Shown one piece after another: positions 1 through 64,000 of a DNA stretch of 64,000 nt (position 1 is its first letter; every line of letters starts with the position of its first letter). The notes beneath the pieces are model-generated. The model saw only the letters and a list, made by a program, of their open reading frames with translations, made no database searches and was not told the DNA's origin. The stretch covers positions 682,001 through 746,000 of the forward strand of contig OZ237744.1 of assembly GCA_965178125.1 (NCBI GenBank), read 5' to 3'. The DNA is from Bilabrum cf. latius (Eukaryota). Both the position numbers and the translations under genes were made by a program.

Positions 1-149
1 TCAAGACGCTAGAGGGTTCCCTGCCTGCGCAGCAAGCAGCGTTCCGTTGGATCCAGTGCAGCTCACGCTATGGCTGCTTGAATGCTTCGGGAAACCACAT
101 GTCATGTCAATTCAATGCTATGGGCATGGCTTGCTGGAGGCATGCAAAA

Positions 150-1508
150 TCAAAGCTCCTCCGCTCTCGATTGTCTAGTGCCAGAGCCCCCATCGGTACC
201 CTTGGATTGCACGTCTGCAAGCCTCCTGGCCATCTCCCTGGTGATGTCGAGGTACCCACGAGGCCCCAAATCGCCGTAGTCCTTGAAAGTTTTTGAGGTT
301 CCCAGTCCTCGCCGCATATCCTCGGGTATGCCCTTGCCATCCGGCACGGTCCACGGCACAGCGGGCTCGATCTGCGTGCCCTCTCCCCACTCGTTGAACG
401 TCGAGACCCCCACCGATGCTGGCGGGATGGGAAGACCCAGAGCCGCCTCCCACATCCCTCGGTAGTACTGCCCTCCATTCCTTCTCCTTACGTTCGCTTT
501 GTTCCACGGTCGGATCCTCGAATCGTCGTACCCAGGAGCCACAGAGGGCATGAAGAGCAGCCCCAGCTGGCCAGCCTCCTCCGCCATCGTGGGCCACCGA
601 CCGGGAGTGGAGCCGTAGCTGAACCCCGCCGCTCCAAAATACGTGTAGCCGCCGTCAAATCCGCCTGCTCGCAAGTCTTTTCCGCTTGTTCTCTCTAGCC
701 AGAGACCGATCGCAACCACGTCACGGTCCGTGCCTCTGATGCTGCTGACGGCACCTTCTGCTTCCACTATACCGGCGTGCGTATCGGGCGCCTCTGAATC
801 TCCCAGCAGCAGTTTCCACTCCTTTGCTGTGATGTGATACGAATCAAACACGTACACTACTGGACCACAGTGTCCTGTTCGCGTGCCGCTAGCTGACGCG
901 CACCGTGATGCTGTCGATGGCTCGCGCTGCCATTGCTGAACGCCTGCATCGGAGCGATACAATTTGCACCACAGCATAGCCGGATGATTTGCATACTTTG
1001 CGTTCACGTACTCCAGATCTGCCTTTATTGAATGGATGGACCGGTTCCTATACGGCTCCATGTGCAGCGAGACCATGATACCTTCCGCTGCAGCATCATC
1101 CATCAGCTCAAGTAAAAAGCCATCAGAGTTAACCCCTTGCGTATCATGCGTACCTTCAACATCGGGACGCCCCCACCACGACACTACAGCGGTAGTTATC
1201 CCAGCATCTGCCATTTGACGGAAGTGCAACCGCCTAGAGGTCGCACTCTGAGAGCTATACAGGCCAAGCTACGGATAAAACGGAGAGTGAGGATCTTCTG
1301 GAGGGCTATACTATCCCTTTGGGTACTATTCTGTGACAGATGAGACCCAGTGAGGTAACACCTCGTGGTCCCAATGCAGCCACTTTTCGTTAATGTCCGG
1401 GTTTCCGTACCAAACGTAGTAAAACGCATGAACTCCCGTACAACGGTCGAGTACAGGAGGTGATGCAATCGCTGGAATGGCAAATATTACTGCCACGAGA
1501 ACCTCCAT
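150..1508 (-). CDS. MANEA: GH99 glycoprotein endo-alpha-1,2-mannosidase-like protein (three in-frame TAG read as Gln)
   Basis: ORFs 1326-1508 and 150-1229 share a frame and are separated only by TAGs (1326, 1311, 1269). Motifs HAFYYVWYG, FYP*LGLYSS, FDGGYTYF, PSVAPGYDD, STFNEWGEGTQIEP. Hydrophobic N-terminus; ends AEEL then TGA. Confidence 0.9.
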
Positions 1509-2159
1509 CCGAAGAATTGAGGAAGAAAGGTTTGGCTATGTTTGTTTGTGGCTCCGGGTACGGTATGTGGTCGTAATGCGCTTGGTTTGGTATTGTTCTC
1601 TTTCATATCATCATTTGAACGGGCAGTGCATGCAACGGTAAGTTGCTGGCCGCTCAGTGGGAAGGGAGCGTTCGATGCTGTCACGGTGTTGGCGCACCCG
1701 AGCGGCTGGCCGTGCTCTATTCCCGGCCGTGGGTCGTGACCGAGGATCAATCCAATCATATTGCCCTCGTTTCAATGCAGACGGTCAAGCATTCAGCGGC
1801 TGGGCCATTTCCCGGTCCAGGCAGCTCCAGGAAGGCTGCTACCAAGTGGTGGGACAGCAAGAATGCGTCAGTCATCGCTGGAGTCGCGTAGATGACTTAC
1901 ACGTGCCCCAGTCACAGCAAAGACTTAGCCGTGCAAAGCAGTGGCGATCGTATCCATGGCCCACTTTGGATTGGACTTGGCCTCTGCCCCCACCGCCTCT
2001 TCCCAGTCAGCTTGACTTGCGTCATTGATCAGCTGCCTCGACCGGTTGCAACCGCGAATTGCTCTTGGCACCATCGCAACTTGGTCCCGTCATTCGCAGC
2101 GCTTAAGCGAACCCATTGCAGTAGCGAACACAACCCAAATCTGTGAGAAGTGTGGTATC

Positions 2160-3844
2160 ATGGGAACTAGCGCGTCGAAAGGCGGAATCAAGCACATTGA
2201 GAGCAAGGAAGCTGAGCAAGATAGTGTTGTGGTGAGTGCGTTGCGGAAAGCTTTTTCGATCCGTATTGCCGGATTGATTGCTGTATTCACGCCTTGTGTG
2301 CACCAAAACTGGAGATTGTCAGATCTCCAGTTGATGGACTATTCATGTGCTGAGGCTGCGCACTTGCCCACGCGATGTGCCTGGGGACCTTAGGGTTGCA
2401 TCGCTGCTATCCCAGTGGTTCCTTCTCGCGTACAACATGCTGCAACTGCAATTCTGATATAAAAAGGCTCGAGATGTCCTACAGGATCGATGATGCGGAG
2501 CAAAGCTTCGGGACTGGTCGTATATGGTCACGTTAAAGTCTAGTTGGTTCCGTTCTGTAGTAGTGCCGGGCACTCATGCCAACCTCCCTCGGAGCTTAAG
2601 TCGGCTGATTGTAGATTGCATTAACTTGTCTCGTCGTTTCGCTTTGTCATTGTACATAAGGGTTCCCGGGATGCACGGGCTGAATGATTCCGTTGCCTCT
2701 CGCCGAACTTGCATTGCTTCTTTGCAAGCAGGAGTGTGCATTAGATGCCAAAAAGGCTGACAGCCCGGAAGATGCTTGGCGAAGGCTCGAAGAAGGCAAT
2801 GCTAGGTTCTCGCAGTGGAGGGAGAAAGAATTGTTCGACGGAATCGCCAAGCACACGAACCCAGACTATCGTGCCACGCTCACGTCTGGCCAGCAGCCGT
2901 TCGCGTGCGTCGTAACGTGTGCCGACTCCAGGGTGGATCCTCTTCTTACATTCGGTTGTGGTTTAGGACAAATATTTACCATCAAGAACGCTGGGAACAT
3001 GGCAGGATTCAACACAATCGCATCTGTGGAATACGCAGTGGAGCACCTCAACGTGCCTATCGTGCTGTTCTTGGGCCATGAATCGTGCGGTGCCGTGTCT
3101 GTCACGATTGATAGGGTGATATCCACCCCGGCAGAGGCTTCTACCCCGGCTGCAGGGGATGCAGAGGGCGAGTCAAAGATCTCTCTCGAACCCCTCCGCA
3201 TCCGCGTCAAGCACCGGTCCAGCGGCAGCGCCTCTGATCTGGCGAAAGAGATCCTGCACGCCCGCACGAGGGGCAAGGCCCAGCTCTCCAAACTGACGCG
3301 GAAGGTCCCCGCCGCCATCGAGGAATCCGCCGAGCCAGCGTCCAAGACGCTGGGAGCTGCCATCGACAAGGTCAGCACACCCGTCCCTAGGAGCGACTCC
3401 GAGGGAACGAAAGGGGCCGCACAGGGAGGGGCCGCGGACGGCGATGCAGTACCCAAGGCGGTGGTAGCCAAGGAACACGGTGACCACGAAGAGAGCGCGC
3501 ACAGCAGATTCCTGGACAACCTCGTGGACGGCATCGCGCCAGCCGTGAAGGCCGTGCAGCAGATGACAAGGGAGCAGGGCCTGCCTTCCTGCAAGTGCAA
3601 GAAGGGCTCCCCAGGTCACGAGGAGGAGACAGAGGTCGAGAAGCCGGCTGATTTCATCCGGATGTGCGTGGAGCAAAACGCCATCCTCCAGTGCCAGGAG
3701 ACGCTGGCGCTGTCGAGCGGCGTGCGACGGGCAGTCAAGGAGGGCAGGTGCCTCGTGGTGCCGGCATACTACTCGCTCTCAACCGGCGTGGTGACAAGGC
3801 TCGAATTGCCTGACAAGCACCACGGATACAAGGTTGAGGCTTGA
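2160..3844 (+). CDS. Beta-class carbonic anhydrase; predicted exon 1 2160-2231, intron 2232-2731, exon 2 2732-3844
   Basis: Zinc ligands C-A-D-S-R and H-E-S-C-G; also L-x-x-GNARF and SVEYAVEHL. A phase-0 GTGAGT...GCAG intron would join MGTSASK... in frame (exon 1 is inference). Ends TGA. Confidence 0.85.
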
Positions 3845-3941
3845 TCAAGACGCAGTCCATGGTGGGCCGTTTACACTATGATTTGAAACGAGGACCTCGG
3901 ATCGAATTTATCTGTCTCAAATGCATTCTTTTCAAAGTCAA

Positions 3942-6900
3942 TCACTTGCCACGGCCCGGTTCTTCCCCTGCTCCTCCAGCCCCGCTCCCACCTTCGCTGG
4001 AACGACGCACCTCTGGGTCGTTCTAACCACCCAAGCCTCGCAGCCCGTCGTGCCTGCGCCTCTGCAAGTCACGCACAAACTAGGACGAGAGCCCAGAGGT
4101 GGAGTAGTTCTAGCTCACGAAGAAAGCAGTGCCTGTATCCTCCGTCATTGTCGTGCCAACCGCCCCCGCCGATGTCAAGGAGCTGTCCAAGACTGCCTAG
4201 GCACGCCTATCTGCCGTTGATAGGCCCTCCAGCTCGTGCCGCCCGCTGAACGAGGCGCTGCGGGACCCCATGGCTGATCGCCCTGCTGACACAGCTCGCC
4301 CCGAGGCTCTGCTGCCTACTCCCTCCGACTGTCTACTTCTCGCGGGCGCTCGATGCCTCGCCGGCCGACTCGCGCTAGCAGCAGCACCTTCAAAGGGAGA
4401 ATCTGCCTCCGTCGGATCGGCTTCATAATCCATGCGACGCAAGGCTTCACGGATCCTGAGTTGCTGTTCCAGCTGCTCGGCCGTGCGATGAGTCTCAGTC
4501 GCGTTCTGCCTGCCGATGGAGACACCAGATCTGCCCCGTCGAGTCGCCATATTGAACGATCGGGAGCGGTGACGCGGGCGGCCTAGCCGCTCAGCAATGG
4601 CAGTTTCCTCAGCGCCTGGTTGCCTGAATCTCCTCGCATCAACTGCTTGGCTGACTCCTGGAGAGAGGATGCGGTGCACCCTGCCCGCCCGCCTGAACCC
4701 GGAACCCGACCCGCTATTGGTGTGACGAAGGGGTGGCACGTCATCTGTTGCAGCTATGCCAGGGCCGGAACGAGTACGGTGGGCGGACTGAAGGCTACCT
4801 TCGGACAAAGCAGCCAGAACAGATGCCGAGACGGCAGCTCTACCGCCGTCTGAACCCTAGTCTGCCGGTAGCTCTGGTGCTACATCTAGTGCGACGGGAG
4901 CGGAGGCTTCGTTGATGTCCGCAGCAGCATTTGAATCTTCATCTGACGAGCTAAATGCATCGCGGGATCCTTCAACATCCCCACCATCATCCACGAGTGC
5001 CCCACCCCGAGACAAGAACCTGAACTCGAGCTCTTCACGAAGAGACTCGATATCATCTACGACCCACTCCGCCTCTTGCGCAATGTGTCGCAGCTCCGGC
5101 CCTGCAAGCCGCTTGTAGAACTTCCACAATATCGTCCGCAGGAACGAAAGAACGAGGACAAGAGGCAGCGTGAAGACCACTGCGCCAGACACCCAGAACC
5201 GAGTCGCCCCACCGCGCATCCCGTTGTCGTCCCACGCGTCCGCAACGTAGAGCGCTGGGATCCAAAAGATCACGCCGAGGGCGCACATGAGCTGGAATAT
5301 CCACGTGTGCGAGTTGGCTTCTGCAGCGACCCGAAGATTCACCAGTACAATCACAGACGTCAGTACTAGCAGACCTAACTGGAAGATGTACGGCGTCTGG
5401 CCGTAGTCGCCCCCGATGTTGTACGCAGACCGCACGATGAAGTATATGATGGCAGCCTCGCCGAGGCCCATGAGAACCCAGCCAAAGAGCCTCGAAATGT
5501 TCAGGTGTCGACCAGCCTGCCCCTCTCGGTAGAGCCAGGGCAGACGAAACACAGCCTTGGGAGAGACGTCATAGTCTAAGATGGCCAACAGCAAGATGGG
5601 GACCGAAGTATAGATGAGGTTGTAGGCTTGCGCCCCACTCTCAATGTAGTACTTCTGGCCGCTCCATCCATTCTCTGCGAGTGTAAAAGACAGTTAGAAT
5701 GGCAAAGTGCGGCGCGAAAGGGTGAAATGTGCTAGGCGGGAGGCATAGTCTGAACACAAGCGCGATGATAGCGTCTCACCAAGGCCATAAAAGAACTGCG
5801 CCATCACGAAGATGAAATTTTTCCAGAGAATGAACAGCACCAGCTTACTCATGCCAATGTAGTTGCGGCGGCCGTGCCACAGGAGAAGTCGCTTCAGCAG
5901 CCTGAACCTACCGATCGCGTAATCACCTGCATTGGCGGCCTGCATGCCTTCCCGACCTGCGATTCCAATCCCGATGTGGGCCTCTCGGATCATTGCAACG
6001 TCGTTCGCGCCATCGCCGATTGCTAGCGTGCGACTGCGCCTGACCTTGTCTCGAATTAGTTTTACCAACGAGGCCTTCTGGTCCGGCCTGCAGCGGCAGC
6101 AGATGACTGCATCCGCCCTTCGCAAAGCTGCGGCAAGTGCCCGCGCTCGCCAGCGCTGCCCGCGCTCGGAGGGTTCCGACAGCATGGCTTCGTCCTCTGG
6201 ATCCAACAAGACCTCTTCCTACTCGCTTGAATTCGGTGACGCATCGTGTTTGCCCTCCTCCCAGCTGCCAAGCATCACGTCAATCACAGCTTCGTCCACC
6301 ACGATTGCGACCGGGCCCCGCGGACCACGGTCTGTGCCAGCCTGCGCAGCTGCAGGAGATGGAACACCTGGCGGGCTCGGGCTTCTACTGTGCGGAGCAC
6401 CTCGTACCATCTGGATAGGAGCACCTAATTGAGCTCTCCCTCCGTAGTCTTTGCTTGCAGCCATGCTGGCTGGCTCTGGCAGCGCGACGGTCTTCGTCGG
6501 TGACGACTGCGAGCGATCTTTTGGTCCACTAGAGCTGCTTGCAGCCTTCACGTCGTGCTCGACAGTAGTATCAAGTGTCTACCCTGCCAAGGAATCGTCA
6601 GAAAATGTAGGTATTCTTGAGGGAGATGCCCGACGGGTCGCTTCAGACTTCGACTTGCTCATGGCCCCGGCACGGATAGCGGTCTCGGGGATGCGACCCG
6701 GCGTGGAGGCAAACGCGGATGAATCGCTTGCTTTTGCGCCATGCAAGCTGGGACTGTTTCGGGGTGATCCACCCCTCGACGCACCTGTCTCAGGTCCAGC
6801 CCCGGGCGCTTGCGATTGGGATCTGGGTCGGGTGCGACGGACCGGAGCCGCCGCTTGTCTCGCAAGCCCCACTGTTTCGAGCAAGCCATCGCCCAGCAGC

Positions 6901-9900
6901 ACACCCAAGTCACCGCGGTTGTTCGTCTGCATGTCATCGCTGTGATGGGACGCAGCGTCGAAACCGTCCTCATCGCTCTCGTTGCCGTCTTGACCGAAGA
7001 TAGACGCCAGCGTAGATCTCCGCTGCCTGCCGCGCGGAGTGGATCCTTCGCTACCAGCTCGCGAGCGGAACTCGAACTGCGTGGCAGGCCTACCATCTTG
7101 TCCATCTGATCCATTGGTTGAGATGGACGCAGACTCTGCCTTGCCCTCGGCATCGGGAACAGGGGCGACGGCGGCCAGGTTCGAGTCTGGCTAGCTTCCG
7201 AGCGCGCCATCTTGATCTGAGGCACCCTTCCCTCCGTTGCGGTCCTATTCAACCAGCTCAACATCAGAACGCGATACTCCGGGCTGCTTCTCTTTGGCAG
7301 CTGCCGACTTGGAGTCGTGCACTGGTGCAGGAGCTGAGCTCGATCTCATGTGGGGAGACCCTGGCACGAACCGGGAGGGAACACCAAGTTCTTCGTCGAG
7401 ATCGCCCCGCCCGTGCATTCTCAGCGTCTGTCTATGAGGATCACCGTCACTGTCATCGCCGCGCGCATGTTGGCTATCTGCAGACCTGCCCAAGGGCCGA
7501 CTCGCCGCCCGACTGGATTCACGAGCAAGCGCGACCACTGCCCTAGACCCCTGCATTGCCGTTCGGTTTAGAGTAGACGCATGGATCACGCGCATGCCCG
7601 GCCGTAGCAGCCTGGTAGCATACCCAATGTTGACGGCGGTCTCCTCTTTGTCTCCAGTAAGCATCCAAGTTCGAACGCCCGCTCGAGCGAGTGTCGCGAT
7701 GGTGTCTGGCACCCCCACCTGGAGCTTGTCCTCGTTCGCGGTGGCACCCTGCAAGGAGAGGCCCTACTCCACCTCATCCATCAGTCGGTCAATCTCATTC
7801 GGCTTACCCTGTTTGCGTTTGGTCTGCTCTGGGATCGACGCGAGCGCTGCTTCGAACTTGCGGCTGAAACCAGATAGCTCAGAGTCCTCCATGGAGCGGC
7901 ACGCAAACACAAGGGTTCGCAGCCCATCAGCTCCCCACGCGCTCAGCTGTGCTTCCGTGTCCTCCACTCGCTTGGCTGTCTCTAGAGAAGACAGGCCTAT
8001 ATCAGAACCGCCGTCTTGCCTCAAGCGTGCCATTATAGTAGAGTCAGCCCCTTTGCAGTAGAGGGACACACGCCCGCATGGATGTCGCACGATCACGCTC
8101 ATACGCTTTCGCATTTGGTTGTACGGCAAGATATGCAGCAGCTTGTACTCCATTCGACGGCGCATCACGCCGTCAGGGGGAGCCAATGAGTCAAAAGCGC
8201 GAATGGCTGCCCACTGCTGCTCAGGAGACTTGGATGAATACGGCGAGCCGTCGCCATACAGCGCGGCAGCGAGAGTTCCCGCGTACTCAAGCCACTATCC
8301 TGGGCCCACTGCGTGGTCTGTTGGTGCTGATGCCACGCTGGAGATGCTGTTTCGTCGATCGTGCGCCGCCCCGACTTGCTTGCCACCGTAGTCTCTCGAA
8401 TCGGCTGCGAGCGCGCCGATGCCTTTCAATGATTGGGCTGACGGTCCACTACCGAGATGGTGCCTGCCCAAGACAGGCACCATCTCATCCACCTGGGGCC
8501 GCACGATCTCCAAATCGATAACGTCCTATCGGCGGTCCACTAGTGCATACCCCATTCTCCCTGCAAAGTACACGAACGCCTCCTCGTCGGGAGAAGACGC
8601 GCTTAGCCGGAGTGGCCGGATCCCGTCGCGGGGCCAGTCCTCCATGCCCGCCGGAAGCCGTGATTTCTCAGGAACGACAGAGTGGTTTAAGGCAAGATGC
8701 AGCATCATCTCATGGATTTCATCGCCAGACCTAGGGGCACCCCCAAGGGACCTTCTGGGGCTCCCTTGGGGCTCAACGAATGGCGATAACAGACTTGGGC
8801 TGACTTCGCCGGGGGATGGCAAGTCGGTGACACCCTCTGCTGAATTCGCAGCACTGGGGTGGTGGGGCGTGCGTGCAGTACCAGCTGCAGCTCCGATGAA
8901 ATCAAGGGGGCCGCAGTGCCTTGGATAGTCTGCGCTATACGCACCAGTATCGCTTGCCTTGCCAAGCCCGACACCAGCCCCGAGGCCAAAGCTCCTGTAG
9001 CCCACCCACCAAGGCGCAGATCCCAGCACGTGGCACGCATCATGCTCTAATGACCTGCCCGGGTGCGACCGAGACCCGTCCTTGAACCGGACGTGGGGTG
9101 CCGTCAGCAAACGGGAACCCCTCGCGCCGATCTGTGATGCTGCAGCTGTGGACCGGTCGTCGTCCTCGTCGCTCTCGGGACCATCTAAGCCGGTGCGATT
9201 GGCTAGCTCGGTTTGCTGCTGGGTAGAAGTACTGCTAGAAATACCTTTGGAAGATACCTAGCTGCCATTTCTACCTTGCCCCTCGCTGCTTGGTTTCGCA
9301 GCAGCAGAGGCATCTCCTGACTCACAATCGGTTCGAATGCTTCCCGTATCTTGGTCATCCAAAGCATGACCAGCCGCTGCTAGTGCCTTCCGCAGCGACG
9401 CAGAGCCCACGCCGTACGTCACAGATCCCACCATGATGCTGCGAAACTCCATCTTGTTCAGCGTGAGAGTACCAGTTTTGTCGCTGAAAATGTGCGTAAT
9501 TTGGCCCAGCTCGTCGTTCAGGTCCATGGATCGCACCTTGAGCGGGTAGCGGCCCGGCCCAGTCGGCACGGGGGCCCCAATGATGCTGTGCAGACACGGA
9601 CAGTCAAACACACGCTGCAGGGAACAGCCACTGCAGCCGCATGACACCCCATCGCTCTCGCCATCTGAGCGGGCACCACTCCCCTCCTCCTTCGCCTGCG
9701 TGCCCGAGGGTGCAGGGGCCACTTGATCCGTGACAGGCGCACCCGCCACTTGTGCCGCTGCAGCTACTGCGTCTGGTTTCATTGGGGTGGGGGTGCTCGC
9801 TGCCTCAAGGCTTGCCGATGCAATCCGCTCCGCGGCTGCTCGGTTCTCTGCCCTCACAGCTTCAGCGTCGACGTAGGCCATGCTCGCATCGCGCTCCATC

Positions 9901-11246
9901 AGGATCATCTGCAGCGTCCTGGCAGTGCGAATGGACACGTAAAGAGATACAGGAATGATAGTTGCGTTGAGCAGGAAGAACGTCCCGATCTTGCGGATGC
10001 CGTCCAGAACCTCGTACCCATCAATGTCGAGGTACTCGTGCGGAGACTCCCCAGAGGTGTGGCTGACCCAGATGGTGTACGCCACTGTTCCAAACGTGCA
10101 CAGAGCCACAAGTGTTAGGGTAAGGTACAGAATGAAGCCGTTCAGCGCGGTCTCAGTCTGCGGCAGCTTGGTGACGGCGCCTCCTTGCTTCACCTAGGCC
10201 TTGGTCTCTCGGCCAGTGTATACCACCATGCCGTACGCAAAGTCCACCGAGCGAAGCTGTGCACCTCGAAGCAAGAGGTTATCTGCATCTAAAGGGACGC
10301 CCACAATATCACGAGGAGCGGAATGCCCCGAAGCTGCGTCTCCCGAACCAGCACCATCAGGGATATGGTACCGGCAGGAGGTGTGCCGGGGCCGGCCCTT
10401 GCGCCCCAAGCACCAGCCCACGCAGTCCAGTGCCCCACTGCCAGCTCCAGATTCGTTCCCTGTCTCCTGGATTGCATTGCGTTCTTCCGCCGATATCATG
10501 GTCGGGTTCAGCCAAAGCTTTCCGGTGAAGGAACCAAAGGCAGCTGTCGGGTGCTCGCACTCGATCCCGATCCTCGACTTGGTGACCGCATCTTCTTCCT
10601 CTCCTATCGCTTGCGCCACGTTCCTCGGTGCCCTTTTCAGCTTCAGATTCGTCTCCCCGTCCAGCTGAGCCGTCATGACATAGCATCGATCCGGTGTCTC
10701 GCCGTCGCTGCTTGCTGATCGGAGAAACACGCAGTCAGCGGCAAGCGTATCGCCCCTGCGAATCTTCAGCACGTCTCCGACGCAAACGTCTTTCCATTCG
10801 ATTGCTTCAAATTTCCATTTTCCATTCTCCTGGCGCCGGGCAGCCATGGTTTTCTGCCGGTTCGTGCGATCGTCGTCCAGATGTCGCCTATAGTCCTCTA
10901 TGGCGGTCACAACACCGTCAAAACACAGCACGAAAGTCAGGGGTATCAATGATGTCGGAATACCGTTCGTAATAGAAATCTGCGGCAGCGTCTGCAGCAC
11001 GCTGACGCACAGAAAGTATAAATTCGCGAATCTCGAGAGTTGCTCGATCAAAAAGAGCGGCAGGAACGTAAGTGGATTGTACTTAGCCTGGAAAATTTCG
11101 TTGCCAACGAATCCTTCATTTAATTCCGTCGCAAGACTGTAAACATGTCTCGTAGCTTTCGGGTCCTGCGACTACTCGTCGTGCTCAGTAGGTAAGACAC
11201 CCTGCTGGGTGCGCTCTGGCTAACCCTCCACAGTGCTATCACTCAT
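3942..11246 (-). CDS. P4-type phospholipid-flipping ATPase, about 2,400 aa, one intron (5675-5779), about 16 in-frame TAG
   Basis: One frame broken only by TAG. Motifs [77 protein letters not shown]. The intron restores FFYGL|ENGWSGQ. Ends TGA. Confidence 0.9.
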
Positions 11247-11543
11247 ACAGCTAAACTAGGAACACAAGTACAAGCTTCAAAATCCTTAGAGCGTCCAATG
11301 GTGTTCGGGCGAGAGACAAACCAGAAGCCCGCAGTACCACGGCCCGCAGTGATCCTTGTCGATTCGGGCGATTCGAGACGCGAAGCTCAGGAGCCGGAGC
11401 GTTACCGATTGATGGCGGTAGCAGAGTCGAGCTATGCAAGAGAAATTTTGTGCTGTGTTAGCAATACAGCGAGCACACGTCAGTAATGTTCGGCTGCACC
11501 AGAAGCACCATGTGCTGCAATGCGATGACTCCCGCACCACGTC

Positions 11544-11925
11544 CATGATGGTTGGTAATGTGGATCTGTCGATCAACCGCTCAATGCTTCGCTCCCCCAG
11601 CACTCTCCCTCTCCCGCCACGCGCCACTCGTGCGCCGCTACCCACCGTCGCCCACTCGTCTGTCGCTAGCACGGCCGTCTCCGTGCCGCCTAGGCCCGGC
11701 TGGCCGCTTTGTCCTGCCCTCAGCTTCCACTCTCGTACCTAGTACCTGCTCCTCGTAATCTCCTCCTTCCGTGGCGCTTTGGTTTTGGCTGGTGCTTCCC
11801 CGGGCACTGGGCAGGCGGCACGGACCTTTCAAGCCGCTATGGGGACTACCTGCCACTGGCCACGGGATCTACACTGGGCCCCCCTTTTGGCTGTTCGCCC
11901 ATCGAACGCCGCAAGGAACACCCAC
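11544..11925. repeat. Ngaro split direct repeat B2 (382 bp)
   Basis: Identical by eye to 13364-13745 (offset 1820). Confidence 0.95.
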
Positions 11926-13210
11926 GCCGCCCCGACCTAGGGGACGCCACCACGCAAAAAGAAGAAAAAAAATCTTGAACTCGATCGAGTTAGGGCATCA
12001 CCGCTCGCACATCCCGCCCAGCCCACCACGCTCGACACGGTCCTGTATGCTCACCGCAGCCCCAGCACAGTCGTCACCCGGTCCGCTCCTATTCAGGCTC
12101 CCATTGCCTTACCCTCTGTGAGGATACGGGGTCCGGCTGCTGTCCGCACGTTGCCGTGCCTCTTGCAGCACCACAGTGGTCCTCCACTGCAGCGTACGCT
12201 GTGCAGGATCTCGCCTCGCTCTCTCGGTGGGTGTCGCCGGTGCGACTGTCCCAGGGTCGATCCGAGATTCAGGCTCTCCTCTCGGCTGTGCAGGTCACTC
12301 TGTCCCCCTTCGGCCACGGAGCCATCCAAAGGACAGAAGTTTCCTGGGCCCGCAACGCGGTTCTTTGTGCTTCCAGAAAAACAGAGGTGCTCCACATGGG
12401 GGATTTTACGGCACGGACCACACCTCTGCTCCCAGTCTCATGACCACCTCACGCGTGGCCACCTCACACCCGTCCCCACTGTTGCAACCGGGAGGGTGGG
12501 TTGCTTCCGACCTATAGCCGGATTTACAGCGATCAACATGAGGCACGGACCTCATACTGACCGCACCCACCCCTACTCCCACGCCTACTTGACTCAGCCA
12601 AGTCCCTGGCCCCCCAAGCCACCCACCAACGGTCCTGCTAACAGTGGCCATCGGCACCAGATGCGACCACGGAGCCTCATCTGGTTGGTGAAATGGGATG
12701 GTGGCAAAGGCCACCACCAGTTCGTCCACGTGTTCTAGATGGCTAGACGCACGCAGCTTCCCTGGCCCCGTTCCGTTGCCCTCCGCAACGCTTAAATGTT
12801 GGTAGCTAGGTATGAGTGTTGGTACCCTCCGAATCTGCGCCGCCATCCTGCGTGGGTGCCACGTGGTCCCCCCGTTGTCAGGGGGTCCACATGAACAGAA
12901 AAGAGGGCTGGTTCATGCTGGTACTGAGTGCGGAGGGAGGAGGAGCGGTCTGCCTCCGCCCCCCTCCCAAGAGAATATTACACACACTACCGGGCAGCAG
13001 TGACACACACACACTTACCCGCCCCTAAGACGCCCTGTCTCGCTGAGTAAACCTTATCCGCCTGGCACCCCTCCCTTCAGCTGTAGGCCCCTCTGTTGTC
13101 CGCCAACTACTGGTCCCCCCTCACCTCCCGGCCTCCGCCGCGATGCCGCCCCATCCATATCCGAAGGAAATGGGGCCAACAAGACAAGAAACAATTCTAT
13201 AAAAGTAAAA

Positions 13211-13365
13211 ATTATTTCCTTTATCTTCTTCTGAATTCCCCTAAGTGAGAGCGCTGGTCTCGCTCAGCTCGTACTCGGAATTGATCCGATCAGTATACCA
13301 CTATCGGCCCAAACATCACTGTACATGGATGCTCTGTATTCGTCAGTAGGGGTGCCATTGAATCA
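13211..13365. repeat. Ngaro split direct repeat A2 (155 bp)
   Basis: Identical by eye to 19730-19884 (offset 6519). Confidence 0.95.
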
Positions 13366-13745
13366 TGATGGTTGGTAATGTGGATCTGTCGATCAACCGC
13401 TCAATGCTTCGCTCCCCCAGCACTCTCCCTCTCCCGCCACGCGCCACTCGTGCGCCGCTACCCACCGTCGCCCACTCGTCTGTCGCTAGCACGGCCGTCT
13501 CCGTGCCGCCTAGGCCCGGCTGGCCGCTTTGTCCTGCCCTCAGCTTCCACTCTCGTACCTAGTACCTGCTCCTCGTAATCTCCTCCTTCCGTGGCGCTTT
13601 GGTTTTGGCTGGTGCTTCCCCGGGCACTGGGCAGGCGGCACGGACCTTTCAAGCCGCTATGGGGACTACCTGCCACTGGCCACGGGATCTACACTGGGCC
13701 CCCCTTTTGGCTGTTCGCCCATCGAACGCCGCAAGGAACACCCAC
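13364..13745. repeat. Ngaro split direct repeat B1 (382 bp)
   Basis: Copy of 11544-11925. Overlaps A2 by CA and lies 8 bp past the YR TAA stop. Confidence 0.95.
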
Positions 13746-13753
13746 TGGCCCAG

Positions 13754-15097
13754 TTAGAGCCCTGAATCCCGTTCACCCCCACCACTGCTCACTGGGCTCC
13801 GGTGAAGCTCCCTGCGTTGGGATTCCCAAATCTTCAGAAGTTCTGGGATGGAGCCAGCTCCCACCATAGCCCGAAGAATCCCACTCCTCGTAACCCTTGC
13901 CGCTTCCATCAATGAGTAACGATCATACACCGCTGGCATGTTGGGCAGAGACCACCCAGCCTGGCCGTGCACGTACTTCTCGTCCTTGGTTGGGTCCGTC
14001 TGGCGCAATGCTGACACTCCCGCACTCTTGAAGGCGTACACACCCTCCCCCTTGCGGTGCACAGGAATCCCTTGCGCTGTTATCCACTGCAGCGTGGCAC
14101 TGTGCGCAGCCCGTGTTCGAGAGGCGAATACTTCCCCGCGCTGCCCTTGTGTTGGCTACCGAACTGATACCCACCACTTCAGCCACCGATACGGGCACAA
14201 CTCCTCGAATCCATCCGGCAAGCATGGAATGACCGCTGGCGGGCGCTGCTCGGGGTTGCCGCCGAGCACCCGCGACTTGTACCGCTGCCACCCAATCAGG
14301 GCCACGGGAACAACCTCGTTGTCATCAGACGCTGCAGTCCACTCTATCTCCCCTATTGCCAGATGCACCAGATCTGGCCACCGGGCCAAGCCACAGAATG
14401 TCCCCACATAGCAGCACATAAATGTATCGAGAACCGCTGGTGTTGAGTTGTAGTCCGCACGGGCCAGCGCAGCTGGGCCTTGCCACATCGAATCCCACTC
14501 TGCCTGCAGCTACCAGGCCATCATCACTAGTGCTCGCAACGTTACAGGGTTGTCCACCAGGACACGTAGGGCACGTACCGCGTCCGGATCCGTCGCCCCG
14601 GCACATCTACGCTTGTAGCCGAGCAGGGCCAGTTTGACCTGCCTGTACTCCACGTCTGCGAGTGGGGTACGCGGGAACTCCGCTGACCTGAACCACGCCG
14701 TTTGCGCTTGGAACAATCGCAACACTGTGGCATACTTCAACCCGGCGGCGCACTACTCCGTCAGCAAAGCCCACATGGCCTCCACCGGATCCCCGACCTC
14801 AAGTTCCGCCTGCATGGTCAGATTCCGCCTGCGCGCGTCCAGAGCTCCCTTGCCGAGCTGCTGACTCTCCTACAGCATCAGGGTCCTAGTCGCCGCCACC
14901 GCTGCTCGCCGTTGTGCCGCAGCACTTGAGCCTGCTCGTCCAGTCACTGGGATCAGCTCCCCAAATGGTCCTGCGAAGATGAAATGGTGCATGAAAAGTT
15001 GAGTCAGATGTCGCCCTTGCCGCCGAGACAAACCCCGTTTTGCCCACGCGCTGCCCCGCCGTCTACACCAGTTGACCAGCACCGTCCTCCACCCTGC
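13754..15097 (-). CDS. Ngaro ORF3, tyrosine recombinase (frame open from 15097, first ATG 14992; 4 TAG)
   Basis: Four same-frame ORF pieces joined by TAG. GLAR(W)PDL arginine, YKSR lysine, YAFK at the HxxR position, GW and AVY nucleophile tyrosine. Ends TAA. Confidence 0.8.
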
Positions 15098-17402
15098 TCA
15101 ATCTATCGCATGCCACCATGATCGGTGTACTTCGCCTCTACCACACGGGGAAGATAACGTATCCCAAGTTCTCAGCCAGCCTTCCAATCTCTCGCAGCTC
15201 ATCTCGCTACCCAGCCTTCATCGAGCCGCCCTTCCGCAGCAAATTTGGCAGGGCTTGATTGTCTGACAGCACGAAGAGCGCCTCTGGGCAAGTCTGGCTC
15301 CTCGCCAACTAGCCTGGTCCTGACAAAAAAGCTCGTAGTGATGCTAGTTCGCGTGCCGTACTGGATAGTAACTGCATGTCCTCGTGGAAACCCATTTGCA
15401 TCAAGCCAGAATCACCATTGCCTCGGCGCCACATTGCACCCAGCCCATGGGCTGACGCGTCAGCACAAAACACGGATGCTCTCCCCTCCGGCAACGGGTA
15501 TATCGGTGCAGCTGCTGCCGCTGTCAAGATACCGCGGTCCCTACATGTCAGCCACCACTCAAATTCCTCGTTGAACTCTGCCGTCCAGATGTGCCTACCA
15601 CCTTTGCGAGCCTTTGCAGCCGCCTAGTATATCGCAAACACGTGCTGCGAAGCGTGGGGGATTACTGCCGCAGCCGCGCCCAACTGTCCTGCCAGTTTCT
15701 CCACAGCCTTGACCGCCAGCGCACTCGTTGCTAGCATGTTGAAAGCTCGCATTCGCTCAACGGTCCTCAGCACTGCGTGGATCCGTGGCCATCGATCCGA
15801 GCGCAGTGTCACCTTCAAGTGGGCTCCCAGGGTAATCTTTAGCCCAAGGAACTCAATCACCTATGTTGGAAAGGTAAGTTTGCTAGGCTATATCCTCATG
15901 CCAATCCCCCGCGCTACAAGCACGGCACACCACAACAACTACATAGTGCGGGCCTCCGTACGTGCTGACAGAAAGCCATCATCAATGTACCCAAAAGCCC
16001 AATGTGCGGTGCGCAGTCGCACCCCCGCTAGACACTCTGCCAACACTACTGATGCGACAAAACAGCCCATTCTGCAACCAAACGACAAGACCACAAACTA
16101 AAACATGCTGCCACCCACTCCGCGAACTGCCATCCATCGCTGCAGCCCCGGTGCCAGCGCTATACTATGATATGCCGCCTTGAAATCGAAGGCTGCCCCC
16201 CATTCGTGCCTGTCACGTCCCACGCGCTCTGCTAAATGCCGAGCAAAATCACCATACCGGAAACGCAAGTCAAGAAATGCCTCGTTCGCGCCCGAGCGCT
16301 TCATATCCGTGACTAGGCGCTGCTTGCCAGTCGTGTCCTCCCGCTGCACCAAGCGTGGTGTCTGACCCTCCCGCTGCTGTACCTCGATTGCGGTCCTCTT
16401 GGCAACGAACATAGGCGTCACCTAGACCGCGGCGCCCTCCACCGGTCGAATCTTGCCTGCACTCGCTGCTGCTTCCACGAACGGGACTACATCCTCCTCG
16501 TCCGCCGGCAAGTCCTTCGGGTCAGCCCGTACCGGCTGCGCCCCCAACACCTTCAAGACTGCCTCCGCCCGAAGCCCATGTCGTGCCAGTCCAACAAACC
16601 CCCGGCCCGCTACACAATCGGGCTCCACTGCGCCCCGCGCCCCGCAGCGTCGACAACGAGCCAAATGTGCCTGCCATGCTCCACGAGGTGACAGCGTACA
16701 CGGCTAGCGTGCTGCCCATCGCTCCCCCTGCTGCAGTTCGCCCCTACGCTCCCAGTGTGACAACGTTCCATACCAGACGTCCAAAGCAGATGATGGTGCC
16801 TAGCCCGGTGGGAATGACCGCAAGTCAATCTTGTCCCGCTTTGCCAGGCATCGTGCCCAAGCCTACCACATCCCGTCCGCACCCAATGCTGACGGCGCAT
16901 CCCCAGTCATCCCCGCTCCCGCATCACCGTCATTGTCCACAGAATAGCCGGCTGCTTCCATCTGCACCTCGTGCCATCGTCTCGAGGGGCCTGCAGATGC
17001 AACCTAGTCCAACAATTCGTCCGCGTGTTCCATGATGTCCGTCACAATGCACCGCCCATCCAGTGTCCGCAGGCTCGGCTCACCACGCTGTAGGGTCGGA
17101 GTCTTCTGCTGAGCCAGGATTTTTTGCGCTGCTTCCGAAGATAGTGCACATGCCTACACTACTGCAGCCCTTCCCCTGGCTCGGGCCGCGTCACCCATTC
17201 CCCGCTAGTCGGCCACTTCGTCTTGGGGAGGTACGGTGCTCCGCCTACGTTTTGGGCCCCGATGTCGTCCCTTTTTGGCGCTCTGACTCCTGCTGCGACT
17301 CTTGTCCACCCGCACTCGCGCTACTGCTGCTGCTGCTGCTGCTGCTGGCCTTCGCTGACTACCGTTTTGCCGCTGCCCCCGCTCCTCCAGCTGCGGCCCC
17401 AT
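14799..17402 (-). CDS. Ngaro ORF2, reverse transcriptase plus RNase H (more than a dozen TAG)
   Basis: RLVTD, FDFKAAYHSI, F*FVVLSFG, YIDD (15978-15989), PT*VIEFLG; RNase H motifs DASAHGLG, SSTAREL, SDNQ, ACDRLSR. Ends TGA. The start codon is uncertain. Confidence 0.9.
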
Positions 17403-19731
17403 GCTCCTTTGCCACCCGCTTCGCTCGCTCCAATGCTGACTTGTCTATCGCGGCTGTCACATCCTCCCACGCCATAGCGCTATGGTTGCCTGCCGGATTC
17501 AGTCCCAGTAATTCCCACGTGGGCCCCACCTGAGTCTGCGTCATCCGCAGCGGGGTCTCGTTCTCGCTCCGCAACTACCACAGTCGAAGCACCGCAGGAG
17601 TATCCATTCTCCCCACTGGTGCCACCCTATGTATCAAAATCATGCGCAGAGCAGTTGCTAACACGAAATGCTGACCCGTATTGGCTGTGTCCCCGTTGCC
17701 TCCACCTGCCGTGCGGACTGCTGCCGCATGAAGGACCATCCCCAAGCCCAAGAACATTCTTCGCACTGCAATCTCCAACGCCTCGTGAAGCTTGCTCATT
17801 ACTGCCCTGGCTTCCGCATGCTTATCCTGGTGCAGCAGTGTCGCAAGTGTGATAACCACCTTCAGCAACGACGTGCTCCCTGCCACGACCCACTCGAGCG
17901 CCCCACACACCGATCTGGTCAATATCGTGGGTAATCGAAAAATGTTGCCTTGTTCCAGTTCTGCCACTCCCGACAACACGTGCTACCCGCACTTACTCGC
18001 AAATTGCCTGATCCCGTCCGGCATGAGCAAATCACCCGCCTCCTCCAGCACCGGTGCCACATGAAAGCTGCGGCCAGATCCTGACTCCCGGCGAAAACCA
18101 GCCGCACTCGCCATAGAAGCGAACATTATCTGCGCGGGGCGTTCAATCCGAAGCAACGAAATCTTTGCCTTGTCCGCACTCGTCAGCGCCACTGAGGCCA
18201 AGTCCTTAGCTCTCTCGCCTTCCTCCCCGAGTTCGGCCAAATACCGTGCACTGTCCCTAAATTGAAGCACCTCCTAAGACCGTACGGTGTCGTAGAACAA
18301 AGAGTCAACTCCCTTCGCCGTGGGAATGGAATTATGCACTTCCTTGGCGCCGTCTCCATCGTCTGCTCCGACCTGGCCCTGGTATGGTGACTTCTTGCAG
18401 GCGCCGGCTGACGACTTAATCGCCTGGGTGGAGTGCTCGGGCCGGGCATTTAACTCAAGCGCAAGGGCACGGAGCAACTACAACGTACCATTGGGCTCAC
18501 CCGATGCCATGGCCGCAACCGCCTGTTGAATTCGCTTGTCGATCGCGTCACTCGCGGTCGCCTCTCCTGCTCCCGCGGATGCTCCCTCGACCTCTTGCTC
18601 GCGCCTTGCCGCCTTGGTGCGACGTTCCGAATCCGCCACAATGGCCTCCCAGGGAGCTTGTGCTTCCCCCACCTCTTCCGCTCTCCCCCTTTTTCCCAGC
18701 GTTGCGCCCGAGATGGTGCCCATCGACGCCTGCGCCCCAAACACCGCGCTGGCACCGCGGCTTGCCGTTGGACCTCCCGCTGGTTTGCCACCCGCCCCAG
18801 CATCGGCCGCAGTCACTCCACCATGGCTGAATCCGCCCCCAAAATCAAAGAGGCCCAGCTCGCTCGGCGGATGGCCTGAGGTAGCAGTCGCCCCTGCACC
18901 GGCCCCCCCGCTTGGGGCAGGCAGTTTCCACCCAAACCCGCCACCGTCCATGATGCCCCGGCCCAGTGAGTGCGCTCCCATCGGCCCCCCGGCTACACGT
19001 TCAGGCCTTGACCCCGTGAATGGTGCTGTTGTTGATGCCCCGGATGGTACCGGGATCACCGGTGCTCCCCAGAGTGGGAGCACCCCATTGCTGCCCGTCG
19101 CATCTTGGTCTGAGTTTCCACCCGTCGCCGCGCTCGCCGACGAACTGCTGCATGTTGGCTTCGGCATCGCATGGATCAGCATGTTGGGCAACAGAGCATC
19201 GAACATTTCGTCGAGGAAGGGGATCGTCCACGGTGCCACCCGGGCATAGCCGAACAGGGCCGCACGTGCTGCCCACGCTGCCTGCTGTGGCGTTACACCA
19301 CTCTGTAGTGGTTGCTGCAGGCATTTCCAGAGCTCACCATGGTCCTCGGGCATCAGATCGTCCTTTGAGAACCCTGCTGCCACTTCCAGAGCGCCACGCA
19401 GGCCCGATTCCACGTCTGGCGTCGTGGTCGGTTTGAACACGCCCATAACGGCAGCCCCTGCGCCCAGGGAAGCGACCGGCGTGTGGCCGCGTACGCAGCT
19501 GCCCAACAGAGCCCGCTGCGCATCTGCCCCTTCTTTGTTTAGCATGTTCACAGCCTCGCGTACGACAGGCTCCGAGAAGCTCGACATGTGTTCAACAGCC
19601 ATACCTTGAAACACATCGAAAACACCACCCACAGCGTTCACCCTCCGCCTCACCGTTGGGGCCATACGAGTGGTCATTCGCGCCACGATCGCCCGGCTTT
19701 GCTTCCATTGCGCACTCTGCTGGCTGAGCAT
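17191..19731 (-). CDS. Ngaro ORF1, putative Gag-like protein, about 846 aa (6 TAG)
   Basis: ATG at the inner edge of repeat A1; same-frame pieces separated only by TAG; ends TGA. Gag assignment is by position only. Confidence 0.7.
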
Positions 19732-19884
19732 TATTTCCTTTATCTTCTTCTGAATTCCCCTAAGTGAGAGCGCTGGTCTCGCTCAGCTCGTACTCGGAAT
19801 TGATCCGATCAGTATACCACTATCGGCCCAAACATCACTGTACATGGATGCTCTGTATTCGTCAGTAGGGGTGCCATTGAATCA
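19730..19884. repeat. Ngaro split direct repeat A1 (element 5' end)
   Basis: Copy of 13211-13365; ends within the ORF1 ATG. Confidence 0.95.
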
Positions 19885-20115
19885 CGATACGAGATTTACG
19901 GAAGCTTCTGTTGGGGTTCCGTCGGATTTTGAAATTTCCTTAGTGGCATACTTTCTGTCGGGGTTCCGTCGACCTACCGTTGACGGACGCTTCTGATGCG
20001 CATTCGTCAATCTTTGGTCGACCATAGTTTCTGTTAAGTTTTCGTCAATCATTCATCGTCGAGCCCAAAACGAAAGCTTCCGTCACTGATTGCTCTCCGT
20101 TGGAGCTCGCTCGGC
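19885..20115. repeat. Left arm (inner part) of a degenerate long inverted repeat; its outer part lies at about 11490-11545, beyond the Ngaro insertion
   Basis: Reverse complement matches 27641-27860 in several colinear blocks. Contains the internal motif YTTCTG-N7/8-TTCYGTC about four times. Confidence 0.6.
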
Positions 20116-22379
20116 TTTGCTGCTAGTTTTGCTTGCTGAATGCACGATTGCGTGGGATATTATTACATAATATAATATTTCAATAACATACAAGGCCGTG
20201 GAAGGCCGCGGGCCCCCGGGCCTGCCTTGTCGACGCGGGTTGCCGGCCTCTGAGGGATTTGCTCTGACCTCGCGGCGCGGCCGCCATCCCGAACGCGGGC
20301 CCCGGTTGTCCTCATGTTGCGCTATTTTCGGAGATAAGCTGCTCGACTCTGCATTCTTTCGTCCGTTCGGTGCCGCGCCTAAGTATGGGAGGTCCCATCA
20401 GTGCCTTCTTGCCATCTGCAGGGCGCTTCGTCGTCGGCGGTCCAAATAAGACTCCTCCTCCGCGGGACAGTAGAGAGGCCTCGAATCCGTCTTTTGTCAG
20501 CTGCACCAGGAGAACGCGGTCGGCTGGTGGTTTGCCTGCACCCGACACGGTGGGACAGGCCTCGGCAGAGCGCGGTTCCGGGCGGCGCTCGAGGTGGTGG
20601 CCTGCGAGAAGGGGGTGCAGAGCAGAAAGCGCATCATAGCATAATGTACGCGAAGCGAATGCCATGAGAGAGCAGTCTTGCGGCGTGCAGGTGCAGACTC
20701 ATGAACGCCGGCGGTGGGCGACCTAGTCTCGGGCAGAGGAAGCGGGCGGGGGAAGCGGCAGGGGCGAGGGGAGGCGCTTTTAGGAGGAGGACGAGGCGAT
20801 GCGCTGTTTCTCACTCGCGGGAAGATCCAGACATGGCGGAGGGATCACGAGTGGATTGTACCACGACCGAGCATCTGCCATTTGCATGCTGCGGGGGCGG
20901 GGCAAAGAGGGCGGGGCGCGGGCGAGTGCGGAGGGCTGGCCGTGGGGAGGGGAAGGAGTGCGTCACTTAAATGAGCGGCGGGCGAGAACGGCGAGAGGAT
21001 TTGCCTGAGAAGCAAAGCTAGCTCACCCAAAGAAGGACTCCCGCCTGGGATCGTGCCCTCAACAAGCTCCCGCCAGGCCTCGCGATCCTTGCCGAGGAGG
21101 CCTCCGCGCTGCGAGCACAAGCACGCGCTGCGGTCCCGTTTCGACTCTGCCTGCGAAACAAGGTGAAGGCAGTAGTGTTACGGTCAGCTCGGGACGGGTG
21201 CATCCAGGGCTCTTTCATGTTGCCGCGGGGGGAGGCACCGTGCGATGCCAGTCCATCTGAAGACGGCGGTCCGGGCGGAAGCTGTGCTCATGTCTGTGCC
21301 TCGCATCCCAATATCACGCACAACTTTTTGAACTTACTGCATCCTTGATGTTTGTGTGGGTCGATGAAAACCCGCCTGGAGTGCTTCGCGGGCCCGCGAG
21401 GCCGCCGCTCATTGCGGGCTGGTTGCTCGGCTGCTCCGTACACGCGCTCCCAGCGCGAACGCGAGCTCCCCTGAAGTCCAAATCTCAGTGCAAGACCTGA
21501 AGCGAGTCTGACACGCGAAATTCTCCAGGTTGACTGCCATGGTAGGGCTGATACCCGCCCTCGTCACCGTGCGCGCTTGCCGTCCGTTCGTGCGCATCTC
21601 GACTCGTAAGCACGAAAAAGCAGTCTGCAGTGGGAATTTGGGACACTCGATAAAGGATGCATTGGTTTGAGTCTATTTAATCACATTTCTTCCTCCATTA
21701 TCTAAGTTACACCCGGTACGGCCGCAGGGTTGGAGCCAACCGAGTCTTGCTCGGTTTGGGCGAGCACGACTACTTGCATGGCTTCAATGTGATCTAAACC
21801 GCTAATCCGAACCGACAGAACGATACATTCATATTCTTACCATGCATCTGAGCGTAGTATTCAAGGTTTCGCTTCCATCGGCCAACTGAAAGACGCGAGT
21901 TGTGCTCGACGCGGCGATGAGCGATTCATTCAAAATAAGATTTCTCACTATATCTGCACGCAATCGATTCCGGCGAATTTTTGACCATTTCCAACTCATT
22001 TATCTTGCGTTCTCGCGCGTTTGTGTCATATTCAGCCACATAACTATAGTTATAGTACAATTATATACTTGTTACCACTCAGGTTCTTCATGGTTCGACG
22101 TAATTGGATTGTATTACCAGATCTAAGTGTGGCAGTGAATCTAGTACGGCATTTCTTACCGCGAAACATATCCTGGGGCCATTTCGTCAGATAATAGAAG
22201 TTTATTTACCTGTAACTCCTCACTGACAGGCCAAAGAAGTTTTGACCCCCACGGATATCAACAGGCTAGCGGACAAGCTGCAGACGGGCATGGAGGGCCT
22301 GAAATGAACTGCGGGCTCCCTAGGGCTGTTGGTTGCTAGCATGCTAGATAGGCTGTGGAGGCTCTGGAATGCTAGCTCC

Positions 22380-25300
22380 GGGCACCACGGACACGGGGGG
22401 CCAGGACCCCGAGGCTGTCGTGAGCAGGGGCGGGCTGAAGGTGGTGTCGGGGGCTGCCCTGACGAGTGGGCCCATCGGGCATGGGAGGCCAGGACCCCAA
22501 GGCTGTCGTGAGCAGGGGCGGGCTGAAGGTGGTGTCGGGGGCTGCACTGACGAGTGGGCCCATCGGGCATGGGAGGCCAGGACCCCAAGGCTGTCGTGAG
22601 CAGGGGCGGGCTGAAGGTGGTGTCGGGGGCTGCACTGACGAGTGGGCCCATCGGGCATGGGAGGCCAGGTACCCAAGGCTGTCGTGAGCAGGGGCGGGCT
22701 GAAGGTGGTGCCGGGGGCTGCACTGACGAGTGGGCCCATCGGGCATGGGAGGCCAGGTACCCAAGGCTGTCGTGAGCAGGGGCGGGCTGAAGGTTGTGTC
22801 GGGGGCTGCACTGACGAGTGGGTCCATCGGGTACCACGGACACGGGGGCCAAGGACCCCAAGGCTGTCGTGGGCAGGGGCGGGCTGAAGGTGGTGTCGGG
22901 GGCTGCCCTGACGAGTGGGCCCATCGGGTACCACGGACACGGGGGGCCAGGAGCCCAAGGCTGTCGTGAGCAGGGGCGGGCTGAAGGTGGTGCCGGGGGC
23001 TGCACTGACGAGTGGGCCCATCGGGCATGGGGGGCCAGGACCCCGAGGCTGTCGTGAGCAGGGGCGGGCTGAAGGTGGTGTCGGGGGCTGCACTGACGAG
23101 TGGGCCCATCGGGTACCACGGACACGGGGGGCCAGGACCCCAAGGCTGTCGTGAGCAGGGGCGGGCTGAAGGTTGTGTCGGGGGCTGCACTGACGAGTGG
23201 GCCCATCGGGCATGGGGGGCCAGGAGCCCAAGGCTGTCGTGAGCAGGGGCGGGCTGAAGGTTGTGTCGGAGGCTGGTACTGATGAGTGGGCCCATCGGGC
23301 ATGGGAGGCCAGGAGCCCAAGGCTGTCGTGAGCAGGGGCGGGCTGAAGGTGGTGCCGGGGGCTGCACTGACGAGTGGGCCCATCGGGTACCACGGACACG
23401 GGGGGCCAGGACCCCAAGGCTGTCGTGAGCAGGGGCGGGCTGAAGGTGGTGTCGGGGGCTGCACTGACGAGTGGGTCCATCGGGTACCACGGACACGGGG
23501 GGCCAGGACCCCAAGGCTGTCGTGAGCAGGGGCGGGCTGAAGGTGGTGTCGGGGGCTGCACTGACGAGTGGGCCCATCGGGCATGGGGGGCCAGGACCCC
23601 GAGGCTGTCGTGAGCAGGGGCGGGCTGAAGGTGGTGTCGGGGGCTGCCCTGACGAGTGGGCCCATCGGGCATGGGGGGCCAGGACCCCAAGGCTGTCGTG
23701 AGCAGGGGCGGGCTGAAGGTGGTGTCGGGGGCTGCACTGACGAGTGGGCCCATCGGGCATGGGGGGCCAGGTACCCAAGGCTGTCGTGAGCAGGGGCGGG
23801 CTGAAGGTGGTGTCGGGGGCTGCACTGACGAGTGGGCCCATCGGGCATGGGGGGCCAGGACCCCAAGGCTGTCGTGAGCAGGGGCGGGCTGAAGGTGGTG
23901 TCGGGGGCTGCACTGACGAGTGGGCCCATCGGGTACCACGGACACGGGGGGCCAGGACCCCAAGGCTGTCTTGAGCAGGGGCGGGCTGAAGGTTGTGTCG
24001 GGGGCTGCACTGACGAGTGGGCCCATCGGGCATGGGGGGCCAGGTACCCAAGGCTGTCGTGAGCAGGGGCGGGCTGAGGGTGGTGTCGGGGGCTGCCCTG
24101 ACGAGTGGGTCCATCGGGCATGGGGGGCCAGGACCCCAAGGCTGTCGTGAGCAGGGGCGGGCTGAGGGTGGTGCCGGGGGCTATACGGACGAGTGGGCCC
24201 ATCGGGCATGGGAGGCCAGGAGCCCAAGGCTGTCGTGAGCAGGGGCGGGCTGAAGGTGGTGTCGGGGGCTGCACTGACGAGTGGGCCCATCGGGCATGGG
24301 GGGCCAGGACCCCAAGGCTGTCGTGAGCAGGGGCGGGCTGAAGGTGGTGTCGGGGGCTGCACTGACGAGTGGGCCCATCGGGTACCACGGGCATGGGGGG
24401 CCAGGACCCCAAGGCTGTCGTGAGCAGGGGCGGGCTGAAGGTTGTGTCGGGGGCTGCCCTGACGAGTGGGCCCATCGGGCATGGGGGGCCAGGACCCCAA
24501 GGCTGTCGTGAGCAGGGGCGGGCTGAAGGTGGTGTCGGGGGCTGCACTGACGAGTGGGCCCATCGGGCATGGGGGGCCAGGACCCCAAGGCTGTCGTGAG
24601 CAGGGGCGGGCTGAGGGTGGTGCCGGGGGCTGCACTGACGAGTGGGCCCATCGGGCATGGGAGGCCAGGAGCCCAAGGCTGTCGTGAGCAGGGGCGGGCT
24701 GAAGGTGGTGTCGGGGGCTGCACTGACGAGTGGGCCCATCGGGCATGGGGGGCCAGGACCCCAAGGCTGTCGTGAGCAGGGGCGGGCTGAAGGTGGTGTC
24801 GGGGGCTGCACTGACGAGTGGGCCCATCGGGTACCACGGACACGGGGGGCCAGGACCCCAAGGCTGTCGTGAGCAGGGGCGGGCTGAAGGTGGTGTCGGG
24901 GGCTGCACTGACGAGTGGGCCCATCGGGCATGGGGGGCCAGGACCCCAAGGCTGTCGTGAGCAGGGGCGGGCTGAAGGTTGTGGCGGGGGCTGCCCTGAC
25001 GAGTGGGCCCATCGGGCATGGGGGGCCAGGACCCCAAGGCTGTCGTGAGCAGGGGCGGGCTGAAGGTGGTGTCGGGGGCTGCACTGACGAGTGGGCCCAT
25101 CGGGTACCACGGACACGGGGGGCCAGGACCCCAAGGCTGTCGTGAGCAGGGGCGGGCTGAAGGTGGTGTCGGGGGCTATACGGACGAGTGGGCCCATCGG
25201 GTACCACGGACACGGGGGGCCAGGTACCCAAGGCTGTCGTGAGCAGGGGCGGGCTGAAGGTTGTGTCGGAGGCTGGTACTGATGAGTGGGTCCATCGGGC

Positions 25301-27077
25301 ATGGGGGGCCAGGACCCCAAGGCTGTCGTGAGCAGGGGCGGGCTGAAGGTGGTGTCGGGGGCTGCACTGACGAGTGGGCCCATCGGGTACCACGGACACG
25401 GGGGGCCAGGACCCCAAGGCTGTCGTGAGCAGGGGCGGGCTGAAGGTGGTGTCGGGGGCTGCACTGACGAGTGGGCCCATCGGGTACCACGGACACGGGG
25501 GGCCAGGACCCCAAGGCTGTCGTGAGCAGGGGCGGGCTGAAGGTGGTGCCGGGGGCTGCACTGACGAGTGGGCCCATCGGGTACCACGGACACGGGGGGC
25601 CAGGACCCCGAGGCTGTCGTGAGCAGGGGCGGGCTGAAGGTGGTGTCGGGGGCTGCACTGACGAGTGGGCCCATCGGGTACCACGGACACGGGGGGCCAG
25701 GACCCCAAGGCTGTCGTGAGCAGGGGCGGGCTGAAGGTGGTGTCGGGGGCTGCACTGACGAGTGGGCCCATCGGGTACCACGGACACGGGGGGCCAGGAC
25801 CCCAAGGCTGTCGTGAGCAGGGGCGGGCTGAAGGTGGTGTCGGGGGCTGCACTGACGAGTGGGCCCATCGGGTACCACGGACACGGGGGGCCAGGACCCC
25901 AAGGCTGTCGTGAGCAGGGGCGGGCTGAAGGTGGTGTCGGGGGCTGCACTGACGAGTGGGCCCATCGGGCATGGGGGGCCAGGACCCCAAGGCTGTCGTG
26001 AGCAGGGGCGGGCTGAAGGTGGTGCCGGGGGCTGCACTGACGAGTGGGTCCATCGGGTACCACGGGCATGGGGGGCCAGGACCCCAAGGCTGTCGTGAGC
26101 AGGGGCGGGCTGAAGGTTGTGTCGGGGGCTGCACTGACGAGTGGGCCCATCGGGTACCACGGGCATGGGGGGCCAGGACCCCAAGGCTGTCGTGAGCAGG
26201 GGCGGGCTGAAGGTGGTGTCGGGGGCTGCACTGACGAGTGGGCCCATCGGGTACCACGGACACGGGGGGCCAGGACCCCAAGGCTGTCGTGAGCAGGGGC
26301 GGGCTGAAGGTTGTGGCGGGGGCTGCCCTGACGAGTGGGCCCATCGGGCATGGGGGGCCAGGACCCCAAGGCTGTCGTGAGCAGGGGCGGGCTGAAGGTG
26401 GTGTCGGGGGCTGCACTGACGAGTGGGCCCATCGGGTACCACGGACACGGGGGGCCAGGACCCCAAGGCTGTCGTGAGCAGGGGCGGGCTGAAGGTTGTG
26501 TCGGGGGCTGCACTGACGAGTGGGCCCATCGGGTACCACGGGCATGGGGGGCCAGGACCCCAAGGCTGTCGTGAGCAGGGGCGGGCTGAAGGTTGTGGCG
26601 GGGGCTGCCCTGACGAGTGGGCCCATCGGGCATGGGGGGCCAGGACCCCAAGGCTGTCGTGAGCAGGGGCGGGCTGAAGGTTGTGGCGGGGGCTGCCCTG
26701 ACGAGTGGGCCCATCGGGCATGGGGGGCCAGGACCCCAAGGCTGTCGTGAGCAGGGGCGGGCTGAAGGTTGTGGCGGGGGCTGCACTGACGAGTGGGCCC
26801 ATCGGGCATGGGGGGCCAGGACCCCAAGGCTGTCGTGAGCAGGGGCGGGCTGAAGGTGGTGTCGGGGGCTGCCCTGACGAGTGGGTCCATCGGGTACCAC
26901 GGACACGGGGGGCCAGGAGCCCAAGGCTGTCGTGAGCAGGGGCGGGCTGAAGGTTGTGTCGGGGGCTGCACTGACGAGTGGGTCCATCGGGCATGGGAGG
27001 CCAGGTACCCAAGGCTGTCGTGAGCAGGGGCGGGCTGAAGGTTGTGTCGGGGGCTGCACTGACGAGTGGGCCCATCG
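22380..27077. repeat. G-rich tandem satellite, about 51 units of 88 or 97 bp (rarely 89 or 98)
   Basis: Unit ...GGGGGGCCAGGACCCCAAGGCTGTCGTGAGCAGGGGCGGGCTGAAGGTGGTGTCGGGGGCTGCACTGACGAGTGGGCCCATCGGG..., followed by CAT or by TACCACGGACAC. Confidence 0.98.
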
Positions 27078-27640
27078 TGCGCCACGGACGGCTAGTTAAA
27101 TATTTATAGCTATGGTTAATATTGGGGGCGCAGCAGGCGGCGGGAGGACAGTCGCACAGCTTGGATTGCCCGGCATGGATCTCTCCCCTGGTTTTGACAG
27201 GTGGCCCGTGCGGGTGCAGGGACCTCGGTGCATGAATATGGTGTTCCGTGGTTTGCGACCCATCGTAAATGTTGTTGAATATACTAAGTAGCCGAATATT
27301 ATCTGCTGCGATGCGATTTGCTGCCTTGACTACGGGGCTCGCGATCCTTGATCACTTGCCTCGCATAGGCTTCTTGGCGTTTACCACCAAACACCGCATC
27401 AACTGGAACACGGAGAAGCCCAGACACTGAATTACATGCAATAAAAAGGTTTAGTGTGAATGATTCCTTCCACGGGCACTTTTGGCTCCTGGTGGAAGGC
27501 GCGACGAGGATGCATCCGGGGGCGGCCGCATCGACCAGGTGAAGCCACCACCATCAAGCAAAAAAATGAGCCGCATACATACTTTATTACATACAAAATA
27601 TGTTGCACGGCTTAGATTTGCTCTATGGGGCCGAAATTAC

Positions 27641-27910
27641 GCCGAGCGAGCTGCTGGGTATGCTTGACTGATACTCTCGTTGCGCATGTCTGCGCAATGC
27701 TGACGGATGGTTTTGATAATTGCATGTAAAGAAATAATCAACGTAGCAAAACAAGCCTTACGGTAGTGCTGCGTACAACGGAAAGTACCGTTTTTGGACC
27801 GCCAAAAACAATTCGACGGTCCTGCAACAGACGCTTTCGTCAGGCACCGGATCGTGGACGCAGCGCGCAGATTTGCATTTTGCCATGCATTGCACACGTG
27901 TGGTGCGGCC
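27641..27910. repeat. Right arm of the degenerate long inverted repeat
   Basis: GCCGAGCGAGCT (27641), ACGGTAG (27760), the block at 27808-27840 and ATCGTGGACG (27851) match the left arm in order. Confidence 0.6.
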
Positions 27911-27974
27911 TGCTGCTTCGTAGACACGCATTCAGCTGATACTCAAGCATTGCTTTCAGCACCACCGAACCACC

Positions 27975-30757
27975 TCAGTCAAGAAACTCGTCAAGGCCCG
28001 GGTCATCTAGCTCTGAGAACATGTCAGGGGCAGCCGCGGAAGCTGCCTAGTCGGCGCTGCTGCTACCGCCGCCCGCACCAGCCTCACTCGGAGGGGCGAT
28101 TTCTCCCTCTCCTGATGCACTCGTATGATCGCTGCCCTTCCCTGGCTCTTCTGCCTTCGTTTGCTCGTCACCCTCCTTGGAACCACCACCTCCGTCCTCT
28201 TTCTCCTCGTCACCCCGCTCGCTCTTCTCGGCAAGAAAGTACTAGTCCGGGCACAGCTTCTCGAACAGGCGCACGGCTCGATCAGCCTCCCAGTCGCTCG
28301 CGAAACTGGCGGGGCTCGCAACCACGTCCGCTTCCGATATGTGCAGCTTTCCGCTCCCCACAAGCTCAAGCAACTGTTGCTGCTCCGACCCCGCTTCGGG
28401 AGCTAGAGGCAACACCTCGGCGTGACACACCTGCATGATGACCCGCGGCCTGTCCGGCTTGCTGGCCTTCTTGCTGCTTGCAGGATCCGGGCCAGGAGCG
28501 CTGCTTGGACCCGCCCTTGATGCAACGTCGGCAGATGGCTTGTCGGGCTCACCGGGCCTGGCGGCCGCCTACGTCGCTGGAATCGGGACCGAGGCAGGGT
28601 CGGCAAGCAGCCGCACCAGCCGCCGCAGAGATCCGATCGCGGACGCAGCCCGCTGCTCCAAGACTCCCCTGAAACCGTCACTGGTGGTCGTACCCTCTGT
28701 CGCTTCCGATCCTTTCGTTGATGGTGCTGCGGCGGCCAACCCTCGCGGCCGACTCGTGTCAATCTCGGTGCTTGCATAGAAGAGGCAGTAACCAGGCGGG
28801 CAAACCTTTACGGTGGCATCAAGCTGTACGGCGCAAATAGCACGCTGGTTGTTCACGTATGTGGACCCCGGTGGCACCGCAATGGCGGCCCGAGCTTTGT
28901 CTGGAGACACGAGAGGTCGGTCGGCCACTACGACAACGCGAGCAACCGCCGTGCACCTGGATCGAATCGAAGCTCGCAGCTCGGCACCCCTTGCCCCGCC
29001 TGGGGCAGTGCTATGCAACCATCTTGCTGGACACAGGTCGGGGTACAGCCAGGGAACAAAAGCAGACGACGCTATGATCTGCCCGGCGCACATCAGTAGG
29101 CCACTAGTATCGGACACACCGACCTGAGAGGATGCTCCGCTCTTGCCTGGCACTGTTATTTCTGACGAATGATCCACAGCCGCATGGCTGCTGCTGCTGG
29201 ATGCAGCTGCACGTTCCGCGCCTGACCCGCTGCTTGGGGCCGACGTCGCGCTGCTCCCACCAGCTGCAGTTCTACTGGGGAGGCAAAGCGCAGCCACCGG
29301 GCACCTCACATTGATGATCGTGCCAGACAATCCAGCCGCGCGAGAGAAGGCCTAGGGTGTGTCGCCGCTGCCGTAGAGAGCCGTGACGTATGCATTGGCA
29401 CTGAATCGGCCAACGCTGCGAAGATACACGAGCAGACGAGCCATGCCGTCTGCTGCACTCGTTTGCTCGGCCGAAGGAAGCCACTCGCCCCCAAGGTCGG
29501 GGTCAGCACCGGCGCCAGCCGTTTCCTTTGGTGGCTCTTGGCTAGATGCCAGCTCCGCCACCGCGTAGAGAACCATGCGCAACAGCCTTCCCGTGATGCC
29601 ACACCGCCTCAAGTACGCAGCAAACGGCATGCCTCGCTCGTGCTCTGCCAGGTCGAACACGGGGTCCAGCGCCCTCTTGTTCTGGGGGCGATGCAGGGAT
29701 CTCCCGGCTGCGAGCGTTGTGTCGTTCATCTGCTGGGCCTTCATGCCGTCGGCCTCCGCGATGAGATCCACGCAGTGCATGAGGAAACGCGTGATGGCTC
29801 GTTTCTCCAGCAGCGATAGCACGGGGTTGGAAAACACCTCGGACTTGCTGCAGGGAACAGGGGCTTCCACCACCGAGATGCCCGCAGGGGGGGCTTCTTG
29901 TTCGGGCCTGGGCGCGAGGTCACCACTGCCACTGTGCGGTGCCACTGTGCTGGGGCCGGTGCCACCGATAGCCAGCAGTGGCTCGAGGAGCATGCTGCGC
30001 TGGACCGTCATAAACTCCATGTAGTGGTGGCAGTTGGCGCCCACAATGGCCTCGATCGTGCCGCCCCTCGACAAAAACACGGCGGGCCGTAGGTCCAGAG
30101 CGAATTGCCTGCGCTGGCCCCGGGGGATTGTCTCACTCGCGTCCACGTCCACGGACGCAGCCAGCACCCGCCAGTCCAGCTCTGCGTCCTCGGGTTCGAC
30201 GAGAGAAACATCGCGGTATTGGGGCCGCTACGTTTTGCCGCTGCCGCTTGGAGGTGCACTGGATTCCTTCGGTTTGTCCGGACTCGACTTTGACGCAAAG
30301 CTGGACGTAGGTGCTGGGCAGAGTGCTGGTGCCCCCCAGCTGCCCACGATGTCGCACGAGGTCCGCAAGCTTAGACGCGCCGCAAGGGCTGCAGCTGGAT
30401 GGCTTGCAACGTCGTCATCGATGAGCCTAACTAGCTCGGCTGCCTCCAATTTGGCTTTAGACTGCTTTGGTGCGCTGTGTCTCTCCGCCCACCTCTTGAG
30501 TTCGGTCAAGCTCATCGACGTCCAAAGGGAGCCAAACGTCCCAGTGGCATCGAGCTACAGGACTTTATTCTTGCTACGCGCTAATGCTCTGCGAAAGTGC
30601 AACAAATACGCATGGTTTGAGGCTTGGGACGGATAGATCTCCTGCTGCAACTGCAAGTGGGGCAATTCGACGACTAAACTTACGTTGAAAGCACGCACTC
30701 GCACAAGCCAGTACCTAGAATAATATAATCAAACTCTGAATCGAGCGGGTCTTCCAT
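27975..30757 (-). CDS. REP: Rab escort protein (REP/GDI family), copy 1; intron 30589-30683
   Basis: EFDYIILGTGL, KVL*LD, RQFALDLRP, HYMEF, VPCSKSEVF, LSLLEKR, YLRSVGRF, LYGSGDTP*AFSR, VCPPG, AVRLFEKLCP; acidic tail. Ends TGA. Confidence 0.88.
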
Positions 30758-31088
30758 AATTCTGTTCAGGTCAACCGTTCGATTGCATTCTTTCCATTTC
30801 CGGGAACCCCAAACTACACCTTACCCAATCGGGAAATCAGACTATTTGAGCGAGCAAGTTGGATCGGCCCATTACAGCTAGCAGAGAGCCGTGGTAGCGC
30901 GATATCTGGCTGTATCTATACTTTGGAATTTGATTCCCCGAACGTCGGGTTCGGCGCTCGGCAAAGCTTGGACCTGCGCGGTTCCGAAGCACGAAGCAAT
31001 TGCTTCGATCCCACAGTCTACTAATCCGCTACTTGTGTAGCTTAGGGCCGGTTTTTGGCCCAATTTATCCGGCAGAGCTTGATCTCAA

Positions 31089-31901
31089 ATGCAAAGAGTG
31101 CCTGGAATGTCTGGTTCTGCGGAAGCAAGCTCTGAGAAGGGGACCGCACCGAGCTCGAGCAGCTCATCGGCAAGTTCATCCTCTGGACAGACAGCCATGG
31201 AAGGTTCACAAGCGCCCACACTGCCCCAGGCAGCAGCATCCGTTGGTTTTACGCAGGGTTCGCTTCCCGGAACACAGCCTTCTTCTAGTATGGGAGCGAC
31301 CGAGTAGACAGCAAGGGTCCCACCAGCGGACTGGGCCAGCTAGGCGATGGAAGAGGACAGTGACCAACAAGATGTGAGAGATCAAGGCATGGGTCAAGAT
31401 TTTGCTTTTGGCGGCGGATCGGGTGGTCCGAACCACCTCAGTCAAGAAACTCGTCAAGGCCCGGGTCATCTAGCTCTGAGAACATGTCAGGGGCAGCCGC
31501 GGAAGCTGCCTAGTCGGCGCTGCTGCTACCGCCGCCCGCACCAGCCTCACTCGGAGGGGCGATTTCTCCCTCTCCTGATGCACTCGTATGATCGCTGCCC
31601 TTCCCTGGCTCTTCTGCCTTCGTTTGCTCGTCACCCTCCTTGGAACCACCACCTCCGTCCTCTTTCTCCTCGTCACCCCGCTCGCCCTTCTCGGCAAGAA
31701 AGTACTAGTCCGGGCACAGCTTCTCGAACAGGCGCACGGCTCGATCAGCCTCCCAGTCGCTCGCGAAACTGGCGGGGCTCGCAACCACGTCCGCTTCCGA
31801 TATGTGCAGCTTTCCGCTCCCCACAAGCTCAAGCAACTGTTGCTGCTCCGACCCCGCTTCGGGAGCTAGAGGCAACACCTCGGCGTGACACACCTGCATG
31901 A
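31089..31901 (+). pseudogene. Duplicated 5' fragment of GCN5 fused at 31427 to antisense REP 3' sequence (chimeric ORF, about 270 aa)
   Basis: 31089-31427 equals GCN5 34552-34890 and has no HAT domain. The frame continues to TGA at 31899. Confidence 0.7.
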
Positions 31902-34220
31902 TGACCCGCGGCCTGTCCGGCTTGCTGGCCTTCTTGCTGCTTGCAGGATCCGGGCCAGGAGCGCTGCTTGGACCCGCCCTTGATGCAACGTCGGCAGATG
32001 GCTTGTCGGGCTCACCGGGCCTGGCGGCCGCCTACGTCGCTGGAATCGGGACCGAGGCAGGGTCGGCAAGCAGCCGCACCAGCCGCCGCAGAGATCCGAT
32101 CGCGGACGCAGCCCGCTGCTCCAAGACTCCCCTGAAACCGTCACTGGTGGTCGTACCCTCTGTCGCTTCCGATCCTTTCGTTGATGGTGCTGCGGCGGCC
32201 AACCCTCGCGGCCGACTCGTGTCAATCTCGGTGCTTGCATAGAAGAGGCAGTAACCAGGCGGGCAAACCTTTACGGTGGCATCAAGCTGTACGGCGCAAA
32301 TAGCACGCTGGTTGTTCACGTATGTGGACCCCGGTGGCACCGCAATGGCGGCCCGAGCTTTGTCTGGAGACACGAGAGGTCGGTCGGCCACTACGACAAC
32401 GCGAGCAACCGCCGTGCACCTGGATCGAATCGAAGCTCGCAGCTCGGCACCCCTTGCCCCGCCTGGGGCAGTGCTATGCAACCATCTTGCTGGACACAGG
32501 TCGGGGTACAGCCAGGGAACAAAAGCAGACGACGCTATGATCTGCTCGGCGCACATCAGTAGGCCGCTAGTATCGGACACACCGACCTGAGAGGATGCTC
32601 CGCTCTTGCCTGGCACTGTTATTTCTAACGAATGATCCACAGCCGCATGGCTGCTGCTGCTGGATGCAGCTGCACGTTCCGCGCCTGACCCGCTGCTTGG
32701 GGCCGACGTCGCGCTGCTCCCACCAGCTGCAGTTCTACTGGGGAGGCACAGCGCAGCCACCGGGCACCTCACATTGATGATCGTGCCAGACAATCCAGCC
32801 GCGCGAGAGAAGGCCTAGGGTGTGTCGCCGCTGCCGTAGAGAGCCGTGACGTATGCATTGGCACTGAATCGGCCAACGCTGCGAAGATACACGAGCAGAC
32901 GAGCCATGCCGTCTGCTGCACTCGTTTGCTCGGCCGAAGGAAGCCACTCGCCCCCAAGGTCGGGGTCAGCACCGGCGCCAGCCGTTTCCTTTGGTGGCTC
33001 TTGGCTAGATGCCAGCTCCGCCACCGCGTAGAGAACCATGCGCAACAGCCTTCCCGTGATGCCACACCGCCTCAAGTACGCAGCAAACGGCATGCCTCGC
33101 TCGTGCTCTGCCAGGTCGAACACGGGGTCCAGCGCCCTCTTGTTCTGGGGGCGATGCAGGGATCTCCCGGCTGCGAGCGTTGTGTCGTTCATCTGCTATG
33201 CCTTCATGCCGTCGGCCTCCGCGATGAGATCCACGCAGTGCATGAGGAAACGCGTGATGGCTCGTTTCTCCAGCAGCGATAGCACGGGGTTGGAAAACAC
33301 CTCGGACTTGCTGCAGGGAACAGGGGCTTCCACCACCGAGATGCCTGCAGGGGGGGCTTCTTGTTCGGGCCTGGGCGCGAGGTCACCACTGCCACTGTGC
33401 GGTGCCACTGTGCTGGGGCCGGTGCCACCGATAGCCAGCAGTGGCTCGAGGAGCATGCTGCGCTGGACCGTCATAAACTCCATGTAGTGGTGGCAGTTGG
33501 CGCCCACAATGGCCTCGATCGTGCCGCCCCTCGACAAAAACACGGCGGGCCGTAGGTCCAGAGCGAATTGCCTGCGCTGGCCCCGGGGGATTGTCTCACT
33601 CGCGTCCACGTCCACGGACGCAGCCAGCACCCGCCAGTCCAGCTCTGCGTCCTCGGGTTCGACGAGAGAAACATCGCGGTATTGGGGCCGCTACGTTTTG
33701 CCGCTGCCGCTTGGAGGTGCACTGGATTCCTTCGGTTTGTCCGGACTCGACTTTGACGCAAAGCTGGACGTAGGTGCTGGGCAGAGTGCTGGTGCCCCCC
33801 AGCTGCCCACGATGTCGCACGAGGTCCGCAAGCTTAGACGCGCCGCAAGGGCTGCAGCTGGATGGCTTGCAACGTCGTCATCGATGAGCCTAACTAGCTC
33901 GGCTGCCTCCAATTTGGCTTTAGACTGCTTTGGTGCGCTGTGTCTCTCCGCCCACCTCTTGAGTTCGGTCAAGCTCATCGACGTCCAAAGGGAGCCAAAC
34001 GTCCCAGTGGCATCGAGCTACAGGACTTTATTCTTGCTACGCGCTAATGCTCTGCGAAAGTGCAACAAATACGCATGGTTTGAGGCTTGGGACGGATAGA
34101 TCTCCTGCTGCAACTGCAAGTGGGGCAATTCGACGACTAAACTTACGTTGAAAGCACGCACTCGCACAAGCCAGTACCTAGAATAATATAATCAAACTCT
34201 GAATCGAGCGGGTCTTCCAT
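31438..34220 (-). CDS. REP: Rab escort protein, copy 2; intron 34052-34146
   Basis: Near-identical to copy 1. Has TAG at 33196 where copy 1 has CAG. Confidence 0.88.
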
Positions 34221-34551
34221 AATTCTGTTCAGGTCAACCGTTCGATTGCATTCTTTCCATTTCCGGGAACCCCAAACTACACCTTACCCAATCGGGAAAT
34301 CAGACTATTTGAGCGAGCAAGTTGGATCGGCCCATTACAGCTAGCAGAGAGCCGTGGTAGCGCGATATCTGGCTGTATCTATACTTTGGAATTTGATTCC
34401 CCGAACGTCGGGTTCGGCGCTCGGCAAAGCTTGGACCTGCGCGGTTCCGAAGCACGAAGCAATTGCTTCGATCCCACAGTCTACTAATCCGCTACTTGTG
34501 TAGCTTAGGGCCGGTTTTTGGCCCAATTTATCCGGCAGAGCTTGATCTCAA

Positions 34552-36234
34552 ATGCAAAGAGTGCCTGGAATGTCTGGTTCTGCGGAAGCAAGCTCTGAGA
34601 AGGGGACCGCACCGAGCTCGAGCAGCTCATCGGCAAGTTCATCCTCTGGACAGACAGCCATGGAAGGTTCACAAGCGCCCACACTGCCCCAGGCAGCAGC
34701 ATCCGTTGGTTTTACGCAGGGTTCGCTTCCCGGAACACAGCCTTCTTCTAGTATGGGAGCGACCGAGTAGACAGCAAGGGTCCCACCAGCGGACTGGGCC
34801 AGCTAGGCGATGGAAGAGGACAGTGACCAACAAGATGTGAGAGATCAAGGCATGGGTCAAGATTTTGCTTTTGGCGGCGGATCGGGTGGTTCTGGGGCTT
34901 CAGAGAGCAAGAGTGGCGAGGCAAGCGAAGGCCTTGATGGCGATGGCGACGAGGAGGAGGAGGAGGTGATTCCGGACGCAAAGAACGTTTTCATCACAAG
35001 AGACGAACTTGCAAAGACCGAACAGGATACCGCAGATCTGGTATTTCGCGTCATCACGAACGACGGTCAAGAGCAGACCTCGGTGTGGCTGACGGGGGCC
35101 AAGAACATCTTCAGCTAGCAGCTGCCCAAGATGCCCCCGGAGTACATTGCTCGGCTCGTCTTTGACCCCAGGCACAGGACTATGGTCGCGTTGAAGCACG
35201 GCCGAGTCGTTGGTGGCATCTGCTACCGGCCGTTCTTCCCCCAGAGATTCGCCGAGATCGCCTTCCTGGCAATCACCTCTTCCCAGCAGGTCAGGGGATA
35301 CGGCACTAGGCTGATGAACAACCTGAAGGAAGCGGTCAAGAACGTCGGCATCACGGAATTCTTGACGTACGCAGACAACTACGCCACGGGTTATTTCAGG
35401 AAGCAGGGATTCACGGACAGCATAAGCATGGACCCCCGCCGGTGGAAGGGATACATCAAGGAGTACGAGGGCGGCACGCTCATGCAGTGCACCATCCACA
35501 GGAACGTGCAGTATAACGACGTGGCCAAGATGCTCCGGGCCCAGCGCGACTTTATCCTGCGGAGCATCAGGGCACGGGGGGTTGACCTGAAGGCCGCCGG
35601 CGTGGAGGTGAGGGAGGGCCGCCTCATGACCCGGCTGGGCTCGCTGCAAGAACTCAGAGCAAAGGCGCTCAAGGCGGAACGGGAGCAGGCTGAAGCTGCC
35701 GCGCAGGCTGCCATGGAAGACGACGAAGAAGAGGGAGACGAGGGGCAGGCGGAGGGCGGGTCGGGCGAAGGGGCTGGCGGTGCGGCAGGGTCAGCCTCGG
35801 CCGGCTTCAAGCGAAGGCGACGGTCCTCTGTTGCGTCCCCTGGCGGGGCAGCGGCGAGGGGACCAACTCGGCGACAGAGGGACCAGGCCGCCGCGGCGCT
35901 GCGGGGCACTCTGGCTCGGCTGCTTGATGCCATCAAGGCGGACGAGCACTCGTGGCCCTTCCTCGAGCCCGTGGATCCGGAGGAGGCCGAGGACTATTAC
36001 GAGAAGATCAAGGAGCCCATGGATCTGAAGACCATGGATAGCAAGGTGAAGGAGGGCAAGTATGGCTCCATCGATGCGTTCTTGGCCGATGTTAAGCTCA
36101 TCTGCCAGAACTGCAGGACCTACAATCCGCCGGATTCTAGCTACGTGCAGGCTGCGAACCGGTTGGAGGCGTTTGCAGGGGCCAGATACAGGACACTCAC
36201 GCAGTAGAAGCCGGTGGGTCTCGCCGTCGTATGA
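34552..36234 (+). CDS. GCN5: Histone acetyltransferase GCN5 (GNAT domain plus bromodomain); start ATG 34552 or 34570; 4 TAG
   Basis: KNIFS*QLPKMPPEYIARLVFD, EIAFLAI, QVRGYGT, FLTYADNYATGYFRKQGF, GYIKEYEGGTLM; bromodomain SWPFLEPV, DYYEKIKEPMDL, NCRTYN. Ends TGA. Confidence 0.95.
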
Positions 36235-36428
36235 TGCAGGCCAGCAGCCCACCGCCGTCGTTGTGGCCTATCTTTTTTATTCCGAGTAGTATGTCCGTTC
36301 GCGATCAAAACAAAAAATCATCGATTTACCATTCTTACGGGCCTGAACAAATGCAGGAAGTAAAAGAAGCGGATATTTCATTGATAGACGGAACATTTTC
36401 CGGGATTGCTAGAAAAAAGCGAGCAGAC

Positions 36429-37373
36429 ATGAGCACAAGGATGCACGCTTCGAGTTGGTCGTTGGGAGGCAGCATGCCAAGGTCAGAGCGTGCGAAGCTA
36501 TTCTAGACCACATCAGCTGCGGACCACGACAGAAAGCCAGCTGTTTACGCGGGTCTTAGGCGAGTCAACATGAACCGCTCCCACAAGGGTGCCGTCGTGC
36601 CGACAAGGCATGTCCCACCTCCTTCGGAGAGATTTTGCACGTCTAGTGGAGGTGTGCACGGTATCCATTCAAGTGCCAGCACAAAGAGAGGATATTAGCG
36701 GCAAGGACCAGCGTTTGACAGAATCACAGCTTGCAAAACGAATTACGAATTGTCTGGGCCCCTGTCCACCGCGGAGCAGAGAGACCGGATGCTGCCGACA
36801 ACGGCAAAGCTCCACGCCCACCCGGCAGAGCTTGCTACCGTCGACCCGATGGATAAACCGACCGTTGACACTCGCAAGCCGTTCGCTAAGCGCACGATGG
36901 CGCGGCACCTCGCAGAGATGGACGCCGCCGGACCTGGGGCGGACCCTCGGTCTGCTGCCCTGTGGGTCTCCAGACCGGGAGCGCGGGGGAGAGCAGGGGA
37001 CCCGGCGGTGCCGGCGGCCGCTGGGCGATCGCGCATAGGTCTGGTGCATCAGCGGCCCAGGCAGGACGTCGAGTCGCGCGTGGATATCGTGACTGGTCAG
37101 CGCAAGCCGAGGGGGACGTACCTTCGCAGGAGCGAGGTCTCGAGGGTGAGGCCGAGCCAGAACCGCGCCTTTTCCACAGCAACGCAGGAGGCAGCGCTGG
37201 ATTTGATCACTGGAAGGGTTACCAGGAGAGTTTTACCGCCGGTTGAAACCAAGGGGATACCGAGGGGGCGGGCGATTGACAGGCCGCCGCTTGGCACGCT
37301 GAGTGCCGTCAGGCCACCCACGCCGAAGGGGACCGATTACTACGCCGCATTCAGGCAAGGGAAACGAAGATGA
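36429..37373 (+). CDS. Hypothetical basic protein, 314 aa (2 TAG)
   Basis: Single frame from ATG 36429 to TGA, broken only by TAG; no recognised domain. Confidence 0.6.
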
Positions 37374-37637
37374 TGCTCATTCAGCTCGCCGAGGTACGGA
37401 TCAGCGCTAGTTGCGGTTGAAGAACAGTCGCCTCGGACACCACCACCTACTCTCTTTGGGCCAACAACTAGATCTCATCAGGCTGTTGCCGCCTCTCGGC
37501 GACAGCAACCTCTGGCAGGAACCGGAACTGCCAGTGGCAGTGACGCTGCACCTGACCTCATCTCTCTCCCACCTTGTCTGTCGTTATCATCCATACCAAT
37601 CAATTGCTCAACGCCTGCTCTCGATGGCGGCTGTTGA

Positions 37638-38510
37638 GCGTGCATCAACTGCATCCTTTGCAAAGACTTGCCGGAGGCTGATGCCTACGCTGCAGCCTCG
37701 AAGGAGCATGCCGCATCCCGCCTGCACAAGGAGAGCTCACTGCTTTCAGAGTTGATACAAAATGTGGCCCTAGACAGCTCAGCAAGCGTAGTAGTAGATG
37801 GTAGTCTCCGGTACGCGGACTGGTACAGTCAGGAGATCCTGCGAATCCGAAAGCAGTATCCCCACTACAGAATAGCCATCGTGTACGTAAAAGCAAGCGA
37901 ATAGAAAGTTTTGGAGCGAGCTCGACGAAGGGAAGCAGTGACAGGAAGGAGCGTCCCGGTTGAACTGCTCAGGGCTGCCATGAAGCAAGTGCCTCGGTCG
38001 TTTCGCATCCTCCGAAACCTCGTTCACTTCTCCGTTGAGCTGCAGAATGATAGCTCTGTCCCAGTATTCGTTCCACCAGGCGATGCAAAGACGTTTGCTC
38101 ACGTGTGGGACGGCTTGCGACCAGGCGGAGACGCAGCTGATGCGGCTGCACAAGCAGGTGCTCGCAAGCTGGAGGAGGATGGCGACACGGAGGAGCGCGA
38201 CCTGGCCAGCGGTGAGAGCGCGGCTGTATTCAGGTGGGACCTGCCTGCATCGTGCCCGACGCCAGCAGCGCACTGTGGTGCGGCAGCAGTCGCCGTGTAC
38301 GCGATGAGCGAGCACCGGCGTCTGCTCGCCAGGAGCTGTGCTCGATGCGAGGACGGGGAAGAGCACATTGTGGAGCACGAAGAGAAAGAAAAGGAAGAAA
38401 TAGAGGAATAGGAGCGATTGAAGAGCTCAGGAGACGGTAGTGCTGGGCAGCAGCCCGAAGCCGGCGCAGGTGCTGCAGGCCGAGCTGCATCGAGCGGCGA
38501 TTGGGAATGA
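37638..38510 (+). CDS. Zeta-toxin-like P-loop kinase domain, apparently missing its N-terminus (possible pseudogene)
   Basis: LPE..Y, HKES, VVDGSLR..WY, YRIAIVYV, RA.RREAVTGR.VP. In-frame TGA at 37635 upstream; no Walker A found. Confidence 0.55.
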
Positions 38511-38614
38511 TATACCTACATACATCAAGAATGATTGATGCAAACTGCTTCACAAGTCTCAACTTAAATTGTTTGTAGTTGGATTCAGCAGGAGAGCAAT
38601 CGCCGGCCTGGTAC

Positions 38615-40306
38615 TCACGAGGCTACCCCCACGGCATCACCGCTCACCTCCTCCCCTGCAGCGCCACTGCCACTCGTGGGCTCCTCCGAAGCTGTAGGCT
38701 TTGTGGAGGAGCTGAGGTCCTAACTCTCTGCAGAAGCGGCCGCTCCAGAGCTGTCCTAGTCGTCATCAGCGGCTGCCTGCGCCTCACATTCCGGGACCTC
38801 CGCAGCATCTCGCTGGGGGTCGCCCTCCACAACATCTCGCTCCGAGTCGCCCTGAGCGACATCTCGCTCCGAGTCGCCCTGAGCGACACCAGACACCTCG
38901 GGGCTACCGGTGATTGAGCTCGATCCGATGGAGACAGCGGAGCCCTCGCCGCCTCCCTTGCCATGGTCGTCATCTCCTGCCGCAGATTCGCCTTGCTTTC
39001 CTTCTTCATCGTCTTCCTCATCTGCTGCGGAAGCAGCACCGGCAGCGGCATCTGCGGCCCGTTTGGCCCGCTCCTCCTCTACCACAGCCGCGATTGTTTC
39101 GGCATACGGCTACTCCCACATCGGCACGCCAGTGGCTGGTTTATGTGTGGGCGGTAGAGCCCCATTTCGTCGCATGAAGGTGTCCGTCACGCTCCACACC
39201 ATCTGTCGGGCGGAGGCTGTGGTCCATTCGTGCTTGCGATGTCCAGCGGGCCGAGTGTTCACGATGCCGTTGACTGCGGTGTGGTGGAGATGAAAGAAAG
39301 CAAGGTGTGGATGGGTGGGAAGCGCGCTGGAGCGCGAGTTTTTGGTGAACACGCGGACAATTCGGCGTCACTCAATGGCCGGGCCAGAGCCGTGCTCTCC
39401 CGCCCACGGAGCTGCAGAGCTGGCCGATGCACGTCTCTTCTGATCACGACGCCAAGAAAGCTCACATGATTTTCCGTGCCTTCGCACCCATGCTCTTAGC
39501 CCCCCCTTCTCCTTCTTGAGCTGTGCCCGTGGGGGCGAGGTCACCCAGTCGAGGCACTGCTGCTCGTAGAACCTCTGAAGGTCGGGTGGATCTCTCCTGG
39601 AAATGCACTGCACGGCATCTGTAAGTGCTAGAAATTGGGTCCTCTTGAGTACCTCCGGCCTCTTCCTGAGCATTTCGTAGGCCACGCCGCCGCCAGCCGA
39701 GTGGGCAATCATGGCGATTGAGCGGGCTGGGCTCCTGCTCAAGATAGCATCCCAGCAGCTGAGACCGTGTCGGCTGCCGCCCATACCTCTAACAAACTGT
39801 TTGATTCCAGATTTTGGGTCCGTCCAGGAGCTTGTGTTGGGATTCAGTACGGCAACTGCCCAACCGCGCGCCCTGGCATGCTGGACATCGGGCAAGCAGG
39901 TGCCTTCCATTAGGCTGTTATTTATGCATAGCGCTCTCGCCCACTAGCCCGGACGGACTGCTCCCGAGCCCTATATGAGCAGCATTAGCCCCTAAGAGTT
40001 AGATTCGAGATCATCGGACACGAAAATGTCTGAAGTCGGGCTTGGTCCACGCGCGGTTTGCGTATCCATTGGGACGGATACCTTCCGCAACGACAACTAC
40101 TCCTGCATGACTGCCTATATGTACTGAAGTACAGCTTCGCCGAGGCGATCGTAGTGGGCCTAGCCTTGCCACTCGAATTCCAACAAGGTTTGAGCTTGCA
40201 AAATCCTACCTTTGAACACCGTATATCCCAATTGCCGAAGCTCATTCAGCGCATTGTCGACCATTGAAGGTGATCCAGCCTTAACGCTCTTGCCAGCAGC
40301 GGCCAT
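38615..40306 (-). CDS. FAM172A: FAM172/Arb2-domain alpha/beta-hydrolase-fold protein; intron 39274-39465
   Basis: LMLLI*GSGAVRPG*WARALCIN, AVLNPN, IAHSAGG, ALTDAV, AGH..HEWT. The 192-bp GTGAG...GCAG intron removes an in-frame TGA. Ends TGA. Confidence 0.85.
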
Positions 40307-40458
40307 GACCTTTTGGGCGGCAAGAACTTTCAGTTTGTCTCTTTGTCCCCGTTCTCGCTCGCGCGAAGAAAACCGGAATCCGGGACACAACTGGCGCAAC
40401 CAACCCCACGCACTGGTACAGACCCACCACACACAGCAACAATCATTCGAAACCCCCA

Positions 40459-42420
40459 TCAGTCTGCCTGCAGCTCGAGCAGCTGTGCCACCGCAAAGCG
40501 CCCCTCCACGAGCCACGTGCCTGGCCGCAGCGCAGCAGCCTCTGCCGCCTTGCCTGCATCCACGCCAGCCAGCACCCCCGCCTTGGCGGTGCGCAGGGCA
40601 CCCACCGCGAGCCTCACACCGCCTTTGGACCCAGCGCTTGGTTCCACCTGCCCCCGCACGGCCCCTGCAGCGGGGCCCCAGTACGCCCCCCACGCCTCCT
40701 GTAGGGGCGTGTCGTGGGGCCAGTGCCGGTCTCCAAGGAGTCTCCTGTAGTTGGCGTCACCTTTAAAGAGAACTAAAGCTCGATTGAAACGAGTCGTCCC
40801 AGGAGTGCCTGATGCTGCACGCGCCTCCACTGGCGCACCATCCGATGATGACCCTGCAGCAGCCGATTTCATCCCGCCATGGCCATGTTCCGCAGCACCA
40901 GTCCTATCGCTGGGCCTCGCACCCCCGAGGAACAAGTCACTGTACACGTGTGCTGGCGCATTCTCCATGGGCAAGGGCGAGTTGAAGAAATCATCCTGCC
41001 TAACGGTGAGCCGGCCATCGCCCAGAGCAGCCCGAAGCCTCCCAACGAGCTCACCGACAGCAGCGCGCTGCCCCTCAGACAACTTGCCTCTGCATTTGCG
41101 GGCCAGTCCCTCGATATCCCAGGCCTCTGCGTTGCTCGGTGGCCTGCCACTCCCATCATGGCACTCTGCATCTGTGGTGCTACCCGATACCGCCCTCCTA
41201 GATTCTGCCGCAGCTTCTGTTGCTGGCACAGCCACACCCGACGCGCCCTCATCGTCGCCTTCGTCCCAGCTGCCCGCAGCCAACGTCGCCAAGAACAGCA
41301 AGTGCTGCTCCACATCCAGGACGGTAGCGTCGCTGACAAACACCGGGTCTGTCTTTGCCACCAGCTCAACACGATGCACGGGCGACTCCGCTATTTCCGG
41401 ATCACTTGCTTTGGTCGCGCCTGCCGATCCGCTCGCACCATCGGCTGCTACAGCAGGGTCGGTCGAAGAGGAGGAGGGAGAGGAGCTGGGGGCCAGGAGC
41501 GCATCCACCAGCACAAGGTCGCAAAGCAACTCAAGCCCACAGTTATCAAGCACTATCGTGACTCGGGCGTTCGAGCCGACTTCAGATTCTACAACTTTGC
41601 ACTTCTCTAGTGCCCGCTCTCCCCGCTCTCCCTCAGTCTCTGACCCTGCGCCGGCTCTTGCTCGCCCGGCAAGGAACCCTGCCATGGCAGCAGAGTCGTC
41701 GCGCAGCATCCCGCCTGCCTCTGTGAGAGGTATCGTGGCGTGGCCAGTTGGATCTATGGCTGGCACGTCCTTACCTGGCGGTCCATGGCTCGGGCCTGAC
41801 CCTGAGCCCGACGATTCAGAGCCAGAGGCGGAGGCACTTGCCCCATGCTTGCCACCGTGCCCCGCCGGAGCGTCGAAGTGGCTGGCGTCCACGGCCCCTC
41901 CAGAAAGCGACAGGTCTGCGCGGTTTCCCCAAAGTGATCTTAAGATTGCAGCACGCACCGACTGCTCCCACGTATCTGATTTTCCAGTGCCTGCCAGGGG
42001 AAGCACGGTCGCAACGAAGCTGTCCGTAGCGGATTCAAGGGCATCGCGCTTGTGGGGAATGAAGGGATCCGCAGCAAAGCCCAAGATCTCGTGCACAACT
42101 CGATACGCGAGGTTTTCTATTGACCACCACCTGGCTTCCAACCAGCGGTGCTGCTGCTCTCCGTTGTCCCGAACAGTCGTCGCGAGATCTGTCTTGAAGT
42201 CGTTGTTTCGAGAGTGTTCTAGCGAAGGGAGAGCTTGGTTTGATTCAATATCACGTGCAAGCTACAAAATTCCCTTGGCTTGGTCAGAAGCCAGCCATGG
42301 ATTCCTCTCTGCGACGCTCTTGACGATGCTTGGCAGTCTCTTTGAAATACTGTCCTGCGTGAATGGGTCTGCATCTACTCCTCTGAGAAACGCTGGACCG
42401 CCTGCGATATTATGAGACAT
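40459..42420 (-). CDS. ARMT1: DUF89/ARMT1-like damage-control phosphatase (1 TAG at 42262)
   Basis: RLPSI, DPF..HK, LWGNRADLS, VLDNCGLEL..DL, K..PVFVSD, FKGDANYRRLLGD, LRTAK. Ends TGA. Confidence 0.88.
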
Positions 42421-42935
42421 ACTTGATCTCGAAGCAACTCTACCCACTGCAGCTTGCATCCACTCGGGGACACACGAAGGCAAAAAAGGATTGCATGCAA
42501 GATTCCGAGTCCGGATTTCAACAGTAACGAGCACTTTTTACCCGGAACAGACCTCAGACCTCCTCTCGATCGAGCGCTATTTACCAGGCATCTTGCCACC
42601 AAACCAACTTCCCGCCCCACTTTTAAATGCGAAGCTTTATGGCGGCTTTTCTGGCCAGCACTTGCTTGATTTCGATCGTCGCTGGTGTGGTGCAGCCCGG
42701 CGTTTCGAGAAGTGATCCATCCAGCGCGGTGGATGCGGCCCCTGGAGAAGATCTGAGTCATATTGTAAGCCTAATATTGTGCATCATGGTGTTTGTTTGC
42801 TGCTTATGGTTTGCAGTAACTCTGTGGTAGCACATTTTCGACCTGCTTCGCGATGGTGCGGTATTCGAAGAGACTCGCTCGTCAAGGTCCGTTTGCTAGT
42901 CTTCTAGTCCGTTCCATGATACGCAGACCAGTGGA

Positions 42936-45161
42936 ATGCAGTTTAAGAGTCCGAATCTTGCCATGGCGTCGATTGCGGGCGCTATTGAGGAGGAGGAGGG
43001 CGAAAGGATCTCTAGCAGCGCGAGGGTCCTGCTCATCGTTTGCGTGGCTGCGTTCGTCGTGGCATTTTCGATCTCGTTCGAATTGGCCAGGGATTGGGTG
43101 CTCGAGAATTCCTCGCCCCAGATGCTTGCGATCATCTCGTCCCTGCTCGGAGAGCTCACAAACATGGGTTCCCTGGGCCTCGTGCTGTTCATCCTCAAGA
43201 CCTCCGACGCTCTCGACAAGATTGGCGCCGACACGCTCGGCGAGGAGCACGCCGCGGAGCTGGAAGAAGTGATTGAAACCATCCATATGATCATTTTCTT
43301 TGTGATGGTCCTGTTCCTCATCCAGTGCTGCTTCCTGGTGCTGTACGGCAACCGCCAGATCCAGCGGTGGGAGCGACTGGACGAGGGAGCGTCGAGGGAG
43401 GACCACGTGGTGGGCGGACTGGTAGCCTACTACGACGGCACTCACGAGCACGGATGTGTGGAGGAGTGCGCGGCGTGCATGTGCCACGAGAAGCACGCGG
43501 CTGTCACGCAGGGGCAGTACGCCGCACTGAGGAGACAGTTCATCCACGCGCAGCACAAGAAGCTGCGGCTCGACGCACACTTCCGGTTTGACGACTATCT
43601 GGCGCGGGTTTTGGGCAACCAGTTCGCCGAGGTCGTGGAGATCAACTACATGGCTTGGTTGATGCTCTTCGTGGTGGTATCCGCCATCACGTGCTGCATC
43701 TTAGAGAAGAGCATGATCCTCCTGTTGATCGTCTTCTTCTCCATCGCGCTTACCATCCCTGCAGTGTTCTGGATGGTCAACTGGCACTTCCACGACGCGC
43801 TGGCGGAGCTGACCCCCCCTCACGTGGAGGCCATCGCCAGGAGAAGGTCCTCCTCGCTTTCCTCCTCCAAGGCGGGTGCGGGGGCGGGGGCGGGTGCTCC
43901 CCTTCTAGACGGCGAGCGGGGCGGGATGCACCCTTCTTCTGTCAACACCGGGGCGCACGTGTTCGCGAATCATCAGGACGGGGAAGGGGTGGCTTCCTTG
44001 CCTCCCACCATCAGAGATTCGGGCAGGCAGAAGAGCGTGGGGGTCAACGAGGCCGGCGTGGTCGTGATTCCCGACCACCACTGGGACACGAAGGACGTGC
44101 CCTACCTGAAGAGGGAGGTGTTGCCCCCTTCTGCCCTGCAGAAGGCGCTCCTTGGGCAGGGTGTTCCCTCGAAGCACGAGTCGGTGTTCTGGTTCGGAGA
44201 CAGAACTGAAGAGCTGGGCGGGTTCCTGTTCACTCTCTTCATGCTGATGAACTCGGTCTATCTCGGCGTGCTGTGCGTGATCATCGCACCCATGATCTGG
44301 GAGTCTGACTTCGAGTCGAGCAAGATCATCGCCGTGGTGGTGACCGTGGCTGGATGGGTGCCCGGCCTGGTATTCATGTGGCTGCTGCCGGGTACCATCA
44401 CCAAGTTCGTGGTGGCGACCTCGATCGAGCAGATGACCAAGAGCAAGGTGGTGCAGGACACGCTGCGAGCGATGAAGGCAAAGAGGACGCTCATGGTGCT
44501 CAAGATCCTCGCGGGGCTCAAGTCGGCCAAGCGACCCAAAGGTGCATCGCACGGTGGCGATGAGGGCAAGGAGGCCGGCCAGGGAGGCGCTGCCGGCTCG
44601 GTCGAATCCAAGGATTCGGATTCTGGCAGCGGCAGCGGTAGCGCGCCCATCTCGAGGCGGCAGAGCGCGGCGGAGAGGATTAGCAGGATGGATCCCGCCA
44701 CTTTGACCCGCAAGAAGAACGAGATCCGGGCAGTGTTCCGCATGTTCGACCAGGGGGGCGACGGCTCGATCGAGGCTCACGAGATCGTGAAGCTGCTCAA
44801 GGCCACCGGCTGGCAGGGTACCGATGAGGAGGCGCAGGCGATCCTTCAGGAGCTGGATGACGATGGCTCGGGCGAGGTTTCGTTCGATGAGTTCTTCCAC
44901 TGGTGCGTAGACACGGGCATCGGTATGAGCGACGGCGAGGGGGAAGACTCTGTGGAGGAGGCCACGGAGAGGATCTTCGAGATGCTGGACCAGGACGGAT
45001 CCGGGACCATCACGGCGTCCGAAATGGCTGGCCTGTTCAAACAGGTGTGCAAGGATATTAGCGAGGACGACGTGATGCAGCTCGTGCATGAGTGGGACGA
45101 TTCGGGAGACGGGAAGCTAGACCAGGAGGAGCTCGAGAAGATGCTCCGGTCCGTGCTGTGA
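42936..45161 (+). CDS. MLO: MLO-family 7-TM protein fused to a calmodulin-like four-EF-hand domain (start ATG 42936 or 42963)
   Basis: MLO-like motifs GELT.MG, IHMIIF, W..., Y..LRRQFI..H, FRFDDYL, F.EVVEI...W, FWF. EF loops DQGGDGSIE, DDDGSGEVS, DQDGSGTIT, DDSGDGKLD. Confidence 0.78.
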   Translation: MQFKSPNLAMASIAGAIEEEEGERISSSARVLLIVCVAAFVVAFSISFELARDWVLENSSPQMLAIISSLLGELTNMGSLGLVLFILKTSDALDKIGADTLGEEHAAELEEVIETIHMIIFFVMVLFLIQCCFLVLYGNRQIQRWERLDEGASREDHVVGGLVAYYDGTHEHGCVEECAACMCHEKHAAVTQGQYAALRRQFIHAQHKKLRLDAHFRFDDYLARVLGNQFAEVVEINYMAWLMLFVVVSAITCCILEKSMILLLIVFFSIALTIPAVFWMVNWHFHDALAELTPPHVEAIARRRSSSLSSSKAGAGAGAGAPLLDGERGGMHPSSVNTGAHVFANHQDGEGVASLPPTIRDSGRQKSVGVNEAGVVVIPDHHWDTKDVPYLKREVLPPSALQKALLGQGVPSKHESVFWFGDRTEELGGFLFTLFMLMNSVYLGVLCVIIAPMIWESDFESSKIIAVVVTVAGWVPGLVFMWLLPGTITKFVVATSIEQMTKSKVVQDTLRAMKAKRTLMVLKILAGLKSAKRPKGASHGGDEGKEAGQGGAAGSVESKDSDSGSGSGSAPISRRQSAAERISRMDPATLTRKKNEIRAVFRMFDQGGDGSIEAHEIVKLLKATGWQGTDEEAQAILQELDDDGSGEVSFDEFFHWCVDTGIGMSDGEGEDSVEEATERIFEMLDQDGSGTITASEMAGLFKQVCKDISEDDVMQLVHEWDDSGDGKLDQEELEKMLRSVL

Positions 45162-45287
45162 CCTATCTAGGTGCCGCGCGAACGGCTCTAGCGTTTTCGT
45201 TTGACTGATTGCTGTATCAGCGTTTGCATCCACTCACTGCGTGTCACACCGCAAAGAATTGCAACCATTGCCACCGCGGCTCGCGAA

Positions 45288-48200
45288 ATGCGGTTGCGAC
45301 CGCTGGCCACGGAAAGCTTGACGAGGCTGCCATCATCGGGGATGGCGACGAGCGCCATGGATGACCCCCCCGAGAACATCGACGAAGTCATTCCTCGAAT
45401 GCGAAGATCTGCAACGATTGGGTCAAGGGCAGAATCCAAGTAGCTGGATGGGAGCACGACGCCGCGAGGGACCGTGCGTAAGCGGACCCTACGGTCGATT
45501 CCCACCTCACCGGCGTTGGCTGCAGCGTTGAACAGTCGAGGCGTGTCTTTTAATGCAAGTTTAAGCTCATCTCGACCGAGGTCTTTCAGCAGCGCGGATT
45601 CTCCCTCACCGGGTGACCAGGTTCCAAGGTTGATGCGAACGCGCACTGCCACTACTCCGAGGGAGCCTCTTCGCAGCAGACTAGGATCTTCTGCGGCTTC
45701 TTCCCCACGCGGCGTTGGAGACAAGATTGCGTCTCCACGAAAGCAGTCATCGGATGGCAAGAGTGATGCAGCAGGCGGTGCAGCTGACCACCTAGTTGCA
45801 GCGAGTCCGCGATCGAGATCTCCAGAAGAGCTGAGGCAGCGACTAAAGTCTGCGCCACATTTGCTTTCTATTCTGTCGACTAGTCTAAAACGGTCTGAAA
45901 CCATGGCCGGCCTTGACTCAGATTCGGATGAGGCCGATAATGAGGACACGGCAGGCACCCTGCACCTTTCAGGAGCAGAAGCAATGGGTGCGACCGCAAA
46001 GGAGAAGCCAAACCTGCGATTAGCAATTGCTGGCAGTAATTCTAAGGCTCCTTCTCACAGGGCATCTGAGACTGACGAGGCTGTCAGCATGCAAGCCGCT
46101 GCGGCTGTGCTCGCCTCTCCGCTGACATCCCCACTCCCTGGTGGCATCATGGGCACTCCACGGGTGGATGCGAAAGGTAATCGGCAGCGGCAACCGTCAG
46201 TGCTAGCCCTAGACTCTGAATCGTACTCTGTAGAGAGCGTCGAGGAGTATTAGGACGAGGATCAAGCTGCTGACCGGATGCAGCAAGGCTCCCCGAACGA
46301 CTCGAAGGTTCAGCCAGCGGGCGAGCAAGGTGAGCAAGGGCACGGTGAGGGAGAGGGCAAGGAACAGGACGTGGATGGTGGACAACCGTAGCAACAAGAT
46401 TTGCCGGGGAGTTCCAGCGGCTCGGTCGCGGCCCGGCAGCCTGTCTCGACAGCAGCCGACCGTGTCCCAGTCGCGCCCGAGACAGCAATAGAACGAATTG
46501 CATCTCCCCAGCGACGCGAAGTCGATGCGTATGGCGGTAGAAATCTTGGCACGCCGTCACCGCCGCGCGCGGCTCGCCAGTCGCAGTTGTCACCGCGCAA
46601 TGCGGCCTCGGCAACAGCTCCGTCGTTTGAAGGTACCACCAGCAGACGTGGCAGCAGCAGCGGCGGGGGCAGCGGCTCCCGTCGGTCAAGAAGAAACAGC
46701 CGTCGCAGGAGCAGGCGAAGCTCGGCAAGGGCCGGACGCGTGCCGACGGACATGTCGGCAAGCGCACTCAGCCTGAGCGATTCCAGCTCAGTGATGTCCT
46801 CGGATGCAGACGAGACCAGCAGTGCGGGAGGGGAGCTAGCAGGGACCGAAGGAAGAGGGCGCGTACGCGAACAGTACGCGCAAGAGCAGCACGCATTCTT
46901 GCTTCCTGTTGCCAAGCGCAGCACAAGCAGCAGCAACGACGGCGGTGGCAATTACGGGAACGCGAAAGGCCCGGCCAGGAGCCCCACCGGCGGGTCGCCG
47001 AAACCGTTCATCCCCAAGCTCGACATGCACGCGGCGACAAGAGCCAAAGATGGCGAACGCTAGCCAGACCCACTGCCCACGGCCGAGGTCAGTGGTCTTG
47101 CAGAGCAGGCGGGTAGTGGAAACGAACCCGAACCGCTGGACGTGCGGGTGGGGGGATCGAGTGCGACGTCCTCGGATGGCCAGAACAGGGGCTTGCACTT
47201 CGACTGGCGCAGTGAGGTGGTCCGAGACGCTGTCGGCAGCCTGACTCCATCTTCTAGAAGTAATGCACCAACGCCGAAGCACTTTAACGCAGGAACTGCC
47301 CAGGCTAGCTCACCGGCTCGTCATGTAGCAATGCCGTCTGGGAGACAAAGTCATCCGCACGCCAAGGCCCCCGCCTCCTGCAACGAGCCGCAAGACCCCA
47401 GGGCTGAATCACCAACCAACTCGGCCCTATCTACCGTGCTTCCTCCCGTCTCGAGCGCTGCGGAGACCGCCAGCAGCACTGGTACGCGCGATGCTGAGTC
47501 TAGGAGCGAGAGGGGCGATGCCGTCCGGCTGCCACCCGCCGTTGGCCCCGCGAGCCTTCCAGCCACTGGCATGGGAGATGGTGCCGCTGACAAGAGGCCT
47601 CGAAGCAGCTACAGCAACTCATCTCTTCCATCAATCGACACGGATGGTCCTGCGCGCGGCTCCGATGGTGCGGCCCCCCGAAGCACCGCAGCGCAGAGCG
47701 GCCCCGTCCCTCCGCCTACCAGACACAGAGCCGACAGCGAGGCAGGACAACGGCGAGTTGGCGCGCCGGCGTCGCCCATGGGACCGCAGTCTCCTCGAAG
47801 CGTGAGTTCCGAGTCCTCCCCGCGAAAGAGGGGACCCAGGTCCGTTGGGCGCAGGCTGAGAGTTGCCACTGGCGGCCAAGACGGCGTCAAACGACTTGCT
47901 GGGACTCCGGCAGCAGACACGACGACTGGTGTGCAGATTGCTGGTCCGCGGCACCGGGGGCGCGGGTCGTCGTCCTCGTCCTCAGAGGGCGCTCCAGCTG
48001 CCGGTCAGCCAGCCACTACGTCCGTGCATTCGTTCCGGTCCATCGACAGGAAGAGCTCCCACGGAAGCGTGATTTCTCCGAGAGAGCGCGCGCGCCGGCT
48101 GCACGCAGAGGCCTCGTTTGAGGACCTCCACAATGGACCGGGAAACGCAACCAGTCGCCGGCTCGATCGCGGCTCCAGCGCCAGCAGCTCGGACAAGCGC

Positions 48201-50210
48201 CGCGATCGGCCTCGCAGCAGAGTGGGCTCAGACACTGAGGCGAAGCCAAGCAAGGCCAGAAACCGAGACTACAGCAAGCCATGGAGGGCGAATGCAGACA
48301 AACAGCAGCTGGGGAAAATCCAGGCGAGGATTGACTACAGCCGAAGCGGGAAGTGGAAGACATAGGGTGCTCTCCCAGCGGAAGGCGCTTCCTCGCCTTC
48401 CCACACGCAGGCTCACCACCCCCACGCCCCCTTGCACCCGCACCTGTCAGGCCAGCGACCTTCGCCCCGCTCCCCACGAGTAGCTCCGACGAGCAGTGCT
48501 GCCCGCGCGAGCAGCAGACTGGAGCAGTGGGGCGCTGAGACATCCGTGGGCGGTTCTTCCCGGTCTGCTGCCGGCAGCAGGGCGAGGCTCGCTTCCCTAG
48601 ACAGCACACCGGGTACCATGGGGGCCGCTGCGACTCCCAGGTCTGTAGCGAGCGGAGGTCGTTCTCCGGATGGCAGGTCTACGCGGGTTGCGGTGTAGAG
48701 CGGTCGCAGGAGTGCATCCCCAACGTCTTCCATTGGAAGGGAGTCGCCGGGTGGGCTGGGGCACGGCGGCCAGTCGTCAGAGGCGCAGGAAGCGTTGCGG
48801 CAGTTCACTCAAAGATTGGAAGCCGCTGCAAATCGTGGGGACGAGACGTCTGGCGTGCTGCTACAGCAAGCCGCACAGCTTGCCAGGGCCATCGATGTCG
48901 CGAGGAAGCCCAGCCCGAGCATGGGCGATGCAGCGTGGGCGATCCACAAGGAGAGACAGTATCGCATGCGGAAGCAGCAGAGCATTGGCTCACCCGCCGC
49001 CGCCGCCCCGCAGGCATCAACCGGACGCCAGTCGTCGCTACCTTCAGACCTGACCTAGGACGTGCAGGTGATCCTGCAGCGCTCCAGAAGCGGTAGGAAG
49101 TACGCAGGCGACGGTCTTGCATGGGAATCGAGCGCAGGAAGGCGGAGCCGCGGTGGGTCCGAGCAGGTGGCAGATGCGAGAAGTTCATCGTCGCGCACCG
49201 GCACGACGGATGATGATGAGGGGGAAGACGCCGTGGAAGCGCACTTCATGGCGACAACGGCTGGACGGAGGGCTGGTACAAGCGCAGATCCTGCTATTCG
49301 GACCGATTTGCGGGATGGTGTGGCGGGGGCATTTGGCCGTGGCGGCCGGCGCGACGTGTCTTCGGTCTCTTCGTCCTGGAGTAAGCATACAAGGTCATCC
49401 CCTGAGCCGCCGCACGCCAGCGAGCTTACCCCTAGGGGACACCGAGGAGCTTGCACTGGCACTGGCACTGGCACTGGTACTGGCACTGGCACTGGCACTG
49501 CCGGCGGTGGTGGTGCGAGACTCCCTGTCTATTCCGGCAGTGCCACAGACTCGAGGCGCGTGTCAACAAGCTCCGGCGAAGGCAGGCCCAGCACCACGTC
49601 TGGTCAGACAGGGGCAGGGACAGTCAGGCTTCCTGCTTGGTCAGGCTCCGTGGAAGATAGGGGTTCCAATCCTAAGAAAGACGCCCTTCCAGGGCAGGAC
49701 AGAGAGGACTCAGGCGATCAGCTCATGCTCGAGTCCACCCGTCGGGTGGCGCGGGCGCAGGAAAACCCAACGCACAGTCCGCTTCACAGGTCACACGGTC
49801 CTGTGGTGGCCAGCAGCAGGCGCCAAAGCCCTTCGGTGGCTGCCACTGCCAGTGGAGTGGGAAGGCCGGGTCGCCGATACCGCTTGGCTGGGGAGCGTGG
49901 GAAGGAACGCACGAGCAGGGACGCTTTGTCTCGTGGCGGAAGGCTGCGAGTGCGACCGACTGATGGCGCATCGCGTCACGGCTCAGGTGACGCCTCCGGT
50001 GGACGGCATAGAACCGATTCTGAACTGTCTGGAATGCACATGTATTCGCCCCTTGTTGACATTAGTGGTGGGTCACAAGGTCGCGGTTCACGCCAAGGGA
50101 CCGAGGGTCGTACGCCAGCGAGGGCAGGCGCCGAGGCGAAGGCGGCCCGAGGCAAGGGCGGCAAGAGCAGAAGAAGAAGTTTCTTGTCCGTTGAATCAGA
50201 TGAAGACTAA
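45288..50210 (+). CDS. Large Ser/Gly/Arg-rich, probably disordered hypothetical protein, about 1,640 aa (7 TAG)
   Basis: Seven same-frame ORF pieces joined only by TAG; ends TAA. Confidence 0.75.
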
Positions 50211-50401
50211 ATGCCAGTCCTCTCTGCCGCGAGGACTGGGATTGTCCAGGTCGCGTGTCGGTATCCTCGCGTGTATTGTTGCGAATACTTTTCGTGTGCA
50301 TTATCTGGTTTTCCTTTTCGGTACGCGAGCAGACCCAGCCTCAAGGTGGCGAACAGAAGGATCCTTGTGGGCTGGCTCAAATCACATCTATTCATATCAT
50401 C

Positions 50402-53400
50402 ATGCCTCCTAAACCTGTTGCTGGTGAGACGTACTTCGCTGCTGCTAGGAGACCGTGTACCAATGGCTCTCATCGCCGTGCAAGCATTGCTTCATTTCAC
50501 TACCTTGGGTACTGATTATGCCTACGTTACCATGGTTCATTAAATTGTATATTTTCTTCTATCCTTCGTTTCTGGCGCAGCCAAGCCTGCTAAGCCTGGT
50601 GCCGGTGAGGCCATACGGTACCGTCTGTACCGGATTGGTATTGCTCACGATATGCGAAATCATTTCTACTGATTCACAACTCTGTTGCCGTCCTTCGTTC
50701 GATATCGCAGCAAAACCTAGCAAGCCTGCTGGTGAGCTGACCTACTTTATCCTGCCAGACGGTCCCTGAGTTACGTTTGCATCTGTTCATAAATTTCGGG
50801 ATCCCGAGCCAACCTCGCAGCTGCCAAGCCTTCGGCAAAGAAGCCCAGCAAGCCGAAGCCAGCTGCTGCCAAGCCGGCCTCACCCAAGCCGGCTGCTGCC
50901 AAGCCGGCCTCACCCAAGCCGGCTGCTGCCAAGCCAGGATCCCCCAAGCCCAGCAAGCCGAAGCCAACATCGCCGTCGGGTGCAAAGCCAGCTGCTGCCA
51001 AGCCGGCCTCACCCAAGCCGGCTGCTGCCAAGCCTTCGGCAAAGAAGCCCAGCAAGCCGAAGGCAACGTCGCCGTCGGGTGCAAAGCCAGCTGCTGCCAA
51101 GCCGGCCTCACCCAAGCCCAGCAAGCCGAAGCCAACATCGCCGTCGAGCGCAAAGCCAGCTGCTGCCAAGCCGGCCTCACCCAAGCCCAGCAAGCCGAAG
51201 CCAACATCGCCGTCGGGTGCAAAGCCAGCTGCTGCCAAGCCGGCCTCACCCAAGCCGGCTGCTGCCAAGCCAGGATCCCCCAAGCCCAGCAAGCCGAAGC
51301 CAACATCGCCGTCGGGTGCAAAGCCAGCTGCTGCCAAGCCGGCCTCACCCAAGCCCAGCAAGCCGAAGCCAACATCGCCGTCGAGCGCAAAGCCAGCTGC
51401 TGCCAAGCCGGCCTCACCCAAGCCGGCTGCTGCCAAGCCAGGATCCCCCAAGCCCAGCAAGCCGAAGCCAACATCGCCGTCGGGTGCAAAGCCAGCTGCT
51501 GCCAAGCCGGCCTCACCCAAGCCGGCTGCTGCCAAGCCAGGATCCCCCAAGCCCAGCAAGCCGAAGCCAACATCGCCGTCGAGCGCAAAGCCAGCTGCTG
51601 CCAAGCCGGCCTCACCCAAGCCGGCTGCTGCCAAGCCTTCGGCAAAGAAGCCCAGCAAGCCGAAGGCAACATCGCCGTCGGGTGCAAAGCCAGCTGCTGC
51701 CAAGCCGGCCTCACCCAAGCCGGCTGCTGCCAAGCCAGGATCCCCCAAGCCCAGCAAGCCGAAGGCAACATCGCCGTCGAGCGCAAAGCCAGCTGCTGCC
51801 AAGCCGGCCTCGCCCAAGCCGGCTGCTGCCAAGCCAGGATCCCCCAAGCCCAGCAAGCCGAAGCCAACGTCGCCGTCGGGTGCAAAGCCAGCTGCTGCCA
51901 AGCCGGCCTCACCCAAGCCGGCTGCTGCCAAGCCAGGATCCCCCAAGCCCAGCAAGCCTAAGCCAACGTCGCCGTCGGGTGCAAAGCCAGCTGCTGCCAA
52001 GCCAGGATCCCCCAAGCCCAGCAAGCCGAAGCCAACATCGCCGTCGGGTGCAAAGCCAGCTGCTGCCAAGCCGGCCTCACCCAAGCCGGCTGCTGCCAAG
52101 CCAGGATCCCCCAAGCCCAGCAAGCCGAAGGCAACATCGCCGTCGAGCGCAAAGCCAGCTGCTGCCAAGCCGGCCTCACCCAAGCCGGCTGCTGCCAAGC
52201 CTTCGGCAAAGAAGCCCAGCAAGCCGAAGCCAACATCGCCGTCGAGTGCAAAGCCAGCTGCTGCCAAGCCGGCCTCACCCAAGCCGGCTGCTGCCAAGCC
52301 AGGATCCCCCAAGCCCAGCAAGCCGAAGGCAACATCGCCGTCGGGTGCAAAGCCGGCTGCTGCCAAGCCAGGATCCCCCAAGCCCAGCAAGCCGAAGGCA
52401 ACATCGCCGTCGAGCGCAAAGCCAACTGCAGCAAAACTCAAGCCTGCGTCACCTGCATCTGCAGGGTCTGCTACTGCCAAGAAGAGCCCGACAGGGTCGA
52501 AGAAACCGAGCCCAACTGGAAGTGTGGGAAGCACCAAAGGCAAGAAGAAGACAGGATCGAAGAAATCCAGTCCAACAGGAAGCGTGGGGAGCGTCGGAAG
52601 CAAGAAATTGGCTGGCGTAAAGAAGTCAAGCCCAACAGGAAGCGTTGCAGACAAGAAGAAACTCAAGAAGACTAGCTCAGGAAGATCGCTGAGTTCAGTT
52701 GGCTCTGCTGGGTCGACAAAGTCCGCTACTGGGAAGAAGAAGGCAACGAAGAGCTCTGGCTCTAAGAAGAAGCCTGCATCACCGGCATCGTCGGTAGCAT
52801 CAGCTGGATCAGTAGGGAAGAAAAAGGCTGACACTGAGGCTGAGGCCAAGCAGAAGGCTGAGGCTGAGGCTGCGGCCAAGCAGAAGGCTGAGGCTGAGGC
52901 TGAGGCCAAGCAGAAGGCTGAGGCTGAGGCTGCAGCCAAGCAGAAGGCTGAGGCTGAGGCAGCGGCTAAGCAGAAGGCTGAGGCTGAGGCTGCAGCCAAG
53001 CAGAAGGCTGAGGCTGAGGCTGCGGCCAAGCAGAAGGCTGAGGCTGAGGCTGCGGCCAAGCAGAAGGCTGAGGCTGAGGCTGCAGCCAAGCAGAAGGCTG
53101 AGGCTGAGGCTGCGGCCAAGCAGAAGGCTGAGGCTGAGGCAGCGGCCAAGCAGAAGGCTGAGGCTGAGGCAGCGGCCAAGCAGAAGGCTGAGGCTGAGGC
53201 AGCGGCCAAGCAGAAGGCTGAGGCTGAGGCAGCGGCCAAGCAGAAGGCTGAGGCTGAGGCAGCGGCCAAGCAGAAGGCTGAGGCTGAGGCAGCGGCCAAG
53301 CAGAAGGCGGAGGCTGAGGCTGCGGCCAAGCAGAAGGCGAAGGCTGAGGCTGCGGCCAAGCAGAAGGCTGAGGCTGAGGCAGCGGCCAAGCAGAAGGCTG

Positions 53401-56400
53401 AGGCTGAGGCAGCGGCCAAGCAGAAGGCTGAGGCTGAGGCGGCGGCGGCCGCTGCTGCATCGGCCCGTCCGCCCGTAGCGCCCACCCACGAAGTGAACGA
53501 CGGGAACTCTGGGGTGTTTTCTGCTCCAGACTCCGAGCCTATCGTTCCCTCTGCTGAGGACCGCGCAGCACGCCAAGCAGCATTGGATGGACAGGCGCTG
53601 CGGCGCCAGGTCTCAAGTGCCAAGGCAGCGGTGGGAATGGCTGTCCCGGAAAAGGCATGGGGAGCTGCTGAGCTCGCCGACAGAGACCTGCAGGTGGCAG
53701 CAACTGTGGGGGTGTAGCTTGAGGAGATCAAGGAGAAGGCGGTAGGACCATTGCAGCGAGTTGTGGCGCCGGAGGATGTGGCTGGCCTGTAGACAGCTCT
53801 TGTCCGCCTGAGGCGGAGGGCTGCTGCACTGCAGGCAGTGCAGGTCGCTGTCGGGAAGCTGGCGCAGTCTGGAGGCAGCGCAAGTGATGCTGTTCCGACC
53901 GAGGCCGATGTTCGCGGGGTGGAAGAGGCGAACAGCAGCCTCGGCGGCGCTCACATGCAGCAGCCATCAGCACAGGCCGTGTGTAGGCTGATTCGACACG
54001 TATCTCGAGTGGTTCGAGAGAGGCAGCAGGGCAAGTGGACCGCAGTGAACGATGCCTCGTCTCACTACAGAAATGCTCGTGCGGAGTCGGCCGATTCGGT
54101 AAGTGCCGGTGACCTGCAGGTAATTGACTCCATCGTGGCTGCGGCCAAATCGCACGCAGATGCTGAGCTCAAGAAGAAGGACGAGGCAGCCAGAAAGGCG
54201 GCCAGTGAGAGGGCACAGCAAAGCAAGGAAGCAGAAGCTGCGGCCGCGAAGGAGAAGGCCGACCAGCAGCGCAGAGTCAGGGCTTAGGAGCAGATGAAGG
54301 CGTTCAAGTCGTCTGCGGACGGCAGCGCCCCTCCCTCACCTAGGGGAGGAGCAAGCAAGAGCAGTGAGCTATATGGCGCACCCAAGCAACAAAAGCCTAG
54401 CAGCTAGACTGGCCCGGGTGCAACCAAGGGTGGCCAGGTCAGGACTCCCCCGAAGCCCGGATCCCCTGCAAACGACGGTGCCTCTACCGCCCAACCCAAT
54501 GCTGCCGGCTCCGGAGATGCGCCGGCTGCTCTGGCGCCAGCCCCAGCCAAACGAGCCCCGCCCACAGTGCCTCGGCCGGCAGGGCGTCCCCCCGCAGGTG
54601 CTGCCGCCCGCTCCGTGGCCGCTGGCCAGAGTCTGCGAGACCCGCCCAGGCCCAAGAGCCTTGGATCTCAGGCGTCAAGCGACGGAGCCCCAGAGAGCGC
54701 CTCTACTGCCAGCAGCAGCAGTGGCAACAGAGGTCTCGGAAGCATGGTGAACCACGGGGGTGCGAGGAGCGCGCCCATTGGCGCCGGTGATGCGTACAGC
54801 GGCGGACTCACTGAGGAGGAGGAGAGCCGCCAGCGTGAGATGCGAGAGATTTTCGCCAGGTACGTGGCGCGTCGGGACGTACTGGCATCCCGCGTGAACG
54901 AGGCCAGAGACCGCCTCGTCGAGGTGAGGCAGGCCGTCATTGCAGCCAAGGAGAAGGCCCGGCAGTCGGGTGCTGCGGCGGGAGAGCTGAGGGGCCTGGA
55001 GGCCGCGGTGTGTCGTGCCGCGCAGAGGCTAGCGGCGATGCGTGAGGCGCAAGGCGGGGACGAGGCTGCCCTGTCGCAGCGCTTGTCGGAGCAGGCGGCT
55101 CGCCTGAAGGTGCTGAGGGCGGATGCAGAGGCAGCAGAGGCTGCGCTACGAGCTGCGGAGGCAGAAGCGAGCGTGGCTCAAGCTGAGGCATCTGCCGGTG
55201 AGGCAGGACGCACTGACGGCCCGGTGTCGGGCCGTTCGATCGAGTCTCTCCGGCAGGAGCTGAGTCGGGCCAAGCAGGACCAGCAGCGCGCTCTGATGGC
55301 AGCTGCATCCGAGCACGAAGCTCTGGTGGCAAAGGCAGTCGTGGAGCGAGGTGCGCGCCTGCAGGCGACCGCTGCACGCGGGGAGGCCGAAGTGGCCCAG
55401 CTGACCCGGGAGGAACGAGAGCTGAGGCGGAGAGCGGCGCAGCTGCAGGAGCACATCCGGCAGAGGAAGGCGGAAGCGGAACAAGCCGCTGCACGGCGCC
55501 GCGCCCTGGTGCAGGAAGTGGATTCTCTCAACGACGCGCTCCGCGCTTCCGAGGCCGCAGACGACGCCAGGCTGTCGGCGCTGCAGCGCGAAGTCGCCAC
55601 GCTGGCGGCATAGGCCCAGGCCCTAAGGGGAGGGCCGGACGACGCGCAAGGGGTCCCTCCGGTCGTTCGGGAGGCGGAGGCAGCTGCCAGGGAACAAGAG
55701 AGGAGGCGTTGGCAGACGGAGGTCGACCGTGTCCGCCGCGAGGCCCGCGAGGAAGTGACGGCCATCCGCAGGGAGGGGTCCCAGCAGTTCGCCAGGCTGG
55801 TGCAGGAGGTCAAAGAGAGGTACATCAGTGAGTATGATGACCTCAGGCAGAAGCTGAGGAGCAGGAAGCAGCAGGACGCAGCGGCTTGCGAGCAGCTCGA
55901 GTCACAGCTCAGGGAGGTGGAGTCAGCAGTGGCCCAGGCTAGGGACGAGAGGCGGTCGGTGGAGGCGCAGCGGGAGGCAGCGCGGGGTAGAGCGGCGGCG
56001 CGCGTGGCGGCCAAGCGGCAGCAGCTGCGTGAACTGCGTGCGGCTGTGCGCGAGGCGTGGCGTCGCAGCGGGGCCGACTCAAAGGAAGTCGCCGAGTTTC
56101 TGCGTCGGCTGCAGTCCGTGCTGCCGTACACGGCTCAGACACACGCCATGTACGAGAGCAAGCTGGGCGAGCTCAGGAGCGCGACTCCCTTGCTGCAGCA
56201 AGTGGCCCGGCGAGAGGTGCTGCACTACAGGATCGCTCACTTGCGCCGGCGGGTGACGCAGCTTCTGCGGTCAAGGAGCGCATCCGGGGCCGATTTTGGG
56301 ACCGGTGTGGGTGTTGGCCCCGCCACGGAGGCTGAGGTGCTTCGCATCCGATCTGAAGTGGACGCGGCTCGAGGGGAGCTGGAGGGGGTGGAGAGCCGCC

Positions 56401-56576
56401 TGATGAGAGAGGTGGCTGAGTGGGAAGGGGAGCACCAGAAGCCATTCCTGCATCGCGGTGTGCGGCTGCTTGACGAGCTGGAGGGCATCGGGAGCGCCGC
56501 GTTTGCGGGTGCAAGCGAGGGCAAGGTTGAGCCGGCGGCGGCTGCCATGGCTGCGGCGGGCCTGTCGTCCCACTAA
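50402..56576 (+). CDS. Putative cytoskeletal protein, about 1,940 aa: Pro/Ala/Lys repeats, (KQKAEAEAAA) x about 20, coiled coil, MAP65/Ase1-like C-terminus; exons 50402-50423, 50581-50604, 50711-50731, 50821-56576
   Basis: Three phase-1 GTGAG...GCAG introns; frame broken only by TAG; C-terminal EWEGEHQKPFLHRGVRLLDEL; ends TAA. Confidence 0.75.
50821..52430 (+). repeat. Coding minisatellite encoding modular KPAAAKPASPKPSKPKPTSPSGA repeats
   Basis: Highly similar, shuffled 15-bp-based modules. Confidence 0.95.
52845..53445 (+). repeat. 30-bp coding tandem repeat, about 20 copies (KQKAEAEAAA)
   Basis: AAGCAGAAGGCTGAGGCTGAGGCWGCRGCC repeated. Confidence 0.97.
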
Positions 56577-56897
56577 ATGTCTACTTGATATCTTATAGAA
56601 CTTCGATTTGCGTGCACTGCTCGGCCTGCCAGAGTGCGCTCCTTGTCGTCAGTGGCAGCTACTTGTAGTAGTCTACGCCTGCACAAGACGGCTCCAGGCA
56701 CCGTCCTCGCTCACACACATGACCGAGGAGATTGATCCGACGCACTGGCGGTCCCGTCCAATCCGAGCACGGTTCCGTATCGCGTGTGCTTGTGGATCGG
56801 ATCAAAGTCTTCATCACACACCTGTGCACGCATAGTGAACCGAAATAAACTTCGTAGACGAATAACTACCGAACTTCTTCGGAATGTTGAACGCATA

Positions 56898-59657
56898 ATG
56901 GAAGTTGATGACGCAAGGCCGGGCTTTGATTCATCTGATTCCGAGCTTGCAAGCGACGAGACTAGTCAGAGCCTGAATGCCAGCGATGCACTGGCAAGCG
57001 ATGAATCAGCCGAAGAGATCGCAAGCGATGAGTCGGGAGCCGAGAATCCAAGCTCGCATAGAGATGAACAATTGATGTTTGTCTAGAATTCGCGAAAAGG
57101 GGCCCCTTTTCAGTCACAGGTCGGGCGCCCGCGTGCTCTTAAAACAAGCGCCGCGAAGCGACATGCTACGGGAGCAGTGCAACCTAAGCTTAGAGTTGCC
57201 TCGCCGCGTCGTTCAATTCTGGTGACTGCAAGCGGCCAAGTATTTACGCCGCCATTGCTGTCGGCTCAACGGGATTCTTATAGCGGCGTGAAGGACAGCT
57301 TCCAGCGACGTGTGCAGCCACTGGAGACTAATCAGCAAGAAGCAGACCAATCTTGCGCTACCAGTGCCACCACTCCTGCCAGCTCGGATTCTGATGATTT
57401 TGATGTTACGGCAGCTGCGGCAAGAGCCATTGCTGCGGGCGGCAACCCACAGCCTGTGCTACTGGCGAAGGCAGCCGCGGCAGAAGACCATGATGAGACT
57501 ACAGAAAGCGAAGCTAGTGATGAACCCAGCCAGAACTTCGTGACCCCACATTTGCGGCCACTCAACAATCGCTAGAACTCTGATGGTTTTCGTCTCAGCA
57601 GCAGTGTCGGTGGCGAGGCTAGCCAAGCTGTAGCACCGCAGGCAGCAGTCTGCGTACCAGTCCCGGCCCCTATCGCTGCCGCACCGGAATTCTCAGACTC
57701 AGACAGCTCTGGATTCGGAACGCTAGAGAATCTTGCGCCAGATCAAGTCGAGGAATCGAGCACCCGGGCCGTGCCTGGCTCTGATCAACCCCGTGCTGTC
57801 TCGCCTTCAAGCAATGGTGTTGACAACCAATCTGAAGGCAGCCGAGCCCAACTCAGGCTGCCACTGCCAGTTCCTGAAGGCAGCCGAGCCCAACTCAGGC
57901 TGCCACTGCCAGTTCCTGGTGCAGATTTGGCCTAGCAGGCCAGCAGCCGCAGCATGCCCCTAGCACAGAGCCTGCACAAAGTCGGGGCAATTTCTGAGCG
58001 CCGCCCGAAAGCGATGAGACTTGCACGTGGAGTCTGCGTGTCGATCGTGTCACCGGGTAGGCTGCCAGCGCCCCAAGCATTGGCAGCCGCCCTAGCCGAT
58101 CCTAACAAGGATGAGGACCTATCGCCAAGCGGTACAGCTCATCGTGTCTCCTCTGCCGCAGCAGGTGACACACCGCTCGAGATTTCTGCACCGTCAACCC
58201 CAGCTCGTAAGCAGCCGAAGAGGCTGGAGATCAGCTCGCCCAAGCCCCGCTTCACCTGGCTCTCAACTCTGGACGAGGCACTCGCTGCGAGTGACAAGGT
58301 CACGCGCTCCATGGCCATGCGAGGCAGATCACGCGGGGCAGATCACGCGGCCAGATCAGCTGCGCTGCAGGCTGAAGCGGGACGGGCTGCGGCAGACCGA
58401 GACAGCATGCTGCAGTTCTTGCAGCACGAGCAGGAGGTGGTGGAGCCTCTGCGAGTCCTCTGCAGCAAACTCGCGCAAGATGCCGTCCAACAAGCTTGCA
58501 TTCGATACGGAGAAGCCGTTGGTGCATCGTCTGCTCTGAATGGCTCGCGAAGTGGAGCCCATTCTCAAGCATTTCAATGCCGCGGCGATGCAGTGGAAAC
58601 TGTCTAGCACGGTGATGTTGCTGCACTTGGCTCGATTTAGAGAATCGAATCACTGCAGGCAACGTCTGACCCCGTGCCTATGGATAGCTCCATTGCAGCA
58701 CCAAACGCCCGGACACACGTCCCTGAATCCTAGGTAGCGATTCGAGTCCTGGATCTTCGCCCTGAAGCGTAGACGTCCATGGCATCTATTCCACCCTCTG
58801 CCACTGGTGGCACGCTTCCACACCGGAATGACTGCCTCGTAGACTAGGAGAGAACTGCCGTGGCGCGCGAAAGCACCACCGTTGGCTTGCGTGGTCGTGT
58901 TGCCCCGGACAAGGTGCCCGAAAGAGATGCTGGACGTTCGCACGAGTAGGATGTCGTGAGTTCACATTGGCAGAATGGATCAAGACAGGACGCATCGATA
59001 GGAAGTTCCCGCCCATCGATAACCAGCGCGACAGGACCAGACATACAGTCGCCGGATGAAGTGATTGCAAGAAGCATGCCCGGCACCCCAGTCCGGGCCG
59101 TGGTCCAGATGGAAGCCCCTGCTCGGCACCCCACCAAGGAAGTCCAAGCATCGACGACTGCCCGGGCAAGCGACTTGGAGCAGTCGCTTCCGATTGAAAG
59201 GCCTCGGGTGCATAGATCGTCACAGAGGCGGGGTCGACGGTCAAGCATTCGGCTGCAACGCCTGCATGCCAGCGTATCTGCCCAGCATAGGCTCGGGTTG
59301 AGGCGACTGAGGCAGGAACAGCACCGTGGTGGCCGCCGCGATACCAGTTCTCGCCCAGGTGAGAGAAATACTGACCTTGCAGCTACTAGCTTAAATTGGA
59401 ACAGTAGCCTGATTGCGTCAGCAATATCTCCCTGTATCGACATGGTGGAGCGACATTCAGGCGCTGCAGCGCATCCTGATGGGGAGCAAACGGGCGAGCC
59501 CCTACGCCTTGGTGACCTGCTCGATGCTGCAACTCTCACTGATTCGCGAGCGGCATCGCAGGCTCCGTTCGTGTCTGCAGCGCGACGGGCTGGTGACTTG
59601 GCAGCTGGCGCCCTCGCTGGATTAGTACTTGGCGGAAGGCGAACGCAAAGGGCATGA
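56898..59657 (+). CDS. Hypothetical low-complexity protein, about 919 aa (9 TAG), with a 42-bp internal duplication near 57833-57918
   Basis: Single frame from ATG 56898 to TGA 59655, broken only by TAG. Confidence 0.65.
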
Positions 59658-59714
59658 TCTGACTGCAAGCACAATAGAAAGTCTTTATACTAGTCAACAC
59701 GATGCTCCCATGCT

Positions 59715-61639
59715 TCACTTTCCGACGACGACGGGCTTGACGCTGCTAGCCGCACCACCGCTGGCCGCCGCCCCTGCAGCACTTGGTGCACGCCCGCGCG
59801 TTTCAGAGGCCACGGAAAGCCAGCTCGGCATGGATTTCAGACCTCCTGCAGCAGACGCGCCTGTCCATTCCCCGAGAAGGGGGTCGTATGAGCACCTTAT
59901 CACGGCGGAGACGGTCCCACCGAGTGCTCCGCTCGAGGATTTTGCCGGCGCTGCGTGAGCCGCAGACGAAGCATCGTCTGAATCGCCCCCCTTTGGAAGC
60001 TTGGCGGCATCGATCTTGATGTGCAGCGGGAGCTCGCTGTAGTGTCCAAAGAAGTCAACCTTGAATGCGGCCTTGGCCCCCCGATCGACTCTGCCGTAGG
60101 CCCCGCCAGCGTCCCCCGATACCCTCTTCGTCACGGTCCCGCTCTCATCCATGGCAGTCAGCTTGCGAAGCAGCTCGTACGGGGTCCCATCGGAGTCTTC
60201 CCCAGAAATCTTGATGGGAATGCTTCCGGTCGAGCGGTCGGCCTAGCTCAAGCGGACTCGGATGAATCGGTGCAGTGAGAACCTCGGCACTTCAAGGCCC
60301 AGGGCTCTTGCCAGCAGGGCGCTGAAGTCGTCGCACTTGGCGTGGATCACCATGGCGGCATGGTCGTGCAGCTCGGTGCGCTGCAAATTGACGATGACGA
60401 GCCTGCCGGCCTTGCCGCCCCTGCCCTTAGACTTCTTCGTGACGTTGTACGGCACGTCGGCCGCGGGGGTCACTGTGAGTGAGGAGCCCATGGCAAGGCA
60501 AACGTCAGCCCGCTCTGCCCACTCAAAGCTTGCCGTGAGATCTTTCTCTGGCAAGTTCTCGGAGAAACTGTGTGGTCCCGGTTAGGAGGAATAAGCAGAG
60601 GTGGGGGCTGTACAGGGGATGGATAGGGGCTATACAGGGGATGGATAGGGGCTGTACAGGGGATGGATAAGCGAATCGAATAAGGGCCTGATCAAGTGAT
60701 ACTGTACCCGCACCCCGCTCATTTGCTCACTTGATGATGGTGTCATGCAGCGCACATCCGCATTTGGGACACTTGCGCCCGGTACGGTGATCGAACACGG
60801 TGTACCGGTAATCTGCCGTGGCGTCGTAGTCCCGCAGGAACTGCGCCCCGCAGCCTTTCATGACGGGGCCGCCCTTTTTGGTCGCGCGCCCCCCACACGT
60901 CTCCAGGTTGCTGTTGCCGTGCAGCTCAGAGAGCTTCTCCGGGGGGAATGCGGATCGGCGGTGCAGTCCGTCGCAGTTTTGGGACACGAGGTGCTGGAGG
61001 TTGCCGGCCTTCTCAAGCGCACACAGGGTCATGTGCGTCTTCGTTGGGATGGCCTGCAAGGTTGCGATCGTCTCTGCCTCGGCGGGGCGTGCGGCTTTGT
61101 GTGCATCCAGTTCCCACACGCCCGGTCCGGTTTTCAGGCACGTGTCCATTCCAGAGCGAAAGTCAGGAATGCCGGCGCTGCGCATAGGAGCATTCGCAAA
61201 GACGTGAAAACATCCCATAGTCCACCTTCAAGCGCTCCTTAGGTCCAAAGCAATGATTTAAAGTTATGGCGCAAGATAATGCCTGTAATTCACTCAAACT
61301 ATCCTACTACCAGTGCCACCAGTGGGCGGGACATTTGAGAGAGGACTCGAGATACGTCTTCCAAGAACGGGCAACGACAACTCATGATACTAACGAAGTA
61401 GAAATCCCTGCTCCCGTAAAAGCAATAGTTGCTCTGCTTTCCGTGATCCACTTAGCCACCTGCGCGATGGGATGTCGTAGCACTGGCTGGAACGCGGTAG
61501 TTGCACTAAGGCGCGCACGCTGCGTCCACACCCGAGGGGGCTTTCCCTGCTTGCTCACGGTTGCCACCTTTCTCTCAAGAATATCCCTTGAATCAAAAAA
61601 TTCCTTGAGCTCGTCTCCTCTTCTCGCGGTGTCGCCCAT
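59715..61639 (-). CDS. Class IV (SIRT6/7-like) NAD-dependent sirtuin; introns 61460-61558, 61178-61394, 60568-60730
   Basis: GAGISTS|AGIPDFRS, SQNCDGLHRRS, ELHGN, LHDTIIN|FSENLPE, GSSLTVTPAA, IVNLQRT. One TAG at 60243; ends TGA. Confidence 0.9.
60604..60669. repeat. 22-bp tandem repeat x3 inside a sirtuin intron
   Basis: GGGGCTRTACAGGGGATGGATA x3. Confidence 0.9.
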
Positions 61640-61839
61640 CGTGTCTTGGCTGGTGTTTTGTAATGCGGTGGCTGCGTCGGTCCTGTTGGCGCCGCGCGTT
61701 CTCACGAAGCGGAACCTAAAGGCCCAGGAAACCGATCTCAAAGAACCCAAATCATGAACAGATGAAAATGCTCGCCGAGAGTAAACCACATCATGATGTT
61801 AGCTTAGTTGAATTGAAGCACCAAGGTATCACGAAACGG

Positions 61840-63899
61840 TCATGTTCCCGACGGCCCGCCGGGTTTGCCTTTTCTTCGCGCTGACGACCCGCTCGCCGCC
61901 CCCTTGGCAGCAGCACCAGCGGACCCAGCCTTCTCCCCCGCAGTAGCAGCACCAGCCGCCCCCGCCGCCTTGGTAGCCGCCCCTCCTGCCGCGGCAGCAG
62001 ACGACGCAGCCTCCTCCTCAGCAGCTGCCTTGCTCGCCGCCTCCTCAGCCCCGTACACCTCCTCGGAGAAATCCTTGTACAGCTTCACGACCTTGCCCAC
62101 GCCCTTGGCCCGCCCCTCGCGGAACAAAAGAGGCGACTCCAGCGTGATGAACTGAGGAGCGTACATGAACTGGCACCTCACAATGGCCTTGTCGCCAGTG
62201 CGCAACCTCTCCAGCAGCTTCCCAGTCTTCCGGTGCCGGATGCTGAGAATGCGAGCCGACTGTGTCACCACACCGATGTGCATGATGGGCGCGTAGCCCA
62301 CCGTCAGCGTGGTCTGGTGGTGCAGGATGTGCACCTCGGCGTCGAACCCCCAGTACGCCGTGGGCTTCAGCCCGGGATCTGCCAGCGCCATGCCCCTCTT
62401 CACCCAGGGCCTGCGCTTGTCAGTGGCCCCCTTGCCCTTGATGCGGATGGCGAAGGCGGCGGACCCGCCTGCGGTGGCACGATCCACGGGAGTGTACTGC
62501 ACATGGATCGACCGCACCACCACGGGGACGAACTCGCCGCGCCGATCGGGACCGAGCAGGATCGTCTGGCCGGACTTCACGGATCCCTGCACTACGGTCC
62601 CGGCCACGACTGTGCCCACGCCCGGCACATTGAACACAGAGTCGATGATCACCATGCCAGGACCGTCCGATTTCACCATTCGCATGTGCCCGGCGAGTGG
62701 CGCCGCCGCCCCCGCAGCCCCCTCGGATCCCGCACCCGCGCCCTCTCCCTCCGCACCACTGCCCGAGCTCGCACCGGCCTTCGAAGCCTTCCCTCCTCCA
62801 GCAGCATCGGTCCCAGCTCCAGCATCCGCCGCGTCCTCAGCCGCCATGGACTTGCCCCCGCCGGCACCGTCTGCCTTCCCCTCCCCCGCCCCCACATCAA
62901 CCGAGCCGGTGCTGGCGGACGGGTCCGCAGCAGCCAACGCTGCCGCTTTGCCCCCCCCTGCCGCGACGGCCTCCTCGGCGGTATCGGTGTCGAGAGCCGC
63001 CCCTGCAACAGCCCCGGCGGTGGCCGAGACTCTGGGCTGCAGCGCACGAAGGAGCGAGCGCAGTGCATCGAGCCCCTGCCCCGTCACGTTGGACACGATG
63101 GCCACGGGTGCCAGCCTGCCCCCAAACACCCCGCTGGCTGCCTTGCCCACCTACTCCTCCTTGCGCACCAGGTAGGGCATGCGCTTCGCGGCTCGGAGGG
63201 TCTTCTGGATCTGCTGCACCGTTTTCTTGAACACGGCAGGAGGCGCGATGTCCACCTTGGTGACCACGACGATGAGGGGGATTTTGAGTGCCGCCGCGAT
63301 GCCGATGTGCTCCCTGGTCATGCGGGACACTCCCATGTTGGCCCCCACCACCACCAGGCAGTAGTCGGGCAGCATCCCGGTCAGCCCAAATATGGTTGTC
63401 TTCAGATACTTCTCGTGACCGCACAGATCGATTAGCGTGATGCGCTTGTCAGCCTTAGAGTGCACCGTCTGCCACTGCCGCGCCCGAGGTGCCTTGATGT
63501 CTACCGCAACCTGCCCTTTTCCACTAAACCCCTGCGGACATCAATCAACCAAATCAGACTAAGCAGGGACCCATTCTCTCGCTTGTCAGCCGAGTTGGCG
63601 ACGAAAAGCCGAGGTGGCAAGAAAAGTTAGCAACTCCAAACAAGCTTGAGCGCCCGATTACCGGTGCATGCAGTGCGCACTGCCAACAAACGATGAAACA
63701 GGCATTGTTCCAGCAAATCCTTACCATAACCTCGGTGGCGACCGACGATGTTCTTCCGTTCTCAGCCTCGTGTCTATGCCTGAATACCATCGACCGAGCT
63801 TTGCCGCGGCCATCGTCAAGCATATTCCTAGTTAGCACGCCAACTATGCTTGACTTTCCAGAATCTACATTCCCAATCATTGCAATCCGGATGTCAGAC
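61840..63899 (-). CDS. GTPBP1/2-family translational GTPase, 5' end probably outside the window; intron 63532-63724
   Basis: [61 protein letters not shown]. One TAG at 63151; ends TGA. Confidence 0.92.
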
Positions 63900-64000
63900 C
63901 TGCAAGGAGCACAAAGCAAAACATAGCGCAGGAACCGCTACAGCTGTCGGAACACGCCGCCGATGCGCACACATCCACGACAATTTGAGAGGATCTTAGC

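Follow-up and report, generated by a model that had tools for sequence, protein, structure and literature searches.

Evidence that UAG is read as glutamine, with UAA and UGA as terminators, in a 64-kb eukaryotic nuclear locus

Genes recognizable by their protein families run, in the 64-kb stretch of DNA analyzed here (the window), through TAG triplets that the standard code reads as stops. Do these triplets encode an amino acid, which one, and do the two other stop codons keep their function? The reading that we favor, to which we give a probability of about 0.9, is that cytoplasmic ribosomes read UAG as glutamine throughout the nuclear genes and that UAA and UGA are the sole terminators. UAG is, in these genes, an ordinary, fairly rare synonymous glutamine codon.

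In-frame TAG in the genes of the window

Fifteen curated gene models (i.e., those of Table 1 with REP copy b omitted as a duplicate) comprise 13,015 codons and contain, in frame, 81 TAG, no TAA and no TGA. The +1 and +2 frames of the same DNA contain 192 TAG, 86 TAA and 535 TGA, from which about 96, 43 and 268, respectively, are expected in frame. The nine Pfam-supported host genes (7,160 codons) give the same picture, with 38 TAG, 0 TAA and 0 TGA. Exonic TAG is carried by 13 of the 15 models, the exceptions being the beta-carbonic anhydrase gene and the spliced Mlo/EF-hand gene. These counts bear out the preliminary description, which held that TAG interrupts nearly every gene and that TAA and TGA never do so outside introns. 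Since the ORFs were delimited by TAA and TGA, the zeros are partly circular, and this circularity is broken only by full-length homology and by the C-termini of orthologs. Full-length, Pfam-supported ORFs were obtained, with TAG read through, for GH99, the P4-ATPase, both REP copies, GCN5, Arb2/FAM172, ARMT1, the GTPBP-like GTPase and the DIRS-like retroelement.

TAG represents about 14% of the glutamine codons in the gene models and is scarcest in genes where CAA is avoided as well. The +4 nucleotide does not differ between TAG and CAG/CAA (chi-square p = 0.51), and TAGs sit, on average, at a relative position of 0.497 in their genes, an even spread without 3'-end enrichment. On these two grounds, TAG carries no readthrough signature.

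Table 1. Features of the window. X1, X5 and X7 are sequencing runs with contigs matching it; RT, reverse transcriptase.
Feature	Positions	Strand	In-frame TAG	End	Basis
GH99 endo-alpha-mannosidase gene	150-1508	-	3 within the Pfam match (1326-1328, 1311-1313, 1269-1271)	TGA (150-152)	Pfam PF16317, E 1.6e-83; PDB alignment
beta-carbonic anhydrase gene	2684-3844	+	0 (386 codons; CAG 11, CAA 2)	TGA	Pfam PF00484
P4-type phospholipid ATPase	3942-11159	-	14 (spliced, 2,370 codons; TAA 0, TGA 0)	TGA (3942-3944)	Pfam N- and C-terminal flippase domains
P4-ATPase intron, 105 nt, GT..AG (GTGAGA...TCGCAG)	5675-5779	-			sequence read directly
DIRS-like retroelement, three overlapping ORFs	13754-19782	-			Pfam RVT_1, ORF ends
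 gag-like ORF	17191-19782	-	6		
 RT/RNase H ORF	14799-17456	-	18		
 third ORF (putative recombinase)	13754-15097	-	4	TAA	
REP copy a (Rab escort protein, REP/GDI family)	27975-30728	-	6	TGA	Pfam PF00996; PDB alignment to REP1/GDI
REP copy b, tandem duplicate, offset 3,463 nt	31438-34191	-			comparison with copy a
GCN5 histone acetyltransferase with bromodomain	34552-36234	+		TGA	Pfam, PDB
Arb2/FAM172 gene (exons 40306-39466 and 39273-38618)	38615-40306	-	9 (499 codons)	TGA (38615-38617)	Pfam PF22749
Arb2 intron, 192 nt, GT..AG (GTGAGC...CGCAG)	39274-39465	-			joint 39273/39466 in X5 and X7; retained in X1
ARMT1-like damage-control phosphatase	40459-42537	-	1 (42262-42264)	TGA	Pfam PF01937
Mlo-like membrane protein with EF-hands	42627-45161	+	0 (spliced, 790 codons)	TGA	Pfam, spliced translation
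Mlo/EF-hand intron, 162 nt	42765-42926	+			joint 42764/42927 in X5 and X7
Three long ORFs (putative coding)	45171-59657	+			ORF lists
 first ORF	45171-50210	+	8	TAA	
 second ORF	52524-56576	+	5	TAA	
 third ORF	56784-59657	+	9	TGA	
GTPBP1-like translational GTPase, main exon	61840-63540	-	1 (63151-63153)	TGA	Pfam GTP_EFTU, D2, D3

The place of the triplets varies from gene to gene. TAGs lie inside ungapped conserved motifs (in Pfam matches and alignments), and at least 28 host-gene TAGs have conserved sequence downstream in frame, according to a tally over Pfam matches, alignments and codon checks. Others lie outside the domains, such as the ARMT1 TAG, upstream of its domain; the GTPase TAG, which precedes domains 2 and 3 (the G1 motif is in a further exon upstream, within 63557-64000); and the GCN5 TAGs at 34768 and 34804, in the unconserved N-terminus. 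The TAGs at 42828 and 42897 of the Mlo/EF-hand ORF were rejected as sense codons, as both fall within the intron spliced out in RNA contigs. In Arb2, splicing rebuilds the conserved AGHRKHEWTT end. The third ORF of the DIRS-like element has no Pfam match and is read as a putative recombinase from the element type; the database proteins nearest to this element are short fragments bounded by TAG positions. The three long ORFs are considered putatively coding by their length, and the two scanned against Pfam (52524-56576 and 56784-59657) match no family.

Glutamine at the TAG positions

Twenty of the 26 TAG sites in four query proteins had at least nine distant homologs, and the log-odds of each residue were summed over these 20 sites. 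Glutamine obtained +19.9 bits, followed by Arg (-6.7), Lys (-9.0), Glu (-11.0) and, far below, Tyr (-45.3); for the host-gene sites alone (n = 12), glutamine obtained +16.2 bits. The test is self-calibrating: when applied as a control to the 20 standard residue classes, it recovers each one. Glutamine is the commonest residue at just 7 of the 20 TAG sites, and true glutamine sites are equally variable across homologs. Indeed, the glutamine frequency in homologs is 0.228 at TAG sites (0.99 bits per site) and 0.222 at true CAG/CAA sites (n = 51; 1.05 bits per site).

The preliminary description had pointed to four motifs in which TAG stands at a family glutamine, and each was compared with homologs. 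In REP, the TAG of GDTP(TAG)AFSR (29352-29354 in copy a) aligns to the Q of the conserved GELPQ in rat REP1 and yeast GDI. In Arb2, RPG(TAG)WAR has Q in 4 of 10 homologs, and Q was counted in 8/9 homologs at 40160, 7/10 at 40115, 8/10 at 39971 and 4/10 at 39944. Both reverse transcriptase sites have Q as the commonest residue, i.e., F(TAG)F (16098-16100; 27 of 137 homologs) and PT(TAG)V (15861-15863; 72 of 135). In GH99, the first TAG site most often has Q (46 of 118 distant homologs), and the third site is mixed (A 32, L 31, E 15 and Q 13 of 119).

Relatives of the window allow one to follow single sites. In P0132, a 96%-identical GCN5 ortholog, glutamine occupies the two aligned TAG sites, and the C-terminal end is the same (...VV). 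L001 is a syntenic metagenome contig in which REP adjoins GCN5, as in the window. Eighteen aligned sites have TAG in either the window or L001, and at the six with a local identity of at least 0.94, five are TAG/CAG and one TAG/TAG, the exchange being reciprocal. For instance, the GCN5 TAGs at 35116-35118, in the motif NIFS(TAG)QLPKMP, and at 36205-36207 are both CAG in L001 and both Q in P0132, and the REP ortholog of L001 has TAG at the same GELPQ site as copy a. The same exchange is found within the window: the two REP copies differ at 8 positions in 2,754 nt, one of which turns the CAG of copy a (29733-29735, codon 332) into the TAG of copy b (33196-33198). In the ORFs of L001 (3,190 codons), TAG occurs in frame 33 times, TAA and TGA never. 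From these comparisons, the code appears to be common to at least this more distant relative, and the 96%-identical relative probably uses it as well. L010, the next-nearest GCN5 relative found, has a 647-codon ORF without TAG. The assignment of UAG to glutamine is therefore supported by three independent comparisons, i.e., the profile log-odds with their self-calibrating control, the 96%-identical ortholog and the reciprocal TAG/CAG exchange.

Decoding, termination and competing readings

How could UAG be decoded apart from UAA? From what is established for such codes (PMC5304391), we find it moderately probable that UAG would be decoded by a tRNA-Gln bearing the anticodon CUA, in the simplest case derived by mutation from a copy of tRNA-Gln(CUG), that this tRNA would be unable to pair with UAA, and that eRF1 would have lost or weakened its recognition of UAG while still recognizing UAA and UGA. 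The 64-kb window does not encode eRF1. A different decoder is unlikely, though it keeps some weight: tRNA-Gln(CUG), as a near-cognate or in a structurally altered form, might read UAG together with a weakened eRF1 and with no dedicated tRNA-Gln(CUA), in a way analogous to the tRNA-Trp with a short anticodon stem by which some trypanosomatids and ciliates read UGA. Both near-cognate readthrough mediated by tRNA-Gln (PMC13192750) and the mechanism of the 4-bp anticodon stem (PMC13092985) have been described, and neither the 64-kb window nor 12 related loci contain a tRNA gene of any kind that could name the decoder. However, 64 kb free of tRNA genes say nothing on the genome, and a codon that makes up such a share of the glutamine codons and stands in essential conserved motifs needs efficient decoding. 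Moreover, CUA is predicted to be the sole anticodon that reads UAG while ignoring UAA (PMC5304391).

Under the reading that we favor, UAA and UGA should end the genes. Of the 15 gene models, 12 terminate with TGA and three with TAA. The gene ends given in the preliminary description (TGA at 150, 3844 and 36234; TAA at 13754, 50210 and 56576) stand, but with TAG taken as sense they follow by definition, and they count as evidence for the code only via ortholog C-termini. Two such C-termini are informative: directly after the conserved end of REP (DDPGLDEFLD in copy a), the window has TGA and L001 has TAA, and GCN5 stops with TGA at the matching position of the two sequences. Together with the absence of TAA and TGA from the 13,015 in-frame codons, these ends support the reading of UAA and UGA as stops. 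The support for UAA is thinner than that for UGA; within the window, TAA ends just three ORFs, in the retroelement or unconserved, and no conserved host gene.

Could UAG also terminate some genes, being glutamine inside them and a stop at their ends, as in Condylostoma or Blastocrithidia? We consider such a dual use distinctly improbable. The true C-terminus of most genes is not fixable from the window, and TAGs lie in the unconserved acidic tail of Arb2 and in the P4-ATPase and REP tails, where termination is indistinguishable from readthrough. On the other hand, two relatives have CAG in place of the GCN5 TAG located 8 codons upstream of the stop, and the residues after it are conserved as far as the shared C-terminus; in the Arb2 tail, neither TAA nor TGA appears over about 164 codons past the first TAG of that tail, which has a chance of about 0.02 at off-frame densities; and the even spread of TAG and the absence of +4 context bias argue in the same direction. 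None of the conserved C-termini examined ends at TAG, few gene ends being anchored by orthologs.

The remaining readings carry very little probability. That UAG stands for an amino acid other than glutamine (such as Lys, Arg, Glu, Leu, Tyr or pyrrolysine) would fit a few sites taken singly: GCN5 site 189 is mainly K (64 of 118 homologs, Q in 7), the second GH99 site (site 66) has R in 63 of 118 and Q in 4, Arb2 sites 70 and 105 align mainly to E/D, reverse transcriptase sites 441 and 464 align mainly to L/I/V, and REP site 58 is H in rat REP1 and N in L001. Taken together, the TAG sites do not align mainly to a residue other than glutamine, which is by far the best by summed log-odds, and such an amino acid is strongly opposed by the TAG/CAG pairs in five of the six perfectly conserved ortholog contexts (TAG/TAG in the sixth) and by the Q of P0132 at two of two sites.

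Equally slight is the chance that UAA has been reassigned too (UAR = Gln) and is merely rare in a GC-rich genome. TAA is the rarest stop triplet over both strands of the window (393, against 872 TAG and 1,681 TGA), and the ORFs that it ends include no conserved host gene. Yet, if UAA were glutamine at the CAA/CAG ratio, about 32 in-frame TAA would be expected and none is seen (Poisson P(0) = 1.6e-14). L001, less GC-rich than the window (54% GC), likewise has no in-frame TAA beside its 33 TAG, though it uses CAA 48 times and CAG 68 times, and there TAA directly follows the conserved REP C-terminus. No exonic in-frame TAA was found: the sole TAA in frame between homologous gene parts, at 5694-5696 in the P4-ATPase, two conserved parts of which were aligned to PDB structures, lies inside the intron and thus is not exonic; the Pfam profile is contiguous across this gap, and the spliced junction rebuilds a conserved motif.

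As for the reality of the triplets, contigs from four runs, each of a different study, match the window, with no other letters listed, so that independent assemblies show TAG and not CAG. The two GT..AG introns of Arb2 and Mlo/EF-hand, which the DNA-like run X1 keeps, are missing from the contigs of X5 and X7, two runs of separate studies. We call these contigs RNA on account of the spliced joints, the run kinds being automatic guesses (X5 is labelled "probably DNA"). They cover the nine Arb2 TAGs and the ARMT1 TAG (X5 record 12 and X7 record 17 for the latter), and those of X5 also cover two GCN5 TAGs; no other letter occurs at any of these sites. The coverage thus spans 12 of the 81 TAGs, neither splicing nor editing removing them in the majority form, which is all that contigs give (rare edited molecules could escape). 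Hence, although two TAGs of the Mlo/EF-hand ORF proved intronic and the retroelement could be a dead copy, the idea that TAGs are untranslated (assembly or sequencing errors, pseudogenes, unrecognized introns or RNA-edited codons) is already refuted for the sites covered and has next to no probability elsewhere, given the four concordant studies, the TAGs retained in spliced contigs, those inside ungapped conserved motifs or ahead of conserved in-frame sequence, and the one TAG that L001 keeps while exchanging others with CAG.

Known codes and host lineage

The window contains no rRNA, and the hint of a lineage comes from GCN5. In a tree of this single gene (52 rows), the window, P0132 and 15 other sequences form one clade, which joins 12 oomycetes and three more sequences (32 rows, SH-aLRT 97), apart from fungi, apicomplexans, the ciliate, heteroloboseans, the plant and the amoebozoan. 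This one tree suggests a lineage beside the oomycetes, as a hint and not a placement, and the stramenopile host considered in the preliminary description is tentative.

The code itself is already known from just a few unrelated protists, Iotanema and some ciliates among them, and the organism of the window is a further case. The preliminary description had called reassignment of UAG alone rare, citing Iotanema, a rhizarian and some ciliates, in agreement with PMC11687900, which reports UAG alone as glutamine in Iotanema, Protocruzia and phyllopharyngean ciliates, and UAG as leucine in a rhizarian. In the fornicate Iotanema spirale, as here, only UAG is reassigned, to glutamine, with UAA and UGA kept as stops, and the code was deduced from in-frame UAG at conserved glutamine positions; its eRF1 carries a T32G change, and UAA is its primary terminator (Panek et al. 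2017, PMC5304391), in contrast to the window, where TGA predominates. The window genome also differs by being GC-rich (about 60%), with GT..AG introns and DIRS-like elements, and its GCN5 groups with oomycetes, setting it apart from a metamonad, although the tree contained no fornicate sequence. Among ciliates, UAG has been uncoupled from UAA with several independent origins, being glutamine in Protocruzia tuzeti and two phyllopharyngean lineages and leucine in others (McGowan et al. 2024, PMC11687900). Our GCN5 tree puts Paramecium in the other half from the window, which speaks against a ciliate origin. Moreover, ciliate genomes are usually AT-rich, unlike the window.

Two other kinds of code share features with this one. 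UAR is glutamine (NCBI table 6 type) in many ciliates, hexamitin diplomonads, some ulvophytes and Amoeboaphelidium (PMC11687900), where stops are likewise reassigned to glutamine, presumably via a suppressor-type tRNA-Gln; UAA is also sense there, whereas here it never occurs in frame and is the stop of a conserved ORF. The code 15 (TAG = Gln) of crAss-like and other phages is formally the same codon table, but those phage genomes are translated in bacteria, whereas the window is nuclear DNA of a eukaryote and carries spliceosomal introns and retroelements.

No stramenopile nuclear stop reassignment of this kind was found in the literature searched. We tentatively propose, at a little under even odds, that UAG alone was reassigned to glutamine independently in a GC-rich lineage related to oomycetes, as the first nuclear stop reassignment in stramenopiles, common to a small clade (the window organism, the 96%-identical relative and L001) and apparently absent from L010. 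If this is true, public gene calls for the organisms of this clade would be systematically truncated, and the clade would offer a young, genome-accessible system for studying how UAG uncouples from UAA.

Stop triplets in the genes of the window

With TAG kept open, the window (about 60% GC over its 64 kb) resolves into a dense, Pfam-supported eukaryotic gene set (see the table). The length of the ORFs does not discriminate between the possible codes: ORFs of at least 300 aa number 28 with the standard code, 53 with TAG as sense and 76 with TGA as sense, the gain being largest for TGA since no other stop triplet is so frequent in GC-rich DNA. Hence, gene models and homology were used. The 15 gene models (13,015 codons, leaving out REP copy b as a duplicate) contain 81 in-frame TAG, against around 96 TAG, 43 TAA and 268 TGA predicted from the two alternative frames of this DNA; no in-frame TAA or TGA was found, these zero counts being partly circular since the ORFs are delimited by TAA and TGA. 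Thus, TAG is equally common in and out of frame, and TAA and TGA are wholly excluded. The nine Pfam-supported host genes (7,160 codons) give the same picture, with 38 TAG, 0 TAA and 0 TGA. The gene models cover the homologous proteins from their N-terminal through their C-terminal domains, and the sole in-frame TAA between two homologous parts (position 5694, in the flippase) lies inside a canonical intron of 105 nt, and the conserved motif is regained once this intron is spliced out. The in-frame TAG codons that the preliminary description had reported throughout the genes are therefore real. Its statement that nearly every gene is interrupted by TAG holds for most models and fails for Mlo/EF, whose two TAG are intronic and spliced out in the RNA contigs; the carbonic anhydrase gene and the spliced Mlo gene contain no TAG at all.

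Features of the window, with positions and supporting evidence
Feature	Position	Strand	Support and remarks
GH99 endo-mannosidase			Pfam
beta-carbonic anhydrase			Pfam
P4-type flippase			Pfam
Rab escort protein (REP), two tandem copies	27975..30728 (a), 31438..34191 (b)		Pfam
GCN5			Pfam
Arb2/FAM172 protein			Pfam
ARMT1-like phosphatase			Pfam
Mlo-like protein with EF-hands (Mlo/EF)			Pfam
GTPBP1-like GTPase			Pfam
Three long ORFs			Without Pfam family
SIR2-family gene, at least two apparent exons	60730-61227	minus	Pfam SIR2 match
Putative second SIR2 part	59718-60581	minus	Sequence reading; 0 Pfam matches; one in-frame TAG
Zeta_toxin/AAA_33 P-loop kinase ORF	37638-38507	plus	Pfam E 4.5e-10, profile 59-178 of 199; 2 TAG
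DIRS-like retroelement, three overlapping ORFs	13754-19782	minus	
Intron, GT..AG	5675-5779		105 nt; GTGAGA at 5' end, CGCAG at 3' end
Intron, GT..AG	39274-39465		192 nt; GTGAGC at 5' end, CGCAG at 3' end
Intron, GT..AG	42765-42926		162 nt; GTAAGC at 5' end, CGCAG at 3' end
Imperfect tandem repeat, ~4.9 kb	22206-27351	minus	66.6% GC
Short-period repeats	50770-53950	both	AAAKPASPKP and KQKAEAEAAA units
Stop-to-stop ORF	50793-56576		Ends at TAA 56576
Tandem duplication of REP and flank	27958-34897		Offset 3,463 nt; 8 differences per 2,754-nt ORF

Several features deserve a comment of their own. If the frame of the preceding exon is continued into the introns, two of the three defined ones show stop codons. 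The SIR2-family gene was absent from the preliminary list, and the Zeta_toxin ORF, which lacks the N-terminal part of its domain and where the contigs of runs X5 and X7 have low or nil depth, corresponds to the 'zeta-like locus' of that list. The reverse transcriptase (RT) ORF of the retroelement has the highest TAG density of the window (18 in 885 codons). Nowhere in the window is the GC content higher than in the imperfect tandem repeat, which also shows a strong GC skew; its three minus-strand frames are all open, as putative coding ORFs of 1,627-1,697 aa with 1-4 TAG. The short-period repeats, which hold several frames open, form the N-terminal part of the stop-to-stop ORF, whose counted model begins only at 52524. 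Finally, the REP duplication may be real or may be an assembly or haplotype effect: a Logan contig of exactly 3,463 nt, the length expected of a collapsed repeat unit, is present in runs X1 and X8.

TAG is read as glutamine

The amino acid was deduced from distant homologs, aligned by phmmer to four queries carrying X at each TAG: Arb2 (11 homologous proteins), GH99 (best 120 of 952), GCN5 (best 120 of 1,465) and the retroelement RT/RNase H (best 150 of 379). We kept 20 of the 26 TAG sites, each with at least nine aligned homologs of less than 70% identity; three sites in the Arb2 tail, GCN5 552, RT 36 and RT 489 were dropped. Among the matches listed, Gln is the top residue at seven of these 20 sites, i.e., Arb2 49 (8/9), 64 (7/10), 112 (8/10) and 121 (4/10), GH99 61 (46/118), and RT 144 (27/137) and 223 (72/135). 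The other 13 are, among the same matches, variable or prefer another residue, such as R at GH99 66 (63/118), K at GCN5 189 (64/118) and L/I/V at RT 441 and 464. The log-odds summed over the 20 sites reach +19.9 bits for Q (+16.2 from the host genes and +3.7 from the retroelement), against -6.7 for R, -9.0 for K and -11.0 for E. As a control, the identical procedure was run on all standard residues in these queries, and it recovered the correct amino acid in all 20 classes. Ordinary Gln sites are themselves poorly conserved in these queries: the homolog Gln frequency is 0.222 (1.05 bits per site) at the 51 true CAG/CAA sites and 0.228 (0.99 bits per site) at the 20 TAG sites, so that TAG sites are indistinguishable from ordinary Gln sites. 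In PDB alignments, the TAG of REP ...GDTP*AFSR (asterisk, TAG) faces the Q of GELPQ in rat REP1 and yeast GDI, confirming the family Gln proposed at this position; REP site 58 faces H in a weak alignment, and the flippase TAG sites face M or A, Q or D, and K or R.

The comparison with relatives is the strongest evidence for UAG = Gln. P0132, a GCN5 ortholog of 96% identity found in a different assembly, carries Q at each of the two TAG sites aligned (in NIFSQQLPKMP and in ...QQKQVGIPVV) and shares the same end, which means that the TAG located eight codons ahead of the stop of GCN5 is read and does not terminate the gene. A syntenic metagenome contig (L001; 10.3 kb, 54% GC), in which REP adjoins GCN5 in the same arrangement, carries 33 TAG, 0 TAA and 0 TGA in 3,190 codons of ORFs, and its orthologs are 72% (GCN5) and 60% (REP) identical to those of the window. 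Eighteen aligned GCN5 and REP sites have TAG in one or the other. The six with a local identity of at least 0.94 consist of five TAG/CAG swaps, in both directions, and one common TAG; the 12 in a less conserved context show CAG once and otherwise various codons. Within the window itself, a TAG of REP copy b corresponds to CAG at the same position of copy a. The log-odds, the ortholog Q and the TAG/CAG exchange with L001 all bear out the Gln meaning that had been proposed for UAG. In L001 (1-10304), REP lies on the minus strand, followed by GCN5 on the plus strand; the contig also has a 1,163-codon ORF with 13 TAG and, from a reading of its translation, a putative glycoside-hydrolase-like gene with six TAG over two ORFs.

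The two other stop codons were said to keep their function, and this is what we observe. They are absent in frame. After the conserved C-terminal DDPGLDEFL(D/E) of REP comes TGA in the two copies of the window, and TAA in L001; the GCN5 genes of the window and L001 both stop with TGA, at one and the same aligned position. If UAA were Gln, the CAA/CAG ratio would give around 32 in-frame TAA in the window (Poisson P(0) = 1.6e-14) and around 23 in L001. Support for TAA as a stop is thinner than for TGA: only three ORFs end with TAA within the window, and these are unconserved or belong to the retroelement.

Decoding of UAG and competing explanations

Sequencing errors and RNA processing were considered over 34500-45200, where contigs from four runs of four studies list no letter differing from the window; run X8 covers the region in part, with odd joints having short sides of 21-37 letters. 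Two GT..AG introns are skipped in the X5 and X7 contigs and kept in that of X1, and the former were therefore treated as spliced RNA; we infer this nature, the run kinds being automatic guesses and X5 being labelled 'probably DNA'. These contigs, which represent the majority form only, span all nine Arb2 TAG and the ARMT1 TAG, and in X5 also two GCN5 TAG, with no other letter; moreover, splicing regains the conserved C-terminal motif of Arb2. Hence, neither an assembly error nor the removal of TAG from the RNA accounts for these codons. Sequences identical or nearly identical to the window also occur in runs under four coded organism labels (A-D) from four studies, and small shares of window-like sequence in runs labelled as metagenomes of protists and of algae; the organism may be a companion or a contaminant of other organisms in culture.

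A tRNA reading UAG but not UAA must carry the anticodon CUA, according to Panek et al. 2017 (PMC5304391). We propose that such a tRNA would read UAG and ignore UAA, that it would most simply derive from a mutated copy of tRNA-Gln(CUG), and that eRF1 should have lost the recognition of UAG. The main mechanistic rival is a decoding of UAG by a near-cognate or altered tRNA-Gln(CUG). The window contains neither a tRNA-Gln(CUA) gene nor an eRF1 gene: no tRNA gene was detected in it (ARAGORN, Rfam) or in 12 related loci (ARAGORN), and no Rfam RNA family matches it. It is also possible that TAG occasionally terminates genes, few gene ends being anchored by orthologs. TAG does not look like a site of leaky termination, the +4 base not differing between TAG and CAG/CAA (p = 0.51) and TAG being evenly spread along genes (mean relative position 0.497); a pyrrolysine-type or Lys reading is rejected by the log-odds of K.

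Under the Gln reading, TAG represents around 14% of the Gln codons and behaves like a non-preferred synonymous codon: it is rarest where CAA is avoided (TAG/CAA of 0/0 in Mlo/EF, 1/0 in GTPBP, 0/2 in carbonic anhydrase and 1/3 in ARMT1).

Lineage and significance of the code

The named top GCN5 matches (best 120 of 1,465) are oomycetes, with 57-61% identity over the HAT domain; an atlas search with the GCN5 fragment agreed on the family and yielded no informative taxa. In a maximum-likelihood GCN5 tree of 52 rows, the window and P0132 fall within a clade of 17, which groups with 12 oomycetes and three further sequences (32 rows, SH-aLRT 97), apart from fungi, apicomplexans, a ciliate, heteroloboseans, a plant and an amoebozoan; the tree is built on one gene, is rooted at its midpoint, has long branches and includes no fornicate sequence. 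A stramenopile affinity is thus plausible, not established, and a ciliate origin unlikely. Among the other 79 GCN5 loci compared, none has in-frame stops that are TAG only and face Q, L001 alone showing these. Another 26 have mixed in-frame stops, mostly opposite gaps, which we take to be introns bridged by tblastn. An ORF of 647 codons in the next-nearest locus (L010) is free of TAG, probably reflecting a standard code, so that use of the variant code seems limited to a small clade; a further locus (L074) has one TAG in 541 codons.

The same codon table, with UAG alone reassigned to Gln and UAA and UGA kept as stops, is described in Iotanema spirale (PMC5304391). UAG-only reassignment to Gln is also reported in Protocruzia tuzeti and two phyllopharyngean ciliate lineages, to Leu in a rhizarian and some ciliates, and to Ser in Scotinosphaera (McGowan et al. 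2024, PMC11687900). Our full-text literature searches, which covered few subscription journals and no supplements, turned up no stramenopile in which UAG is reassigned in the nuclear code, and a prior report is possible. Altogether, the code proposed in the preliminary description is supported.

The nearest database proteins, among the matches listed, are cut at TAG (P0001, P0012 and the RT fragments P0254 and P0271): P0012 begins at the first Met past the last TAG, and P0254 and P0271 have a terminus at a TAG position. Such cuts are the expected product of standard-code gene calling, and it follows that standard-code annotation is wrong for most genes of these genomes, including in metagenomes containing this clade. 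The closest relatives of the retroelement RT, among the matches listed, are fragments of 42-78 aa (71-99% identity) bounded by TAG, which suggests that related assemblies contain many copies of the element, with genes predicted under the standard code.

Changes of the nuclear code are rare, and even more so those in which UAG changes with UAA kept as a stop. Every further independent case is a test of whether the decoding of UAG and UAA is mechanically separable, and reveals which eRF1 and tRNA changes recur. The present system is an accessible one, since public data already include its genomic DNA and its spliced transcripts, as well as a diverged relative of the same code; hence, the tRNA-Gln(CUA) and eRF1 predictions made for Iotanema could be checked directly here in the full assembly.
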